Source of the DNA: an uncultured Methanomassiliicoccales archaeon
Lineage (GTDB): Archaea > Thermoplasmatota > Thermoplasmata > Methanomassiliicoccales > Methanomethylophilaceae
DNA: 64,000 nt
NCBI GenBank assembly: GCA_964392725.1
Contig: CAYMPW010000005.1
Location: 3,658-67,657 of the forward strand
Reading direction: 5' to 3'
Positions 1 to 64,000 of the stretch are shown one piece after another (position 1 is the first letter of the stretch; each line of letters opens with the position of its first letter). The notes under the pieces were generated by a model, which saw only the letters and a list, made by a program, of their open reading frames with translations, was not told the origin of the DNA and searched no databases. A program made the translations under genes and the position numbers.

Positions 1-1
1 T

Positions 2-184
2 CTGGAACGCGTGGATTTACGCGGTGAAAAGAGCAAATTCGAGGAATTGGATTATTTGAAAGAAGTCCGCTCCAATTACCTGCGTTTGGCAGAAGAAAAA
101 GGTTACAAGATAATTGATGCTTCGCGCTCTCCCGAAGATGTCGCGACCGAGATTATCGCTATCATTGAAAATATGGGGATTTGA
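2..184 (+). CDS. tmk: thymidylate (dTMP) kinase, C-terminal fragment; 5' end lies outside the window
   Basis: The frame is open from the window edge to TGA at 182-184. The translation LERVDLRGEKSKFEELDYLKEVRSNYLRLAEEKGYKIIDASRSPEDVATEII resembles the C-terminal layout of archaeal dTMP kinases. This is recognition from memory on a partial sequence. Confidence 0.45.
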   Translation: MERVDLRGEKSKFEELDYLKEVRSNYLRLAEEKGYKIIDASRSPEDVATEIIAIIENMGI

Positions 185-186
185 TT

Positions 187-1371
187 ATGCATCCTGCTGA
201 AGAAATATATTGTGAAAAAAGCAACAAATTGAGGGGAAAAACAATCGTAATGGGTATAACCGGAAGCATTGCAGCAACAGAATGCTTCTCGACTATACGT
301 GAACTTATCCGTCACGGTGCAAAGATCATTCCTGTAATGTCGGAAGCTGCCTGCGATCTCGTAGCTCCCAATGCAATCGAATTCGCGTGTGGTATTCCTC
401 CGATAACAAAGCTTACCGGTCAAACCGAACACATCAAATGGATGGGATCAAACGAAGCAGATATGTTTTTGATTTATCCCGCAACCGCAAACACAATTTC
501 AAAAATCGCAAACGGAATCGACGATGGCCCGGTAACTTCTATGGCAACCGTCGCAATCGGAAACGGAATTCCCGTAGCAATCGCACCCGCGATGCATGAG
601 GCAATGTTCAAGAACCCTGCAGTTGCGCAAAACGTTGAAACTTTGAAGAAATGGGGCGTAAGTATGATCGGCCCATACTCAGACGGAGTACGTGCAAAAG
701 TGGCATCCAGAGACGCAATCGTTGCCTGGGTTTTCAAATCATTATCAAAAGACGATCTCAAAGGAAAGCGCATCTTAGTAATAGGAGGCCGTAGTGAAGA
801 ACCATTGGATTCTATGAGAATTATCACTAATCGTTCCACAGGAATCATGGCCGTCGCATTGGTAATGCGTGCGTTCGAGCGTGGAGCGGAAGTGGACTTT
901 TGGATGGGTGGTTGCAATACACCTCTTCCCGATTATATCCCAACACGTCGTTTTGCAACAGTTGCAGAATTGATTAAAATGTCTGATGGAATCAATCATG
1001 ATGTTGTAATCGTGCCTGCTGCATTAGCAGACTTCTCACCCGAAGAAACATATGAGGGTAAAATTCCAAGTGATATGTCTTGCGATATTCACTTTAATCC
1101 TGTTCCAAAGCTTCTTCCGATTATTCGCGGTAAGTGTGACAAAGTAATTGGATTCAAGGCCGAATCCGGTCTTTCATCAGATGGACTTGTTGAAAAAGCA
1201 AGAAGTCGCATGGATGAGTATGGAATTAGTGCGGTCGTAGCAAACGATATCGATGTATCTGGAAAATCATCTACATCTGCGATATTGGTATCTTCTGAAG
1301 ATGCCGTACCTCTTGTGGGATCAAAAATGGACGTTTCCAATAAAATACTGGATTTCGCGGCTAAATTATGA
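187..1371 (+). CDS. coaBC: bifunctional phosphopantothenoylcysteine decarboxylase / phosphopantothenate-cysteine ligase
   Basis: About 395 aa. The N-terminal flavoprotein motif GITGSIAA is followed by a CoaB-type C-terminal half. ATG at 187 (the ORF track uses TTG at 181). The stop overlaps the next start (ATGA at 1368-1371). Confidence 0.85.
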   Translation: MHPAEEIYCEKSNKLRGKTIVMGITGSIAATECFSTIRELIRHGAKIIPVMSEAACDLVAPNAIEFACGIPPITKLTGQTEHIKWMGSNEADMFLIYPATANTISKIANGIDDGPVTSMATVAIGNGIPVAIAPAMHEAMFKNPAVAQNVETLKKWGVSMIGPYSDGVRAKVASRDAIVAWVFKSLSKDDLKGKRILVIGGRSEEPLDSMRIITNRSTGIMAVALVMRAFERGAEVDFWMGGCNTPLPDYIPTRRFATVAELIKMSDGINHDVVIVPAALADFSPEETYEGKIPSDMSCDIHFNPVPKLLPIIRGKCDKVIGFKAESGLSSDGLVEKARSRMDEYGISAVVANDIDVSGKSSTSAILVSSEDAVPLVGSKMDVSNKILDFAAKL

Positions 1372-2228
1372 TTTCAGCATATTGTCCGGGACACATAACG
1401 TGTTTTTTCCAACCATCGTTATCCGATAAACCAGAGAAATCCGGATCCCGTGGAGCGGGAATAAAGATTTCGGCAGGAACCGAAGTTTCAATGGAATTCA
1501 GAGACGATGGAAATTTTATCGCTACGATGGATGGAAAACCCGCAGACGTGCCTGTTACAAGGCGTACGGCAGAGATTCTTGCTCCTGGACAGGGAATGGA
1601 TGTAATCATAACAAACTACCTTCCTGTAGGTCAGGGATTCGGCACCAGTGCTTCCGGATCCATAGCATTGGCAATGTGTATATGTGAAAAATTAAACATT
1701 CCAAAAGAAAAAGGATATTTTGCGGCACACGTGGCAGAAGTGGAACGTGGAGGAGGATTGGGAGATGTAGATGCAATAATGCAAAACGGGCATCAGCCCG
1801 TTAGGGTAGAACCTGGTTTGTATCCAATTGGAAAAACAATCGATACGGGCATTGTTTTTTCCAGTCTTTCATTAGCTGTTTTTTCCGGTCCCTTGAATAC
1901 AGGAAGCGTACTCAAAAATCCACAAATCATGGAAAGTGTTTCTTCTACAGGAAAAGATGTTGTCAACAAGTATTTAGAGGATCCCACCGAGGAAAAATTG
2001 TTTGAACTTTCCAATATTTTTTCACGATCCGCAGGATTGGAAACAGACCAAATATCCAATGCAATTTTAAAGTTAAAAGAAAAGGGATTTCATGCAGGGA
2101 TGTGTATGCTGGGTCATAGTATTTTTACTGATGCTCCCGAAGATATTCTCAAAGCATCTGTACCTGATGCGGAAATTTATTCCTGCAGTTCATACGGGGA
2201 TTCCGCAAAGATCATTCGTAGAGCGTAA
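1368..2228 (+). CDS. archaeal pantoate kinase (GHMP kinase family)
   Basis: N-terminus CPGHITCFF and GHMP motif GQGFGTSASGS. Translationally coupled to coaBC, which fits the archaeal CoA pathway. Confidence 0.65.
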   Translation: MISAYCPGHITCFFQPSLSDKPEKSGSRGAGIKISAGTEVSMEFRDDGNFIATMDGKPADVPVTRRTAEILAPGQGMDVIITNYLPVGQGFGTSASGSIALAMCICEKLNIPKEKGYFAAHVAEVERGGGLGDVDAIMQNGHQPVRVEPGLYPIGKTIDTGIVFSSLSLAVFSGPLNTGSVLKNPQIMESVSSTGKDVVNKYLEDPTEEKLFELSNIFSRSAGLETDQISNAILKLKEKGFHAGMCMLGHSIFTDAPEDILKASVPDAEIYSCSSYGDSAKIIRRA

Positions 2229-2505
2229 ACAATTGATCGTCGCCGTCGCAATCAAACAATCCGATTCTAGCACCGCAATCAATCCATCCATGTGAATAAT
2301 TCACGGCAGCAAAAGCGGTTACGAGGTCTCCAGTTTCTCTAAAATGTTTGGCATCGCTGTAGTATGCATTTGCCATTTCAAGGAAACTGTCTGCAAGTTT
2401 TCTGTTGTATGATCTTTCAGGTGCCGCAATCTTGATTTTTGCTAAAGCACGTGCCGTGATATCCAAATATCTGTCTATTTTTTCGTCGGTTACAACATTC
2501 TGCAT
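2212..2505 (-). CDS. small conserved archaeal protein (DUF357-like)
   Basis: 97-aa ORF with TGA stop. Its tail overlaps the pantoate kinase gene convergently. The family name is from memory only. Confidence 0.45.
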   Translation of the reverse strand: MQNVVTDEKIDRYLDITARALAKIKIAAPERSYNRKLADSFLEMANAYYSDAKHFRETGDLVTAFAAVNYSHGWIDCGARIGLFDCDGDDQLFTLYE

Positions 2506-2605
2506 TTTCGCACCAATCCGATGATGCGATACCCCAATATAGGTTTAACCGCTCGCGCCCGCGCTTGCGTTAAGGTTAAAGTAGGGGAACGATTATCGAA
2601 ATACC

Positions 2606-3463
2606 ATGATAGTAGTTGGCGGTTCTTCCTCCAGATTTTTAGCGAACGATTTGGCGACAGCTTTGAAATGCGAATGTGTTCAGGCTGCCTCCACAAGATT
2701 CCCCGACGGAGAATGTTACACACGTATCGATGCTGAAACTTTGGACGATGATGTGATTATTGTTCAGAACACTTACCCAGATGAAAATATGGTCGAGATG
2801 TTTTTGATTCAGGATGCGGTTAGAAGAATGGGTGCAAAGAAAATAACCTTGGTTATCCCCTATTTTGGATATGCTAGACAGGATCGTATTTTCAAACCCG
2901 GTGAGCCCGAATCCGCAAAAGTCATGGCTAAACACTTGGCAATGGAATGTGACCGCGTAATTACTGTTGACATTCACAAAGAAACCGTACTCAATCATTT
3001 TGGCTGTCCTTCTAAAGATGTGAAAGCTGCAGAAGCTATCGCCGAGTACTTCAAAAACAAAAACATTGATTTGGTTTTGGCACCTGACATAGGAGCCGCA
3101 GACCGTGCAAAGGATGTTGGAACCAGAATGGGCGTAGATTACGACCACTTGGAAAAAGTCAGACTTTCAGGCGTAGATGTTAAAATTGCACCCGCTAAAA
3201 TGGACTGCAACGGTAAAAACGTCCTTATCGTCGACGATATCATTGCAACCGGCGGAACAATTATTGCAGCAACCGAACAGCTTAAAGAAGCAGGTGCAGC
3301 AAGCGTTACCGTAGCATGCACTCACGGTGTATTCGTAAACAATGCAATCGAAAGATTGACCGGCAGCAACCTTGACGGTGTTCTTTGCTGTAACACATTG
3401 GAAAACAAAGTTTCCCACATTTCCGTTGCCAACGTATTGGCAAAAGCAATTCTTGAGTGGTGA
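2606..3463 (+). CDS. prs: ribose-phosphate pyrophosphokinase (PRPP synthetase)
   Basis: 285 aa. PRPP-binding loop VLIVDDIIATGGT and YFGYARQDR motif. Confidence 0.9.
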   Translation: MIVVGGSSSRFLANDLATALKCECVQAASTRFPDGECYTRIDAETLDDDVIIVQNTYPDENMVEMFLIQDAVRRMGAKKITLVIPYFGYARQDRIFKPGEPESAKVMAKHLAMECDRVITVDIHKETVLNHFGCPSKDVKAAEAIAEYFKNKNIDLVLAPDIGAADRAKDVGTRMGVDYDHLEKVRLSGVDVKIAPAKMDCNGKNVLIVDDIIATGGTIIAATEQLKEAGAASVTVACTHGVFVNNAIERLTGSNLDGVLCCNTLENKVSHISVANVLAKAILEW

Positions 3464-3468
3464 ATTCA

Positions 3469-4866
3469 ATGGAAAAAGATGAGAACTTCGGAGATTGGTA
3501 CAACGAAATCGTTGAAAAAGCGAATTTATCCGACAAAAGATATCCAATCAAAGGAATGAATGTCTGGACAGCCTACGGCTGGAAAATCATGAGATTTATT
3601 GACACATACATTCGTCAGGAATTGGATGCAACAGATCACGATGAAGTTTGTTTCCCTCTTTTAATTCCGGAAACCGAATTCAAAAAAGAGAAAGACCACA
3701 TCAAAGGATTCGATTCGGAAGTTTATTGGGTTACCCACGCAGGACTCAACGAACTCGATGTCAGATTGGTTGTTAGACCTACAAGCGAAACAGCAATGTA
3801 TCCAATGTTTGCACTTTGGGTAAGATCCCATCAAGACCTTCCTTTGAAAGTGTATCAACTTGTCAACACATTCCGTTACGAGACAAAACAGACACGTTCT
3901 TTCATACGTGTTCGTGAAATTCACTTCTTTGAATCACACACATGTCACGAATCCGAAGAAGACGCACAGAAACAGGTCGAAGAAGATTTCGTAATTCTCG
4001 AAAAGATTGCAGAAAAACTCTGTCTTCCTTATTCACTTCTTGTTCGTACCGAGTGGGACAAGTTCCCCGGAGCGCACTACACTGTTGGAATCGACACAAC
4101 AATGCCCAATGGTAGAACATTACAGATAGGTTCGATTCACCACTACAGAACAAACTTCTCGGTTCCGTACGAAATCACATTTGAAGATGATGATGGACAG
4201 CACAAACATGTACATCAGACCACATTCGGTATGAGTGAACGTTTGCTCGGTGCAGTCATCGGAGTTCATGGAGACGATAAAGGATTGGTTATGCCTCCCG
4301 CAATCGCTCCTTTCCAGGTAGTTCTTATTCCTATTCTTTCCAAGAACAATACGGAAGAGGTTATGGAAGCCTGTAAAAACATTACAAAAGTTCTTGCAGA
4401 CAGCGGAATCCGCATAAAACTCGATGACAGGGACGACAGACCCGGAAGTAAATTCTACGACTGGGAAATTAAAGGTGTTCCACTCCGTCTCGAAGTTGGC
4501 GGAAGAGATATCGAAAACAATGTCGTATCTTTTGCAAGGCGTGATAGTGGAGAGAAAGGTACAATTTCACTCGATAACCTTGCCGATGGAGTCAAACTTG
4601 TTTTGAACGTAATTGCTGAAGACATGTATGCCAAAGCAAAATCCATTCAACAAGGGGCAATTCAGGAAATCGAATCTCTCGATGATATTCCTGAGAAAGT
4701 ACTCAGACTCGGATGGTGCGGTTGCGAAGAATGCGGACACATAATCGAAGATAAATTCGATCTCAAATTGCTCGGAACTCCATACACACCCGAAAATTAC
4801 TCCGGAAAATGTGTTGTATGCGGCAAACCCGCAGATAAACCCGCTTACGTCGCTCGTTCGATGTAA
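3469..4866 (+). CDS. proS: prolyl-tRNA synthetase (archaeal/eukaryal type with C-terminal Zn-binding domain)
   Basis: About 465 aa. Class II aaRS motifs (FRYE, HFFESH) and a C-terminal Cys cluster CGCEECG...CVVCG. ATG at 3469 follows the prs TGA; the ORF track starts at GTG 3457. Confidence 0.9.
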   Translation: MEKDENFGDWYNEIVEKANLSDKRYPIKGMNVWTAYGWKIMRFIDTYIRQELDATDHDEVCFPLLIPETEFKKEKDHIKGFDSEVYWVTHAGLNELDVRLVVRPTSETAMYPMFALWVRSHQDLPLKVYQLVNTFRYETKQTRSFIRVREIHFFESHTCHESEEDAQKQVEEDFVILEKIAEKLCLPYSLLVRTEWDKFPGAHYTVGIDTTMPNGRTLQIGSIHHYRTNFSVPYEITFEDDDGQHKHVHQTTFGMSERLLGAVIGVHGDDKGLVMPPAIAPFQVVLIPILSKNNTEEVMEACKNITKVLADSGIRIKLDDRDDRPGSKFYDWEIKGVPLRLEVGGRDIENNVVSFARRDSGEKGTISLDNLADGVKLVLNVIAEDMYAKAKSIQQGAIQEIESLDDIPEKVLRLGWCGCEECGHIIEDKFDLKLLGTPYTPENYSGKCVVCGKPADKPAYVARSM

Positions 4867-4884
4867 TTTTTAAAAACTATACTT

Positions 4885-4905
4885 CCCGGCCACAGTTTGG
4901 CCGGG
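4885..4905 (+). terminator. hairpin CCCGGCC-N7-GGCCGGG downstream of proS
   Basis: A perfect 7-bp GC stem read directly from the sequence, followed by an AAAACTTTT tract. Confidence 0.5.
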
Positions 4906-4939
4906 AAAACTTTTAACGTATCCCTGATATCCTACAGGT

Positions 4940-5707
4940 ATGACCTTCGAAGAAAACGAGATAATATATCTTGTAGATACAACCGGAAAAAGACATTGGC
5001 TCAAAGTGGCCGACGGAATGTTGAAAATTTCATCTTTGGGCACTGTAGATGGTTCCCGTTTCCGTGATTTGGATGACGGTTCAAAAATTTCTATCGTAGG
5101 TCGCGAATATTCCGTGTTCCGTCCTGGAACTTTGGAGCTTATGGAATCTCTTGAGAGAGGCGCTCAAATCATCACACCAAAGGATGCAGCAACTATAATT
5201 TTGAATTGTGGTGTTGTAGCTGGCACATCTGTAATTGAAGTAGGTGCAGGCTCCGGAGGCCTTACAACTGCATTGCTTTCTGCAGTAGCACCTCTCGGAA
5301 AGGTTCACACCGTAGAACTCAAGGATGAAAATGCTCAGCGTGCTCTGAAAAACGTAAGGCGTACAGGTTTGGATAAATATTGGTCGTACACAATCGGCGA
5401 TGCAAAAGATGTAGAATTCGAAGCAACTGCCGACGTTCTTACAATGGATATGCCCGATCCTTGGCTTGCACTGGATAATATTTTACCTCATCTTCGTCCC
5501 GGAGGCCACATTTGCGCATACGTTCCCAACATGAATCAAGCAGAATCCATAGTTAATGCGCTTCGTGAACGTGGATTTGCGGAAGTTTATGCCTTGGAAA
5601 ACATGCAACGCGGTTTAGAGGTTCATCCTGGCGGAGTTCGCCCATCTTTTGAGATGTTGGGCCATACAGGATATCTGATATTCGGAAGAAAAGTCGCAGT
5701 CTTATAA
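4940..5707 (+). CDS. trmI: tRNA (adenine-N1)-methyltransferase, TrmI/Gcd14 family
   Basis: 255 aa. SAM motif VIEVGAGSGGLT and DMPDPW motif, both typical of TrmI. Confidence 0.8.
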   Translation: MTFEENEIIYLVDTTGKRHWLKVADGMLKISSLGTVDGSRFRDLDDGSKISIVGREYSVFRPGTLELMESLERGAQIITPKDAATIILNCGVVAGTSVIEVGAGSGGLTTALLSAVAPLGKVHTVELKDENAQRALKNVRRTGLDKYWSYTIGDAKDVEFEATADVLTMDMPDPWLALDNILPHLRPGGHICAYVPNMNQAESIVNALRERGFAEVYALENMQRGLEVHPGGVRPSFEMLGHTGYLIFGRKVAVL

Positions 5708-5714
5708 TTATAAA

Positions 5715-5733
5715 ATTGCGGGTCTTCCGCAAT
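5715..5733 (+). terminator. hairpin ATTGCGG-N5-CCGCAAT downstream of trmI
   Basis: A 7-bp stem read from the sequence, in an AT-rich context 8 nt after the TAA stop. Confidence 0.4.
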
Positions 5734-5740
5734 GCTTTAA

Positions 5741-5759
5741 TTATTCGCGCGTTTATACA
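5741..5759 (+). promoter_or_regulatory. TTATTCGCGCG-TTTATAC element just upstream of the purS ATG
   Basis: The same 11-mer TTATTCGCGCG plus TTTATAC recurs at 35970-35990. A 1-nt variant lies at 54316-54327. Confidence 0.4.
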
Positions 5760-5765
5760 TCAGGT

Positions 5766-6005
5766 ATGGTAGTAGCAGAGATCAGAATTGAACTCAAAAA
5801 AGGTGTCGCAGACCCTGAAGGAAAAAACACAATGAAAACATTGGATTCCCTCGGATTCCACGATGTTGTCAATGTAAAATCCATCAAAGTTTTCGAAATT
5901 GAATTCGATATGGACGAAGATCAGGCACGTGTTGCTGCAGATGAAGCTTGCAAAAGACTTCTTGCAAACCCTGTGATTCAGAACTACACTATTTTGGTGA
6001 GATGA
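5766..6005 (+). CDS. purS: phosphoribosylformylglycinamidine synthase subunit PurS
   Basis: 79 aa. LKKGVADPEG and LLANPVIQNY motifs. Sits immediately upstream of purL. Confidence 0.85.
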   Translation: MVVAEIRIELKKGVADPEGKNTMKTLDSLGFHDVVNVKSIKVFEIEFDMDEDQARVAADEACKRLLANPVIQNYTILVR

Positions 6006-6009
6006 TAGC

Positions 6010-8346
6010 ATGTCTGCAGACAGGCTGATGAAACAACGTGATGTTCCATACACGCTTCTCGATATCAATATCGCAGATGCAACCGATGAGGAGCTTAAAT
6101 TCCTTTCAAAAGATATGGGACTTAACCTTTCTCTTGACGAAATGCATGTTGTAAAAGATTATTTCGAGAAAGAAGGCAGAACACCTACCGATGTAGAACT
6201 TCAGTCTCTTGGACAGGCATGGAGTGAACATTGCTGCTACAAAAGTTCAAAACCAATTCTGAAAGAATTCGTATTCTCTATCGATCGCTCCGATATCCTC
6301 TCCAGGGGAGATGCGGGAGTTATGGTATTTGATGACGAATACGGATATGCACTCAGAATCGAAAGTCACAATCACCCTTCTGCTATCGAACCTTATGGAG
6401 GAGCTGCAACCGGAATCGGAGGAATTCTCAGAGATGTTGTATGTATGGGTGCACAGCCCATCGGACTTGCAGATCCTTTATGCTTCGGACCTCTTGATTA
6501 TGATGGAGAACTTCCACCTGGTATCAAACACCCCCGCTATCTTGCAAACGGTGTTGTAAGTGGAATCAGAGATTATGGAAACCGTGTTGGAATACCAACA
6601 ATCACAGGCGGTATGTTCTTTGATGAAAAATACGCGGGTAACTGCCTTGTAAATGTTGCAGCACTCGGTATTGTCAAAAGAAAAGATCTCGCATTAAACT
6701 ATGCAGGCGGTCCCGGAGAAGTTATGATTCTTCTCGGAGGCCGTACGGGCCGTGACGGTATTCACGGAGTTACATTCGCATCCGCAGATTTGACAGAAAC
6801 CTCCGATGAAGATTCAAGGGGTGCTGTTCAGCTCGGAGATCCAATTACAAAAGAACCTCTCATGCACGCATGTTTCGAGGTTAATGCTCAACACCTGATT
6901 ACAGGAATGAAAGATTTGGGCGGAGGGGGACTCAGTTGCGTTGTTGGAGAAATGGCTCTTGACGCAGGTTGCGGAGCCGATGTAGATTTGGAAAAAGTAC
7001 CACTTAAAGAAGATGGTCTCGCACCCTGGGAAATTTGGGTGTCTGAATCTCAGGAACGTATGATGGTTACCGCAAAGCCCGAAAATGTACCTCGTATTTT
7101 AGAAATTTTCGATATGTGGGATGTTCTTGCAACACCTATCGCAGTAACAACCGATATGCCTCGCACACGTTTGTTCTGGAAAGGAACCGAAATTTTCGAT
7201 ATGGATTTGGAATTCCTTACAGGAGGTCCCGTATACAACAGGCCTTATGTGATTCCCGAAGTATCTTCATACGAAAAACAGGTCATGCCAACACTTCCAT
7301 CTCACACAGAAGTAATTCTTGCAATGCTTTCTGATCCAAATGTTGCATCAAAAGAATGGGCAATCAGGCAGTACGATCACGAAGTCCGTGCAGGTACAGC
7401 AATCCATCCTATGGTTGGTAAAATGAATAAGACCGGTCCTGGTGACGCATCTGTTCTTTTGCCTGTTCCTGGAAGTTTGAGAGGATTGGCAGCAGCAATC
7501 GGATGTAACCCCTGGTTCACAGAAGCTGACCCCTACAGAGGCGGAAAAGCATCTATCGATGAAACATTCCGTAACATTATCGCAGTGGGAGCAAGCCCTA
7601 ACGCATTAACAGATTGTCTCAACTTCGGAAACCCTGAAAACCCTGAAAGACTCGGAGAATTCAGAGAAGCTGTAAGAGGAATCGGAGAATTGGCATCTGC
7701 TTTAAGGATCCCGATTCCCTCTGGAAATGTAAGTTTATACAATGAAGCACCCGGTGGAAAGTTCATTCTCCCAACACCTATGATTCTCGGATGCGGAATC
7801 ATTGATGATGTCCGCAAGGCAATCACGGCAGATTTCAAGGAAGAAGGAAACAAAATTTACATCGTAGGAAGCACCAAAGACGAAATGGGAGCTTCACTCT
7901 TATTCCGTAAATTCGGAGGAGAACAGGGAGCTGTTCCCGACACTGATGCGGATAATCTCAACACCTTGTGCAACAGGATGCTTGAAGCAACCAATGCAGC
8001 AACAATACGCAGTTGCCACGATTGTTCCGACGGTGGAATGATTATTGCTGTTGCAGAAATGTGTATTTCCGGAGACATCGGAGCAAAACTTGATGTTTCA
8101 TCGATGGAAGACATCGGAAACACAAAGAGATTCTACTCTGAAAGCAACACTCGTTGGATTGCAGAAGTCCGTCCTGAAAACGAAGAGATGTTTATCAACT
8201 ATCTTGGAGACAGGGCAGTATGCATCGGAACAACAGGCGGAGATTCACTTTCGGTTCTTGGTACAGATATCGAAATTCCTGTTCCTGAACTTAGAAAAGC
8301 CTGGAATGATCCTATTTGGAACATTATGGGAGGCGATGTACAATGA
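6010..8346 (+). CDS. purL: phosphoribosylformylglycinamidine synthase subunit PurL
   Basis: 778 aa. AIR-synthase-like repeats (ESHNHPS, DLGGGGLS). Confidence 0.95.
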   Translation: MSADRLMKQRDVPYTLLDINIADATDEELKFLSKDMGLNLSLDEMHVVKDYFEKEGRTPTDVELQSLGQAWSEHCCYKSSKPILKEFVFSIDRSDILSRGDAGVMVFDDEYGYALRIESHNHPSAIEPYGGAATGIGGILRDVVCMGAQPIGLADPLCFGPLDYDGELPPGIKHPRYLANGVVSGIRDYGNRVGIPTITGGMFFDEKYAGNCLVNVAALGIVKRKDLALNYAGGPGEVMILLGGRTGRDGIHGVTFASADLTETSDEDSRGAVQLGDPITKEPLMHACFEVNAQHLITGMKDLGGGGLSCVVGEMALDAGCGADVDLEKVPLKEDGLAPWEIWVSESQERMMVTAKPENVPRILEIFDMWDVLATPIAVTTDMPRTRLFWKGTEIFDMDLEFLTGGPVYNRPYVIPEVSSYEKQVMPTLPSHTEVILAMLSDPNVASKEWAIRQYDHEVRAGTAIHPMVGKMNKTGPGDASVLLPVPGSLRGLAAAIGCNPWFTEADPYRGGKASIDETFRNIIAVGASPNALTDCLNFGNPENPERLGEFREAVRGIGELASALRIPIPSGNVSLYNEAPGGKFILPTPMILGCGIIDDVRKAITADFKEEGNKIYIVGSTKDEMGASLLFRKFGGEQGAVPDTDADNLNTLCNRMLEATNAATIRSCHDCSDGGMIIAVAEMCISGDIGAKLDVSSMEDIGNTKRFYSESNTRWIAEVRPENEEMFINYLGDRAVCIGTTGGDSLSVLGTDIEIPVPELRKAWNDPIWNIMGGDVQ

Positions 8347-9164
8347 ATGCAGAAGACATTAAAGTATGCGTACTGAGAATTGAAGGTACAAACTGTGAAG
8401 ATGAAATGGCTGAAGCTTTCAATATGGTTGGGGCAACAGCAGAAAAAGTTCATTTGAAACAGCTCGCTAACCAGTCTCCCGCAGACATGCGTCGCAATCT
8501 GGAAGATTATGATATTCTTGCATTACCTGGCGGTTTCTCTTCAGGAGATTATGTCCGTGCAGGTGCTATTTTTGCAGCAAGGATGTTATCCACAATCGGT
8601 CACGATTTGAAATACTTCGTTGAATCCGAAAAACCTGTTTTGGGAGTTTGTAACGGATTCCAAGTATTGGTTGAATTGGGACTCCTTCCAAATCTTGTTC
8701 CTGAAAAAATGGGACAGCCCACAGCAGCACTGTACAACAATGATTCTGGAAGATTTGAGTGTAGGCCCACTCTCTTAAGAAATGAGAGCAGACGTAACTG
8801 TGTGTTCACAACAGACATTCCTAAGAAAGAAGTTCTCATGTTCCCTTCAGCACACGGTGAAGGAAAATTAATGAGTTTAGATCCAGATTTCGTTTGGAAC
8901 CTTGAAGACAATGATCAGATTGTGTTCAGATATGTTTCACCCGAAGGTGAAGATTCAGACACACCTTATCCTTGGAATCCAAACGGCTCTCCTTCAGATA
9001 TTGCAGGTGTTTGTAATACGGCTGGAAATGTCCTTGGACTTATGCCACATCCTGAACGTGCCATGACCAGGTTCACTCACCCCGATTGGACTCGTGGTTA
9101 TGAAACCGAAGATGGTGACGGAAAAGCGATTTTCACATCAGTTATTCATGAGCTTGTAAAGTAA
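8343..9164 (+). CDS. purQ: phosphoribosylformylglycinamidine synthase glutaminase subunit PurQ
   Basis: Class I amidotransferase with GVCNGFQ nucleophile elbow and MPHPER. ATG at 8343 overlaps the purL TGA (ATGA). Confidence 0.9.
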   Translation: MNAEDIKVCVLRIEGTNCEDEMAEAFNMVGATAEKVHLKQLANQSPADMRRNLEDYDILALPGGFSSGDYVRAGAIFAARMLSTIGHDLKYFVESEKPVLGVCNGFQVLVELGLLPNLVPEKMGQPTAALYNNDSGRFECRPTLLRNESRRNCVFTTDIPKKEVLMFPSAHGEGKLMSLDPDFVWNLEDNDQIVFRYVSPEGEDSDTPYPWNPNGSPSDIAGVCNTAGNVLGLMPHPERAMTRFTHPDWTRGYETEDGDGKAIFTSVIHELVK

Positions 9165-9166
9165 GC

Positions 9167-9823
9167 TCAGATATCGATACGAATTTCGATTTCGTCTCCG
9201 TCATTAAGACTCAATGTGCGTCTCAAATGATATTGGCAGATAATCTCTATCGTATCCATGTAGTGGGAACGCTCGGGAACGACAATCGCACAATCAATGT
9301 TACGAAGTTTTGCTTTGTACACGATTACGTTTCCGAAACTTCTTCCTTCGGATGTAAATCCATTGATGTGATGTCCCGCCGTACTTCTTACAACTTCCAG
9401 TTTGTTCAAGTCTTCTTTCTTGATTTTGATATTCAATGTTCCTTCGAAAGGTGTGAATCCCAATTTGGTTAAAAATTGATCCATGTATGGTTTCTGACAG
9501 ATGTAATATCCGCCTTCTCCCATGCCGCTTGCAACGTATCCTGTGAGGTTAATATGATCTGTCAATTCGAACACACGACGATACTCGTTATATTCGTGTT
9601 TAAGTTCGTCTATACCCTTCTGTGTAAGCTTAATGCGTTGTTTACGCGCACCAAGGTCGCGTGTAATATATTTCTCATCAAGAAGTTCTAAGATTCTCTT
9701 TGAGGCGGATTGTTGACTCATTTCAAGAGCTTCACCGAGTTCTCTAGAAGATACGGCAATAAAATTTTCCATTCCGCCCATTATCGCAATTTTTCTCAGA
9801 GCGAATGCGTATTTTTCATCCAT
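9167..9823 (-). CDS. ribK: bifunctional HTH regulator / CTP-dependent riboflavin kinase (RbkR-like)
   Basis: An N-terminal winged-HTH-like segment is followed by the archaeal riboflavin kinase domain (GMGEGGYY, PFEGTLN). ATG at 9823; the ORF track starts at TTG 9829. Confidence 0.75.
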   Translation of the reverse strand: MDEKYAFALRKIAIMGGMENFIAVSSRELGEALEMSQQSASKRILELLDEKYITRDLGARKQRIKLTQKGIDELKHEYNEYRRVFELTDHINLTGYVASGMGEGGYYICQKPYMDQFLTKLGFTPFEGTLNIKIKKEDLNKLEVVRSTAGHHINGFTSEGRSFGNVIVYKAKLRNIDCAIVVPERSHYMDTIEIICQYHLRRTLSLNDGDEIEIRIDI

Positions 9824-9824
9824 T

Positions 9825-9838
9825 ACCAATTAATTGGT
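9825..9838. promoter_or_regulatory. perfect 14-bp palindrome ACCAATTAATTGGT between a TATA-like box and the ribK/rbkR ATG
   Basis: Read directly from the sequence. The minus-strand TATA-like box TTTTTATA corresponds to 9846-9853, and the ATG is at 9823. Confidence 0.5.
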
Positions 9839-9883
9839 TATTAAGTATAAAAATATTAGTTTGATGGTAGCAAAAGAATAAGG

Positions 9884-9901
9884 CCGGCGCGAATGCGCCG
9901 G
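9884..9901 (-). terminator. hairpin CCGGCGC-GAAT-GCGCCGG downstream of the 121-aa membrane protein gene
   Basis: A perfect 7-bp GC stem 9 nt after the stop at 9910. T/A-rich flanks on both strands. Confidence 0.5.
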
Positions 9902-9909
9902 TTTTAAAA

Positions 9910-10275
9910 TCAGTTTCTGTCTGAAATAATCCAGCGTTTTGTCTTGGGGCATGCGCCTACAAGAATCATAACGACTGCAAGGATTACAAGAACAACTGTG
10001 AAGAAAAGAGTCAATGCACCGAGAATGTATGATGCGATAACTGTTCCTGCACAGATAAATGTCATAAGAAGCAAAAGCTCTCCATTCCAGGGACCTCCAC
10101 TTCTAAATCCTCCTGCTACTGCGAAGAAGAAAACTGCACAGAGCATACAGAGTGAGATTTTCAACAGACTGCTTTCAGATCCATCAAAGGCGAAAGACAT
10201 TGCGATGATGCTGATAACTCCGCCGAGGAGTCCGGCATACATACCTGAATTAACGTTATTGGGTGTATTGAACAT
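9910..10275 (-). CDS. small integral membrane protein (about 4 TM), function unknown
   Basis: 121 aa, strongly hydrophobic, Gly-rich helices. 13 nt downstream of the DUF998-like gene on the same strand. Confidence 0.6.
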   Translation of the reverse strand: MFNTPNNVNSGMYAGLLGGVISIIAMSFAFDGSESSLLKISLCMLCAVFFFAVAGGFRSGGPWNGELLLLMTFICAGTVIASYILGALTLFFTVVLVILAVVMILVGACPKTKRWIISDRN

Positions 10276-10288
10276 TTGATTAGCTCCT

Positions 10289-10858
10289 TTAATTCACCTT
10301 GGCTTTGGCAGTCTGAACGATTACCCAAATAAACATGGTGAATATTGCAAGCGGCTCCCACATAGGGAGATTAAACGCGATGATGAATGACATAATACAC
10401 ATCAAAACAATTATACTGATTCCACTGAATACAATTTTACCGTCTTTCAAATCTCCAATGGCCATACTAAGGATGGCGATAATCATAAGGATTCCAAAAG
10501 TCATTGCAACGAAGTTGTGCAAGTTTCCATTACCTATGTTCATTGTGAAGATTCCGATAAGGAAGAGAAATACGCCTGCACAGACTACGAGAATTCCAGA
10601 GAATACCGTATATTCATTTGTCTTCTGAAGTACGATTCCAACTCCAAAGAGTGCGAGAAGTACGCCTCCGATGTTACATGCAAAATTAAAAATGTATTTT
10701 GCATCGGTCTCCGATATTCCAAGTTCAGACAAGGTTTGTTGTCCGAAAACCCAGGTTGTATCCATAGACGAAGCTATAATCAGGGCGATGGAAAATAGCA
10801 AAACACCAATGGATCCCATAAGTGTAAGCGATGATGTGACATTATCATTCCCATTCAT
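10289..10858 (-). CDS. DUF998-like multi-pass membrane protein
   Basis: 189 aa, about 6 TM. A clear paralog of the N-terminal 185 aa of the ORF at 34587-35894 (LSELGIS/ISELGFN; FSGILVVCAGVFLFLIGIFT/FSGILLFISGVFLILLGIIT; IWVIVQ/IWVIFQ). Confidence 0.65.
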   Translation of the reverse strand: MNGNDNVTSSLTLMGSIGVLLFSIALIIASSMDTTWVFGQQTLSELGISETDAKYIFNFACNIGGVLLALFGVGIVLQKTNEYTVFSGILVVCAGVFLFLIGIFTMNIGNGNLHNFVAMTFGILMIIAILSMAIGDLKDGKIVFSGISIIVLMCIMSFIIAFNLPMWEPLAIFTMFIWVIVQTAKAKVN

Positions 10859-11020
10859 GTAACGTAAAAGCAGGTTGTATTAATTTAACTTTCCCTTATA
10901 TTACCATACATGAGTTTTCATTCATCACAAAGTTAATGATGTTTTTTCGACAGACCTTCGTTTTTTCTGTAAAACTCAGGTTAAAGATAAATCCTAAGAA
11001 TGTGGTAAACCAGTGATCGT

Positions 11021-11785
11021 ATGAGAAACATTTATTTTGTCGGTACTGCGGGAAGCGGAAAGAGCACAATGGTCCAAGCATACAAAGAATGGTTGGATTT
11101 CAATGGAATAGATTCAATCATCATAAATCTGGATCCTGGAGCAGACACACTTCCATACGACGCGGACATCGATATACGTGAATGGATTTCACTCGGAGAA
11201 GTTATGGCCGAGTATAATCTCGGACCTAACGGTGCACAGATTGTTGCAGCTGATTTAATGGCTGTAAATATTAAGAAAATCACATCAATTCTTGATACGA
11301 TTAAAACCAGATATGTTCTCATAGATACTCCGGGTCAGTTGGAATTATTTGCATTCCGTGAGTCTTCTAACGTAATTGTAGAATCTCTTGGAAAAGATCG
11401 TAGTATGGTTGCATATCTTTCGGATCCGCTTCTCTGCAGATCTCCAAATGGATACGTATCTTCTATGATGCTTTCAGCATTAGTTCAATTTAGACTTCAG
11501 CTTCCGATAATCAATCTTTTATCAAAATCCGATATTTTAAAAGATGAAGAAGTTGAAAGAATGGTGGATTGGTTCACAGACCCCTACTCTTTGTACGGAA
11601 GTCTGTTGGACGACGATTCTAACCCTCAGACTGTTGTTGGAATGGAATTATTCAAAGCTCTTGAAAACATGGGCACATTTGGAAAAATCCGTGCTGTTTC
11701 TGCAACAGAGTCTACGGGAATTGAAGAAATATATGACGCATCTCAGCTTGCATTTTTTGGCGGAGATGACGCAGAACCAGAATAA
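11021..11785 (+). CDS. GPN-loop GTPase
   Basis: 254 aa. P-loop GTAGSGKST, GPNGA (GPN loop) and DTPGQ motifs. Confidence 0.85.
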   Translation: MRNIYFVGTAGSGKSTMVQAYKEWLDFNGIDSIIINLDPGADTLPYDADIDIREWISLGEVMAEYNLGPNGAQIVAADLMAVNIKKITSILDTIKTRYVLIDTPGQLELFAFRESSNVIVESLGKDRSMVAYLSDPLLCRSPNGYVSSMMLSALVQFRLQLPIINLLSKSDILKDEEVERMVDWFTDPYSLYGSLLDDDSNPQTVVGMELFKALENMGTFGKIRAVSATESTGIEEIYDASQLAFFGGDDAEPE

Positions 11786-11793
11786 GAAAAACA

Positions 11794-11816
11794 ACCCGGA
11801 GAAAAACACTCCGGGT
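11794..11816. terminator. hairpin ACCCGGAG-N7-CTCCGGGT between convergent genes, followed by T6
   Basis: An 8-bp stem read from the sequence, then ATTTTTTAA. Lies between the GPN GTPase (+) and PAN (-) genes. Confidence 0.55.
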
Positions 11817-11830
11817 ATTTTTTAATTAAT

Positions 11831-13042
11831 TTATCCAAACATGTATGCTGGAACTTTTCCGGATTTACTTTTACCGTTCTCTAAGACTTTGATTTTAGCT
11901 GCTGCAAAATCATCTTTAGTAACAGTATCACGGTTATCACGGATAGCAAGCATACCTGCTTCTGTACAGATATTTTTAATCTGTGCACCCGATGTTCCAT
12001 CGGTCATTTCTGCAAGAACACGTGCATTGATGTCTCCGGATGTACTCATGTTTGTGACATGGATTTTAAAGATTTCTTCTCTTCCATCCACATCTGGAAG
12101 TCCAATTTCTATAATTCTATCAAATCTTCCAGGTCTGAGGAGAGCATCATCAAGAATGTCGGGCCTGTTTGTAGCACCTATGATTTTAATATCGCTCATA
12201 GGTGTGAAGCCGTCCAATTCTGAAAGAAGCTGCATGAGTGTTCTCTGAACTTCGCGATCTCCGGATGTTGCAACATCTAATCTTTTTGCACCAACAGAAT
12301 CCAATTCATCAATGAATATGATGCTAGGGGATTTTTCTTTAGCAAGTTCGAAAAGTTCACGAACAAGTCTGGCTCCTTCTCCGATATATTTCTGAACAAG
12401 TTCTGATCCTACAAGTCTGATAAATGTAGCATTGGTTGCATTGGCAACAGCTTTGGCCATAAGTGTTTTACCTGTTCCAGGGGGGCCTACGAGGAGAACT
12501 CCTTTTGGAGGTTCGATACCTACTTTTTTGTAAAGTTCTGGTCTAAGAAGAGGATCTTCAACAGCTTCACGAAGTTCGACCATCTGTTCTTTAAGTCCGC
12601 CGATATCGTCGTATGAGAGGTTGGGTTTATCAATGATTTCTGCACCTGTTACAACAGGGTCAAGAGGGGCGGGAAGAACGTTCATAACTGCAAGTGTCTG
12701 TTTGTTAAGAGATACTCTTGCACCAGGTACAAGTTCTGCTTCTGGCACATAGTCTGAAACAGATACAATAAAGTCAGGTCCAGTTGAACTTTTTACAACA
12801 ACACGATTGTCTGGAAGGAGGTCTCTAAGTGTTCCGATTATGAGTGGAGGGCTTTTAAGCTTCTCCATTTCACTTCTAATTCTTGTGAGATCTTTCTGAA
12901 CTCTGAACAATTCACTTTCAGAAAGACGTTTCTCATTTTCTACTTGCTGAAGTTCTTCCATAAGTCTAACATTTCTTTCCTCTAAAGAAATCAACTTAGA
13001 CTTAAGTTCGCTGTCAGACTCTTTGTATGCCTCGACCATCAT
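11831..13042 (-). CDS. pan: proteasome-activating nucleotidase (AAA+ ATPase)
   Basis: 403 aa. N-terminal coiled coil, OB segment, Walker A GPPGTGKT and Walker B IIFIDELD. Confidence 0.9.
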   Translation of the reverse strand: MMVEAYKESDSELKSKLISLEERNVRLMEELQQVENEKRLSESELFRVQKDLTRIRSEMEKLKSPPLIIGTLRDLLPDNRVVVKSSTGPDFIVSVSDYVPEAELVPGARVSLNKQTLAVMNVLPAPLDPVVTGAEIIDKPNLSYDDIGGLKEQMVELREAVEDPLLRPELYKKVGIEPPKGVLLVGPPGTGKTLMAKAVANATNATFIRLVGSELVQKYIGEGARLVRELFELAKEKSPSIIFIDELDSVGAKRLDVATSGDREVQRTLMQLLSELDGFTPMSDIKIIGATNRPDILDDALLRPGRFDRIIEIGLPDVDGREEIFKIHVTNMSTSGDINARVLAEMTDGTSGAQIKNICTEAGMLAIRDNRDTVTKDDFAAAKIKVLENGKSKSGKVPAYMFG

Positions 13043-13177
13043 TAATCCTCTACTCGGACATTAGATATACGGTTTAATTAGCTTTGGGGTCTTATGGACG
13101 TATAATCCTATTTTGAGGCTTGTATTTTCCGTATTTTTTACCTGAATTATAAATAGACTTTCGGATATTGACCATTA

Positions 13178-13669
13178 ATGATCTGCGAAATGTGCGGTAT
13201 AGAAGTACCCGTGACTAAACCGGTCTTCATAGAAGGTACAAAACTCAGTGTTTGTATGAACTGTGCCAGATTCGGAGATGAGAACAAAGCAGGAGGTCCT
13301 TCAGGAGCTCCAGTAACAGCAGGTGTTGTCGAAGAAAGACTTCAGAGACGCGAGAAAAGAATGTCCACTCGCAATATCTATGAGTCTTCCACAAGCGTTG
13401 AACTCGTCGATGATTTCGGACGTGAAGTTCGTGAAGCACGCGAAAGCAAAGGAATGACAATTGAAGAGTTTGCAAATTCCATTAACGAAAAGAAAGGAAC
13501 AATTGCAAAAATTGAATCAAATAACATCATTCCCGATGACAAATTAATTAAAAAGCTTGAAAAAGCACTTGGAATTTCACTCAGAGAAACTGTACAGACC
13601 GGTGTTTCTGTCGGTAGTCGTAAATCTGCAGGTGGAATGACACTCAGCAATTTCATCAAAAAAGAATGA
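13178..13669 (+). CDS. mbf1: archaeal multiprotein bridging factor 1 (Zn-ribbon + HTH)
   Basis: 163 aa. N-terminal CEMCG...CMNC zinc ribbon and a C-terminal Cro/C1-type HTH (MTIEEFANSINEKKGTIAKIE). Confidence 0.8.
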   Translation: MICEMCGIEVPVTKPVFIEGTKLSVCMNCARFGDENKAGGPSGAPVTAGVVEERLQRREKRMSTRNIYESSTSVELVDDFGREVREARESKGMTIEEFANSINEKKGTIAKIESNNIIPDDKLIKKLEKALGISLRETVQTGVSVGSRKSAGGMTLSNFIKKE

Positions 13670-14167
13670 TTATTTGCTGGAAACAATAGAATATGTCGCG
13701 TCGATGTATTTCGATACATCAACGCCATATTCTTTCAAAACAATCAATCCTGCAACTTCGATGTCTATGTTCATTTTTTTCTGAACATTATTACACAATG
13801 CAGGGAATTTTTTTGGTAAACCCGACTCGTTAGCCAATTCAATAAGGGTATGGAACATATCTGGAGGCAAGGGTTGATTTTCTTTCGCTTTGGGCGATTC
13901 TATTTTTATAAAATCAAGAAGGTCTGTAGAAGGTTTGTACGCAACCGGAACATCAATTTCAGATTCATTGAAATTGGGTTTTAAGTATTCTCCACTTTTT
14001 TCTAAAACAGCACGGCTGATCAACACTTTGAGAATTTCTTCCGCATCTTTGTACGGCATCCATCTGAGATCCATAGAAACTCCCATTAAGAATTCCTTCT
14101 CAGTAATCACGCTTTTTCCTTTATTGCGAAAAAACGCCGCGACGAACATGATCAGTTTGTCCTGCAT
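13670..14167 (-). CDS. conserved hypothetical protein (possibly DUF2240-like)
   Basis: 165-aa ORF with TAA stop, abutting the mbf1 stop with no spacer. The family guess is from memory only. Confidence 0.5.
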   Translation of the reverse strand: MQDKLIMFVAAFFRNKGKSVITEKEFLMGVSMDLRWMPYKDAEEILKVLISRAVLEKSGEYLKPNFNESEIDVPVAYKPSTDLLDFIKIESPKAKENQPLPPDMFHTLIELANESGLPKKFPALCNNVQKKMNIDIEVAGLIVLKEYGVDVSKYIDATYSIVSSK

Positions 14168-14211
14168 GAGTGCCCCAATGCTCTAGTTTGTAAAAAAAGT
14201 TTCTCTTCTCT

Positions 14212-14221
14212 CGCGCGCGCG
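14212..14221. repeat. (CG)5 alternating tract in the divergent promoter region
   Basis: CGCGCGCGCG read directly from the sequence within an otherwise AT-rich intergenic region. Confidence 0.8.
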
Positions 14222-14255
14222 TTATTAGTTAGCTTAACTAACAGTAAAAATAAAG

Positions 14256-14267
14256 ACGCGACGCGCG
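14256..14267 (+). promoter_or_regulatory. ACGCGACGCGCG 12-mer, 10 nt upstream of the TATATAA box of rpoK
   Basis: An identical 12-mer lies at 20634-20645, upstream of the TAAATAATA box of the serC-like/serA operon. Confidence 0.45.
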
Positions 14268-14277
14268 TGTGCAAAAG

Positions 14278-14284
14278 TATATAA
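14278..14284 (+). promoter_or_regulatory. TATA box (TATATAA) of the rpoK-rps2 unit
   Basis: Starts 23 nt before ATG 14301, which fits a leaderless or near-leaderless mRNA. Confidence 0.5.
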
Positions 14285-14300
14285 CCAAGACCTATCTATC

Positions 14301-14498
14301 ATGATTTATCCTGATGGTGAACTGCAAATGAAGTACACTAGATTCGAAAAAGCAAGAATAATCGGTTCGAGGGCTCTCCAGATTTCATATGGAGCACCTG
14401 TCCTTGTGGATTGTCCCGAGGATGTAATCGACCCAATTGACATTGCATTGTTGGAATTTGATATGGGCATGGTCCCGATAACAGTTATCAGGGATTGA
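14301..14498 (+). CDS. rpoK: DNA-directed RNA polymerase subunit K (Rpo6)
   Basis: [27 protein letters not shown] is the RpoK/Rpb6 core. An alternative start is ATG 14328. Confidence 0.85.
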
Positions 14499-14513
14499 TA
14501 AAGAGGCTTATAC

Positions 14514-15125
14514 ATGAGTGAAGCGGAAAACGTTGAATTGCTGATCGCAGAAGACACATATCTTACATCCGGTGTTCACATCGGAACTCAGCAGAAAAGC
14601 GCAGACATGAAAGATTTCATATACAAGGTCAGACAGGACGGACTTTACGTTCTCGATGTCAAAAAGACCGATGAGAGAATCAGGGCAACAGCAAAATTCC
14701 TTGCCCGTTTCGATCCTAAAAGAATTCTTGTTGTATCTGCAAGGCAGTACGGACAGAGACCTGCAAGGGAATTCTCAAAAGCAATCGGAGCACCCGCATT
14801 CGCAGGTCGTTTCGTCCCCGGTACACTTACCAACCCTGTGCACCCCGGATACATCGAACCCGATGTACTTGTTGTTACAGATCCTGCAGCAGATAAACAG
14901 GCACTTGCAGAAGCACTCAACCTTGGAATCCCCATAATTGCATTGTGCGATGCAAACAACGAAACCAGAAACGTTGATCTCGTTCTTCCTACAAACAACA
15001 AAGGAAGACGTGCACTCGCATGCGTATACTGGCTTCTTACAAGGGAAGTTCTCATCGCCAGGGGCGATTTGAAAGACCCCGCCGATTTCAACATGGAAAT
15101 CGACGACTTCGAAGCAAGACTTTGA
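14514..15125 (+). CDS. rps2: 30S ribosomal protein S2 (uS2)
   Basis: 203 aa. [18 protein letters not shown] and PIIALCD motifs. Conserved rpoK-rps2 neighbourhood. Confidence 0.9.
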
Positions 15126-15241
15126 TTTTGTTTATCCAAACATTCAAACTTTTTACTTTATCCCCCTTTCTGGGGGGAAAAGTTTAATTTTTAACAATTT
15201 AAGCAAGGGATTATTTTATATCTAAACCTCATTTTGGAATT

Positions 15242-15808
15242 ATGATTTCAAATTCTTCTTTCTGTGAGGAATGTGGTGAAAACCTAGCGGACGGTGTAAA
15301 GTTCTGTCCAAAATGTGGAACACGCGTTCCTGGCAGAAGTCCGGAACAGGTAGTTGCTGAAAAAGAATCAATTCGTTCTGCACTGTACAGTCGTTTACAG
15401 TGGAGCGGAATTCTAGCATTGATTGTCGGTCTTCCTTTGTTGTTCATAGGAATTTATATTCTGGTCGATATCAATGAAATTTTGAATTTCCTCATAACAG
15501 ATCCTTATACATCTGCACTGATTAAAGAGTATGGATTAAGTGAAGAAGAGCTCAGATCCATCGTAACATATGCAGGAAACATTGCAATTGTCAGTGGAGT
15601 ATGTAATGTACTTTCAGCAATATTGTGTTTCATACGCAGATATTACATTCTCGCAATTATCTTATGTTTCGTAGGTGCAATAACTGCAATCAGCGGTTTC
15701 TTCATGCTTCTGATTGGTCTTCTTGCATTCTGGTTCATGCTTTCTTCAAAACTTGCATTCAAGGAAAAAGAAGCAGAATTGGAAGAAGTTCTTCAAAATA
15801 TAAGATGA
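15242..15808 (+). CDS. zinc-ribbon domain membrane protein, function unknown
   Basis: 188 aa. N-terminal CEECG...CPKCG ribbon followed by about 4 TM helices. Confidence 0.6.
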   Translation: MISNSSFCEECGENLADGVKFCPKCGTRVPGRSPEQVVAEKESIRSALYSRLQWSGILALIVGLPLLFIGIYILVDINEILNFLITDPYTSALIKEYGLSEEELRSIVTYAGNIAIVSGVCNVLSAILCFIRRYYILAIILCFVGAITAISGFFMLLIGLLAFWFMLSSKLAFKEKEAELEEVLQNIR

Positions 15809-15816
15809 GGGGAATT

Positions 15817-15838
15817 CCCCCCCCCCCTTTTTTTTTTT
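15817..15838. repeat. C11 followed directly by T11 (homopolymer pair)
   Basis: Read directly from the sequence. Preceded by the palindrome GGGGAATTCCCC (15809-15820). Confidence 0.9.
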
Positions 15839-15840
15839 AA

Positions 15841-15856
15841 ACGGCCTTATGGCCGT
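15841..15856. terminator. hairpin ACGGCC-TTAT-GGCCGT between convergent genes
   Basis: A 6-bp stem followed by GTTTTTC on the + strand. Confidence 0.45.
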
Positions 15857-15863
15857 GTTTTTC

Positions 15864-16760
15864 TTAGATACGTTTGAGATGTTTGAGATTTGGTTCGTAA
15901 ACCAATCCTTTATCCATCAAAACATTGGAAATTTCTTCGAGTTCATCTTCTGTGATGCCCTCGTCTTCTGCACGTCTCAATAATTCTTCGCGAGGTGCAC
16001 CCAATCCATTTGTATCAAGCTCATCCAGGAGACTAAGAATAATGTCTTCTTTATCTCCACTTGTTTGACCGCCCTCATCGATTTCAATTTCTTCGGGTTC
16101 ATCAAGTGTAACATCCTCAGGAAGTCCGAAATCAATATTTTTCTCGGGTAAAAGTATGCGTAAAGCATTCTGAATACTTTTGAGATATGTGGTGGAATCC
16201 GGGAACCCATATTCATCCAAAGCTGTGATTATACCATTCGCTTCATGTGCTGTGAATCCCATTTTCTCAAGATCTTTTTCAGATGCATCGGGGGTGTTCA
16301 AAGCTTTTTTCATTCCATTGAGGCGAGACCACATAGATTGTGCAGCTTCCAAAATCCATTCATTACGGGTTTCTTCGGTTATGTTTACGATGGTTTCAGG
16401 GCGAACTGTCACAAACACTCTTTTGTCGTCCGTAACATATGTACGTACTTTTCCAACGACTGCAACAAAAGATGGAACTTCCAAATCCGCAATTGCTGCA
16501 GCTGCTTCAGGTTGATATCTTCCAACATTGATGAAATAATTACCAGAAACATCTTGGATTCTTCCTTTCCAGAGTGGTTCATCATCATTTCCAACGTTTT
16601 CTTTCTCTGTGAGTACTCCTGCAATCAAAATTCTATTAACTTTTGTTCCTAAACGGGTAACAAGGTATGAAGGTGCTTTTTCGTCTTCACCCTTTAATTC
16701 CAACGTTGATGTATTGAGTTCAGAAGAGAATACTCTCCATGCTGTCTCTCTTGCAATCAT
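15864..16760 (-). CDS. replication protein A, smaller subunit (OB fold + acidic C-terminal winged-helix-like tail)
   Basis: 298 aa. Coupled to the upstream RPA gene by ATGA at 16757-16760. The N-terminal half is OB-fold-like. Confidence 0.65.
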   Translation of the reverse strand: MIARETAWRVFSSELNTSTLELKGEDEKAPSYLVTRLGTKVNRILIAGVLTEKENVGNDDEPLWKGRIQDVSGNYFINVGRYQPEAAAAIADLEVPSFVAVVGKVRTYVTDDKRVFVTVRPETIVNITEETRNEWILEAAQSMWSRLNGMKKALNTPDASEKDLEKMGFTAHEANGIITALDEYGFPDSTTYLKSIQNALRILLPEKNIDFGLPEDVTLDEPEEIEIDEGGQTSGDKEDIILSLLDELDTNGLGAPREELLRRAEDEGITEDELEEISNVLMDKGLVYEPNLKHLKRI

Positions 16761-18076
16761 AATGCCGCCTCCACATCACTAAGAAGTTTTTCAGCATCTT
16801 TGGATACATCTGGTTTTTCAGCATCCGCTTCTTGAACAATCATACTAAGTCCATAATCATCACTCATGACATTTCCTTTGATTGTGAGTTTCTGCATCAT
16901 AATTTTTTCACCGAGTGAAGATGCGACAATTGACGAATCTCCTCTTGTTTTTGCAAGTTCGGTTGCAATGCCTAATGTAACACCTGTGAGCTTTTCTGTA
17001 AGTTCACGATTCAAAATCGTACTAATCGCACCGGTTCCATCATCGATAATGAGTTTCATTCTAAGGTCGTATACTCCCTCCACCTTTCCATGTGCTGTAC
17101 ATTCATCATTGAGAACGGAACGATTACACTCGGGACATCTGCGAATAAGTCCACTTCCCTGTCTAATGCTGACAACAGATCCGGTGACAATCATATCGAG
17201 TCCACCGCCAATCGCAACCAATTGTCCGATTGTTTTTTTGTTTCCTTCTATCTCGATATTTCCAAAAGTATCGTCTACACGGCTAAGCGTGCATCTGTCA
17301 CCCATATTGAGCTGGGGAATACCTCTCCATGCACGTACATATGCGTTTTCGATACGAATTGTTTCTCCTTCTTTCAAAGAGTAATCATTCCATGCAGAAT
17401 ACTGAATTTTTCCTGTATCATCTGCGATTATTCCAGACCAAACCTGTTTTGGTTCGCCCTGTACTGTAATGTTACGGGTTTCAACAGAAATAATGCGGCC
17501 TGTAACCGAAATATTTCCAATTCCGTCTTTAATTTCTCCGATTTTAGCTTCGGTAGGTGCAAGTGAAAGTGATCTGTCAGGCATTTCTATTTTGACATCG
17601 CTGGATTCAATTTTTCCACGATTGCCCATATTTACCTGAACCTTGTCATTCCATACCTTTGTATACACATTTTTGAAAACGTATACGCAACCTTTCTCCA
17701 ATTCCTGTCCTTTGTCTTCCCAAATTGTGAATGAACAAGATCCGGTTTCGTCGCCTATAATTCCTGAAATTATCTTTTTCGCAGATCCTTTTACGTTGAC
17801 TGTTTTTCTATCAACATATACAGCTCTTGCAGTAATGTCGACACAAGGTTCATTTCCGCGAAGCTCGCCAATCTTTTTTACGACAGATTCAGCAGTTACA
17901 AAAGATGTATCGGTCTCACCATATTTTCTGATGATTCCTCTTTTAGCGGCATCAATAGACGTTTGATAGCTGTTCAGGTATGTGTCGAGTTCTTTGATTA
18001 TTGTATCCTCGTCGACCTTTCCGTTAAGCACCCTTTTGAGTTCTTCTATGTGGGGTGTTAGTTCTTCCATATTCAT
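16757..18076 (-). CDS. rpa: replication protein A large subunit (multiple OB folds + Zn finger)
   Basis: Repeated OB-fold segments and the Zn motif CPECNRSVLNDECTAHG. Preferred start is ATG 18076, 8 nt after a GGAG; the ORF track starts at 18106. Confidence 0.8.
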   Translation of the reverse strand: MNMEELTPHIEELKRVLNGKVDEDTIIKELDTYLNSYQTSIDAAKRGIIRKYGETDTSFVTAESVVKKIGELRGNEPCVDITARAVYVDRKTVNVKGSAKKIISGIIGDETGSCSFTIWEDKGQELEKGCVYVFKNVYTKVWNDKVQVNMGNRGKIESSDVKIEMPDRSLSLAPTEAKIGEIKDGIGNISVTGRIISVETRNITVQGEPKQVWSGIIADDTGKIQYSAWNDYSLKEGETIRIENAYVRAWRGIPQLNMGDRCTLSRVDDTFGNIEIEGNKKTIGQLVAIGGGLDMIVTGSVVSIRQGSGLIRRCPECNRSVLNDECTAHGKVEGVYDLRMKLIIDDGTGAISTILNRELTEKLTGVTLGIATELAKTRGDSSIVASSLGEKIMMQKLTIKGNVMSDDYGLSMIVQEADAEKPDVSKDAEKLLSDVEAAL

Positions 18077-18188
18077 TTTATCGACTCCTTGCTTTGTTGC
18101 AAGCATACAGATATGCCCTTCTCCCCTTTTAAGTTATACGGGGGGTACACCGAAAGTAGTGTTCATTTCCCGCGGAAGACAGCCAACG

Positions 18189-18197
18189 TTTATATCC
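18189..18197 (+). promoter_or_regulatory. TATA box (TTTATATCC) of purP
   Basis: Begins 28 nt upstream of ATG 18217 with no SD in between, which suggests a leaderless mRNA. Confidence 0.45.
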
Positions 18198-18216
18198 TTA
18201 AAATCTATCTAATGAT

Positions 18217-19290
18217 ATGGTTCCCAAAAAGAAGATCGATGAGATTCTTGAAGAGTATGATCCAAAGGACATAACAATCGCAACATTATGTTCTCATTCA
18301 TCTTTACAGATCTTCCACGGCGCGCGCAAGTTAGGATTCAAGACTAAAGGTCTTACTATTTCTCACAGTACAAAATATTATGATGCATTTCCTTTGGCAA
18401 AACCAGATGAAATTGTAAAGTACAAAGATTTTGATGAAATGGAAGAACGTGTATCCGAACTTTATGATGAAAATGTTGTTTTAATTCCCCACGGATCTTT
18501 TGTAGAATACATGGGTCCAAAGAGATTCGAAGATTTCCTTGTACCTTCATATGGAAATCGTGCAGTTCTCCAGTGGGAGTCAGACAGAGACAGTCAGAGA
18601 GAATGGATTACGTCCGCAGGTGTTGCAATGCCTCGTGCAATTACAGACGCTCGTGAAATTTCAGAACCTGTTCTTGTGAAATATCACGGAGCAAAAGGAG
18701 GTCGTGGGTTCTTTATCGCAAAAGATTATCCAGATTTCAAAATGTCAATCGACAGCACTCAGCCGTATACGATTCAGGAGTACTGCCTTGGAACCAGGTA
18801 TTATCTCCACTTCTTCTACGATGCAAATAAAACAGACGGATACAGATGTGCAGCAGGAGGTTCGGTAGAACTTCTCTCCATCGATCGTCGTGATGAAACA
18901 AACATTGATGAAATGTACAAACTTGGATCGATTGAAGATGCAAAGAGGCACGGCCTTTACCCATCTTTTGTAGTAACTGGAAATGCTCCGGTTGTTATCC
19001 GTGAATCTCTTCTTCCAAAAGCTTTCGAAATGGCTGAAAAAGTCGTTAACCGTTCATATGAACTCTTTGGAGGCATGTGGGGTCCATTCTGTTTAGAAAC
19101 AGTCGTTACAGATAAATTGGAATTCAAAGTCTTTGAAATTTCAACCAGAATTGTAGCTGGAACAAATCCCTTCATTTCCGGATCACCTTATGCCGACCTT
19201 GTATATCCCGGTCTCAGCACAGGTGGAAGAATTGCGATGGATATCAAATCCGCTGCAGAAAATAATAAACTTAGCGATATCGTGTCGTGA
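18217..19290 (+). CDS. purP: 5-formaminoimidazole-4-carboxamide ribonucleotide (FAICAR) synthetase PurP
   Basis: 357 aa. N-terminus ITIATLCSHSSLQIFHGARKLGFKT is typical of PurP, with an ATP-grasp C-terminal part. Confidence 0.85.
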   Translation: MVPKKKIDEILEEYDPKDITIATLCSHSSLQIFHGARKLGFKTKGLTISHSTKYYDAFPLAKPDEIVKYKDFDEMEERVSELYDENVVLIPHGSFVEYMGPKRFEDFLVPSYGNRAVLQWESDRDSQREWITSAGVAMPRAITDAREISEPVLVKYHGAKGGRGFFIAKDYPDFKMSIDSTQPYTIQEYCLGTRYYLHFFYDANKTDGYRCAAGGSVELLSIDRRDETNIDEMYKLGSIEDAKRHGLYPSFVVTGNAPVVIRESLLPKAFEMAEKVVNRSYELFGGMWGPFCLETVVTDKLEFKVFEISTRIVAGTNPFISGSPYADLVYPGLSTGGRIAMDIKSAAENNKLSDIVS

Positions 19291-19294
19291 TTTC

Positions 19295-19319
19295 ATTCGG
19301 CGTGTAAAGCACGCCGAAT
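19295..19319 (+). terminator. hairpin ATTCGGCGTG-N5-CACGCCGAAT followed by TTCTTTTTTC
   Basis: A perfect 10-bp stem 5 nt after the purP TGA, followed by a T-tract. Confidence 0.7.
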
Positions 19320-19412
19320 TTCTTTTTTCAATAATTCATTTATAAACAAATGCGCGCGTTAGAGAATCCTTTAATTACATCAAATGGCATAAGGAGATAT
19401 TAGCAAGGCGAT

Positions 19413-20570
19413 ATGATGGTTTCCCAGAGACTACAGCAAGTTCCTGTATCAGGTACTGTAAGTATTTCGAACATGGTTAGCAAATTAAAAGCTGAAGGGA
19501 TGGACATCGTTTCATTTTCCATGGGCGAACCCGATTTTTCAACACCCGCGAACGTAATTGATTCTTGTGTCAATTCTTTGCAATCCGGATTTACTCATTA
19601 CACGCCTTCCGCAGGAATTCCGACCTTACGTGAAGCTATCGCAAAAATATCGTCTGAAAACAATGGAATTCCATGTTCTGCAAAGAATGTTCTCGTTACG
19701 CCTACAAAACAGGCAATATTCATGATTGCATTGGGATACATCAATCCTGGCGATGAAGTTATTTTGGCAGATCCATCATGGGTTTCATATGAAGCATGCG
19801 TTCGTCTTGCAGGCGGCGTTCCAGTCTTTGTTCCAACAAAATTCGAAGACAATTATGTCATTGATCCCGCTTTGGTAGAAGCAGCAATTTCTCCAAAAAC
19901 AAAGATGATTATTCTCAATACACCCTCGAATCCAACAGGTGCTGTTCAGCCCCCCGAGGTTCTCAAGGCTATTGCAGATATCGCAATCACACACGATATT
20001 TTGGTAATGTCTGATGAAATTTATGAGCACATTCTCTACGAAGGTGTACACAAATCTATTGCATCAATCCCAGACATGTTCTCCCGCACTATTACAGTAT
20101 CAGGTTTATCAAAAACATATGCGATGACCGGATGGAGATTAGGTTGGGCAATTGCACCAGAAGCAGATATCGCAGCACTTAATAAACTTCAGACACACTC
20201 AATCACATGCTGTGCATCATTCACACAACCTGCAGCCGAAGAAGCTTTACTCGGCCCACAGGATGAAAAAGAAAAGATGGTTGCAACTTTTAAGAAGCGT
20301 CGTGATCTGGCACTTGATTTAATTAATGATATCAATGGTTTGGAATGCAATGTCCCACAGGGTGCTTTCTATCTGTTCCCCAAGTATGATGCTAAGATGA
20401 CTTCCTTGGATTTAGCAGCAAAGTTGCTTAATGAAGGACACGTAGCGGTAACTCCCGGTTCCGCATTCGGACCTTGTGGTGAAGGATCATTTAGGATATC
20501 TTACGCAACCAGTGAAGACTTGATTATCGAAGGATTTTCAAGAATTAAAAAGTGCATGAATAGCCTTTAA
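19413..20570 (+). CDS. class I/II PLP-dependent aminotransferase (aspartate aminotransferase-like)
   Basis: 385 aa. PLP-lysine context SGLSKTYAMTGWRLGW. Confidence 0.8.
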   Translation: MMVSQRLQQVPVSGTVSISNMVSKLKAEGMDIVSFSMGEPDFSTPANVIDSCVNSLQSGFTHYTPSAGIPTLREAIAKISSENNGIPCSAKNVLVTPTKQAIFMIALGYINPGDEVILADPSWVSYEACVRLAGGVPVFVPTKFEDNYVIDPALVEAAISPKTKMIILNTPSNPTGAVQPPEVLKAIADIAITHDILVMSDEIYEHILYEGVHKSIASIPDMFSRTITVSGLSKTYAMTGWRLGWAIAPEADIAALNKLQTHSITCCASFTQPAAEEALLGPQDEKEKMVATFKKRRDLALDLINDINGLECNVPQGAFYLFPKYDAKMTSLDLAAKLLNEGHVAVTPGSAFGPCGEGSFRISYATSEDLIIEGFSRIKKCMNSL

Positions 20571-20633
20571 ATTCATTGGGTTTCAATGTCGTTTTAAAAC
20601 GAATGTCCATTTATTCCAACTCTGGTTTTATGT

Positions 20634-20645
20634 ACGCGACGCGCG
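20634..20645 (+). promoter_or_regulatory. ACGCGACGCGCG 12-mer upstream of a TATA-like box (TAAATAATA, 20659-20667)
   Basis: An exact copy of the 12-mer at 14256-14267, embedded in a longer CG-rich tract (20634-20653). Confidence 0.45.
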
Positions 20646-20732
20646 CCTGCGCGTAAGCTAAATAATAGGTGGCCCATAGCCGAATCGTTTACTTCGCGGT
20701 CTTAATACCGCCGAAGATATCGAGGGAGAAAT

Positions 20733-21800
20733 TTGAGTCGTAAACTGTTCACGGTAGGGCCCGTAAATGTAGAACCTGAGGTCCTACAGGCAATGACTAA
20801 ACCTATGATCACACACCGTTCTAAAGAGTACAAACAACTCCACGGCGGAATCGTCGAGAAAATAAGAAAAGCACTCGACACCGATATGGATATTTTCCTT
20901 GTGGGTGGTTCCGCATCCGTTTTGCTTGAAGGAGCAATCAGAAATGGTGTGCAGTCCAAATCCCTCGGTCTTACAAACGGTTCTTTCGGTGAAAGATCCA
21001 TAGAGATCGGTAAACTCAACGGTAAACAGGTTGAAACTGTCAAAGTCCCTTGGGGGAAAGCAATCAAACCTGCAGACATTGAAGGTAAAGTTACAAAAGA
21101 TATCGAAGCAGTCCACTGGGTTAGCAACGAATCTTCAACAGGTGTTTTCAGTGATTCTTTGGCTCTTGCAGAAGAAGTAAGGTCCCAAAACTCTGACGCG
21201 CTTGTTATGATTGATGCAGTAACATCCGCTTTTGCTATGGATTTAAACATGAAAAAACTCAATCCCGACTCTCTTGTATTCGGAACCCAGAAAGCATTGG
21301 CACTCCCTCCAGGATTGGCTGTAATGGCAGTCAGTGAAGAACTCATGGCCAAAGCTGCAACTGTAAAAGACAGGGGTTTCTACACAGATTTCCTTAAACT
21401 TAAAAAGAACGCAAACGATGATTATGCGCTCACTACACCTCCTGTATCTCTTATGTATGCTCTTGATTTCCAGTTAGATCGCATTCTTTCTGAAGGAATG
21501 GCATCCAGATACAAAAGACATCAGGAAATGGCCAACCTTGTAGGAAAATGGGCATCAAAATACGATGGTCTGTTCCCAGAAGAAGGATACAGATCCAACA
21601 CAATCGGAGTCATAAACCGTGGCTCACTCGATTTCGATAAATTCCACGCAGCTCTTAAATCCAAAGGATATGAAATTTCCAATGGATATGGAGAGGTTAA
21701 ACAAACAACTTTTAGGATTGGACACATGGGAGACATTACGCCCGCAAGGTTGAATGAACTTCTGTCCGTAATGGATGAAACAATGGAGGAGATGCAATGA
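20733..21800 (+). CDS. class V aminotransferase (phosphoserine / serine-glyoxylate aminotransferase type)
   Basis: 355 aa. PLP-lysine context GTQKALALPPG. TTG start preceded by GAGGGAG. ATGA overlap with serA suggests a serine-pathway role. Confidence 0.75.
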   Translation: MSRKLFTVGPVNVEPEVLQAMTKPMITHRSKEYKQLHGGIVEKIRKALDTDMDIFLVGGSASVLLEGAIRNGVQSKSLGLTNGSFGERSIEIGKLNGKQVETVKVPWGKAIKPADIEGKVTKDIEAVHWVSNESSTGVFSDSLALAEEVRSQNSDALVMIDAVTSAFAMDLNMKKLNPDSLVFGTQKALALPPGLAVMAVSEELMAKAATVKDRGFYTDFLKLKKNANDDYALTTPPVSLMYALDFQLDRILSEGMASRYKRHQEMANLVGKWASKYDGLFPEEGYRSNTIGVINRGSLDFDKFHAALKSKGYEISNGYGEVKQTTFRIGHMGDITPARLNELLSVMDETMEEMQ

Positions 21801-23377
21801 AGATACTGGTATCAGACGCCCTTTCTGAAGAGGGTTTGAAAATTCTCAACGATTCCGGCATTCCTGTGGATGTCAAAACCGGTTTGAGCGAAGAAGAATT
21901 ATGCGGAATAATCGGTGAATACGACGGACTTATTATCAGGTCTGGAACAACCGTTACAAAGAAAGTCATTGACAGCGCCAAGAATTTGCGCGTAATCGGA
22001 CGTGCCGGTGTAGGTGTAGACAACATAGATGTTCCTGCAGCAACCGACCGCGGCATCCTTGTCATGAACACACCCTCTGCAAACATCGTGTCTGCAGCAG
22101 AACACTCATGCGCAATGATTATGTCTTTGTGCAGAAACATCCCCTTCGCACACGATTCTGTTCACAAAGGTGAATGGAAAAGATCCAAATACACTGGTAT
22201 CGAACTTAACGGAAAGACTCTCGGTATTATCGGAGTCGGACGTGTCGGTGGAGAAGTTGCAAAACGTCTCAAAGCATTCAACATGACCATGATCGGATAT
22301 GATCCTTTCCTTCCAAAAGAAGTCGCAGACGACATCGGAGTCAGGCTTACAGATCTTGAAGAAGTAATTTCAAAATCCGATATCATGACAATCCACACAC
22401 CTCTTCTTCCCGATACAAGGAACATGATCAGTCTTCCCCAATTCAAAAAGATGAAACCCAACGCATTGCTTGTTAACGTTGCACGCGGAGGAATCGTCAG
22501 TGAAGATGACTTATACACTGCATTGAAAGAAAACATCATTGCAGGTGCAGCATTCGATGTATGGTGCAATGAACCTTTGTCCGAAGATGAACAGAAACTC
22601 CTTGAATTGGAAAATCTTATCACAACACCTCACCTTGGAGCAAGTACAGTTGAAGCACAGGAAAGAGTTGCAGTAGAAATTGCTGATTACATGGTAAAAT
22701 ACCTTACAGACGGAATGATTGTCAGTGCAATTAACGCACCCCGTGGCAAACTCGACCCTGAACTCGAACCCTTTGTACCTCTTGCAGAAAGGCTTGGTAT
22801 TTTCGCTCATCAGATTAATGGTAACAAACCAATCAACGAACTCAATGTAACATACTGCGGAGCTCTTTCCGAAGCAAACACAAAGATGTTGACAGTTTCA
22901 GTTGTTACCGGAATTCTCAAGAATATCATCGGTGGAGAGAATGCAAATGTAATCAACGCAAATGCAATTGCAAAAGCAAAAGGCATTGTGATTACAGAAA
23001 GCAAGAGGGAAGTTTCAGAAGTTTATGCAAACGCAATCGAAATCAAAATCAAATCAGGTTCTGAATGCCGCACAGTATCCGGAACCGTATTTGCAAACAT
23101 CCCTAGGCTTACAGCAGTTGATGATATTTCATTCGAAATACCTTTCAACAAGGATATGTTGTATCTCAGATACACTGACATCCCCGGAGTAGTCGGTACA
23201 GTCGGTAGTATACTCGGAGATAAAGGCATCAACATCAGTCAGATGACCGTTGGTACCAACGATAAAAACGTTGCAACAATGGTTTTGACTCTCGATCACG
23301 AAGTCGACGAAGAGGTTCTTAATGCCCTCAACAACGTCAAAGGCTTCGAAGAAGTCAAGTTTATTGACTTGGTCTAA
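21797..23377 (+). CDS. serA: D-3-phosphoglycerate dehydrogenase (long form with ASB and ACT domains)
   Basis: 526 aa. NAD motif GIIGVGRVGGEV and a C-terminal ACT-like region. Confidence 0.9.
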   Translation: MKILVSDALSEEGLKILNDSGIPVDVKTGLSEEELCGIIGEYDGLIIRSGTTVTKKVIDSAKNLRVIGRAGVGVDNIDVPAATDRGILVMNTPSANIVSAAEHSCAMIMSLCRNIPFAHDSVHKGEWKRSKYTGIELNGKTLGIIGVGRVGGEVAKRLKAFNMTMIGYDPFLPKEVADDIGVRLTDLEEVISKSDIMTIHTPLLPDTRNMISLPQFKKMKPNALLVNVARGGIVSEDDLYTALKENIIAGAAFDVWCNEPLSEDEQKLLELENLITTPHLGASTVEAQERVAVEIADYMVKYLTDGMIVSAINAPRGKLDPELEPFVPLAERLGIFAHQINGNKPINELNVTYCGALSEANTKMLTVSVVTGILKNIIGGENANVINANAIAKAKGIVITESKREVSEVYANAIEIKIKSGSECRTVSGTVFANIPRLTAVDDISFEIPFNKDMLYLRYTDIPGVVGTVGSILGDKGINISQMTVGTNDKNVATMVLTLDHEVDEEVLNALNNVKGFEEVKFIDLV

Positions 23378-23386
23378 ACATATTTT

Positions 23387-23406
23387 CCTTCCCCTCGCGG
23401 GGAAGG
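23387..23406 (+). terminator. hairpin CCTTCCCC-TCGC-GGGGAAGG downstream of serA
   Basis: A perfect 8-bp stem 10 nt after the TAA stop. Confidence 0.55.
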
Positions 23407-23439
23407 ATTAAAATCTTTAACAGTATCAAGGGGAATAAG

Positions 23440-23823
23440 ATGAATTCGATAATTACCGTAGAAGATCTTTCAACATCTATTGTGAACAGCATTAATGATA
23501 GTGGTATGCAGGAAGAACAAGCACTTTCTTTAGCACAGCATGTTTTGAACTTTTTCGGATATTCTGACAGAATTATCGACAACGTTTTGGAACCTGAAGA
23601 TCGCGATGCATTCTATATGTTGGAAGACGCGGGAATTCTTACAACCGAAAGAGAGGAAACAACCCTTTATGACGGAAGAGAATGGAGAATTCATTATTGG
23701 CTTTTCAAACGCGATAAGATTCTCAACTTGATGAAAGCAATTCAGGAAGAGGCCAAAGTAGAAGTCGAAGAAGAATCCATATATGCGGATCTTCCCGATG
23801 ATATTTGGAGTCGTGGGGAATAA
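23440..23823 (+). CDS. hypothetical acidic protein
   Basis: 127-aa ORF with ATG start and TAA stop. Its codon usage resembles its neighbours. I recognise no motif. Confidence 0.55.
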   Translation: MNSIITVEDLSTSIVNSINDSGMQEEQALSLAQHVLNFFGYSDRIIDNVLEPEDRDAFYMLEDAGILTTEREETTLYDGREWRIHYWLFKRDKILNLMKAIQEEAKVEVEEESIYADLPDDIWSRGE

Positions 23824-23871
23824 TTTTCCAACTTATAATTTCTTAAATAGTTTCGACGTATAGTGTGAACT

Positions 23872-25755
23872 ATGGATATCTTTCCTTATGAATACAGAGG
23901 AAATCAAAAAGAGTTGGTTTCTTTCATCAGAAAAGCCGTTGAAAACGGGCAATCTGCTGTAATTGAATCTGGTACAGGTTCTGGAAAGACTATCTGTGCA
24001 TTAACCGGAACAATCGAGACGGCTAAAGAAAACGGATGCAAGGTTATTTTTCTTACGCGTACGAAATCTCAACAGAAACAAGTAATGATTGAGCTAAAGG
24101 CGTTATCAAAGATTATTCCGATTTTAGGAGTTCCAGTACAAGGACGTTCCTTGGATACCTGTCCTGTTATATTTTCAGATGAATCTGCATCGATCGGAAC
24201 GCCAGAGGAATTATCCCATTTATGTTCAGAATATAAGAAGATGAACAATGGTGTGTGCCAGTGTGAATATTTTTCAAATATGAAAGCTGCCAACATCTTG
24301 GAAGTAGAAACATTTTGTAGAACAAATGTTCCAACATCTGAAGAGTTTGCACAGTATTGTTTGGACAAAGGATGGTGTCCATACGAGATGTCTAAAATAT
24401 TGTTGGCATCGGCAGATGTTGTCGTAGCACCATATCCTTTTGTATTCATGCCCCAGGTATTGTACCATTTCTCACAATGGTTAAACATACCTTTGGAGCG
24501 CATGGTTTTCATAACAGACGAGACTCACAATCTCCCAGATTATCTTCGTGAGGTTTTGTCTTTTCAATATACGCGTAAAGCTACTGATCTCGCAGAGGCC
24601 GAAGCAAGAGAATGGGGAGATCCAGAATTAGTTGACGGTCTTTCCGTATCTGATTTTATTTCCGTATTTAGAGAAGTTATGGATATGGCACGCAGAGAGT
24701 ACATGATTGATGACGATGGAGAATTACCACCTGGATTTATCGAAGAAGAGCTCATGTCTCGTTTAGGTTTAATATCAACAAAATTATTTCGTGTATTCCA
24801 TAATTTGAAGGAACTTGGTGAAAAAATAGCAGATGAAAAAAGATCCCGGAAGAAACTTCCGCGTTCCTATATTCGTTCTATGGGAAGATTTTTGTCTGCT
24901 TGGGTTTCAGTCGATGAAAGTTATGTTAAATTAATCGTAGGTGATGAAAAACCCCGGTTCGAAGCTTTCTGTATGGATCCTGCAATGTCTGCAGGACCTT
25001 TACGCTACTGTAGAGCCTCAATTCAAATGTCTGGTACATTGGAACCTATGACTTCATACGTTGAAGAATTGGGGTTAAAAGACGCAGTGTATCAAAGGTT
25101 TGGAAATGTATTCTCAGAGGACAATCTTCTGGTACTTTCAAAAGATGATGTTTCTACAAAATATGATGATTTATACACAGACGAATCCATGGTTCCCAGA
25201 ATCTGTGATGATATTGTTTCAATTTGTTCAGCAGTTGAGAAAAATACAGCTATATTTTTCCCATCATATTCGTTTATGGATAGAATTTTAACCACGGATA
25301 TTCTGAAAAGATTGAATAGGAATGTAATCTTCGAGAAGAAAGGGATGCATCAGAACGAATTGATGAATGCCGTAAAAGATTTTTCAAACACATCCGGTAG
25401 CATTCTTTTTGCGGTTTTTGGAGGGAGAATAAGTGAAGGTTTGGATTTTCCCGGAGATACAATGGAGATGGCAATTTTGGTTGGAATACCATATCCAAAG
25501 CCAACACAACGTCACAAAGCATTGGTGAGGTATTACAATTATCGTTATGGAAATGGTTGGGAACATGTGGGAACGGTGCCAACGGTTAGAAAAATGAGAC
25601 AGGCCATCGGTCGTCTAATAAGGTCTGAAACAGATAGGGGCGTAGCAATCATTTTAGATCGTAGGGCTGAAAATCTTCCAGGTTTGGATGTGATTGTAAG
25701 TAAAAATCCCGCTCTTGCAGTAAAAATATTCTTTGAGAAGACCAACAATATTTAA
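23872..25755 (+). CDS. xpd: XPD/Rad3-family 5'-3' DNA helicase with Fe-S domain
   Basis: 627 aa. Walker A GTGSGKT, DETHNL box and four Cys in the Fe-S insertion (CPVIF, C..CQCEYF, CPYE). Confidence 0.85.
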   Translation: MDIFPYEYRGNQKELVSFIRKAVENGQSAVIESGTGSGKTICALTGTIETAKENGCKVIFLTRTKSQQKQVMIELKALSKIIPILGVPVQGRSLDTCPVIFSDESASIGTPEELSHLCSEYKKMNNGVCQCEYFSNMKAANILEVETFCRTNVPTSEEFAQYCLDKGWCPYEMSKILLASADVVVAPYPFVFMPQVLYHFSQWLNIPLERMVFITDETHNLPDYLREVLSFQYTRKATDLAEAEAREWGDPELVDGLSVSDFISVFREVMDMARREYMIDDDGELPPGFIEEELMSRLGLISTKLFRVFHNLKELGEKIADEKRSRKKLPRSYIRSMGRFLSAWVSVDESYVKLIVGDEKPRFEAFCMDPAMSAGPLRYCRASIQMSGTLEPMTSYVEELGLKDAVYQRFGNVFSEDNLLVLSKDDVSTKYDDLYTDESMVPRICDDIVSICSAVEKNTAIFFPSYSFMDRILTTDILKRLNRNVIFEKKGMHQNELMNAVKDFSNTSGSILFAVFGGRISEGLDFPGDTMEMAILVGIPYPKPTQRHKALVRYYNYRYGNGWEHVGTVPTVRKMRQAIGRLIRSETDRGVAIILDRRAENLPGLDVIVSKNPALAVKIFFEKTNNI

Positions 25756-25778
25756 AAGAGTTAATCTTGCATGGGTGT

Positions 25779-26039
25779 ATGGAAATTCTAGTTGATGAGG
25801 GTGTTGTAAACCTTATTCAGTCTGAAGGAGTAGATTATCGCGTTTGTACAGCATGCATGGGTCCTGCATTGGTTCCCGTAACTGTAAAAAGACAAAAAGA
25901 GTCCGATATCAAAATACCAATCGGAGATCACTTTTTGTATATTTCCCGTATTCAAGCGCAGTATACCAATCATATAACTCTTGACATGGTATATGAAGAC
26001 GAAGATATCGACAGTTGTCCTGCATTTTATCATTATTGA
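25779..26039 (+). CDS. small Cys-containing hypothetical protein
   Basis: 86 aa from ATG 25779 (the ORF track uses TTG 25767). Contains a CTAC motif. Its 3' end overlaps the convergent thiI-like gene by 7 nt. Confidence 0.5.
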   Translation: MEILVDEGVVNLIQSEGVDYRVCTACMGPALVPVTVKRQKESDIKIPIGDHFLYISRIQAQYTNHITLDMVYEDEDIDSCPAFYHY

Positions 26040-26659
26040 ATGAGTGTTGCACTGTCCGCCGTTTCTTTGGCAAGCCTTTCCAGATCTAATTTACTTTCAA
26101 AATTGGAAATTTTATCTGGTTTTGCTTCTGTAATTGGTTTTACAGGAACTAACGTACATCCTTTAGCAGGAAGTATTGAAATTTCATATGTGCCGATTTC
26201 TTTTCCAAGTGCTTCAATTTCCAACTTGTCCCATCCGATTAGTGGGCGAATAACAGGAAAATCTAAACCTGTATTTTCAGCACGGATATTTTTCAGAGTT
26301 TGTGATGCAACCTGTCCCAACGAATCTCCCATGATGATTCCGGCAGCTCCAATATTTTTAGCAAATTCACGAGCAGTGCGTTGCATCATTCTTTTGCACA
26401 TAACACATTGATAGTTATTATCGCATGTTTCGGATATGGCTGTTTGGTTAGATCCGTGGTTTGCAGTGTACAATTTAAACTCTTTGCCGGTGAATTTGTT
26501 TAGTTGATTTGTTAAAGAAATTATTTTCTCTTCAGCTGCCTCGTCCGCATATGGGCTATTGTCCATATGCAATAGTACGACTTCTGCACCCATTTTTGAC
26601 ATAATATATGCTGCAACGGGAGAGTCTATTCCATCAGAAATCAAAGCTACAAGTTTCAT
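26033..26659 (-). CDS. stand-alone ThiI-like PP-loop ATPase (tRNA sulfurtransferase catalytic domain only)
   Basis: 208 aa. PP-loop LISDGIDSPVAAY, CVMCK motif and GDSLGQVASQT. There is no THUMP or rhodanese domain. Confidence 0.7.
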   Translation of the reverse strand: MKLVALISDGIDSPVAAYIMSKMGAEVVLLHMDNSPYADEAAEEKIISLTNQLNKFTGKEFKLYTANHGSNQTAISETCDNNYQCVMCKRMMQRTAREFAKNIGAAGIIMGDSLGQVASQTLKNIRAENTGLDFPVIRPLIGWDKLEIEALGKEIGTYEISILPAKGCTLVPVKPITEAKPDKISNFESKLDLERLAKETADSATLIQ

Positions 26660-26832
26660 GTATTGAACCTTCCGCCACCAATTCCGCCGTACTCAGATTC
26701 TTCGTATCCGCCGTCATCATCCGCCATGATCATTGTGTAAAGTGCCTTTACAAAATCTTTTAAATCACTGATTTCGGATTTGAGGCTGGTAACTTCTTTG
26801 CGAAGAGATTGAATTTCTTGTATGTCATTCAT
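26656..26832 (-). CDS. 58-aa coiled-coil / acidic Gly-rich small protein (absent from the ORF track)
   Basis: Hand translation gives MNDIQEIQSLRKEVTSLKSEISDLKDFVKALYTMIMADDDGGYEESEYGGIGGGRFNT. Its ATG overlaps the csl4 TGA (ATGA), and its TGA overlaps the thiI-like ATG. Confidence 0.6.
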   Translation of the reverse strand: MNDIQEIQSLRKEVTSLKSEISDLKDFVKALYTMIMADDDGGYEESEYGGIGGGRFNT

Positions 26833-27401
26833 ATCTGTACGTCACCATAGTCATCGGCGAGTTTTCTGCTAAATTTGCGGTTGCATTTAGAACAGAAGAG
26901 CTGGTTACTTCCTTTTTTTACAAGTTCTGTTTTGCATGTTCCGCAAAGTGAACGTACAACACCGAGGTGATCTTCTTTAGTTGTAAGTTGAAGTGCAGGT
27001 TTAATCGCAGTAACTTTTGCACGAATCATATCGCCTTTTCTAAGTTCTTTTGCAACATCGTCTGTATACCCAGCAGATATTTTTGAAACATGAATTGTTG
27101 CGTAAAGTTCACCGCCAAGACCTCTTTCTGTGCCTTCTTTGGCGATAACATCAGCGGTTGCCATGGTGTTGCGAATATCTGCAACTATTGCGTATACTAT
27201 ATCTCCATTTTTAAGAATGTTCGGGGGATTTGGAGAGATTACCCTAGCTACGCATTCATCATCATCGAGTTCAAGTACTCCAATCTGTGATGCGTAGATT
27301 ATTCCGTTGTTAGCGAATGTTCCGTCTGATGCGAGGTATTCTTCTTCAACCGCAACCTCGTCACCGGGAAAAACTTCCTTTTTACTTGTCATAAATGTCA
27401 C
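26829..27401 (-). CDS. csl4: exosome complex RNA-binding subunit Csl4
   Basis: 190 aa. N-terminal domain, S1 domain and C-terminal Zn ribbon CGTCK...CSKCN. Confidence 0.85.
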   Translation of the reverse strand: MTFMTSKKEVFPGDEVAVEEEYLASDGTFANNGIIYASQIGVLELDDDECVARVISPNPPNILKNGDIVYAIVADIRNTMATADVIAKEGTERGLGGELYATIHVSKISAGYTDDVAKELRKGDMIRAKVTAIKPALQLTTKEDHLGVVRSLCGTCKTELVKKGSNQLFCSKCNRKFSRKLADDYGDVQI

Positions 27402-27991
27402 CTTATGTTGACCACGATAATGTCAACGCTCTGATTTGTCTTATTGTGGAATGAGAATGTATGTGGGATATTGTACTTATAAGTTTTACGAGATATTATC
27501 TCACGACCTTTGGATTCCACGTACTTATCCAAAAAATCGGATGTTTTGGCCATATGGATGGAATAAACACAAGGCGAAAGTTCCATGGCTTTGTCTAAAA
27601 AAATACGGTCTGCACGGCGGTTTTGACAACCAAAAGGAGGATTCATAAAGATTGTATCCGCTTCTTCCGTAACGTCGTGAATATCAGACAATTCAAATTC
27701 AACATCTATCTTTAGACGTTTAGAATTTTCTTTCGCAACATCTAATGCGGATTTGGAAATATCAAACCCTTTTACCATCCCTGCCCCCATTAGTGCAGCG
27801 CCTATGGAAAATATGCCTGTGCCACATCCAAGATCAACAACTTTCATACCAACAACATCTCCCGCCCCATATGCATTGAATAAAATATCGGATGCGATCA
27901 CAGAAGGGGTAGGGTATTGTTCCAAGGAAGGATCAGGATTACGAAAAGGCTCCACTGATTCCAATGAGATCTCCAAATCCTTTTTCTTCAT
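27398..27991 (-). CDS. SAM-dependent N6-adenine-type methyltransferase (METTL5-like)
   Basis: 197 aa. DLGCGTG SAM motif and NPPFG motif IV. ATGA coupling to csl4, a known conserved neighbourhood. Confidence 0.75.
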   Translation of the reverse strand: MKKKDLEISLESVEPFRNPDPSLEQYPTPSVIASDILFNAYGAGDVVGMKVVDLGCGTGIFSIGAALMGAGMVKGFDISKSALDVAKENSKRLKIDVEFELSDIHDVTEEADTIFMNPPFGCQNRRADRIFLDKAMELSPCVYSIHMAKTSDFLDKYVESKGREIISRKTYKYNIPHTFSFHNKTNQSVDIIVVNIR

Positions 27992-28149
27992 ATTATGTAG
28001 ATGTGATTTTGGTTTTTGATTATTTGGGTGATTTGCCTATTTTTTCGCCCGTTCAAAAACCATCAACGCAATTATGTTTAAATCCATAATAGTAGAATAC
28101 ACCCATAAGCGATTGCAACGGACAAAACCGTTGTCCGCAGGTGAAACCT

Positions 28150-29754
28150 ATGTACACTATTGAGAATTCAAAATCAACAACCGGGACCAAAACCCGTGTT
28201 CCTGATGTGTCTCCTGTAAGCGGAATGTGCCCCATATGTGTCGATGACTGTAATGTCATCTGCGAAGTAGCAAAGGGAGCATTCAGAGGAAGAGAAACAC
28301 TTTATCCAGCACCTGAATATTTTGGAAAATGCACTGCAGCATCGAATAAAGATTATTTCCTTGACTGGTCTCATTTCCAGATTATGGCCGAGCTCCTCAC
28401 CGCAAAAGGTATCGAGCCTGATTCCGATATCGCATTCTTTGAAAATGTTGATATTTCCACAACAGTTGGATCAAAAAGTAAAAATCCTATCAAAATGAAG
28501 ACCCCTGTTCACCTCGCGGGTCTTGGCTCCACAGCAATCGCAAAGAAATACTGGAAAGAATTGGCTGTAGGTTCCGCTCTTTCCGGAATTTGTGAAGTCA
28601 TCGGTGAAAATGTTTGTGCAATGGATTCTGAATCTGTCTACTCTAACGGAAAAGTTCAGAGTTCCCCCGATATGGATTTCCGTGTAAATTCATTCCTTGA
28701 TCAGTGGGATGGAGAATACGGACATATTGTTATGCAGACCAACGTTGAAGATATCCGCGGTGGTGCAGATGAATACTGTCTCTCAAAACTCAACGTGGAT
28801 GTTATCGAGAGAAAATGGGGACAGGGAGCAAAAGCAATCGGTGGAGAAGTTAGACTTACAACACTTGAAAGAGCACTCGAACTCAAAGCACGCGGATACG
28901 TTGTTATGCCAGATCCTGAAGATCCTGCAGTTCAAGAAGCTTTCAAAGCCGGAGCATTCAAAACATTCGAAAGACACAGCCGTGTCGGTTTCCCCTCCGA
29001 AGAAGCATTCGTTGAAGATGTAGAAAACCTCAGATCAAAAGGAGCAAAGAACGTTTTCCTCAAGACCGGTGCATACAAACCCGAAGTGGTTGCCTTCACA
29101 ATGAGATGTGCTTCCGAAGCAAAAATCGATCTTCTTACGTTTGACGCTGCAGGCGGAGGAACAGGAATGTCCCCCAACATGCACATGGCAGAACTCAGTT
29201 CACCCGGTATCTGGCTCTTTAGTCAGGTAATGGCATGCGCCAAAGAACTCAAAGCACAGGGAAGATTCGTACCTGACCTTTCTTTTGCAGGCGGTTTCGT
29301 AAACGAATCTCAGATGTACAAGGCATTTGCACTTTCCGATCTCGGAGATGGGCCTTTGGTCAAATCAATCGCAATGTGCAGAGCACCTATTACTGCTGCA
29401 ATGAAAGGAAGTCACTTCTCCAAATTGGCTACAGATGGAAAACTCCCCACAGGATTCGCTAACCAGTATGGTGATTCTCCCGAGCAGTTCTTTATCTCTA
29501 ACAGCGATGTAAGAAAACTCCGCCCAGAAGCAGAACTTGGAACTGATATTCCATGGGGTGCAGTCGGTGTTTACACATACATCAACGACAGACTTGGAGA
29601 AGGTCTTAAACAGTTGATGGCTGGAACACGCAAGTTCAAGCTCGATTGCATCGAGAACGAAGACATCGTATGTCTCTCTGAATATGCAAGTAAAGTATCC
29701 GGTGTGGAAACATTGGATGCAAGAGCTGCAAGAGTAATGAAAGCATTGCTTTAA
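28150..29754 (+). CDS. glutamate synthase-related FMN-binding protein (GltB domain-2-like) with N-terminal Cys cluster
   Basis: About 534 aa. CPICVDDCNVIC cluster and the GGGTGMSP FMN-domain motif. ATG 28150 lies 7 nt after AGGTGA; the ORF track uses GTG 28141. Confidence 0.7.
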   Translation: MYTIENSKSTTGTKTRVPDVSPVSGMCPICVDDCNVICEVAKGAFRGRETLYPAPEYFGKCTAASNKDYFLDWSHFQIMAELLTAKGIEPDSDIAFFENVDISTTVGSKSKNPIKMKTPVHLAGLGSTAIAKKYWKELAVGSALSGICEVIGENVCAMDSESVYSNGKVQSSPDMDFRVNSFLDQWDGEYGHIVMQTNVEDIRGGADEYCLSKLNVDVIERKWGQGAKAIGGEVRLTTLERALELKARGYVVMPDPEDPAVQEAFKAGAFKTFERHSRVGFPSEEAFVEDVENLRSKGAKNVFLKTGAYKPEVVAFTMRCASEAKIDLLTFDAAGGGTGMSPNMHMAELSSPGIWLFSQVMACAKELKAQGRFVPDLSFAGGFVNESQMYKAFALSDLGDGPLVKSIAMCRAPITAAMKGSHFSKLATDGKLPTGFANQYGDSPEQFFISNSDVRKLRPEAELGTDIPWGAVGVYTYINDRLGEGLKQLMAGTRKFKLDCIENEDIVCLSEYASKVSGVETLDARAARVMKALL

Positions 29755-29767
29755 ACTTAAAAACACA

Positions 29768-29783
29768 GGGGGATTTATCCCCC
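29768..29783 (+). terminator. hairpin GGGGGA-TTTA-TCCCCC followed by ATTTTTA
   Basis: A 6-bp stem 14 nt after the TAA stop, then a T-tract. Confidence 0.6.
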
Positions 29784-29879
29784 ATTTTTATGACCTTCGC
29801 GGTTAGTTTATTTAGTTCGTTCGTTTACCTATAATTAGCATGGTTTACGCGTGTACCTCGGTTACGAGGGGGTAACAAT

Positions 29880-31430
29880 TTGGCAGCGATAAAAAAAGCA
29901 TTGATAAGCGTCTCCGATAAAGACGGAATTGTTGATTTTGCAAAAGAACTGTCTTCGTTGGGAATCGATTTGATTTCAACCGGAGGCACATACAAACTAC
30001 TGAAAGAAAATTCAATACCTGTAACAGAAGTATCTGAATTAACAGGATTCCCCGAGATGTTGGATGGTCGTGTTAAAACACTCCACCCTAAGATACACGC
30101 AGGCATTCTTGCACGCAGAGACCTTCCTGCACACATGTCCGCAATCGAGGAGAAAGGAATTGATACAATCGATATGGTTGTCATAAATCTCTATCCTTTC
30201 AAACAAACCGTTCTTAAAGAGGGTTCAACTTTCGATGATATTGTTGAGAATATCGATATCGGCGGACCCAGTATGATTCGCGCTGCAGCAAAGAATTACA
30301 AGTCCGTAGCAGTTGTTACCGATCCCGATCAGTATCCTGCAATTTTAGATCAGCTTAAAAATAACGGCGGTTTGGACGAACCTCTTTTGTCCAGACTCAT
30401 GGCTGAAGCATTCATCACCACTGCCAATTATGATTCAATGATTGCAAACCAGATGTATGGCAAATTCGGCGAAGGTTTCCCCAAATCATTCCCAGTTCCT
30501 ACAGAGAAAGTAGATGATTTGAGATATGGAGAAAATCCAAACCAGAAAGCTGCATTCTATGCAGATCCTTTCACACCCGGAACAACAGTATCCAAAGCAC
30601 AGCAACTTCACGGTAAACAGCTCTCATACAACAACATCCTTGATTTGGATAAAGCACTCGATATCTGTATGGATTTTGAAAAGCCTACTGCTGTTGTAAT
30701 GAAACACACAAACCCTTGCGGTCTTGCAAGTGCCGATAACATTTACGATGCATTTATGACCGCATACGCCGTAGACCCCCTTTCCGCATTCGGTTGCGTA
30801 ATTTGTCTCAACAGAAACTGCGATGTTAAAACCGCAGAAGAAATTTCAAAATATTTCGTTGAAGCAGTTTTAGCACCTGATTTCGATGATGGCGTATTGG
30901 AAATTCTCGAAGCAAAGAAAAACATCCGTCTTCTTAAGACCGGAACACCAATCGGACCTTCACAGAGACACAGAGAATACAAGATGAAGAAAGTTCAAGG
31001 CGGTCTTCTTGTACAGACAGATGAAGATGTACTCATTGATCCAAAGAACCTTACTGTTATTACAGAACGTGCACCCACCGAGGAAGAAATCCATGCACTT
31101 CTCTTCGCATGGAAACTTGCAAAACATGTTACTTCAAACTCTGTTGTATATGTTAAAGGAGAGCGCGCAGTCGGCATCGGAGCAGGTCAGATGAGCCGTG
31201 TCGATTCCGCAAAGATCGCAACGATGAAAGCCAACGAACCCACAGAAGGTTGCGTCATGGCGTCCGATGCTTTCTTCCCCTTCAGAGATGGTGTTGACGA
31301 GGCTGCAAAAGCCGGAGTCACCGCAATCATCCAGCCCGGAGGAAGCATCAGAGATCAAGAAGTCATCGATGCTGCAAACGAGCACGGAATGGCAATGGTA
31401 TTCACCGGTTGCCGTGTCTTTAGACACTAA
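29880..31430 (+). CDS. purH: bifunctional AICAR formyltransferase / IMP cyclohydrolase
   Basis: 516 aa. MGS-like N-terminus ALISVSDKDG and AICARFT motif KHTNPCG. TTG start preceded by GAGGGGG. Confidence 0.9.
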   Translation: MAAIKKALISVSDKDGIVDFAKELSSLGIDLISTGGTYKLLKENSIPVTEVSELTGFPEMLDGRVKTLHPKIHAGILARRDLPAHMSAIEEKGIDTIDMVVINLYPFKQTVLKEGSTFDDIVENIDIGGPSMIRAAAKNYKSVAVVTDPDQYPAILDQLKNNGGLDEPLLSRLMAEAFITTANYDSMIANQMYGKFGEGFPKSFPVPTEKVDDLRYGENPNQKAAFYADPFTPGTTVSKAQQLHGKQLSYNNILDLDKALDICMDFEKPTAVVMKHTNPCGLASADNIYDAFMTAYAVDPLSAFGCVICLNRNCDVKTAEEISKYFVEAVLAPDFDDGVLEILEAKKNIRLLKTGTPIGPSQRHREYKMKKVQGGLLVQTDEDVLIDPKNLTVITERAPTEEEIHALLFAWKLAKHVTSNSVVYVKGERAVGIGAGQMSRVDSAKIATMKANEPTEGCVMASDAFFPFRDGVDEAAKAGVTAIIQPGGSIRDQEVIDAANEHGMAMVFTGCRVFRH

Positions 31431-31438
31431 ACGTAAAA

Positions 31439-31458
31439 GGGGTGGTATTCACCACCCC
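31439..31458 (+). terminator. hairpin GGGGTGGT-ATTC-ACCACCCC followed by GCTTTTATTTTT
   Basis: A perfect 8-bp stem 9 nt after the purH TAA, then a T-tract. Also lies just downstream of the convergent 64-aa gene. Confidence 0.65.
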
Positions 31459-31475
31459 GCTTTTATTTTTAAAAA

Positions 31476-31670
31476 TTAATCTTTAAACATATTATCGGGA
31501 ACGATTGGTTTTCCCTCAGCTTTTCTCTTCATGTGGCCGCCAGGGCCGCCACGTGCTTCTCTAGCTTTGTCGATACATTCAGGATCGTCGCAAACAAATG
31601 CAGCGAATACAACATTGGTGGAAGGTTTTCCACAAATTTCGCAGGGGTAATCCTCAAAATTTATTGTCAT
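31476..31670 (-). CDS. small Cys-rich (Zn-binding-like) protein
   Basis: 64 aa. CEIC...CDDPEC pattern with a basic C-terminal tail. Confidence 0.5.
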   Translation of the reverse strand: MTINFEDYPCEICGKPSTNVVFAAFVCDDPECIDKAREARGGPGGHMKRKAEGKPIVPDNMFKD

Positions 31671-31723
31671 ACTATCCGTATCGCAATCAACATCATTAAT
31701 GGTTTCGTGTCTTAGTTTTAAAA

Positions 31724-32269
31724 TTATACTTTTGAATCTGTTCTAGGTTTATACATTACCTCTACAATTCCGTTGTAATTTTTAGATTGAATAAGTTCAA
31801 GTTTGTGTTGAGAATTCTGTTTGTTAAACAAATGAATTCCATTGCCCAAAATTGTTGGAATGATTGCTATTGAATACAAATCAATAAGATTTTTTTCAAT
31901 TAGCTGATTAGCTATCGATGCACCTCCACAAATCCAAATATCTTTTTCTTCAGAAATTTTTAATTTTTCGATAAGGGATGATAACGATTGATCTGTAAAG
32001 ATAATATCATCCCTGCTTTCAAGTTTTTTATGGGTTAAAACATAACTCTTTTTACCCTCGTATGGCCAAATATCTTTGGATAATTCTGTAATAATCTGAT
32101 TGTATGTGCCATATCCCAATATAATAGTACCAATATTTTCAAAGAATTCTGAATAACTTCCTATGTTTTTAGGATCGCTACCATCTCCTTCAAGCCAACC
32201 AACGGAACCAGTTTCATCGGCAATGTAACCATCTAGACTCATTGCAATGTAGAGTATTGTTTTTGCCAT
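31724..32269 (-). CDS. dihydrofolate reductase family protein (RibD C-terminal domain type)
   Basis: 181 aa. N-terminus ILYIAMSLDGYIADETG and GGASIANQLI motif. G+C is clearly lower than in neighbouring genes. Confidence 0.75.
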   Translation of the reverse strand: MAKTILYIAMSLDGYIADETGSVGWLEGDGSDPKNIGSYSEFFENIGTIILGYGTYNQIITELSKDIWPYEGKKSYVLTHKKLESRDDIIFTDQSLSSLIEKLKISEEKDIWICGGASIANQLIEKNLIDLYSIAIIPTILGNGIHLFNKQNSQHKLELIQSKNYNGIVEVMYKPRTDSKV

Positions 32270-32330
32270 AAATATTCGATAAGTTATGCTTATTTAACAC
32301 TAATTCTTTGTAAATAGAATTATGGAGTTA

Positions 32331-33137
32331 TCATTCGATATTCATGGAAAAACGAATGGATTTAACAGAATGGGTTAAACTTCCCATTGAAACAACATCT
32401 GCTTTACCGGCATATTCAGAAAGGTTGTCTAAAGTAATATCTCCTGATGCTTCAACGATTATTCTTTCGTTGATTGATTTTACGGCTTCACAGATTTTAC
32501 CCGACATTTCAGGTCCTACATTGTCTGCCATAATGATATCTGCACCGCATTCTGCAGCAACGATAGCATCTTCGATGGATGATACTTCAACTTCTATTTT
32601 TGTAGAAAATGATGATTTTTTCGCAAGAGTTACTGCAGATTTCACAGATCCGCATGCTGCAATATGATTGTCTTTGAGCATAACCATGTCATACAATCCG
32701 AATCTATGTGGATCTCCACCTCCGATACGGATGGCTTTCTTTTCAAAAAATCTGAAACCAGGCGTAGTTTTTCTGGTACCTGTAATTTTTGTGCCGGAGT
32801 TTTCCAAAATGTTTGCTGCTTTACGAGTGGATGTTGCGATTCCACTCATGCGCATAATCATGTTAAGAGCGGTGCGTTCAGCTGTTAACATTCCTTTTAC
32901 AGGACCGGATAACGCCATTATACGGGTTCCCGCTTTGACGTTATCTCCGTCTTTAACAAAAAGAACGCAATCCACTCCAAACATGGAAAAAATGTCTTCG
33001 GCTTCCTCAAGACCTGCAATGGTAGCTTCGTCTTCACAGACTATGCCTGCGCGTCCGTCGATATCCGGAATAATCGATGCGGAAATATCTCCCGTTCCGA
33101 TATCTTCTTCGAGGAAACGCCTGAGGTCGCCTGACAT
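32331..33137 (-). CDS. nadC: nicotinate-nucleotide diphosphorylase (quinolinate phosphoribosyltransferase)
   Basis: 268 aa. TRKTTPG and MLKDNHI motifs. Confidence 0.9.
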   Translation of the reverse strand: MSGDLRRFLEEDIGTGDISASIIPDIDGRAGIVCEDEATIAGLEEAEDIFSMFGVDCVLFVKDGDNVKAGTRIMALSGPVKGMLTAERTALNMIMRMSGIATSTRKAANILENSGTKITGTRKTTPGFRFFEKKAIRIGGGDPHRFGLYDMVMLKDNHIAACGSVKSAVTLAKKSSFSTKIEVEVSSIEDAIVAAECGADIIMADNVGPEMSGKICEAVKSINERIIVEASGDITLDNLSEYAGKADVVSMGSLTHSVKSIRFSMNIE

Positions 33138-33142
33138 TTTAA

Positions 33143-34381
33143 TTACACATCCAATTCGAATTCCACACCGGGGTCGGGGAGAATAACGTTGTATTCTTCC
33201 AAATCGGAAAGGAACAATTCTCTGACTTCGGAGTGCATGATAATTACGTTTTCAGGGTCGCAACTGCGGACGAAATCAACAATCTGTTGGTGGTCTGCGT
33301 GTGCCGAGAAATCGTATTTCTGTAATTCGCACTCAATCTTGTGTGTTTCGCCGTCGATAACGACGCAACCCTGTTCGATGAGCATTCTTCCGTTGGTTTC
33401 TTCTGCCTGATATCCAACAATGAGAACTGCGCTCTTGGGGTCATTTTTGAGTGCTTTGAGGTATCCGAGCACAGGTCCGCCGTCAAGCATTCCTCCGGTT
33501 GTAACAATAATCTGACCTTTGCGGGCGCGATCTCTCATGCCGGGGTTTCTGACCTCGTTGAATTTTCTTCTTGCATCTTTGAGAATCTTAGGGTTTGCAA
33601 GATATTCGGGATAGTCCATGAACAAACGGGTTACTGAGCGACCCATTCCATCAACCCACATGTCATAATCCAGATTCCTGAGAAGAGTCATGATTTCCTG
33701 GGTTCTTCCAATTGCGAAACAAGGGATAAGAACGGTTCCTCCCCTTTCTACAACGGATTGTACTTTTTCAAGGAACAATCTCTCGACTTCTTTTCTGTCT
33801 GGGTGAAGACGTCCACCGTATGTACCTTCGACAAAAAGGTTGGTACATTTCACGGGTTTTGCACCGTTAACAAGATTTTGATCTACGGTGTGGATATCTC
33901 CGGAATACAATGTGCTACAGTCTCCTGTAAATTCAAACATTGCAGCTCCTGGAATGTGACCTGCGCTGTGAAGCGTAACATCGATTTTTCCCAATTCAAT
34001 AGTATCTTCGAATGTGAGTGGAACAACGTTCTTCATTGTTCTGTCAATGTCGCTTGTGGTGTAAGGCAAAGGATAATTTTCCGCTTTTGCGATTTTGAGA
34101 CTGTCGTACATCATAATTTCGCCGACTTCCGCAGTAAGTGGAGTGGTGAAAAGTTCGCAACGGTCTCTTCCACATACCTGGGGAACCATTCCACAGTGAT
34201 CAAGGTGACTGTGTGTAAGGAACATGTGATCTACACGGGTTTGTGTGGGGATGGGGTACTCCGGAGGTTTTGTTGGACTCATTCCGTATTCCATGAGCAT
34301 GGTTTTACCATCGCCTTTCATAGTCATTCCCATGCGACCTACAATATCGGCTCCGCCGAGGAATTCAAATTTCATTTTCAT
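33143..34381 (-). CDS. beta-CASP family metallo-beta-lactamase ribonuclease (aCPSF2-like, no KH domains)
   Basis: HSHLDHCG motif and beta-CASP region. Preferred start is ATG 34381, 9 nt after GGAG; the ORF track starts at 34408. Confidence 0.75.
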   Translation of the reverse strand: MKMKFEFLGGADIVGRMGMTMKGDGKTMLMEYGMSPTKPPEYPIPTQTRVDHMFLTHSHLDHCGMVPQVCGRDRCELFTTPLTAEVGEIMMYDSLKIAKAENYPLPYTTSDIDRTMKNVVPLTFEDTIELGKIDVTLHSAGHIPGAAMFEFTGDCSTLYSGDIHTVDQNLVNGAKPVKCTNLFVEGTYGGRLHPDRKEVERLFLEKVQSVVERGGTVLIPCFAIGRTQEIMTLLRNLDYDMWVDGMGRSVTRLFMDYPEYLANPKILKDARRKFNEVRNPGMRDRARKGQIIVTTGGMLDGGPVLGYLKALKNDPKSAVLIVGYQAEETNGRMLIEQGCVVIDGETHKIECELQKYDFSAHADHQQIVDFVRSCDPENVIIMHSEVRELFLSDLEEYNVILPDPGVEFELDV

Positions 34382-34586
34382 TAATTTCTCTCCTATTTTT
34401 TGCCTCAAAGAGGACTTTGTGAAAAGAATCTACGATTCTTTGACTGTGATATTTGTAAATATTAAGGCGTGCGCCTGTGTAATATATAAACGACCTATTT
34501 CCTAGTTATATATTTATCTTGCCCAATATAACGCGAGTATATAATCAAGGGGTAAGTTAAAATCTTAGGATGTCGGTACTGTTCCC

Positions 34587-35894
34587 ATGGTTAAAGTGGA
34601 GTCGCTGAAAGATCACACCAAATTATTCGGATTTTCGGGTATATTGGCTGCTGTAATTTTCTTGATAGCGTTGATCGTTTCAATTCTTACATCTGTTGAT
34701 TGGACGTTGGGAATAAATCATATTTCAGAGCTTGGATTTAATTCTGGCTCTTCTTTGTACTATATGATTGGTTGTATTTCAGCAGGTATAATTTCTTTGA
34801 TTTTCGCGTTTGGAAACTTTATCCGTGCCGATAACATTTTTGGAAAATTTTCAGGAATCTTATTGTTTATATCAGGTGTATTTTTGATTCTTTTAGGAAT
34901 AATTACCACAGGCGATTCTAATGACAGCCTTATCTTGATATTTTATGGATTGGCCATAATTTCTGTTGCATCATCTGCCATTGCAGATTTCAAAAGTAAC
35001 GCAACATTGAATGCATTTATTTCAGGACTTTTTACAGTAATATTATTGGTGCTTGTTTACGTATCAGGTGACGGATTACTTTTTGCTGTTCTTTTATGCA
35101 TCTGGGTCATATTCCAAAGTATAATGTTTTTGGCGCCACCTGTTGACGTTGTGGCTAAACCTAAAGCAACACCCGCAAAGAAAGTTAAAGCCGAATCCAA
35201 ACCCAGTGAAAAGTCGAAACCAGCACCCGCAAAAGCAAAACCCACTCCTGCAAAACCTAAGCCTGTGCCTGCAAAATCAGAACCAAAGGAAGAGGAAAAG
35301 GCTGAAAAACCAGTCGAAGAGGCACCTATTGTAGAAGCAACTCCTGAACCAAAACTTGTTGAGAAAAAAATAGCCTCTGAACCAGAAAAACCTTCTGAGG
35401 AAGTTAAACCGCTTAGACCTAAAATTGCCTTCAAAGAACAACCAACACCCGATGACGCAATTCGTAGATCTGAAACTAAGCCCACTCCAGAACCTGTTAA
35501 AACTGTGTCTGAAAAAGAAGATTCCGTAGTCGAAAAATTTACAGAGCCAGTAACTGAAAAAGTAGAAGTTATTGAAGAAAAACCTGTAGATGATGAGTTC
35601 ACAGATAATTCTCCTGAAGCCTTGGTAAGAAGAGCATGCTGGAACAAAGGACTTAGGTGCAGAAGAGGATACGGAGATCACAATATACCTGTGGCATTCG
35701 TTAAGGGAAAAGTAGCAGTTTTTGTTGAACCAAAAGATGCAGATCAATCCAAAGATGCAATATTGGTCTCCGAAGGATGGAATGTATTCAGATACGATGA
35801 AACAACGATTTCAAACGGTGAGACTCAAGCAGAAGAGATTGTTGCTAAAGTCAAAGAGAATCTTCGTGCCAGTAAAACAAAAAAGAAGAAGTGA
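34587..35894 (+). CDS. fusion protein: DUF998-like membrane domain + Lys/Pro/Glu/Ala-rich linker + C-terminal DUF559/Vsr-like (PD-(D/E)xK-type) domain
   Basis: 435 aa. Residues 1-185 are paralogous to the 10289-10858 product. Residues 185-340 are low-complexity (PAKxKP-like). Residues 341-425 have the motif order of restriction-endonuclease-like DUF559 domains. Confidence 0.6.
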   Translation: MVKVESLKDHTKLFGFSGILAAVIFLIALIVSILTSVDWTLGINHISELGFNSGSSLYYMIGCISAGIISLIFAFGNFIRADNIFGKFSGILLFISGVFLILLGIITTGDSNDSLILIFYGLAIISVASSAIADFKSNATLNAFISGLFTVILLVLVYVSGDGLLFAVLLCIWVIFQSIMFLAPPVDVVAKPKATPAKKVKAESKPSEKSKPAPAKAKPTPAKPKPVPAKSEPKEEEKAEKPVEEAPIVEATPEPKLVEKKIASEPEKPSEEVKPLRPKIAFKEQPTPDDAIRRSETKPTPEPVKTVSEKEDSVVEKFTEPVTEKVEVIEEKPVDDEFTDNSPEALVRRACWNKGLRCRRGYGDHNIPVAFVKGKVAVFVEPKDADQSKDAILVSEGWNVFRYDETTISNGETQAEEIVAKVKENLRASKTKKKK

Positions 35895-35969
35895 TAATTC
35901 TTATTTTTGTTTCTACAAAACCTCTTTCATTTTTTACATTTTTTATCAATCGGTTCCTTTTTTCTAAAG

Positions 35970-35990
35970 TTATTCGCGCGCCTTTATACG
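35970..35990 (+). promoter_or_regulatory. TTATTCGCGCG-CC-TTTATAC element upstream of tfs
   Basis: The 11-mer is identical to 5741-5751. A second TTTATAC lies at 36018-36024 and a second CG tract at 35994-36005. Confidence 0.4.
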
Positions 35991-36057
35991 TTACGCCCCC
36001 GCGCGTTAAAAAACTTATTTATACAGACAGTTATTGTAGGAATTGAGGCTGATAAGT

Positions 36058-36357
36058 TTGTTTTGTCCTTCGTGCGGTTCAATGATGTTTCCCAAAGATG
36101 GGGTTTTTACCTGCAACTCTTGCGGTACATCTCAGGATATTGGTGAAAATAAGCAGCAGTTTGTAACTGGTGCAAAAGATAAAGAGACGACTGTAATCAA
36201 AGAAAATGTGGCTACAATGCCCAAAACACGTATTCTTTGCCCTAACTGTGAGAATACCGAAGCGTATTTCAGTCTCAGACAGACCCGTGCGGCCGATGAG
36301 CCTGAAACATGTATCTATCGTTGCTGCAAGTGTAACCACACTTGGAGAGAGAATTAA
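36058..36357 (+). CDS. tfs: transcription factor S (TFS; RpoM/TFIIS-like)
   Basis: N-terminal ribbon CPSCG...CNSCG and C-terminal ribbon CPNC...RQTRAADEPET...CCKCN. Start is ambiguous between TTG 36058 and TTG 36043. Confidence 0.85.
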   Translation: MFCPSCGSMMFPKDGVFTCNSCGTSQDIGENKQQFVTGAKDKETTVIKENVATMPKTRILCPNCENTEAYFSLRQTRAADEPETCIYRCCKCNHTWREN

Positions 36358-36371
36358 GGAGGGTATTTTCA

Positions 36372-37109
36372 ATGTTCAAAGCAGAAATCAAAGCAGATAC
36401 TTTGAAAGGTCTTGTAAACATAATTTCCACATTGATGGATGAAGTAAAATTCAACATAAGCTCAGAAGGAATGAACCTTAAAGCCGTGGATCCCGCACAT
36501 GTTGCAATGATTGACCTTTTTGTGAGTGCAGGAGCATTCGAATCCTATGAAGCAGACGAATCCGAAATCGGACTCGATCTCGATAAAGTAAAAGGCGTTC
36601 TCAAATTAGCCTCATCTGGAGACGTCATATCCATGGAACAGGATGCAGATCATGGCAGACTTGTTTTCAAAGTTGGAAACATCACCCGTCGCATGAATCT
36701 TGTAGATACATCAAGCATGAATGATCCAAAAGTTCCTGATCTTTCGCTTTCCGCAAAAATCGGAGTAGCAGCATCAGAACTTCAGAAAGGTATCAAAGCC
36801 TCTGAATCAATATCCGATCATATTGCACTTAGAGCAGATCCTGAATTCTTTGAATTATCTTGTGAAGGAGATACAGATTCCGCAAGCCTTAGGATTCCCG
36901 TATCCAACCTCAAAGATGTACAAGTTGCATCGTCTGTTTGCAGTCTTTTCCCCTTGGATTATTTTTCCAATTTGGTCAAAGCATTGCCTTCCGATACAAT
37001 CATTAACATTGAATTGGACACAGATTTCCCAGTTAAATTGATATTTGATATTGCAGACGGAAACACATCGGTGAATTACCTTCTTGCACCCAGAATCGAA
37101 AGCGATTAA
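36372..37109 (+). CDS. pcn: DNA polymerase sliding clamp (PCNA)
   Basis: 245 aa from ATG 36372, preceded by AAGGAGGG. MFKAEIKADTLKGLVNIISTL is a typical PCNA N-terminus. Confidence 0.9.
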   Translation: MFKAEIKADTLKGLVNIISTLMDEVKFNISSEGMNLKAVDPAHVAMIDLFVSAGAFESYEADESEIGLDLDKVKGVLKLASSGDVISMEQDADHGRLVFKVGNITRRMNLVDTSSMNDPKVPDLSLSAKIGVAASELQKGIKASESISDHIALRADPEFFELSCEGDTDSASLRIPVSNLKDVQVASSVCSLFPLDYFSNLVKALPSDTIINIELDTDFPVKLIFDIADGNTSVNYLLAPRIESD

Positions 37110-37126
37110 TCGAGGGTTGTGTAAAA

Positions 37127-37948
37127 GTGGTAAACTCTGTATCCGATTTGGCTAAGATTTCAAACAAATTACGCATACACGTAATTGAGATGATTGCAGC
37201 AGCAGGTTCTGGTCACCCGGGAGGTTCTTTATCTTCTGCAGATTTGATGGCTGTATTGTATTTCAGAATCATGAAACATGATCCCAAGGATCCATCTTGG
37301 GATGGTAGAGATAGATTCGTTTTGTCTAAAGGACACGTGGCACCGATTCTTTATGCATCTTTAGCAGAATCGGGATATTTCCCCGTAGAGGATTTAATAT
37401 CTTTGAGAAAAATTGGATCCAAGCTTCAGGGACACCCTGTTAAAGGAAAAGTTCCTGGTGTAGAAATGTCTACAGGATCTTTGGGCCAGGGACTTAGCAT
37501 GGCATGTGGTATCGCAACATCTTTGAAGATGGATCAGAAACCAAACCGTGTGTTCTGTCTTTTGGGAGACGGAGAGATGCAGAGTGGACAGAATTGGGAA
37601 GCAGTTATGTTTGCAGCTCACAAGAATCTTAACAATCTCACAGCATTTGTTGACCGTAACTGTTTACAAATTACAGGAAACACCGAGGATAGGTTGTCGT
37701 TAGGATCTGTTGAAGAAAAATTCACAGCATTCGGATGGAATGCTATCACAATAGATGGACATGATATCAATCAGATTATTGATGCATGTGAAAAATCAGA
37801 AAATGGTGATAAGCCCACAGCAATCATCATGAACACTGTTAAAGGAAAAGGTGTTTCATTCATGGAGAATAATGTAGGTTTCCACGGTAAAGCACCCAAT
37901 AAAGATGAGACCATTCAGGCTCTTGAAGAATTAAGGGGGAAAAACTAA
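37127..37948 (+). CDS. transketolase, N-terminal (TPP-binding) subunit
   Basis: 273 aa. SGHPGGSLS and LGDGE motifs. GTG start. Stop overlaps the next ATG (TAATG). Confidence 0.9.
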   Translation: MVNSVSDLAKISNKLRIHVIEMIAAAGSGHPGGSLSSADLMAVLYFRIMKHDPKDPSWDGRDRFVLSKGHVAPILYASLAESGYFPVEDLISLRKIGSKLQGHPVKGKVPGVEMSTGSLGQGLSMACGIATSLKMDQKPNRVFCLLGDGEMQSGQNWEAVMFAAHKNLNNLTAFVDRNCLQITGNTEDRLSLGSVEEKFTAFGWNAITIDGHDINQIIDACEKSENGDKPTAIIMNTVKGKGVSFMENNVGFHGKAPNKDETIQALEELRGKN

Positions 37949-38889
37949 TGGTTCAGAAATTGGCACAACGCAACTACTACGGAAAAGCATTGGCAGACCT
38001 TGCATCTTTAAGAGATGATATAGTAGTCTTGGATGCAGATCTGGCAGGATCTACCAAAACAGGAGATTTTGAAAAAGTATGTCCCGAAAGATTCGTAGAA
38101 GTTGGAATCGCGGAACAGAATATGGTTGGAATTGCTGCAGGATTGGCAGCATCCGGAAAAACAGCTTTCGCATCTACCTTTGCAGTTTTTGCCACCGGTC
38201 GTTGCTGGGAACAGATTAGATTGGCAATCGCTTATCCAAAACTTAATGTAAAGATTGTTTCAACCCACAGCGGAATAAGTGTGGGTGAAGATGGAGCGTC
38301 TCACCAAGCATTGGAAGATATTTCCATTATGCGCAGTCTCCCCAACATGGTTGTAATTTCTCCTGCAGATGCGTATGAAGCATATGCAGCAACAATGGCA
38401 ATTGCCGATTATGATGGTCCAGTTTACATGAGATTGGGCCGTAGTGAATTCCCCACGATAACAGCTGAAGGTACAAAATTCCAGATTGGTAAAGCAACTA
38501 TCATGAAAGAAGGAACCGATGTAACCATTATCGGAACTGGTCAGATGGTTACAACATGTATCGAGGCAGCAGAAAAATTAGCCTCCGAAGGAATCAATGC
38601 AGAAGTAATCAATATGTCTACAATTAAACCTTTAGATGTAGATACGATTCGTGCATCTGTATCAAAAACACGTTGTGTTGTAACGGCAGAAGAGCACAGT
38701 ATAATCGGAGGATTGGGATCCGCCGTAGCAGAATTCTTGTCAGAAGAAATACCTGTACCCTTGTCAAGAGTGGGAACAAAAGATACGTTTGGAGAATCAG
38801 GAAGTCCGGCAGAGCTCTTTGAGAAGTATGGACTCATGTCAAACGATGTTGTTTCTGCATGTAAAAAAGTTATTTTAAACAAAAATTGA
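37948..38889 (+). CDS. transketolase, C-terminal (pyrimidine-binding) subunit
   Basis: 313 aa. GIAEQNMVG motif. Confidence 0.9.
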   Translation: MVQKLAQRNYYGKALADLASLRDDIVVLDADLAGSTKTGDFEKVCPERFVEVGIAEQNMVGIAAGLAASGKTAFASTFAVFATGRCWEQIRLAIAYPKLNVKIVSTHSGISVGEDGASHQALEDISIMRSLPNMVVISPADAYEAYAATMAIADYDGPVYMRLGRSEFPTITAEGTKFQIGKATIMKEGTDVTIIGTGQMVTTCIEAAEKLASEGINAEVINMSTIKPLDVDTIRASVSKTRCVVTAEEHSIIGGLGSAVAEFLSEEIPVPLSRVGTKDTFGESGSPAELFEKYGLMSNDVVSACKKVILNKN

Positions 38890-38898
38890 AGTGATAAT

Positions 38899-39543
38899 AT
38901 GAAGATTTTTATCGATACCGCAAACATAGAAAGGATTGAAGAAGTAAACAGCTGGGGAATCTTAGATGGAGTAACAACAAACCCCAGTCTCATTGCAAAA
39001 GAAAATACAGATTTGAGGACCTGTGTCAAAAAGATTTCAGAAATCGTTGATGGTCCTATTTCTGCAGAAGCAATGTCTATGGATGCCGAGGGCATGATCA
39101 AAGAAGGTCGTGAACTTGCAGCCATTCATGAAAACATCAATGTTAAGCTCCCTATGTGTCTTGAAACATTGAAAGCAACAAAAGTCCTCTCTTCTGAAGG
39201 TATTGATGTAAACGTTACACTTATTTTCTCTCCTGCGCAGGCACTTCTTGCAGCAAAAGCAGGTGCAAGATATGTATCTCCATTTGTTGGACGTCTCGAT
39301 GATATCGGACAAAACGGAAGCGACCTTATCGCAGAAATATCTTCAATTTTCTACAATTACGATTTCGATTGTGAAATTATTGCAGCAAGTATCAGGCACC
39401 CAATTCATGTTTTGGATGCGGCAGCAGCCGGTTGTGACATCGCAACAATTCCTTACGATGTTCTCACAAAGATGCTTAAGCACCCTAAAACAGATGAAGG
39501 CATAGAGAAATTCATCGCAGATTACAACAAATCAAAACAGTAA
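38899..39543 (+). CDS. tal: short-type transaldolase / fructose-6-phosphate aldolase family
   Basis: 214 aa. [16 protein letters not shown] and VKLP (Schiff-base Lys context). Confidence 0.85.
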
Positions 39544-39555
39544 TCGAGGAATGTT

Positions 39556-40704
39556 ATGCACGACGTCGTAATCGTCGGAGCGGGCCCCGCTGGTACAAAA
39601 GCGGCGGCTCTGCTCGCTGCAGAACACGATGTGCTTGTTTTAGAAGAGCATGATTGTTCTGGAGATCCCGTTGAGTGTGCGGGATTAGTTACAGACGACG
39701 TTGTAAACATGTCTGGTGTAAAGCCGATTATTTTAAACAAATTGTATGGTGCCAGAGTTCATTTTCCAGGCCATGGTGTAGTATCCGTAAGGTCTGAAAA
39801 ACCAAAAGCAAATCTTATCGATCGTCGTGATTTTGATCAGAAGATGGCATTTAAAGCGATAGACTGCGGAGCAGAAATTCTGTACAGTCGTAAATATCAA
39901 TCTCATGTGTTGGATTCAGGAAATATTCGTACTATGACTCCAACGGGAGCACATTTATCTAAAATTTTAATAGGTGCCGATGGGCATACATCAGCAGTAT
40001 CCGCATCATTTCCTAATAACGAATGTAAAACATATTTGCGCGGAATGCAGGTTGATGTTAGGCGCCGTAAAGAAGATCAGGATTTAATCGACATAAGACT
40101 CGGTTCTGAAATCGCTCCTGGATTTTTTTCATGGGAAATTCCATTTGAAAATTTTACCCGTATCGGTGTATGTACAGCATGGTCCGCAGGACCTCCTGTA
40201 GATTATTTGAATCTTTTACTGAGACGCTCGGGAATGGATGATGCACCAGTTATCGAAAAAATATCCGGAAAAATTCCAATGGGGGGATGCCGTACCACAT
40301 TCGGAGATCACACACTTTTGATCGGAGATGCTGCATGTCAGATAAAACCCGTGTCCGGAGGAGGTCTGTATCCTGCATTTTCCGCAGCTCCTTTCCTAAA
40401 ACAAACCGTAGATTCTGCGATTGAATCGAACAATTTTTCAGCAGAATTTTTATCATCCTATGAGAAAGGATGGAAATCTGAAATCGGTGATGCTTTAGAA
40501 AAAGGATACAAACTCAGAGAAATGTATGATAAACTTTCTGACAAAGACTTAGATAAAATTTATCAAATCATTGATTGTCCTAGCATCCGTAAGATATTGG
40601 ACAATATCGATTTAGACAATCCACACCTCGTTGCTAAAGAAGCTTTGAAGAATGTATCAGTCACATTAAAATTACTCCCAATTGTATTGAAGGCAGCATT
40701 ATGA
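39556..40704 (+). CDS. FAD-dependent geranylgeranyl reductase family oxidoreductase
   Basis: 382 aa. VVIVGAGPAGTKAA dinucleotide motif and GDAACQIKPVSGGG motif. Confidence 0.7.
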   Translation: MHDVVIVGAGPAGTKAAALLAAEHDVLVLEEHDCSGDPVECAGLVTDDVVNMSGVKPIILNKLYGARVHFPGHGVVSVRSEKPKANLIDRRDFDQKMAFKAIDCGAEILYSRKYQSHVLDSGNIRTMTPTGAHLSKILIGADGHTSAVSASFPNNECKTYLRGMQVDVRRRKEDQDLIDIRLGSEIAPGFFSWEIPFENFTRIGVCTAWSAGPPVDYLNLLLRRSGMDDAPVIEKISGKIPMGGCRTTFGDHTLLIGDAACQIKPVSGGGLYPAFSAAPFLKQTVDSAIESNNFSAEFLSSYEKGWKSEIGDALEKGYKLREMYDKLSDKDLDKIYQIIDCPSIRKILDNIDLDNPHLVAKEALKNVSVTLKLLPIVLKAAL

Positions 40705-41723
40705 AAACAATAGAAGTAGCACTTGTCCCATCGTCTCAAGCATCTCAGAAAATACCTGAGATGATGTCAAAAGGATTAGTTGATAGGGCTGCAAAAATTA
40801 CAAAAGATGGGGATTTTCGTGCTGTTCCACTTCTTCCTGAAGCTCATGACGAAGTCATTGAAATGGGATTCGAAATCTCAATAAGAGATGTTTTTGAACT
40901 AGAGAGACGGACACCACAAGAAATGATTTCTGAATATCTTTCCGATATACCCGAGAGTGTAAGAGATACATTACCTCAAAAATGGGAATATGTTGGAGAT
41001 ATTGTAATTTTATGTTTAAGCTCTGAGTGCAATCCGTATTTGGATAGAATCGGAGAAGTTTATGCTAAAGTTTTAGGAATGTCCACAGTTTGTGTGGATC
41101 GCGGTGGAGTTTCCGGAGAGTTCCGTCGTCCTAATACTGAAGTGATATTTGGGACAAAAACCGAATCCATAAGATTAGAAAACGGAATTCTATATGACAT
41201 GGATGTTACAGAAGTGATGTTTGCATCCGGAAATGTGGATGAAAGATATCGTATGCGTAGTTTGGATTGCACAGGTGAAACTGTTGTAGATATGTTCGCA
41301 GGAATTGGTTATTTCACTTTACCTCTTTCTAAATTTTCAGGAGCATCAAAAGTAATAGCATGCGAGAAAAATCCAGATTCTTTTAAATTTTTATTAAAAA
41401 ATATTGAATTGAATGGAGTTCAAGATATTGTAGAACCAATTCTTGGTGATAATCGTAACATTCCAGGAAATAAAATTGCAGACAGGATTTTAATGGGTTA
41501 TGTTCAGACAACATCCGATTTCTTACCAAAAGCAATGGAACTTATTCGCCCCGGCGGAATAATTCATTATCACGACACCTTTTATGTAAATGAATACGAG
41601 TCTAAAGTTCGTGAAGCTTTTGATAGCGTTTGCTCAAACTATGAAATATTGGGAATACACGAAGTAAAATCATTCGCTCCGTCCGTATCCCATTATGTTG
41701 CAGATGTTCGCATATTGGATTAA
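40701..41723 (+). CDS. trm5: tRNA (guanine37-N1)-methyltransferase Trm5 / Met-10+ family
   Basis: 340 aa. VVDMFAGIGYFTLPL SAM motif. ATGA overlap with the upstream gene. Confidence 0.75.
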   Translation: MKTIEVALVPSSQASQKIPEMMSKGLVDRAAKITKDGDFRAVPLLPEAHDEVIEMGFEISIRDVFELERRTPQEMISEYLSDIPESVRDTLPQKWEYVGDIVILCLSSECNPYLDRIGEVYAKVLGMSTVCVDRGGVSGEFRRPNTEVIFGTKTESIRLENGILYDMDVTEVMFASGNVDERYRMRSLDCTGETVVDMFAGIGYFTLPLSKFSGASKVIACEKNPDSFKFLLKNIELNGVQDIVEPILGDNRNIPGNKIADRILMGYVQTTSDFLPKAMELIRPGGIIHYHDTFYVNEYESKVREAFDSVCSNYEILGIHEVKSFAPSVSHYVADVRILD

Positions 41724-43225
41724 ATCGATTCTCCGCATCCGCTTGCTGTAAGAAGTGTACCCATAGCTTCAGAATATTTGGCGGGTGGAGCATCAATAAG
41801 ATTCTTTACAAATGGCAACAGATAGTCTGCATATTCTGATTCATCCGACGTCATTTTCCAAGCGACTTCGCCATTGTGTCCCGTTGCAATAAGGAATGAT
41901 TTGCACATAACACGTGATTTCGAATCTTTAGGGCTGATGGAATTTATTTCAGAGTAGACCAAATCTCCTCCGCCAACTTTGAACGCTTTAGCCAAGCGAT
42001 CCGATAACAACGTAATTTTTCCAGCTCTTTTGAACTCAGGATATTCCGAAGAAACTCCGGACATTATGTATTTTCTATGAGCTTCATCGAGAACAGGACC
42101 AGGTACGCTCTTTGAAAGATTTCCCATAGATTCGGCAACGGATTCGGATGTAAATTTTGCAATAATATCTTTCCAATTATCTGTCCAAAGCATAGATAAA
42201 GCTTCACTCGCTTTTCCAGTTTTTATTATAACTGCAGACGGAACAGCAGAAAGGTATGCTTCAAGTGCATCAATCTCATTGGACGATCCAGTTAAATCGG
42301 ATATGAACGTTTTCAAATCAGAACCGTAATTTTTTGTTCCAACAATATAGGTAGCGACTGCAGCACTCTTGAGTTCTCCCAACTTGTCTTTGGTTATTAC
42401 GTTGATGAGTGAAGCATCCGTATGAGCTCCAACCATATACTTTTCAAGAAGATCTTTTTTAATTATGTCGCGACCTTCTGTCGATTCGTTGTGATATTTG
42501 TGTTCTATATACACTTCAATATCGTCAAGAGGATCATTGGCAGAGATCTTAGAAACTATGAATTGCAATGTGGACACATCTTTGGCACAATTACGACAAA
42601 TACGAATTTCCTCGTCAAGTGATTTGATCTTAATCACAAGAGTTGCAGGACTCTCGTGTTTACACTGCAATCCATCATTTTCAAACTCATAAGGAGTATC
42701 CCAAAATGCATCGTAGAGATAATCTTCTGGCATGTTTGGTTTATTGGAGCAAACTAAACCTTCTTCAAAAGAATATAAGTGAAGTTTGTTCTTTTTAATG
42801 AAATTATTGTAAAGGAGAAGTCTTTTCTTGGAATCTGTGTAGTATTGACATCCAATAAGTTTGTCGTTTCCTACTAATCCTCTTACTGCAAAGGAAACAG
42901 GTTCTCCTGCAAGTTTGGCAGTGGCAAGCATAGGAACTGTTCCAGCAGCATTAAGTGAGATTGTTCCCGCATACGCTTTTGCAATATCATCACTGCCTCT
43001 AGAAGCTTCTTTGATAAGTGCATCCGCATTTCCTTTAATTCCCTGGTATGAATCAATAAGTTTGAATGTTTTATCAAAAGAACATTTCCTACAGTTACCT
43101 GCACACATAGGCCTTAGAATTGAAGGTTCGTCAGCTAATTTTTTAGAACGATCTAAAATGTCAGCTTCAAGTCTTTTAGACGTAGGTTTTGTACCTCTAA
43201 ACCTTACTCTTTTTTTCCCGGCCAT
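41720..43225 (-). CDS. uncharacterised 501-aa protein with basic N-terminal tail and Cys motifs
   Basis: A long ORF with neighbour-like composition. CAGNCRKC (CX3CX2C) at residues 41-48 and a later CKHES...CRNC pattern. I recognise no family. Confidence 0.6.
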   Translation of the reverse strand: MAGKKRVRFRGTKPTSKRLEADILDRSKKLADEPSILRPMCAGNCRKCSFDKTFKLIDSYQGIKGNADALIKEASRGSDDIAKAYAGTISLNAAGTVPMLATAKLAGEPVSFAVRGLVGNDKLIGCQYYTDSKKRLLLYNNFIKKNKLHLYSFEEGLVCSNKPNMPEDYLYDAFWDTPYEFENDGLQCKHESPATLVIKIKSLDEEIRICRNCAKDVSTLQFIVSKISANDPLDDIEVYIEHKYHNESTEGRDIIKKDLLEKYMVGAHTDASLINVITKDKLGELKSAAVATYIVGTKNYGSDLKTFISDLTGSSNEIDALEAYLSAVPSAVIIKTGKASEALSMLWTDNWKDIIAKFTSESVAESMGNLSKSVPGPVLDEAHRKYIMSGVSSEYPEFKRAGKITLLSDRLAKAFKVGGGDLVYSEINSISPKDSKSRVMCKSFLIATGHNGEVAWKMTSDESEYADYLLPFVKNLIDAPPAKYSEAMGTLLTASGCGESI

Positions 43226-43258
43226 GCCCCTTAATGTCTGTGCGATATATTAATCCTG

Positions 43259-43801
43259 TTGGGGATTAATCTTAATACACCAACGCAATTTCATCTCGTG
43301 AATTCCGCAAAGCATGGCGATAAAGAACTTCGAGAGTTTTTAGCTCGTGCACCATTCGGCTATAGAAATTTATCAAAAGATGAGTTCAAAATATTCTATA
43401 CTGCTTTTGTTCATGATAGTTATTCATATGAAATGAGAGATGCACATCCTCCAAAAAATATTGAATCTTATGAAAGGTTAGAATTTCTTGGAGATTCCAT
43501 TTTAGAATTTTTAGCGTGTGAACAAGTTTATTCAAAAACTGAGTTGAGAGAAGGCGGAATGACAGATTATAAACAAAGTATTGTTTCTAATCAGAGGTTG
43601 TCTGCTAGAATTTTGGACTCAGGATTAGATTTGGATCGTTTGATTTTTGTCGGTGGCGGACATAAAGATCCAAAAACGGGTAAAAATATTATAGAAGAGA
43701 ATATGCGCGCCGATGTGTTTGAAGCGCTTCTTGCAGCGATATATCTTGTCTTTGGTATGGAAGAGGCCCGTCGTGTTGTACGTCTGACTCTTTTAGGATA
43801 A
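43259..43801 (+). CDS. rnc: ribonuclease III catalytic-domain protein without dsRBD
   Basis: Signature ERLEFLGDSILEF, preceded by AFVHDSY. The protein ends right after FEALLAAIYL..G. Start is ambiguous between TTG 43259 and GTG 43298. Confidence 0.75.
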   Translation: MGINLNTPTQFHLVNSAKHGDKELREFLARAPFGYRNLSKDEFKIFYTAFVHDSYSYEMRDAHPPKNIESYERLEFLGDSILEFLACEQVYSKTELREGGMTDYKQSIVSNQRLSARILDSGLDLDRLIFVGGGHKDPKTGKNIIEENMRADVFEALLAAIYLVFGMEEARRVVRLTLLG

Positions 43802-43849
43802 TTTCTAACAGTGTCAATAGGACATATTATAATCACTCACGTCAATCAT

Positions 43850-44785
43850 ATGTTTGTGTCTGAAATTATTAACCAAACTGCAGAATCGATTAAAAGTATG
43901 AAAATACGAGGGGCCGGAAAAATAGCACGTGCTGGTGCAGAAGCATTGGCAGAATTTGCGAAACTATATTCCGGAAACAATTTGGAATCATTCTACAAAG
44001 AGTTAGATGGTGTAAAAGCTGTTCTTTTAGAATCTAGGCCAACTGCAGTATCCCTTTGGAATGGAGTGCATGCATCAGTAAAAGGTGTAGATTTAGTTTC
44101 ATCGGTAGACGAAGCAAGAGAGTTGATAATTTCTAACGCAGGCATATTTGTAAAAAGATCCAATGAAGCTGTGAAAATAATTGGTGAAATTGGAGCTAAA
44201 AGAATTCAAAATGGGGATGTTGTAATGACTCATTGCAACAGTAGTGCGGCATTAGGTGTTATTAAAACAGCGCACGAACAAGGCAAAGTTTTCAAAGTTT
44301 ATGCAACCGAATCGCGTCCTTGGAGACAGGGAATTCTTACAGTTACGGATCTTGCAAAATCAGGTGTAGATGTTACTTTAATTATCGATAGTGCCGTGCG
44401 TTCTGTAATGAAAAAGACCGACAAAGTATTCGTTGGAGCAGACACCATAACATCCCATGGAGCTTTGGTAAATAAAGTGGGAACATCACAGGTAGCATTG
44501 GCTGCGCATGAAGCCCGTGTTCAGTTCTACGTTTGCAGTGAAACATACAAATTCTCGCCCATGACACTTTTTGGCGATATGGTAACAATAGAAGAAAGAG
44601 GAATAGAAGAAATAATACGTCCTGGTGAAGTTCCAGATGCCGTAAAAGTTTTCAATCCTGTTTTTGATAGCACGCCATCCGCATACATAGATGCTATTGT
44701 AACCGAACTCGGTATGATGTCTCCCGGTTCTGTTTATGATACAATGGTTAGACAATTGGGAGAAGAAATTTTCAAGGGGGTTTAA
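43850..44785 (+). CDS. ribose-1,5-bisphosphate isomerase (eIF-2B alpha/beta/delta-like, e2b2 family)
   Basis: About 311 aa from ATG 43850. ESRP and GADTI motifs. First gene of an operon with RuBisCO and AMP phosphorylase. Confidence 0.8.
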   Translation: MFVSEIINQTAESIKSMKIRGAGKIARAGAEALAEFAKLYSGNNLESFYKELDGVKAVLLESRPTAVSLWNGVHASVKGVDLVSSVDEARELIISNAGIFVKRSNEAVKIIGEIGAKRIQNGDVVMTHCNSSAALGVIKTAHEQGKVFKVYATESRPWRQGILTVTDLAKSGVDVTLIIDSAVRSVMKKTDKVFVGADTITSHGALVNKVGTSQVALAAHEARVQFYVCSETYKFSPMTLFGDMVTIEERGIEEIIRPGEVPDAVKVFNPVFDSTPSAYIDAIVTELGMMSPGSVYDTMVRQLGEEIFKGV

Positions 44786-44786
44786 G

Positions 44787-46025
44787 ATGAAAGATTATTC
44801 ATATTTGCATTTGGGAGAAAATCCAGATATAGACAACAATGTTGTTTGTAAATATAGAGTTACGACAGAGTTGCCAATGGAAAAAGCTGCAGAAGCAATT
44901 GCAGCAGAGCAATCTACAGGCACGTGGACCGGAATCGCTACACTTAACGATACAGTTTTCGATAAATACGGTGCAAAGGTAACATCAATTAATGGAGATA
45001 TTGTGGAAATCGCATTCCCTTCAGAAGATTTTAGTATTGAAGTTGGAGCAGTACCTCAGATTCTAAGTGTAATCGCAGGAAATCTTTTCGGATTGGAATC
45101 CATCGGAAAACTCAGACTCGAAGATGTTAGTTTCCCACGTAGTATGTGTGAGATGTTCAAAGGACCTAGGTTCGGAGCGGATGGTATCAGAACATTACTC
45201 GACCGTCCGGATAAACCACTCGTAGGAACGATTGTTAAACCAAAAATCGGAATGTCTCCCAAAGATACTGCAAAATACGTATATGATGCAGGATCAGGTG
45301 GACTTACAAACAGTAAAGATGATGAAACATTGGTCGATCAGGCTTTTTGTCCCATAGAAGACCGTACAAAATTGGTCGCAGAGTCTTTGGATAAATTAAA
45401 AGAAGAAGGCCATTTGATGCTTCACGCAATCAATATCAGTACGTCCGGTCATCAGATTGTAGAACTTGCAGAAAAGGTTCAGGAATGGGGAGCTAAGCAG
45501 ATTATGGTCGATGTACTTACATGTGGATTCGGGGCTGTTCAAGCTCTCGCAGAAGATTCTGCAATTAAAGTCCCTATTCATGTTCACAGAACAATGCATG
45601 GGGCAATGACACGTGATCCTTTGCATGGAATTTCCATGCTCCCAATTACGAAGATTGTTCGTATGTGTGGTGGTGATGCATTGCACATCGGAACACTTGG
45701 TGTTGGAAAGATGAGTGGAGCCAAATCCGAAGGTCTTGCAAATCTTGATGCTTGTTTGAGCACAGATTATATTCACAAAACAGTTATGCCTGTTTGTTCC
45801 GGCGGAGTATATCCTGGAATGATTGGAAGCATGGTCAAAGTATCGGGAACAAATGTTCAAATTCAGGCAGGAGGCGGCGTGGCCGGCCATCCTGAAGGTG
45901 TTGTTAACGGTGCAAGAGCCATGTGTCAGGCAGTTGACGCAGCATATGAAAACACAGATGTTGAAAAATATGCGGAAACACATCACGAACTTAAATTAGC
46001 ATTAGACAAGTGGGGAATTAAATGA
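44787..46025 (+). CDS. rbcL: form III ribulose-1,5-bisphosphate carboxylase/oxygenase large subunit
   Basis: 412 aa from ATG 44787, 1 nt after the upstream TAA. GGLTNSKDDE and HVHRTMHG active-site contexts. Confidence 0.9.
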   Translation: MKDYSYLHLGENPDIDNNVVCKYRVTTELPMEKAAEAIAAEQSTGTWTGIATLNDTVFDKYGAKVTSINGDIVEIAFPSEDFSIEVGAVPQILSVIAGNLFGLESIGKLRLEDVSFPRSMCEMFKGPRFGADGIRTLLDRPDKPLVGTIVKPKIGMSPKDTAKYVYDAGSGGLTNSKDDETLVDQAFCPIEDRTKLVAESLDKLKEEGHLMLHAINISTSGHQIVELAEKVQEWGAKQIMVDVLTCGFGAVQALAEDSAIKVPIHVHRTMHGAMTRDPLHGISMLPITKIVRMCGGDALHIGTLGVGKMSGAKSEGLANLDACLSTDYIHKTVMPVCSGGVYPGMIGSMVKVSGTNVQIQAGGGVAGHPEGVVNGARAMCQAVDAAYENTDVEKYAETHHELKLALDKWGIK

Positions 46026-47536
46026 AGTTAATTGTAAAAACCTGGGATTTGGAGTCTAGAGAACCCATAGGCCTAATACACGAAAAAGATGCAATCGAAC
46101 TCGGAATCAAAGAAGGGGAAAGAGTTCGTATAGATACAAAGATACCAATGACGATTTTATCGTCTATTTCAGACACCTTGTTGAATCCTGGAGAAATTCA
46201 TCTTCCAGAATATATCCTGAAAAAGGTAGGTATGGTAGATGGTCAGGAAATTAACGTAGTATTTTCGGCAAAACCAGATTCTGTTCGTAACATTCGTAAA
46301 AAAATGGACGGAGAAAAACTTACACGTGATGAAATACACGATATTGTTTTCGATATTTTAGATGCACAACTTTCGAAAATTGAAGTTTCAGCATGGTTAA
46401 CTTCGTTGTACATAAACGGAATGGACACAGAAGAAATAGCGAACTTTACACAATCTATCGTGGATACAGGAGATAGAATTTTGTTTGACCGTTCACCTGT
46501 ATTTGATTTCCATAGTGTTGGTGGAGTTCCTGGAAATAAAATTACACCTATTGTTGTTTCAATTGTAGCAGCAGCAGGACTCATGCTTCCAAAAACATCA
46601 TCACGTGCAATTAGTAGCGCATGTGGAACATCTGATTTTGTAGAAACATTTTGTGATGTTGAATTGGATGCAGAAAGACTTAAGGAAATTGCTGAAGAGG
46701 TGGGAGGTGTTTTCGCATGGGGAGGATCTATGAATCTTGCGCCGGTTGATGACATGGTAATCAAAGTTGAATATCCTCTCGGAATTAATCCACATGCACA
46801 GATGATGGCATCAATCATGGCTAAGAAAATGGCCATAGGTGCGACACATCTTCTCATTGATATTCCAACGGGTGCGGGAACAAAAATCGAATCAATCGAG
46901 GTTGCACGCTCATATGCAAAAGATTTCATGGAAATCGGAGAATTACTTGGAATTCACGTAGAATGTGCAATTACATACGCAGATCAGCCCGTGGGTGTAG
47001 CAATCGGACCCAATATCGAAGCAAGAGAATGCATCCGTGTTCTTGAAGGAGACGATCACCCTTCAAGTGTTATAGAAAAAGCTTGCGACTTGGCAGGAAT
47101 CATCCTTGAGATGGGAGGAATACCAAACGGTTCAGAAGAAGCTCATAGAATTTTGAAATCCGGAGAGGCTTACAAGAAATTCATGGAAATTGTTGTGGCG
47201 CAGGGCGGAAGATCCGACCTTAAGTCCGAAGATCTGAAACCTGGAAAATACAAGGAAGAAATCGTGGCACAATCCTCAGGTTATGTCCGTAATGTGAACA
47301 ATAAAGATTTAGTATCCATCGCAAGGGCTGCAGGCGCCCCCGCTGATAAAGGAGCAGGTTTGATGCTCTTAGCAAAGAAGGGTCAAAGAGTCGAGAAAGG
47401 AGACGTTCTTATTCAGATTTATGCAGATAATGAGGCCAAATGTAAACGTGCAAAAGATTCTGCAATCAAGATGAAACCCGTAGGTATCGAAGGAATGCTA
47501 ATCAAAAGATGTTCAGCACCCTCGGTGAGGAATTGA
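46022..47536 (+). CDS. deoA: AMP phosphorylase (thymidine phosphorylase family)
   Basis: 504 aa. HSVGGVPGNK motif. ATGA overlap with rbcL. Confidence 0.85.
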   Translation: MKLIVKTWDLESREPIGLIHEKDAIELGIKEGERVRIDTKIPMTILSSISDTLLNPGEIHLPEYILKKVGMVDGQEINVVFSAKPDSVRNIRKKMDGEKLTRDEIHDIVFDILDAQLSKIEVSAWLTSLYINGMDTEEIANFTQSIVDTGDRILFDRSPVFDFHSVGGVPGNKITPIVVSIVAAAGLMLPKTSSRAISSACGTSDFVETFCDVELDAERLKEIAEEVGGVFAWGGSMNLAPVDDMVIKVEYPLGINPHAQMMASIMAKKMAIGATHLLIDIPTGAGTKIESIEVARSYAKDFMEIGELLGIHVECAITYADQPVGVAIGPNIEARECIRVLEGDDHPSSVIEKACDLAGIILEMGGIPNGSEEAHRILKSGEAYKKFMEIVVAQGGRSDLKSEDLKPGKYKEEIVAQSSGYVRNVNNKDLVSIARAAGAPADKGAGLMLLAKKGQRVEKGDVLIQIYADNEAKCKRAKDSAIKMKPVGIEGMLIKRCSAPSVRN

Positions 47537-48321
47537 AAACCTTTTGTTTCACAATTGATTTGGACAGAGATGTGAACGTAGAAGTTCCAAACGAGCTTGC
47601 AGCGGGATCTCTCAGCCGGGGCGGCAATAGCCTTCCCCGGTTCGAATCTACTTTTATGGGATTATCTCTTTTATCGGATTTATTGGATGATATTGGAATT
47701 AAAGCAACATATTTCGCAGAAGGTAGAACTTTAGAAAAGATGTCTGATGTTTCAGGATTATCGGGTCACGAAGTGGGGGTTCATGGTTATGATCATGAAA
47801 ATCTTACAAATCTTTCAGAAGATGAAATATACTCCATCGTATCAAAAACCGCAGGTATTGTATTTGACAAAGTTGGATATCATCCAAAGTGTTTCCGTGC
47901 ACCATATATGAATTCTTCAGATTCTGTTCTAAAAGCAATTTCGCGTGCAGGTTTCTCTGTAGATTCTTCAGAGTATTCTGAGCTTTCCGATAATGTTCAA
48001 CCTTATGAAATATATCCTGGAATAATAGAAGTTCCAGTTACAGAAGGTAAAGATATCAACGGTAAGAAAATTGCCGCATATCTCTGGCCAATGCATGAAA
48101 ATAAACGCATTCCCGAAGATTATGTCAACATGGCAAATGAAATAAAATCCGGTGTTTTTGTTTTAGCAACACATACCTGGCACATTACAGAATCTAGATC
48201 TTCTGGTTATTTTAACAAAGAAAATTTGTCTAGAAATTTGGATGCTGTTTCAGAAGTTCTTTCAGGCATACTGGATGCAGGTTTCGTTCCGATGACACTG
48301 TCAGAATTAACATCGAAATAA
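47533..48321 (+). CDS. polysaccharide deacetylase (CE4/NodB-like) family protein
   Basis: HGYDH metal-motif context. Probable TTG start at 47533 overlaps the deoA TGA (TTGA) after GGTGAGG; the ORF track starts at 47509. Confidence 0.65.
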   Translation: MKTFCFTIDLDRDVNVEVPNELAAGSLSRGGNSLPRFESTFMGLSLLSDLLDDIGIKATYFAEGRTLEKMSDVSGLSGHEVGVHGYDHENLTNLSEDEIYSIVSKTAGIVFDKVGYHPKCFRAPYMNSSDSVLKAISRAGFSVDSSEYSELSDNVQPYEIYPGIIEVPVTEGKDINGKKIAAYLWPMHENKRIPEDYVNMANEIKSGVFVLATHTWHITESRSSGYFNKENLSRNLDAVSEVLSGILDAGFVPMTLSELTSK

Positions 48322-48389
48322 ACTCGGTTTCCTTACTTTTATAGTTTATTTTATATATTCTCGCACCTTCTTTTGGTCAGTGGATTACA

Positions 48390-49268
48390 ATGACTGCCCA
48401 GTTAATACTTGGTAAAGATGTTTCGGAAGAAATTTATGGTGAACTGAGAACAAAAATCGACACTTTAAAGTCAAAAGGTGTAACACCTGGATTAGCGGTT
48501 GTGTTAGTCGGTGAAGATCCTGCTTCTCAAGTTTATGTTCGCATGAAAGGAAAGAAATGCGAAGAACTCGGTATGCATTCGGTAACAATTGTATTGCCTG
48601 AATCCACAACACAAGAAGAACTCTTGAAAGTCGTCGGAGATTTAAATGCCGACAAATCCATTCATGGATTCTTAGTTCAATTGCCTCTTCCAAAACAGAT
48701 CGATGAAGAGACAATAATCAATGCAATCGATTCAAACAAAGATGTTGACTGTTTCCATCCAATAAATGTCGGAAAAATGTTGGTCGGTGAACCAAATTAT
48801 CTTCCTGCCACTCCTGCAGGGGTTCAACAAATGCTTATCAGATCCAATGTTGAAACATCTGGTAAACATGTAGTCGTCGTAGGAAGAAGTAACATCGTTG
48901 GAAAACCAATGGCCGCTATGATGATTCAAAAAGGTATAGGTGCAGATTCTACAGTTACGGTCGTCCACTCTCGTACCAAAAATCTCCCAGAAATAACACG
49001 TCAGGCAGACATCCTTATTGTTGCAATCGGCAAGCCTTGTTTTGTTACCGCCGATATGGTAAAAGAAGGTGCAGTTGTAATCGATGTTGGTACAAATAGA
49101 ATAGAAGATGCAACACATCCTAAAGGTTCAAGACTTGTAGGGGATGTTGATTTCGAGAATGTAAAAGAAATTGCATCTGCAATAACTCCTGTTCCAGGAG
49201 GAGTAGGCCCTATGACAATATGCATGCTTATGGCAAACACTGTCAAATCAGCAGAAAATTCAATTTAA
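48390..49268 (+). CDS. folD: bifunctional methylenetetrahydrofolate dehydrogenase / methenyl-THF cyclohydrolase
   Basis: 292 aa. GRSNIVGKPMA and PVPGGVGPMT motifs. Confidence 0.9.
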   Translation: MTAQLILGKDVSEEIYGELRTKIDTLKSKGVTPGLAVVLVGEDPASQVYVRMKGKKCEELGMHSVTIVLPESTTQEELLKVVGDLNADKSIHGFLVQLPLPKQIDEETIINAIDSNKDVDCFHPINVGKMLVGEPNYLPATPAGVQQMLIRSNVETSGKHVVVVGRSNIVGKPMAAMMIQKGIGADSTVTVVHSRTKNLPEITRQADILIVAIGKPCFVTADMVKEGAVVIDVGTNRIEDATHPKGSRLVGDVDFENVKEIASAITPVPGGVGPMTICMLMANTVKSAENSI

Positions 49269-49283
49269 TCACCGGGTGAAAAA

Positions 49284-49925
49284 ATGATCAGAGAATGTAG
49301 CGAACACGGTTATTTCCGTGATGAAGAATGCCCATACTGTGGAGAAGAAGGAAAATTCCTTATGAGCGACTATGAAGTGGAAAAGCTTGGAAGAACTTTG
49401 GCAGGTGTCTTGAGACATGGTCGTTTTGAATTGGATATGGATGAACAAGGATTCGTGGATATTCGTGATATTGTATCTGCAACTAAGTCTCAGAATTCAC
49501 GTATGGCTTGGCTCAGACCTCATCACGTAGAAGCACTTGTGGATACAGATTCTAAAGGCAGGTATCAGATTAGTGGATCTGAGATGAGAGCTACATATGG
49601 TCACACAATTCCTTTGGAACTTAATTTGCCTACAGACGGTATTCCGGAAGATTTGTATTATCCAACAACTCCTGAAGAAATGGACATTATTCTTGAAGTT
49701 GGAATTATGCCATCAGATAGATCCATGGTCCATCTTTCAAGAACATACAACGATGCATATTCAGCAGGTTCTGTTCGTGTAGAAGAACCAATAATCCTTG
49801 CAGTAGATACAGATGCATGCATAGCAGCAGGATATGAAATCGGTCGTGCTGCAAGAACAGTATTCCTTTGCAAAAAAGTTCCTGCAGAGTGTCTTAGAGA
49901 AGCACACGAAGAAGAAGGTGAATGA
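49284..49925 (+). CDS. kptA: RNA 2'-phosphotransferase (Tpt1/KptA)
   Basis: 213 aa. LAGVLRHG and VHLS motifs. N-terminal C..H...CPYCG segment. Confidence 0.8.
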   Translation: MIRECSEHGYFRDEECPYCGEEGKFLMSDYEVEKLGRTLAGVLRHGRFELDMDEQGFVDIRDIVSATKSQNSRMAWLRPHHVEALVDTDSKGRYQISGSEMRATYGHTIPLELNLPTDGIPEDLYYPTTPEEMDIILEVGIMPSDRSMVHLSRTYNDAYSAGSVRVEEPIILAVDTDACIAAGYEIGRAARTVFLCKKVPAECLREAHEEEGE

Positions 49926-50876
49926 ATGGTTCAAATTTTAAGACCAGACCAAGTAACAGAAAAATTCGGAAAGCACTTCTGTCAGGGGTACTTCACACTT
50001 GTCGATGAGAAGAACGGTGTGGCCCAGATTGTAGAACAATGTATTTCTAGAGGCCCCATTGAATGGGATATCGTTAATCGTAAACGTACAGGCGGAGTTC
50101 TTAGAAACATTCGTATGGATGGAACCACCGTAATTATGGATACAATCATTGGTGAAGAACCTTTGAACTTTGGCCCCGTATCTTCGGAACTTGGAGGACA
50201 GGGTATAAGCGCTCTTCTTGTAGAGGGAGATAGAGTAAGAACCAAATGGTCCGGATTGGCTGGAGCTAGTGTCGGTGTCGGTGCATGTATTGCACAGGGA
50301 AAAGGGGTTATCGAAACCGTATATCCCGATGAAATTAAAATCGGTGGAGCTCATAGAATTTCTGTTGAAATTGTTACGCATAAAATGGTTCGTGTAATGA
50401 TAGGAATCGATGACACCGATACAAAAGAAAAGGGCGCTACATGGTCTACAGCACTGAAGCTTGGAAGACAGTGTCCAATAGGAATATTCCTTGATCATAA
50501 AATTATTCAACTTAATCCAAAAGTTCCAAACAAAACAACTAATTGTTGTTCCACCGGAATTTCTTTCGCTGTAAAAGAAGACGAAGTAGATTCCCTGATC
50601 GAATACTGTAAGAATTACATTAAAGAAAATTCATATTCGGATGATGCTGTTATGACGGTTCTTGTAGGTCTTCGTGTTCCTAAAGAGTTGGAAGAATTCG
50701 GATGGAGTGCAAAGAGTGTTATTTACACAATTGATGATGCAATATCTGTTGCAGAAAGAAATGGTGTAAAAATCATCAACGTCACCGGAGACAAAGGAAC
50801 AATCGGTGCAGTTGCAGCACTTGGATGTTTTGATTTAGGTTTAAAATCCGCAGGCGTACCTGAAGATTTTGAGTGA
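49926..50876 (+). CDS. protein with TiaS-kinase-like (DUF1743-type) IGIDDTD domain; possibly methanogenesis-marker-11-like
   Basis: 316 aa. The motif MIGIDDTDTKEKGATW at residues 158-173 matches the N-terminal signature of TiaS but follows an unrelated domain of about 155 aa. Starts directly after the kptA stop. The family label is from memory. Confidence 0.5.
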   Translation: MVQILRPDQVTEKFGKHFCQGYFTLVDEKNGVAQIVEQCISRGPIEWDIVNRKRTGGVLRNIRMDGTTVIMDTIIGEEPLNFGPVSSELGGQGISALLVEGDRVRTKWSGLAGASVGVGACIAQGKGVIETVYPDEIKIGGAHRISVEIVTHKMVRVMIGIDDTDTKEKGATWSTALKLGRQCPIGIFLDHKIIQLNPKVPNKTTNCCSTGISFAVKEDEVDSLIEYCKNYIKENSYSDDAVMTVLVGLRVPKELEEFGWSAKSVIYTIDDAISVAERNGVKIINVTGDKGTIGAVAALGCFDLGLKSAGVPEDFE

Positions 50877-50880
50877 TGTC

Positions 50881-51660
50881 ATGGAAATACCTAAAATCAT
50901 TTCCGATACAGCCTATTCGGCTTATGAATCCCAATTAGAAAAAGAAGTTTTTTCAGATCAGATGCCCTATCATTTGGCAATCATAATGGATGGAAACCGC
51001 AGATATGCGGCGGAAGTTCTGCAAGCAGATCCAAGGGAGGGACATATAAAGGGACGTATGAAGCTTGAAGAGGTATTGGATTGGTGCATTAGGTCCAACA
51101 TCCGCATGCTCACAGTATATGCTTTTTCAACCGAGAATTTCAACAGGGAACCCGATGAAGTCGATTTCCTGATGGATTTGATCGCAAAGACCTTGGTAGA
51201 ATTGGCAGACGACGAAAGAGTACACGAAAACAAAGTAAAAGTCTCTTTAATCGGGAATATGGAGTCACTTCCGGACTCGGTTATCGAGGCCAAAAATTAT
51301 GCTTATGAAAAAACAAAAGGATATTCTGATTACACTCTGAATATGGCAGTTGCATACGGTGGCCGTCAGGAAATTATTGCGGCAGTTCGTGAAATTGCCC
51401 GTAAAACAAAAACCGGAGAAATCGAATTGGAAGACATAGACGAAAGCATGTTTTCAAATCACATGTATTTGTCGGATATGCCCGACCCGGACTTGGTTCT
51501 GAGAACTTCGGGTGAAATCAGAATTTCTAACTTCCTTTTATGGCAAATCGCATATTCGGAACTGTATTTTACAGATGTTTATTGGCCAGGATTTAGATAC
51601 ATTGATTTCTTGAGGGCTATTAGGTCATACCAACAGCGTACAAGACGTCACGGAGCCTAA
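50881..51660 (+). CDS. uppS: cis-prenyltransferase (undecaprenyl diphosphate synthase family)
   Basis: HLAIIMDGNRRYA hallmark and RTSGE motif. ATG at 50881; the ORF track uses TTG 50869. Confidence 0.9.
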   Translation: MEIPKIISDTAYSAYESQLEKEVFSDQMPYHLAIIMDGNRRYAAEVLQADPREGHIKGRMKLEEVLDWCIRSNIRMLTVYAFSTENFNREPDEVDFLMDLIAKTLVELADDERVHENKVKVSLIGNMESLPDSVIEAKNYAYEKTKGYSDYTLNMAVAYGGRQEIIAAVREIARKTKTGEIELEDIDESMFSNHMYLSDMPDPDLVLRTSGEIRISNFLLWQIAYSELYFTDVYWPGFRYIDFLRAIRSYQQRTRRHGA

Positions 51661-51664
51661 TCCA

Positions 51665-53383
51665 ATGAAATCCGATATAATATTCATGCACGCACCTAGC
51701 GTATACGACTTCAGAAAGAAACCTATATTCTACGGTCCCGTAAGCGATGTGATTCCCTCATCTCCCGTGTTTGAAATGTATCCTGTAGGATTCATGACAA
51801 TTTCTTCACATTTGGAAGCTGCGGGTTTCCGTACAAGAATCGTAAACATTGCGGTTCAGATGCTTCAGAGCAAAACATTCGACGTAGAACGTAGAATAGA
51901 AAAGCTTGATGCAGACGTCTTTGCAATCGATTTACATTGGATGCCCCATGTTCATGGAGCTTTAGAGTTAGCAAAGCTCGTTAAACACTATCACCCCGAT
52001 TCTAAAGTGGAGATGGGGGGATTTACCTCCTCATACTTCTATGAAGAGCTTATTCAAAGACCAGAAGTAGATTTTATTATGCGTGGGGACACAACTGAAG
52101 TTCCCACCGTTCAACTTATGGAAACTTTATCCAAAGGAGGAGATTTATCCGCGGTACCGAATCTTGTATGGAAAGATTCTGACGGAAAGGTACACGATAA
52201 CGGCTTAACATATTTGGAAGAAGATTTGGACAACATAATGTTTGATTATGGTTGTATGATTAAAAACACCATGAAAAACATGGATATCAAAGGTGCTTTG
52301 CCTTGGCTTGGATGGGATAAATTACCATTAACATCTGTATTCACAGTTCGTGGTTGTTCTCTTAATTGTGCAGAATGTGGAGGGTCCCATTATGCTAACG
52401 GAAAGGTTGCTTGTAGGAAAAAACCTGCATATAGAAGTCCTGAAAAATTAGCAGAAGATTTGGACATCATTCAAAGTTATCTCAACACCCCAATATTCAT
52501 AGTGGGAGATTTGCGCCAGCAAAGTTTGGATTATGCAGATCGTTTCTTCAAAGAAGCAAAAGAGCGCGGTATTGACAATCATGTCATAATCGAACTTTTC
52601 AAGCCTGCAAACGCAGAATATTTCAAAAAAATCGATTCTACGTTTGGTGGATGGAGCATAGAATATTCTCCGGATTCTCATGATGAAGAAGTTCGTATGG
52701 CGTTGGGTAAAGGCTACGACAACAAGTCAATAGAATCCACAGTTGAATCCGCATTCAAAAACGGATGCGACCGCATGGATTTATTCTATATGACGGGACT
52801 TCCGTTCCAAAGTAAAGAATCTGCATTAAACAGTGCAAAAGCATCCAAATCATTATGGAACCTTGTTGATAAAGACGATCATCTTTTCATTTATAACGCA
52901 CCTTTTGCACCGTTTGTTGATCCCGGAAGCAGAGCATTTGAAAATCCTGAAAAATGGGGATACAAATTCTTTGCTAGAACTTTGGAAGAGCACAGACAGC
53001 TTTTGGATAATCCATCTTGGAAATTGGTTTTGTCATACGAAACAAATCTCATGACTCGTGATGACATCGCCGAAGTTTCATATGATGCTGCAATCGAATT
53101 GGCAAGAATGGAATTCGAGTGCGGACGCACATCGGAAGAGACATTCAAATCCCGTACTGCACGTACCGAATCTGCAAGATCCTTCATGCACAAAGTCGAC
53201 GACATTATGAAGATTTCTGACGAAGAAGAACGCACTGCAAGGCTTTGGGCAAACAAAGAAGAAGGCGAAAATCTGATGCTTTCAACAGTTTGCGATAAGA
53301 CTGATTTGGATTGGCAAACAGGTTCAATTTGGTCGAATGCACCTCGCGTTGCAATGGGTCTTTTGAAGAGTTTTGTACGCTGA
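51665..53383 (+). CDS. B12-binding-domain radical SAM protein
   Basis: 572 aa. N-terminal Rossmann-like B12-type domain. CSLNCAEC (CX3CX2C) at 52355-52378. Lies 4 nt downstream of uppS. Confidence 0.8.
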   Translation: MKSDIIFMHAPSVYDFRKKPIFYGPVSDVIPSSPVFEMYPVGFMTISSHLEAAGFRTRIVNIAVQMLQSKTFDVERRIEKLDADVFAIDLHWMPHVHGALELAKLVKHYHPDSKVEMGGFTSSYFYEELIQRPEVDFIMRGDTTEVPTVQLMETLSKGGDLSAVPNLVWKDSDGKVHDNGLTYLEEDLDNIMFDYGCMIKNTMKNMDIKGALPWLGWDKLPLTSVFTVRGCSLNCAECGGSHYANGKVACRKKPAYRSPEKLAEDLDIIQSYLNTPIFIVGDLRQQSLDYADRFFKEAKERGIDNHVIIELFKPANAEYFKKIDSTFGGWSIEYSPDSHDEEVRMALGKGYDNKSIESTVESAFKNGCDRMDLFYMTGLPFQSKESALNSAKASKSLWNLVDKDDHLFIYNAPFAPFVDPGSRAFENPEKWGYKFFARTLEEHRQLLDNPSWKLVLSYETNLMTRDDIAEVSYDAAIELARMEFECGRTSEETFKSRTARTESARSFMHKVDDIMKISDEEERTARLWANKEEGENLMLSTVCDKTDLDWQTGSIWSNAPRVAMGLLKSFVR

Positions 53384-53432
53384 TTTTTGCGTGTCCCTAT
53401 TATAGGTATTATAATAGTATGTAGAAAGGGCG

Positions 53433-54242
53433 TCAATTCTTCTTTGACATTTCTCTTGAGCGCTCGGTTCCGGTCTGAACGGCTGCTATTATCGCAGACC
53501 TTAATCCAAGGTCTTCCAATACGCGAACACCCTCAATCGTGGTTCCGCCTGGAGAGCACACGCTGTCTTTCAAGTCGTCGGGATGTCTTCCTGTTTCAAG
53601 AACTGTTTTGGCAGCACCCAACATGGTCTGTGCTGCGAGCTTAATCGCATCTTCTCTGCGGAGTCCACAAAGCACGCCCCCGTCTGCCATAGCGTCTATA
53701 ATCATATACATGTATGCAGGAGGGCTACCGCAAAGGCCCGTAATTGCATCGAGATCCTTTTCTTCGACTTCAATCGCAAGACCTACAGCACTCAATACAC
53801 GAGATATGAGTTCAACATCTGTATTTTTCACATTAGTTCCTTTTGAAAAACCCGAAACGCCCTCCAAAACCATGCAACAATGGTTGGGCATAACCCTCAA
53901 AATTCTGCAGTCTGGCACATATGATTCTAAGGTAGAAATTTGGAGTCCTGCAACCATGCTCAAAAGGAGGTGATTGGCACCTAAATTCATACCTTTTTCA
54001 GCAAAAAGCCCAGAAACCTGCGCGGGTTTTACCGCAAGTACGAGAAAATCGGTTTTTTCGACGACTTCTGCGGCAGTGGCGTATACCTTAATGCCGGATT
54101 CAGAAGCAACAAGTTCTCTTGTAGCTGCACTTGGAGCACATGCGATAACTTCGTCTTTTTCAAAAACACCTTTGGCGAGTATCCCGTCAATCATGGCGCG
54201 CGCCATTTGTCCTGCGCCGAGGAAGCCGATTTTTGCTGTCAT
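53433..54242 (-). CDS. proC: pyrroline-5-carboxylate reductase
   Basis: 269 aa. IGFLGAGQMA and SPGGTTIEG motifs. Confidence 0.9.
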   Translation of the reverse strand: MTAKIGFLGAGQMARAMIDGILAKGVFEKDEVIACAPSAATRELVASESGIKVYATAAEVVEKTDFLVLAVKPAQVSGLFAEKGMNLGANHLLLSMVAGLQISTLESYVPDCRILRVMPNHCCMVLEGVSGFSKGTNVKNTDVELISRVLSAVGLAIEVEEKDLDAITGLCGSPPAYMYMIIDAMADGGVLCGLRREDAIKLAAQTMLGAAKTVLETGRHPDDLKDSVCSPGGTTIEGVRVLEDLGLRSAIIAAVQTGTERSREMSKKN

Positions 54243-54336
54243 GGTTTTTACCGCACCTATATTGGCCTTTTTGCTATAAATAATAGCTTTTTGCCCGTAT
54301 CTTATATAAATAAAATTATTGCGCGCCCTAAACCGT

Positions 54337-54349
54337 TTTATAATTATAA
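54337..54349 (+). promoter_or_regulatory. TATA-like box (TTTTATAATTATA) of the nuo/fpo operon, preceded by ATTATTGCGCGCC (54315-54327)
   Basis: Its centre is about 23 nt upstream of ATG 54366, with no SD in between. Confidence 0.45.
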
Positions 54350-54365
54350 TCCATGCGCAAACCCA

Positions 54366-54728
54366 ATGTCACTAATAGCGAGTTACATGCCGTTGGTAAT
54401 CGTGGGCATAATTGCTCTCGGTTTCGCACCTTTGGCATGGTGGGTGTCAAGATTTATCAGGCCCAGAAACCCAACTCACTGGATGGAGACAACATACGAA
54501 TGCGGATCGGAACCGGTTGGAGATGCACACGTGCAGTTCAGGTTCCAATATTACGCCTACGCAATTATTTTCGTGGTGTTTGACCTGGTCGTCACTCTTT
54601 TGATGATTTGGGCCGTTGCATTCTCTAATTTGACCCTTATGGGCCAGATGTGGATGTTGATTTTCTTTGGTGTTTTGCTTTTGGGTGTGACATATGCTCT
54701 CAAAAAGGAGGAAAACATATGGATATGA
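54366..54728 (+). CDS. nuoA: complex I-like (Nuo/Fpo-like) subunit A
   Basis: 120 aa from ATG 54366, 3 TM, YECG motif. The ORF-track start at 54207 overlaps proC and the promoter. Confidence 0.85.
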   Translation: MSLIASYMPLVIVGIIALGFAPLAWWVSRFIRPRNPTHWMETTYECGSEPVGDAHVQFRFQYYAYAIIFVVFDLVVTLLMIWAVAFSNLTLMGQMWMLIFFGVLLLGVTYALKKEENIWI

Positions 54729-55282
54729 GTCTATACCCCCATGCTGTTGCAATGAGCGCAGACGAGTTTATGACTTGGTCTTCTGCGATGATTAACGATA
54801 TGCTGAGCGCCGGTACAAAGAAAACCGTCGACAAATTGACTGGTCCAATTTGGGCTTGGGCAATGAAAAACTCCATGCATCCTTTGCACTGGGGTCTTGC
54901 CTGCTGTGCACTTGAAATGGCTGCGGCTTCCGCACCAAAACACGATGCAGAGCGTTACGGTATGATTTACCGTTCATCCCCTAGACAGACCGATATTCTT
55001 CTTGTAAACGGTTGGATTTCTAAAAAAATCCGCCCCGACCTCAGACGTCTTTACGAACAAATTCCTAACCCTAAATGGGTTGTAGCAATGGGCGAATGTG
55101 CCATTTCTGGCGGCCCTTGGTATGATTCATACAACATTGTTCAGGGTTTGGACCAGATCGTCCCTGTTGATCTTTATATCCCTGGATGCCCTGTGAAACC
55201 TGATGCAATGATTGATGGTTTCCTTTTGCTCCAGAAAAAGATTGAAGATTACTTCAACAGAGGAGTATTCTTGGAGGACTAA
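54719..55282 (+). CDS. nuoB: complex I-like subunit B (N2 cluster subunit)
   Basis: GLACCALEM, GECAISGGP and GCP motifs. ATG 54719 follows AAGGAGG. Confidence 0.9.
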   Translation: MDMSLYPHAVAMSADEFMTWSSAMINDMLSAGTKKTVDKLTGPIWAWAMKNSMHPLHWGLACCALEMAAASAPKHDAERYGMIYRSSPRQTDILLVNGWISKKIRPDLRRLYEQIPNPKWVVAMGECAISGGPWYDSYNIVQGLDQIVPVDLYIPGCPVKPDAMIDGFLLLQKKIEDYFNRGVFLED

Positions 55283-55284
55283 GA

Positions 55285-55752
55285 ATGGCCGAGACTATTC
55301 AGGCACCTACATGCGAGCAGGTCATCTCTTCGCTTGAAGGCCAGTTCCCCGGAAAAATTAAGATTGTCAATTCTGAAGTACGTAGGGTTTATGCAACCGT
55401 TGAGAAAGACGCCATTTACGATGTTTGTCTCTTCGCACGCGACAACTTAACTTTCGAACACTGCTCATCTGTATTGGGTGTAGATCGCGAAACAACCCTT
55501 CAGGTTGTTTACCACCTCTCCAATTATTTCAGTGCAGTCACAATCGAACTCACAGTAGACGTTCCTGTAGACGACCCTCACATAGAATCCGTTACACCCC
55601 TTTGGGGAGGTGCGAATTGGCACGAGAGGGAAACATACGAGCTTTTCGGTATCATTTTCGATAACCACCCCAAGCTCGAAAGACTTCTTACTCCTACAGA
55701 GTACGAATTCTTCCCCTTCAGGAAATCATACAAGCTCAGGAGGCAGGAATAA
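55285..55752 (+). CDS. nuoC: complex I-like subunit C
   Basis: 155 aa. ANWHERETYELFGIIF motif. Confidence 0.9.
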   Translation: MAETIQAPTCEQVISSLEGQFPGKIKIVNSEVRRVYATVEKDAIYDVCLFARDNLTFEHCSSVLGVDRETTLQVVYHLSNYFSAVTIELTVDVPVDDPHIESVTPLWGGANWHERETYELFGIIFDNHPKLERLLTPTEYEFFPFRKSYKLRRQE

Positions 55753-56882
55753 TGGCAGAACCTATCCAAACTTTTGATAAGATGCATACAGACAGTATGA
55801 CTGTCATTATGGGACCTCAACATCCTTTCTCACACGGTTTGTGGACTCTTAAAGTCGAAATCGATGGAGAAATTGTTACCGATGCAGAACCTATTGTTGG
55901 TTACTTGCACCGCGGTTGGGAAAAGGAATGTGAAAACAGAACATACGCAAAGATCGTCCCTATGACAGACCGTTTGTGCTATGCAGCATCCATGACCTAC
56001 AACCACTTGTTCTGTATGACTGTCGAAAAAGCTTTGGGAATCGAGATTCCTGAAAAAGCAAAATATATTAGAATTGTAGCAGATGAAATCTGTCGTATCC
56101 AGTCACACCTTATGTGGTTGGCAGCAGTCGGTACCGATCTTGGTAACCTCACTGTTTTCCTTTGGGCAATGAGAGAAAGGGAATTCTTCCTTGACCTCAA
56201 CGTTAGACTCACTGGATCAAGGATGACCACCAACTACAACCGTATCGGTGGTGTCAGAAATGATACAACAGACTACTTCGACAGAGACTGCATGAGATGC
56301 GTAGAGCGTTTCGAGAAAGCACTCTGGGATATCATCGCACTTGTTGACGATTCCGCTACTTTCGTATCCCGTATGCAGGGAATCAGTTTCCTTTCACGCG
56401 AACAGGTTGCAAACCTCGGTCTTACTGGACCCGCAATGAGAGGATGCGGTGTGGACTACGATGTCCGCCGTGATGATCCTTACGATGGATACGATGAAAT
56501 GGAATTCGAAGTTCCCGTGCTCACCGAAGGTGACGCATATGCAAGATACATGGTCAGAATTGAAGAGATGTTCCAGTCCTGTGAAATTATTCGCCAGGCA
56601 ATGAAAAAAGTGGAACACTACCCCAAAACTGCACCCTACAGGCTTAAAGTGCCCACAAAAGTTCCCGAAGGAACAGCATTCTGTAAGCTTGAAGATCCTC
56701 GCGGAGAGAGTCTTATGTATATTGCATCTGACGGTACAGACCAGCCTTACAGGCTTAAAGTACGTAGTCCTATTTTCACGAACGTTTCTGCAGCCAAGGA
56801 AATGGTCCAGGGATGCAGGATTGCAGATGTGCCTTCAATCATGGCTATGATTGATATGTGCCTCGGAGAAACAGACAGGTGA
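55752..56882 (+). CDS. nuoD: complex I-like subunit D
   Basis: 376 aa. GPQHP, GYLHRG and RSPIF motifs. TAATG overlap with nuoC. Confidence 0.9.
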   Translation: MAEPIQTFDKMHTDSMTVIMGPQHPFSHGLWTLKVEIDGEIVTDAEPIVGYLHRGWEKECENRTYAKIVPMTDRLCYAASMTYNHLFCMTVEKALGIEIPEKAKYIRIVADEICRIQSHLMWLAAVGTDLGNLTVFLWAMREREFFLDLNVRLTGSRMTTNYNRIGGVRNDTTDYFDRDCMRCVERFEKALWDIIALVDDSATFVSRMQGISFLSREQVANLGLTGPAMRGCGVDYDVRRDDPYDGYDEMEFEVPVLTEGDAYARYMVRIEEMFQSCEIIRQAMKKVEHYPKTAPYRLKVPTKVPEGTAFCKLEDPRGESLMYIASDGTDQPYRLKVRSPIFTNVSAAKEMVQGCRIADVPSIMAMIDMCLGETDR

Positions 56883-56883
56883 T

Positions 56884-58059
56884 ATGATGTCCTACAGTAG
56901 TATTCTTGATTGGGTCATGTTCACCGATCCTATGACGAACCCCTTCTATCCATTCGGCGGAGCATACAACCTCCCTTACGACTGGTGTTATAAGATTTGG
57001 GAGTTCCTCGGCGGAACAATCGCATGGTTGATTAACCTTATTTTCCCCGGAAATGTAGTATCTACATGGTTGATTTCTGAACCAGTGCTTAACGCATTCG
57101 CACTGATTCTTTTCATGCTGGTAATCTTCATTGTCGTGTTCGTTGGAACTTTACTATCCCTTTGGGAAGAACGTAAAGTTCTCGGTAGAATGATGGACAG
57201 ACGCGGTACACAGATCGGTCTTAAGGGATTCCTTCAGTGTGTTGCAGACGGTATTAAAACGTTCATGAAAGAGAACACAATCCCCAAGAAAGTCGACAAC
57301 ATGACTTACATGTGGACTTTGTCTCTTGTTATCGGAACATCCGTCCTTATCGCATGTATGATTCCTCTATCTGATAGATGGTTCGTCGTCGATTACGGCG
57401 TTGGTCTATTGATTATTATGGCGCTCTTTGCTTTGGCACCTTTCTTCATCTTGGTGTCTGGTTGGGCGCAGAACAACAAATATTCACTCATTGGTGGTAT
57501 GAGGGCTGCAGAGCTTATGGTTTCATACGAAATCCCTATGCTCATCCTTATCGGAACTGTCGCACTCATGGCTGGCAGTTTGAATATTAATGACATTGTA
57601 CACGCGCAGTATGATACAATGCCTTACTTCATTCCTCAGATAATCGGTTTCATTACATTCTTCTGGTGCGCTGTTGCAGAATCCGAAAGGACACCTTTCG
57701 ATCTTGCAGAAGCAGAAGCAGAACTTGTAGAAGGATGGCAGACCGAGTACGCAGGTATGAAATGGGGTCTCATTATGTTGGCCGATTATTTCAGAGGATA
57801 TGTTGCATGTGCAATGACCGTTATCCTTTACCTCGGCGGTTGGATGCTTCCCGGAGTTGGCGACTTTAACAACGTCATGCCCGAGATTGTGTTCCTTCTG
57901 AAAACATGGTTCGTGTTCTTCCTTATGATTTTGGTAAGAGCATCCCTTGCACGTGTCAGAACAGACCAGATTCTTAACCTCGGTTGGAAAGTATTCCTTC
58001 CATTGTCGGTGATTAACCTCTTGGTTGTTCTCCTTCTTGTAGTTGGAGGTGTGTTCTAA
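56884..58059 (+). CDS. nuoH: complex I-like subunit H
   Basis: About 391 aa from ATG 56884. WEERKVLGRMMDRRG and ESERTPFDLAEAEAELV motifs. Confidence 0.9.
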   Translation: MMSYSSILDWVMFTDPMTNPFYPFGGAYNLPYDWCYKIWEFLGGTIAWLINLIFPGNVVSTWLISEPVLNAFALILFMLVIFIVVFVGTLLSLWEERKVLGRMMDRRGTQIGLKGFLQCVADGIKTFMKENTIPKKVDNMTYMWTLSLVIGTSVLIACMIPLSDRWFVVDYGVGLLIIMALFALAPFFILVSGWAQNNKYSLIGGMRAAELMVSYEIPMLILIGTVALMAGSLNINDIVHAQYDTMPYFIPQIIGFITFFWCAVAESERTPFDLAEAEAELVEGWQTEYAGMKWGLIMLADYFRGYVACAMTVILYLGGWMLPGVGDFNNVMPEIVFLLKTWFVFFLMILVRASLARVRTDQILNLGWKVFLPLSVINLLVVLLLVVGGVF

Positions 58060-58799
58060 TGCCTATGAAATATCTTGATAAATATCCTAAGAGCTTGGCT
58101 CCTACACTTTGGGTTGTAAAACCTTTGGTTACAGTCATGAAGCTCTTTTTGAAGGTCATTCCCAGAAGGTCAATGACCATCATGTACCCTTACGAAAAGG
58201 AATGGGTCCCCGATAACTTCCGTGGACGCCCCGGACTTAGGTTCGACAAGTGCGTCGGTTGCGGAATGTGCGAAAGGATGTGCCCAACAGCCTGTATCGA
58301 AATGGTAGAAGTTCCCGGAGACGACGGTAAAATGGTCGCAAGACCACAGGTCAACCTCGGAAGATGTATGATGTGCGGATTCTGTGCAGAATACTGTCCT
58401 CTCGACGCTATGACCGTTACACCTGAGTACGAGTTGGCAGAGTACACAAGAGAAGATCTCATTTATGGACCCCGCAGACTCAACTTCGAAGGAACAAACG
58501 AAAATATGGAAGTTCATATCGAAGAGCACCTGATGTCTAACATCGCAAAAGGTATTCTCGATCAGCCTACATCTGCAGCAAAGACCGATAGGCCTGTTTG
58601 TGATGATGATGTATGTATCGGATGCCAGAAATGTGCAAAGGTATGTCCTGTCAATGCAATAGAAATGTATGAAAAAGGAGTTAACGACAAAGGTAAGCCC
58701 ATAAAGCGCCCCAAAGTCGACGACTCTGCATGTATTTCTTGTAGCAAATGTGTGGATGCATGTCCTAAAGACTGTCTCCACATCGAAGAGGTGTTATGA
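58059..58799 (+). CDS. nuoI: complex I-like subunit I with an additional C-terminal 2x[4Fe-4S] ferredoxin domain
   Basis: 246 aa. Four CxxCxxCxxxCP motifs starting at C65, C103, C186 and C225, where canonical NuoI has two. Confidence 0.85.
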   Translation: MPMKYLDKYPKSLAPTLWVVKPLVTVMKLFLKVIPRRSMTIMYPYEKEWVPDNFRGRPGLRFDKCVGCGMCERMCPTACIEMVEVPGDDGKMVARPQVNLGRCMMCGFCAEYCPLDAMTVTPEYELAEYTREDLIYGPRRLNFEGTNENMEVHIEEHLMSNIAKGILDQPTSAAKTDRPVCDDDVCIGCQKCAKVCPVNAIEMYEKGVNDKGKPIKRPKVDDSACISCSKCVDACPKDCLHIEEVL

Positions 58800-59128
58800 T
58801 GAGTTTCCTTAATGATATTTGGAACGGCGTAACAGGCTTCGCAGGATTCATTTACAACAACCCTGATTTGGTCGCATTTGTAGTGCTTGCAGCAATTGCA
58901 ATCACAGCAGCGATCTATGTGGTCAAAGAAGAAGAGGTTGTTCACAGTGCATTCTATTTGGCGCTTGTTTTCGTCTGTGTAGCAGTAACATACTTCTTCC
59001 TGGAAGCCGAATTTATCGGTACAGTGCAGATGCTTGTTTACGTAGGAGCAATCACAATTCTCTTCGCATTCAGCATTATGCTTACCAGAAGAAAGATTAT
59101 GGGTGACAAAGGAGGCGATTCCCAATGA
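58796..59128 (+). CDS. nuoJ: complex I-like subunit J, N-terminal part (J1)
   Basis: 110 aa, 3 TM, EAEFIGTVQMLVYVGAI motif. ATGA overlaps on both sides. Confidence 0.8.
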   Translation: MMSFLNDIWNGVTGFAGFIYNNPDLVAFVVLAAIAITAAIYVVKEEEVVHSAFYLALVFVCVAVTYFFLEAEFIGTVQMLVYVGAITILFAFSIMLTRRKIMGDKGGDSQ

Positions 59129-59406
59129 AGACTAAGACTATCGTTGGAATTTGTGTCGCAGTAGCTCTTTTGCTTGTTCTCGGTGCAGGTGCAATGGCAA
59201 CTCAGTGGGAAACAGCAAATGATGAACCTGTGGACATTCCATTCGCCCCCGATGCGGACGGTTCCTTGTCCGATAATTCGTTGAATATTTCATTGTTTGA
59301 AACATACGGCCCCGTATTGCTTGTATTATCTTTGTTGATGTTCGGAGCAATCGTTGGCGGTGTATGTATCGCAAGAGAGGAGGATGAACCTGATGATTCC
59401 AATTGA
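59125..59406 (+). CDS. complex I-like subunit J, C-terminal part (J2)
   Basis: 93 aa. LFETYGPVLLVLSLLMFGAIVG matches the NuoJ C-terminal helix. Confidence 0.7.
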   Translation: MKTKTIVGICVAVALLLVLGAGAMATQWETANDEPVDIPFAPDADGSLSDNSLNISLFETYGPVLLVLSLLMFGAIVGGVCIAREEDEPDDSN

Positions 59407-59695
59407 GTTCTATCTTGTATTTGCAGGAATTCTCTTCGCAATCGGAGTTTACGGTGTTCTCACCAAAACAAACTCCATCGTTATCTTGATGTGTATTGAG
59501 CTTATGCTTAACGCAGCAAACATCAATTTCATTGTGTTTGCAGCATTCAATGGTGATGTAGTCGGTCAGACTTTCGTTATCATGACAATTGCAGTCGCAG
59601 CAGCAGAAGTTGCAGTCGGAATTGCAATCCTTCTCAATGCATATAAGGCCAAGAAGACAACCGATGTTGACGAGCTCACATCCTTGAGGTGGTAA
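59393..59695 (+). CDS. nuoK: complex I-like subunit K
   Basis: 100 aa from ATG 59393 after GAGGAGG. CIELMLNAANI motif. Confidence 0.9.
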   Translation: MIPIEFYLVFAGILFAIGVYGVLTKTNSIVILMCIELMLNAANINFIVFAAFNGDVVGQTFVIMTIAVAAAEVAVGIAILLNAYKAKKTTDVDELTSLRW

Positions 59696-59697
59696 AT

Positions 59698-61749
59698 ATG
59701 TTCATAGAATATGCATGGTTAGTTCCGTTGATACCCCTTATTTGCTTTGTCGTAATCGGATTCTTCGGAAAAAGAACGCCAGAGGGCGGAGGATACATCG
59801 CAATTGCAGGTGCATTAGTATCTTTTGTGATTTCCGCACTCGTGTCTTACGAATACTTAACAAGCGCAGCATATGCTAACCACCTTGCTTACGAAGTTTC
59901 ACTTCAGTGGTTCGCATTCTCCTCGACAAGTGGATTCTATGCAATTAATGCAGGTATCTACATCGACAGTCTTTCGTGCGTAATGATGTTGTTCTCGTCG
60001 TTCATTTCGACTTTGATCTTCGTCTATTCAATCGGATACATGTCACACGAGGGAGAAAAGAAACCCAGGTACTACGCCGAAGTTTCACTCTTCTTATGCG
60101 CAATGCTTGGACTTATTGTTTCAAGCAACTTCCTTGAGATGTTCATCTTCTGGGAAATCATGGGTCTTTGTTCCTACCTCCTTATCGGATTCTGGAGCTT
60201 CAAGCACCCCAACGGCGACGAAGCCGCAATCAGTGCAGCTTCCGCAGCTAAAAAAGCATTCATTGTTACTCGTCTTGGTGACGTGAGTTTCATGGCCGGA
60301 CTCTTTGTACTTTTGTACGCATTCAAGAGTCTCGACTTCAGTGTACTCTTCGACCCTGCAAACATTGCAGCAGTTGATCCTACACTCATCGCTCTCGGTT
60401 CACTCTTCCTCTTTGGTGGAGTTATCGGTAAGAGTGCTCAGTTCCCCTTGCACGATTGGCTTCCTGATGCAATGGCAGGTCCTACAACAGTATCTGCACT
60501 TATCCACGCAGCAACAATGGTTAAAGCAGGTGTATATCTCACCGCAAGAGCTTTCCCCTTGTTCACACAGGTGGAATACGTTATGTTGATCGTAGCAATT
60601 ATCGGTGGAATCACAGCATTCTTTGCCGCAACAATGGCTATGAACAACATGAACATCAAGAGAGTCCTCGCATACTCTACCTTGTCACAGCTGGGATACA
60701 TGATTCTCGGTCTTGGAGCAGGCGGATATGTAATGGCTATCGGTATGAACACCAACAACCCTGCACTTATTGCAGCAGGCGCAGCAGGTTTCACTGCAGC
60801 ATGTTTCCACATGATGAACCACGCTTTCTTCAAAGCATTGCTCTTCATGTGTTCAGGATCTGTCATCCACGCATGCGGCACAGAAGACATGCGTCACATG
60901 GGTGGTCTACACGATAAAATGAAGGTCACATCAATTACGATGTTGCTCGGTTCACTTTCAATTGCCGGTTTCCCCTTCTTCAGTGGATTCTGGTCCAAAG
61001 ATTTGATTATCGAATCTGTAATGGAAGCAACCGCAGAACCAATCGGATGGATCTTTATGATTCTCTGGATTCTCGCAATCGTAACCGCATTTATGACAGC
61101 ATTCTACATGTTCCGCATGTGGTACATGACATTCAAGGGCCCAATTGGAGATGCTACAGAGCACTGCCACGGTGAATCCCCTAACACAATGACTGTACCT
61201 TTGATGATTCTTTCAGTATTCGCTGTATTGTCTGGTTTCCTTATCCTTATCGGACTCGGAGACGTTCTCAATATTTCGATTGTAGATGGAGCATTCATTG
61301 TGGGTATGCCTAGCGGTCATGATGCAATGTACTTCATGGAGCACTTGTTCACCAACCCCTACACCTACCTCACAATCGTGTTGGCATTGGTCGGTATTGG
61401 TATCGCTTACTTGATGTATGTTAAAAAATCAATCAACCCCGGTTCTTTCAACAAGAATGGTGAATCTTGGATTTACAAGGCACTCACCCAGAGATGGTGG
61501 TTCCCCGATATGTACAACCAGCTTGCACTCAAATTCGGATACGGCGTAGCACGCGGTGTCAACTTTGTAGATAGGCAGATTGTGGATGGTACCGTAAACG
61601 GTCTTTCCAGCGCAGTTATCGGATCTGGAGACACCATGAGTAAGATGGAAACCGGTAATGTCCGCAACTACGCGGGCGTTGTTATCACAGGAGTGATCTT
61701 GCTGACAATTATGGCAGTTGCCATGTTCTATGTATTAGGAGGTATTTGA
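59698..61749 (+). CDS. nuoL: complex I-like subunit L (antiporter-like)
   Basis: About 683 aa. WLPDAMAGPTTVSALIHAATMV motif. Confidence 0.9.
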   Translation: MFIEYAWLVPLIPLICFVVIGFFGKRTPEGGGYIAIAGALVSFVISALVSYEYLTSAAYANHLAYEVSLQWFAFSSTSGFYAINAGIYIDSLSCVMMLFSSFISTLIFVYSIGYMSHEGEKKPRYYAEVSLFLCAMLGLIVSSNFLEMFIFWEIMGLCSYLLIGFWSFKHPNGDEAAISAASAAKKAFIVTRLGDVSFMAGLFVLLYAFKSLDFSVLFDPANIAAVDPTLIALGSLFLFGGVIGKSAQFPLHDWLPDAMAGPTTVSALIHAATMVKAGVYLTARAFPLFTQVEYVMLIVAIIGGITAFFAATMAMNNMNIKRVLAYSTLSQLGYMILGLGAGGYVMAIGMNTNNPALIAAGAAGFTAACFHMMNHAFFKALLFMCSGSVIHACGTEDMRHMGGLHDKMKVTSITMLLGSLSIAGFPFFSGFWSKDLIIESVMEATAEPIGWIFMILWILAIVTAFMTAFYMFRMWYMTFKGPIGDATEHCHGESPNTMTVPLMILSVFAVLSGFLILIGLGDVLNISIVDGAFIVGMPSGHDAMYFMEHLFTNPYTYLTIVLALVGIGIAYLMYVKKSINPGSFNKNGESWIYKALTQRWWFPDMYNQLALKFGYGVARGVNFVDRQIVDGTVNGLSSAVIGSGDTMSKMETGNVRNYAGVVITGVILLTIMAVAMFYVLGGI

Positions 61750-61750
61750 G

Positions 61751-63253
61751 ATGGATTTCGCAATACCTCTGTTGCCTTTGTTGTTGATCATCCCTCTCGT
61801 AGGAGGTATCTTAACACTCTTTATGGGTGGAGAGAGGGCTAAATACGCAAAATACGTCGCAGGTGTAACCGCCGGTATCGCAATGGTACTTTCGTTGCTG
61901 TTGTTCTTTGCCGACGATTTGTCCGTATACAATATTACAATCCCCTGGATCCAGTCCGCGGGCTTGGTAATGTCTATTGCATTGGGCGTAGATGGACTCA
62001 GCATGCTCATGGTTGTTCTTACAACTGTGATGGTATTCTTGGTCATCATCTTCTCCGCATCCGAGAGTGACAAGCCGAATTATTTCCACTGTCTTCTCCT
62101 TGCAATGGAAGTTGGACTCATTGGTGTATACACAGCACAGGATTACTTCCTGTTCTACATCATGTGGGAACTTACACTCATACCCATGTTCTTTATGATC
62201 TCCTGGTATGGAGGCCCCAGAAGACACTATGCAGCAATTAAGTTCTTCATTTACACACACGTAGCAAGTTTGGTCATGTTGATCGGTATCTTTGCACTCG
62301 GTTTCGAAGCCGCTGCAATTACCGGCGGAGCAGTTGACTTCTCCTTCGAAGCTATATCCGTAGCATCTGCTGGATTCTCATCTGTGTTCCAGGTATTGGT
62401 ATTCGCATTGCTCTTCTTCGGATTTGCAGTTAAGATGCCTATCGTACCTTTCCACACATGGCTTCCCGATGCACACACAGAAGCACCTACAGCAGGTTCA
62501 GTTCTTCTGGCAGCTGTTATGCTTAAGATGGGTTCATACGGTATCATTAGAGTTTGTCTCGACGTTCTCCCTGAAGGAGCCGTATATTGGCAGCCCGTAA
62601 TCCTCGTGATTGCAATCGTTTCCATTATCTACGGTGCATTCGCATGTATCGCTCAGACCGATCTCAAGAAAATGGTGGCATTCTCGTCCATCAGTCACAT
62701 GGGTATGGTTTTGCTCGGTATCGGATGTCTTTCCGACGCAGGAGTTACATTCGCAATATTCCAGATGTTCGCACACGGTCTCGTTACCGCAGTGTTGTTC
62801 ATGGTCTGCGGTATGACCGGACACGTTCTCGGAACAAGAGAAATTCCACTTCTCGGTGGTCTTGCAGGAAAGATGCCTATCTATGCAGCATTCATGATGT
62901 TCGGATTTATGGCATCACTCGGTTTACCCGGTCTTGTTGGATTCTGGGGAGAATTCGGAGTTATCTTCGCGTTCTACGAATACGCAGTCTCTATCGACAT
63001 GATTTGGTTGATTCTGTTCTGTTTGTTGTCCCTTATGCTCACAGCAGGTTACTACCTCTGGGCTATGCAGAGAACACTCTTCGGAAAACTCACTGATAAA
63101 ATCGATGTTGAACACGCACACGACGTATCACTTACAGAAGGCATCGCACTCGGTGTTGTTTGTGCACTCATTGCACTCTTCGGACTTTGGCCCGACCTCG
63201 CCATTAATGTGATTGAAACATTCTCTGTAGGATTCTTCGGAGGCTTGATCTGA
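61751..63253 (+). CDS. nuoM: complex I-like subunit M (antiporter-like)
   Basis: 500 aa. FHTWLPDAHTEAPTAGSVLLA motif. Confidence 0.9.
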   Translation: MDFAIPLLPLLLIIPLVGGILTLFMGGERAKYAKYVAGVTAGIAMVLSLLLFFADDLSVYNITIPWIQSAGLVMSIALGVDGLSMLMVVLTTVMVFLVIIFSASESDKPNYFHCLLLAMEVGLIGVYTAQDYFLFYIMWELTLIPMFFMISWYGGPRRHYAAIKFFIYTHVASLVMLIGIFALGFEAAAITGGAVDFSFEAISVASAGFSSVFQVLVFALLFFGFAVKMPIVPFHTWLPDAHTEAPTAGSVLLAAVMLKMGSYGIIRVCLDVLPEGAVYWQPVILVIAIVSIIYGAFACIAQTDLKKMVAFSSISHMGMVLLGIGCLSDAGVTFAIFQMFAHGLVTAVLFMVCGMTGHVLGTREIPLLGGLAGKMPIYAAFMMFGFMASLGLPGLVGFWGEFGVIFAFYEYAVSIDMIWLILFCLLSLMLTAGYYLWAMQRTLFGKLTDKIDVEHAHDVSLTEGIALGVVCALIALFGLWPDLAINVIETFSVGFFGGLI

Positions 63254-64000
63254 TGGATATAACTTCAATATTCGGAGAATTCGCACCTTTGGCACCCATG
63301 ATTATCATGATTTTGGGAGCATTGATTTTGCCCGCGATTCAGTTCATCGGCAAAAACAGGTTGATTACATCAATAACGGCATTGATCTTTGTCGTTTTGA
63401 GCTTGATTGTAAACTTAATTATGCTTACATCTGACTTTACAGGAGTCTACATGGACCTGATGTCATACGACGCTTTCAGCGGTCTTATGATTCTCTTGTT
63501 CCAGATTGTTGTGATTCTTGCAGTCATGTTGTCTGCAGCAGATGTAGAATCCACAAGGATGCACGTCGGCGCATACTACTCCTTGCTTCTCGGAGCAACA
63601 ACCGGTATGATGTTCGTAGCATCTGCAAGTGATTTGTTGACAATCTTTGTCGGCGTCGAACTCACAAGTATTTCCTCATACGCACTTGTTGCAATGAAGA
63701 GGAAAGACCCAAGAGCAGCAGAAGCCGCAGTTAAGTACGTAATCATCGGTGGTTTGTCTACCGCACTTACGATTTACGGTATCTCTTTACTCTACGGTCT
63801 CACAGGTTCAACAAACCTTGAAGCAATCGGTGCAGTACTCGAATCCGCAGGATTCAGCTGGGCATTCGTAATTGCAATGATTACAATTATTGCAGGTTAC
63901 GGATTCAAGATTGCAGCGGTTCCGTTCCACATGTGGGCACCCGATGTATACGAAGGAGCAGCAACACCCGTTTCACTCTTCTTGGCAACAGGATCTAAGA
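63253..64000 (+). CDS. nuoN: complex I-like subunit N, N-terminal part (3' end outside the window)
   Basis: ATG 63253 overlaps the nuoM TGA (TGATG). The frame stays open to the window edge. PFHMWAPDVYEGA motif near 63920-63960. Absent from the ORF track because no stop falls inside the window. Confidence 0.85.
   Translation, partial: MDITSIFGEFAPLAPMIIMILGALILPAIQFIGKNRLITSITALIFVVLSLIVNLIMLTSDFTGVYMDLMSYDAFSGLMILLFQIVVILAVMLSAADVESTRMHVGAYYSLLLGATTGMMFVASASDLLTIFVGVELTSISSYALVAMKRKDPRAAEAAVKYVIIGGLSTALTIYGISLLYGLTGSTNLEAIGAVLESAGFSWAFVIAMITIIAGYGFKIAAVPFHMWAPDVYEGAATPVSLFLATGSK

Follow-up and report, generated by a model that had tools for sequence, protein, structure and literature searches.

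The 64,000 nucleotides analyzed here come from an uncultured Methanomassiliicoccales archaeon related to gut-type methanogens, and we refer to this whole stretch as the window. It raises the question of why none of its genes ends in TAG. An earlier note on this DNA had counted 70 stop codons, none of them TAG, with TAA and TGA roughly equal. Three gene calls reproduced both statements. Greedy selection of the longest nonoverlapping ORFs of at least 60 amino acids gave 70 ORFs with 36 TAA, 34 TGA, and 0 TAG stops. A self-trained six-frame codon-usage model called 69 genes (34 TAA, 35 TGA, 0 TAG), and 67 were retained under a stricter overlap rule (33 TAA, 34 TGA, 0 TAG). TAG was also said to occur out of frame or just past stops, and all three sites cited as examples check out. 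These sites are listed below, together with the census.

1 to 64000, no strand: 67 to 70 protein-coding genes with their stop inside the window; 33 to 36 TAA, 32 to 35 TGA, 0 TAG
6003 to 6008, plus strand: stop codon of purS, TGA (6003-6005), followed by an in-frame TAG (6006-6008); the ATG of purL is at 6010
20561 to 20563, plus strand: out-of-frame TAG (offset 2) near the end of an aminotransferase gene (19413-20570, stop TAA)
43794 to 43796, plus strand: out-of-frame TAG (offset 1) near the end of an RNase III-like gene (43259-43801, stop TAA)

The purS gene was called by the codon-usage model, and the syntenic locus L003 has a matching PurS.

The window is about 95% coding, and no in-frame TAG was found in the approximately 20,000 codons of its called genes. 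Stop-to-stop frames of at least 40 codons that end in TAG numbered 90; nearly all of them sit within called genes in another frame, and every one had a negative or near-zero coding score. Since all 90 scored as noncoding, TAG neither terminates nor interrupts any gene of the window. TAG might instead encode a standard amino acid, as it does in certain codes of bacteria, phages, or eukaryotes, which would agree with TAG not being a stop here. However, sense TAG should then occur inside genes, and neither such a codon nor an ORF split at TAG was present; we give this explanation next to no credence.

TAG represented 460 of the 2393 stop triplets (19%) in the two noncoding sense-strand frames of the window and 35 of the 187 intergenic ones (18.7%). 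With a TAG background of 18.6%, the probability of observing 0/70 is 5.5e-7; if the 34 to 36 TAA stops are set against the 106:35 ratio of TAA to TAG between genes, the probability of 0 TAG is 3-6e-5. The 95% upper bound on the true share of TAG stops is 4.2 to 4.4%, and 69 genes are too few to tell a genome-wide share of 0% from one of about 4%. Accordingly, P(0/69) is 0.056 for an assumed share of 4.1%, 0.029 for 5%, 3e-4 for 11%, and 3.6e-8 for 22%. The observed share (0/67 to 0/70, counted in the window only) lies within the limit of about 5% for amber-avoiding Methanomethylophilaceae that decode pyrrolysine (Pyl). The regular use of TAG stops seen in an ordinary code-11 archaeon without Pyl is absent, as the value for 22% indicates.

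The source lineage was placed by its prolyl-tRNA synthetase (ProRS) and by gene order. Both confirmed, at the level of the order, the earlier note's view that the gene content fits Methanomassiliicoccales. The closest other ProRS sequences were at most 81% identical. All such matches were from Methanomassiliicoccales metagenome-assembled genomes (MAGs), named mostly as Methanomethylophilaceae, Methanoplasma, or Methanoprimaticola, and the best 80 genome loci by ProRS were all Methanomassiliicoccales-type MAGs. In a neighbor-joining tree of this single marker, the window grouped with L006 and L087 inside a Methanomethylophilaceae-like clade, and its gene order is that of its nearest relative (L003). 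Judged from these sequence comparisons, the window, with a GC content of 41.7%, is a deep, low-GC lineage within the Methanomethylophilaceae (Methanomassiliicoccales).

We then compared stop codons among orthologues of 20 window genes across 82 related genomes. Greedy longest-ORF calls were rejected for the GC-rich relatives, in which spurious ORFs inflated TAG to 15%; the codon-model caller and an orthologue-only census were used instead. The following genes of the window have orthologues ending in TAG.

2606 to 3463, plus strand: prs, ribose-phosphate pyrophosphokinase (Pfam), stop TGA; TAG at the matching C terminus in 10 more distant Methanomassiliicoccales genomes
3457 to 4866, plus strand: proS, prolyl-tRNA synthetase, the taxonomic marker, stop TAA; TAG in orthologues of 4 relatives
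4940 to 5707, plus strand: GCD14/Trm61-type tRNA methyltransferase, stop TAA; TAG in orthologues of 9 relatives
8316 to 9164, plus strand: purQ, glutaminase subunit of FGAM synthase, stop TAA; TAG in orthologues of 3 relatives
9167 to 9829, minus strand: CTP-dependent riboflavin kinase, stop TGA; TAG in orthologues of 5 relatives

The five nearest genomes had no TAG among 60 stops. Across clade A, the Methanomethylophilaceae-like group (57 loci, GC 42-67%), TAG accounted for 11/426 (2.6%). Two more distant Methanomassiliicoccales clades gave 11/59 (18.6%, clade B) and 14/121 (11.6%, clade C), and TAG often closes identical C termini in them. Fisher tests of the window against clades B and C combined gave p = 2.5e-4 for orthologues and 1e-6 for all called genes. 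TAG avoidance is therefore a trait of the clade, reproduced by the orthologue census, and it is not order-wide, as the two other clades use TAG at 12-24%.

Could the composition of the DNA produce the same pattern? A bias unrelated to decoding, with TA and CTAG avoided because of, e.g., restriction-modification or repair, is suggested by a TA dinucleotide observed/expected ratio of 0.64 in the window, by a CTAG ratio of about 0.5 (30 occurrences, compared to 218-261 for other 4-base palindromes), and by the low use of the CTA codon (1.7 per 1000). Nevertheless, frame 2 of the window's genes contains about as many TAG as TAA triplets (315 versus 335). Furthermore, clade B is equally depleted (observed/expected ratios of 0.55 for CTAG and 0.68 for TAG), yet TAG makes up 19-24% of its stops, so general depletion does not account for the absence of TAG stops. 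A purely compositional origin is thus very improbable. A sampling effect, by which TAG would be a normal minor stop (5-10%) missing by chance from a housekeeping-rich 64 kb, draws on the preference of highly expressed and housekeeping genes for TAA in many prokaryotes and on the probability of 0.056 at a share of 4.1%. That probability falls to the values given above at 5% and 11%, though, and in clades B and C, 12-19% of the matching housekeeping orthologues have a TAG stop. Moreover, a TAG share no higher than 5% across the genome would itself be the amber-avoidance phenomenon. We consider such an effect distinctly unlikely. The absence of TAG stops is due neither to chance nor to base composition.

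Neither pyl genes nor the methylamine methyltransferase genes mtmB, mtbB, and mttB were found within the 64-kb window, and ARAGORN and Rfam detected no tRNA or RNA genes in it. ARAGORN also missed an evident pylT on L002, a contig of GCA_964558565.1. This low-GC relative, whose ProRS is 79% identical to that of the window, carries pylT-pylS-pylB-pylC on L002, and its syntenic locus (L086) has 0 TAG stops among 11 genes. L002 has a GC content of 43.4%, a tetranucleotide correlation of r = 0.88 with the window, and a codon-usage likelihood marginally in favor of a shared genome. Its membership in the window's genome was nonetheless refuted, as the assembly has its own, only 79% identical, ProRS. 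Other NCBI-only PylS candidates came from genomes that differed in composition, namely, P0205 on L001 (GC 63%), P0219 on L088 (GC 46%), and P0187 on L089 (GC 53%). P0245 (L090-L092, GC ~51%) was considered as the possible PylS of the species of the nearest relative, but the samples it came from were unrelated, and it was set aside as well. A search for PylS homologs with P0199 as the query returned nothing closer than 69%. Similarity singles out no PylS for the window's genome, if one exists. Standard calling splits mtmB, mtbB, and mttB at in-frame TAG in pyl loci of other Methanomassiliicoccales (L001 and L090), which bears out the warning that ORF calling may truncate genes. TAG-aware gene calling is advised for the window's genome, as Pyl-containing genes would otherwise be split.

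The avoidance may also be a relic, in that ancestors decoded Pyl, the machinery was lost, and TAG, now an ordinary but rarely used stop, has not yet reaccumulated. The Methanomethylophilaceae include both Pyl+ and Pyl- genomes, and Methanosarcina strains without Pyl use TAG only moderately more than those with it (13.5% versus 7.8%) (PMC12626013). On the other hand, P(0/69) is below 1e-3 for TAG shares of at least 10%, and an AT-rich composition with 19% off-frame TAG would quickly restore TAG stops once selection was relaxed. In addition, the nearest of the low-GC relatives examined is Pyl+. We regard a relic as unlikely.

We favor, with a probability of roughly 80%, a Pyl-decoding, amber-avoiding lineage of Methanomethylophilaceae as the explanation for the 0 TAG stops, and we infer that the window's genome itself carries pylTSBCD. 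UAG would be read as pyrrolysine in the lineage by an amber-suppressor tRNA(Pyl) with the anticodon CUA, which PylRS charges. Whole or partial read-through would yield C-terminally extended proteins from TAG-ended genes, and for this reason selection would replace TAG stops; suppression was thus presumably the selective cause of their loss. A single transition turns TAG into TAA, and the TAA/TGA split would then follow the GC content (~1:1 at 42% GC). The expected outcome is a gene set with two stop codons and with TAG limited to a small number of Pyl sites in other parts of the genome. Under the strict definition of Genetic Code 34 by Kivenson et al., TAG-containing genes are mostly of Category 1 (homologous sequence on both sides of an internal TAG), and those of Category 4 (read-through causing an out-of-frame overlap of >60 nt) are few or absent. 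The window holds 0 TAG-containing genes of any category, and because it has 0 in-frame TAG codons, a purely sense TAG (Code 34) and an ambiguous one look the same in it. A more extreme state is improbable, namely, that TAG has been removed from genes more completely than in any described Pyl archaeon (leaving it in no coding sequence, or perhaps in the methylamine methyltransferase genes alone) or that it has had no assignment since the Pyl machinery was lost. If true, each of these states would represent a clean natural intermediate of codon capture.

The observation is correct and the Pyl-linked interpretation is supported, for a phenomenon that is already known and ordinary for this lineage. 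Amber avoidance in Pyl-decoding Methanomassiliicoccales, which the earlier note had taken as established, is indeed documented (PMC4153887, PMC3941956, PMC12626013, bioRxiv 10.1101/2024.09.30.615893). The median share of TAG stops is 4.1% in Pyl+ Methanomethylophilaceae versus 22% in Pyl- archaea (Shalvarjian 2025, PMC12626013). TAG is described as fully recoded to Pyl, as "Genetic Code 34," in Methanomethylophilus, Methanogranum, and Methanoplasma, although low TAG is no universal hallmark of Pyl archaea (Kivenson 2024, bioRxiv 10.1101/2024.09.30.615893). With the phenomenon, its proposed cause, and a named code all in the literature (Borrel 2014; Kivenson 2024; Shalvarjian 2025), the window opens no new question. 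What it adds is a divergent, AT-rich lineage of Methanomethylophilaceae with near-zero amber stops.

Among known systems, "Ca. Methanomethylophilus alvus/alvi" and the "Group C / Genetic Code 34" Methanomethylophilaceae share the window's family-level clade by ProRS. TAG stops amount to 1.6% in "Ca. M. alvus" (Borrel 2014, PMC4153887) versus 0/69 in the window, and TAA and TGA carry termination in both. The alvus/alvi group has a GC content of ~56%, and the ProRS lineage of the window (at most 81% identity) is separate and deep. TGA dominates in the GC-rich Code 34 group, whereas TAA:TGA is about 1:1 in the window because its GC content is much lower than in the alvus/alvi group, which fits the published view that stop-codon compensation tracks GC content. 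Code 34 is defined by internal Pyl codons plus the pyl cassette, while the window's likeness to that group is one of stop usage and ProRS only.

Methanosarcina spp., with a GC content of ~41-42%, are likewise Pyl-decoding methanogens of similar GC with reduced TAG stops, but they belong to a different phylum and have a different PylRS class, with an N-terminal domain. Experiments have shown that their UAG serves as a stop and is also decoded as Pyl (PMC12626013), and TAG stops persist at 4-5% (Borrel 2014, PMC4153887). Methanomassiliicoccus luminyensis and clades B and C share with the window the order and orthologous, syntenic housekeeping genes; TAG reaches 11% of stops in M. luminyensis (PMC3941956) and 12-24% in the two clades, including at the ends of genes for which the window uses TAA or TGA. 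Bacteria of the Acetohalobium arabaticum type carry a Pyl cassette and decode some of their UAG codons as Pyl, yet they keep 20-30% TAG stops and regulate the cassette instead of avoiding the codon (PMC4153887, PMC3941956).

We called the genes of the window (41.7% GC over 64 kb; about 95% coding, with 3,452 intergenic bases) in three ways and tallied their stop codons.

Stop codons of window genes under three gene calls
Greedy longest non-overlapping ORFs, at least 60 aa: 70 genes; TAA 36, TGA 34, TAG 0
Self-trained six-frame codon-usage model: 69 genes; TAA 34, TGA 35, TAG 0
Codon-usage model with a stricter overlap rule: 67 genes; TAA 33, TGA 34, TAG 0

The calls concurred on zero TAG stops (0/70, 0/69 and 0/67), and the codon model found purS and an Rpb6-like gene that were absent from the greedy call. 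We also listed all TAG-ended stop-to-stop frames of at least 40 codons (n = 90). Nearly all were nested within called genes in another frame, and none was coding, the coding score being negative or near zero in 90/90; therefore, TAG neither terminates nor interrupts any window gene. The absence of TAG stops, which an earlier note had reported for 70 stop codons, is confirmed and significant, and the three TAG sites that it cited as examples (6006-6008, 20561-20563 and 43794-43796) are accurate. With zero in-frame TAG codons, the window is silent on sense-only versus ambiguous TAG.

The TAG triplet is not rare in the window where it lies outside a codon role. Inside genes, TAG made up 315/1079 stop triplets in frame 2 and 145/1314 in frame 3 (about 19% combined); in intergenic DNA, it made up 35/187. 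At a TAG share of 18.6%, the probability of 0/70 is 5.5e-7, and the intergenic TAA:TAG ratio with 34-36 TAA stops gives 3-6e-5. With 95% confidence, the true share of TAG stops is at most about 4.2%, and with 69 genes a genome-wide share of 0% is not separable from about 4%. We considered oligonucleotide bias as the cause. The TA dinucleotide is depleted in the window (observed/expected, 0.64), as is CTAG, with 30 copies on one strand versus 218-261 for the other 4-base palindromes TTAA, TCGA and GATC (Markov observed/expected, 0.5); the codons CTA, CGA and CGG are nearly unused (1.7, 0.2 and 0.4 per 1000). However, a related clade with equal Markov-corrected CTAG and TAG depletion still ends 19-24% of its genes in TAG, so such bias does not account for the missing TAG stops.

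To place the window, we used one marker, prolyl-tRNA synthetase (ProRS), together with synteny. Its ProRS had a single 100% match, P0001, an NCBI-only entry on a 68,465-bp contig; all remaining matches were at most 81% identical and from Methanomassiliicoccales. A scan of a genome collection gave 274 relatives; the best 80, which were retained, were all Methanomassiliicoccales-type MAGs and did not include the contig of the window itself. In a neighbor-joining ProRS tree, the window grouped with L006 (binchicken_co154_118) and L087 within a Methanomethylophilaceae-like clade that includes Methanoplasma and Methanoprimaticola MAGs, and its gene order matched that of its nearest relative. Amid the Methanomassiliicoccales matches, the bins L013, L015, L016, L017 and L059 (ProRS 72-77% identical to that of the window) carry taxonomic labels that look wrong, the public records being titled Bacteroides ovatus, Ruminococcus sp. 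CAG:579, Lachnospiraceae bacterium, Dialister hominis and 'Methanomicrobiales archaeon'.

We then examined the stops of orthologs of 20 window genes across 82 related loci; an ortholog's stop codon is unambiguous regardless of start choice.

TAG stops among relatives
Five nearest genomes (79-81% ProRS): 5 loci; GC 42-59%; orthologs 0/60; all called genes 1/67
Clade A (Methanomethylophilaceae-like): 57 loci; GC 42-67%; orthologs 11/426 (2.6%); all called genes 5.1%
Clade B (sediment clade): 5 loci; GC 57-67%; orthologs 11/59 (18.6%); all called genes 24.1%
Clade C (Methanomassiliicoccaceae-named MAGs, deeper branches): 20 loci; GC 53-59%; orthologs 14/121 (11.6%); all called genes 18.6%

The window differed from clades B and C together (Fisher P = 2.5e-4 for orthologs and 1e-6 for all calls) but not from clade A (P = 0.38). 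Five genes (prs, proS, a GCD14-type methyltransferase, purQ and riboflavin kinase) have TAA or TGA stops in the window and TAG at the same C terminus in more distantly related genomes, chiefly those of clades B and C. TAA was used more in the low-GC relatives L007, L010 and L086, and TGA was nearly the exclusive stop in GC-rich ones, which matches the GC-dependent stop-codon compensation described previously (PMC12626013).

Some TAG codons in relatives deserve mention. At clade B loci L051, L056, L064, L065 and L068, prs ends in TAG; the read-through frame stays open for 468 codons, a length suggesting an in-frame run into proS (a putative fusion). An MBL-fold (Lactamase_B) gene that precedes the GINS gene, just upstream of the window start, ends in '...TAG GCC TGA' or GCG or TCT variants in about 13 genomes of the clade that otherwise has few TAG stops (L006 2342-2365; orthologous ends in L012-L014, L016, L017, L019, L023, L027, L030, L040, L042 and L046). 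In the nearest-relative species (L003/L006), this TAG falls where the gene and the GINS gene overlap tail to tail by 11 nt, and in most of the roughly 13 genomes a second, backup stop follows one codon past the TAG. This may be why the TAG has been kept.

By Pfam, the window holds archaeal housekeeping genes: those for ProRS, PurS/L/Q, PAN, RPA, XPD, PCNA and TFS, for transketolase together with transaldolase, a cluster of ribose-1,5-bisphosphate isomerase, form III RuBisCO and AMP phosphorylase, and an Fpo/Nuo-like membrane complex. Neither tRNAs, other Rfam matches, pyl genes nor methylamine methyltransferase genes were found within the 64 kb.

41720-43225, minus strand: 501-aa ORF with a good coding score (90.5) and zero Pfam matches
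43811-47536: adjoining genes for an IF-2B-family protein, form III RuBisCO and AMP phosphorylase
54353-64000: Fpo/Nuo-like operon, its final gene cut at the window end

The IF-2B-family protein is probably the ribose-1,5-bisphosphate isomerase, and together the three genes resemble the AMP salvage pathway of archaea. Because the RuBisCO ORF as called overlaps the preceding one by about 50 nt, its true start is probably further downstream. The Fpo/Nuo-like operon matched the 20-kDa, 30-kDa and 49-kDa subunits, NADH dehydrogenase subunit H, a 4Fe-4S subunit, chain 6 and two antiporter-like subunits, with small ORFs between subunit genes. No NuoE/F/G-type input module was seen within the window; the Fpo-like complex of Methanomassiliicoccales is described as lacking one.

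We searched relatives for pyrrolysine machinery with an M. alvus PylRS sequence, for which database entry P0122 was given as 100% identical, and obtained 3,453 homologs. One, P0199, lies on L002, a low-GC contig of 2,440 bp (GCA_964558565.1) that has pylS, pylB and the first part of pylC. Upstream of pylS, at L002 114-184, is an evident pylT (anticodon CUA) about 90% identical to the M. alvus tRNA(Pyl), and near-identical copies precede pylS in L090 and L091. ARAGORN reported zero tRNAs on L002, so standard tRNA finders are unreliable for scoring Pyl status in this order. The composition of L002 is compatible with the window, and codon-usage likelihood marginally favored a shared genome. However, GCA_964558565.1 has its own ProRS (L086), 79% identical to that of the window, so L002 belongs to a different, Pyl+ relative; its syntenic locus has 0 TAG stops in 11 genes. 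Further PylS-bearing candidates also proved to be different genomes.

Three separate TAG-poor pyl loci of Methanomassiliicoccales from the PylS search share a pylB that stops at a TAG exactly 1 nt ahead of the pylC start codon (L002 2095-2101, L088 1984-1990, L090 11888-11894, L091 2615-2621 and L092 1938-1944); read-through would add 13-19 residues across that start. The GC-rich locus L001 has TGA at this position. M. acetivorans PylB also carries a C-terminal TAG, with a proposed role in tuning Pyl synthesis (PMC12626013), and finding it again here, in a different order, hints at feedback control.

Amber avoidance of this kind is already known. In the first three genomes of Methanomassiliicoccales, Borrel et al. 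found few amber stops (at most 11%; 1.6% in Ca. M. alvus), and they attributed this to adaptation to an amber suppressor that is constitutively active (PMC3941956, PMC4153887). Using proteomics, Kivenson et al. found that M. alvi decodes TAG as Pyl genome-wide, a usage that they termed Genetic Code 34; they counted Methanomethylophilus, Methanogranum and Methanoplasma among the recoded genera and remarked that not all Pyl archaea have low TAG (bioRxiv 10.1101/2024.09.30.615893). Shalvarjian et al. demonstrated that M. acetivorans decodes UAG ambiguously; their median TAG shares were 5.0% for Pyl+ archaea, 22% for Pyl- archaea and 4.1% for the Pyl+ members of Methanomethylophilaceae, a family with both Pyl+ and Pyl- genomes (PMC12626013). 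The earlier note's interpretation, amber avoidance as in pyrrolysine-decoding Methanomassiliicoccales, is supported by all tests run, and the window is a further instance of this known avoidance, in a divergent AT-rich branch.
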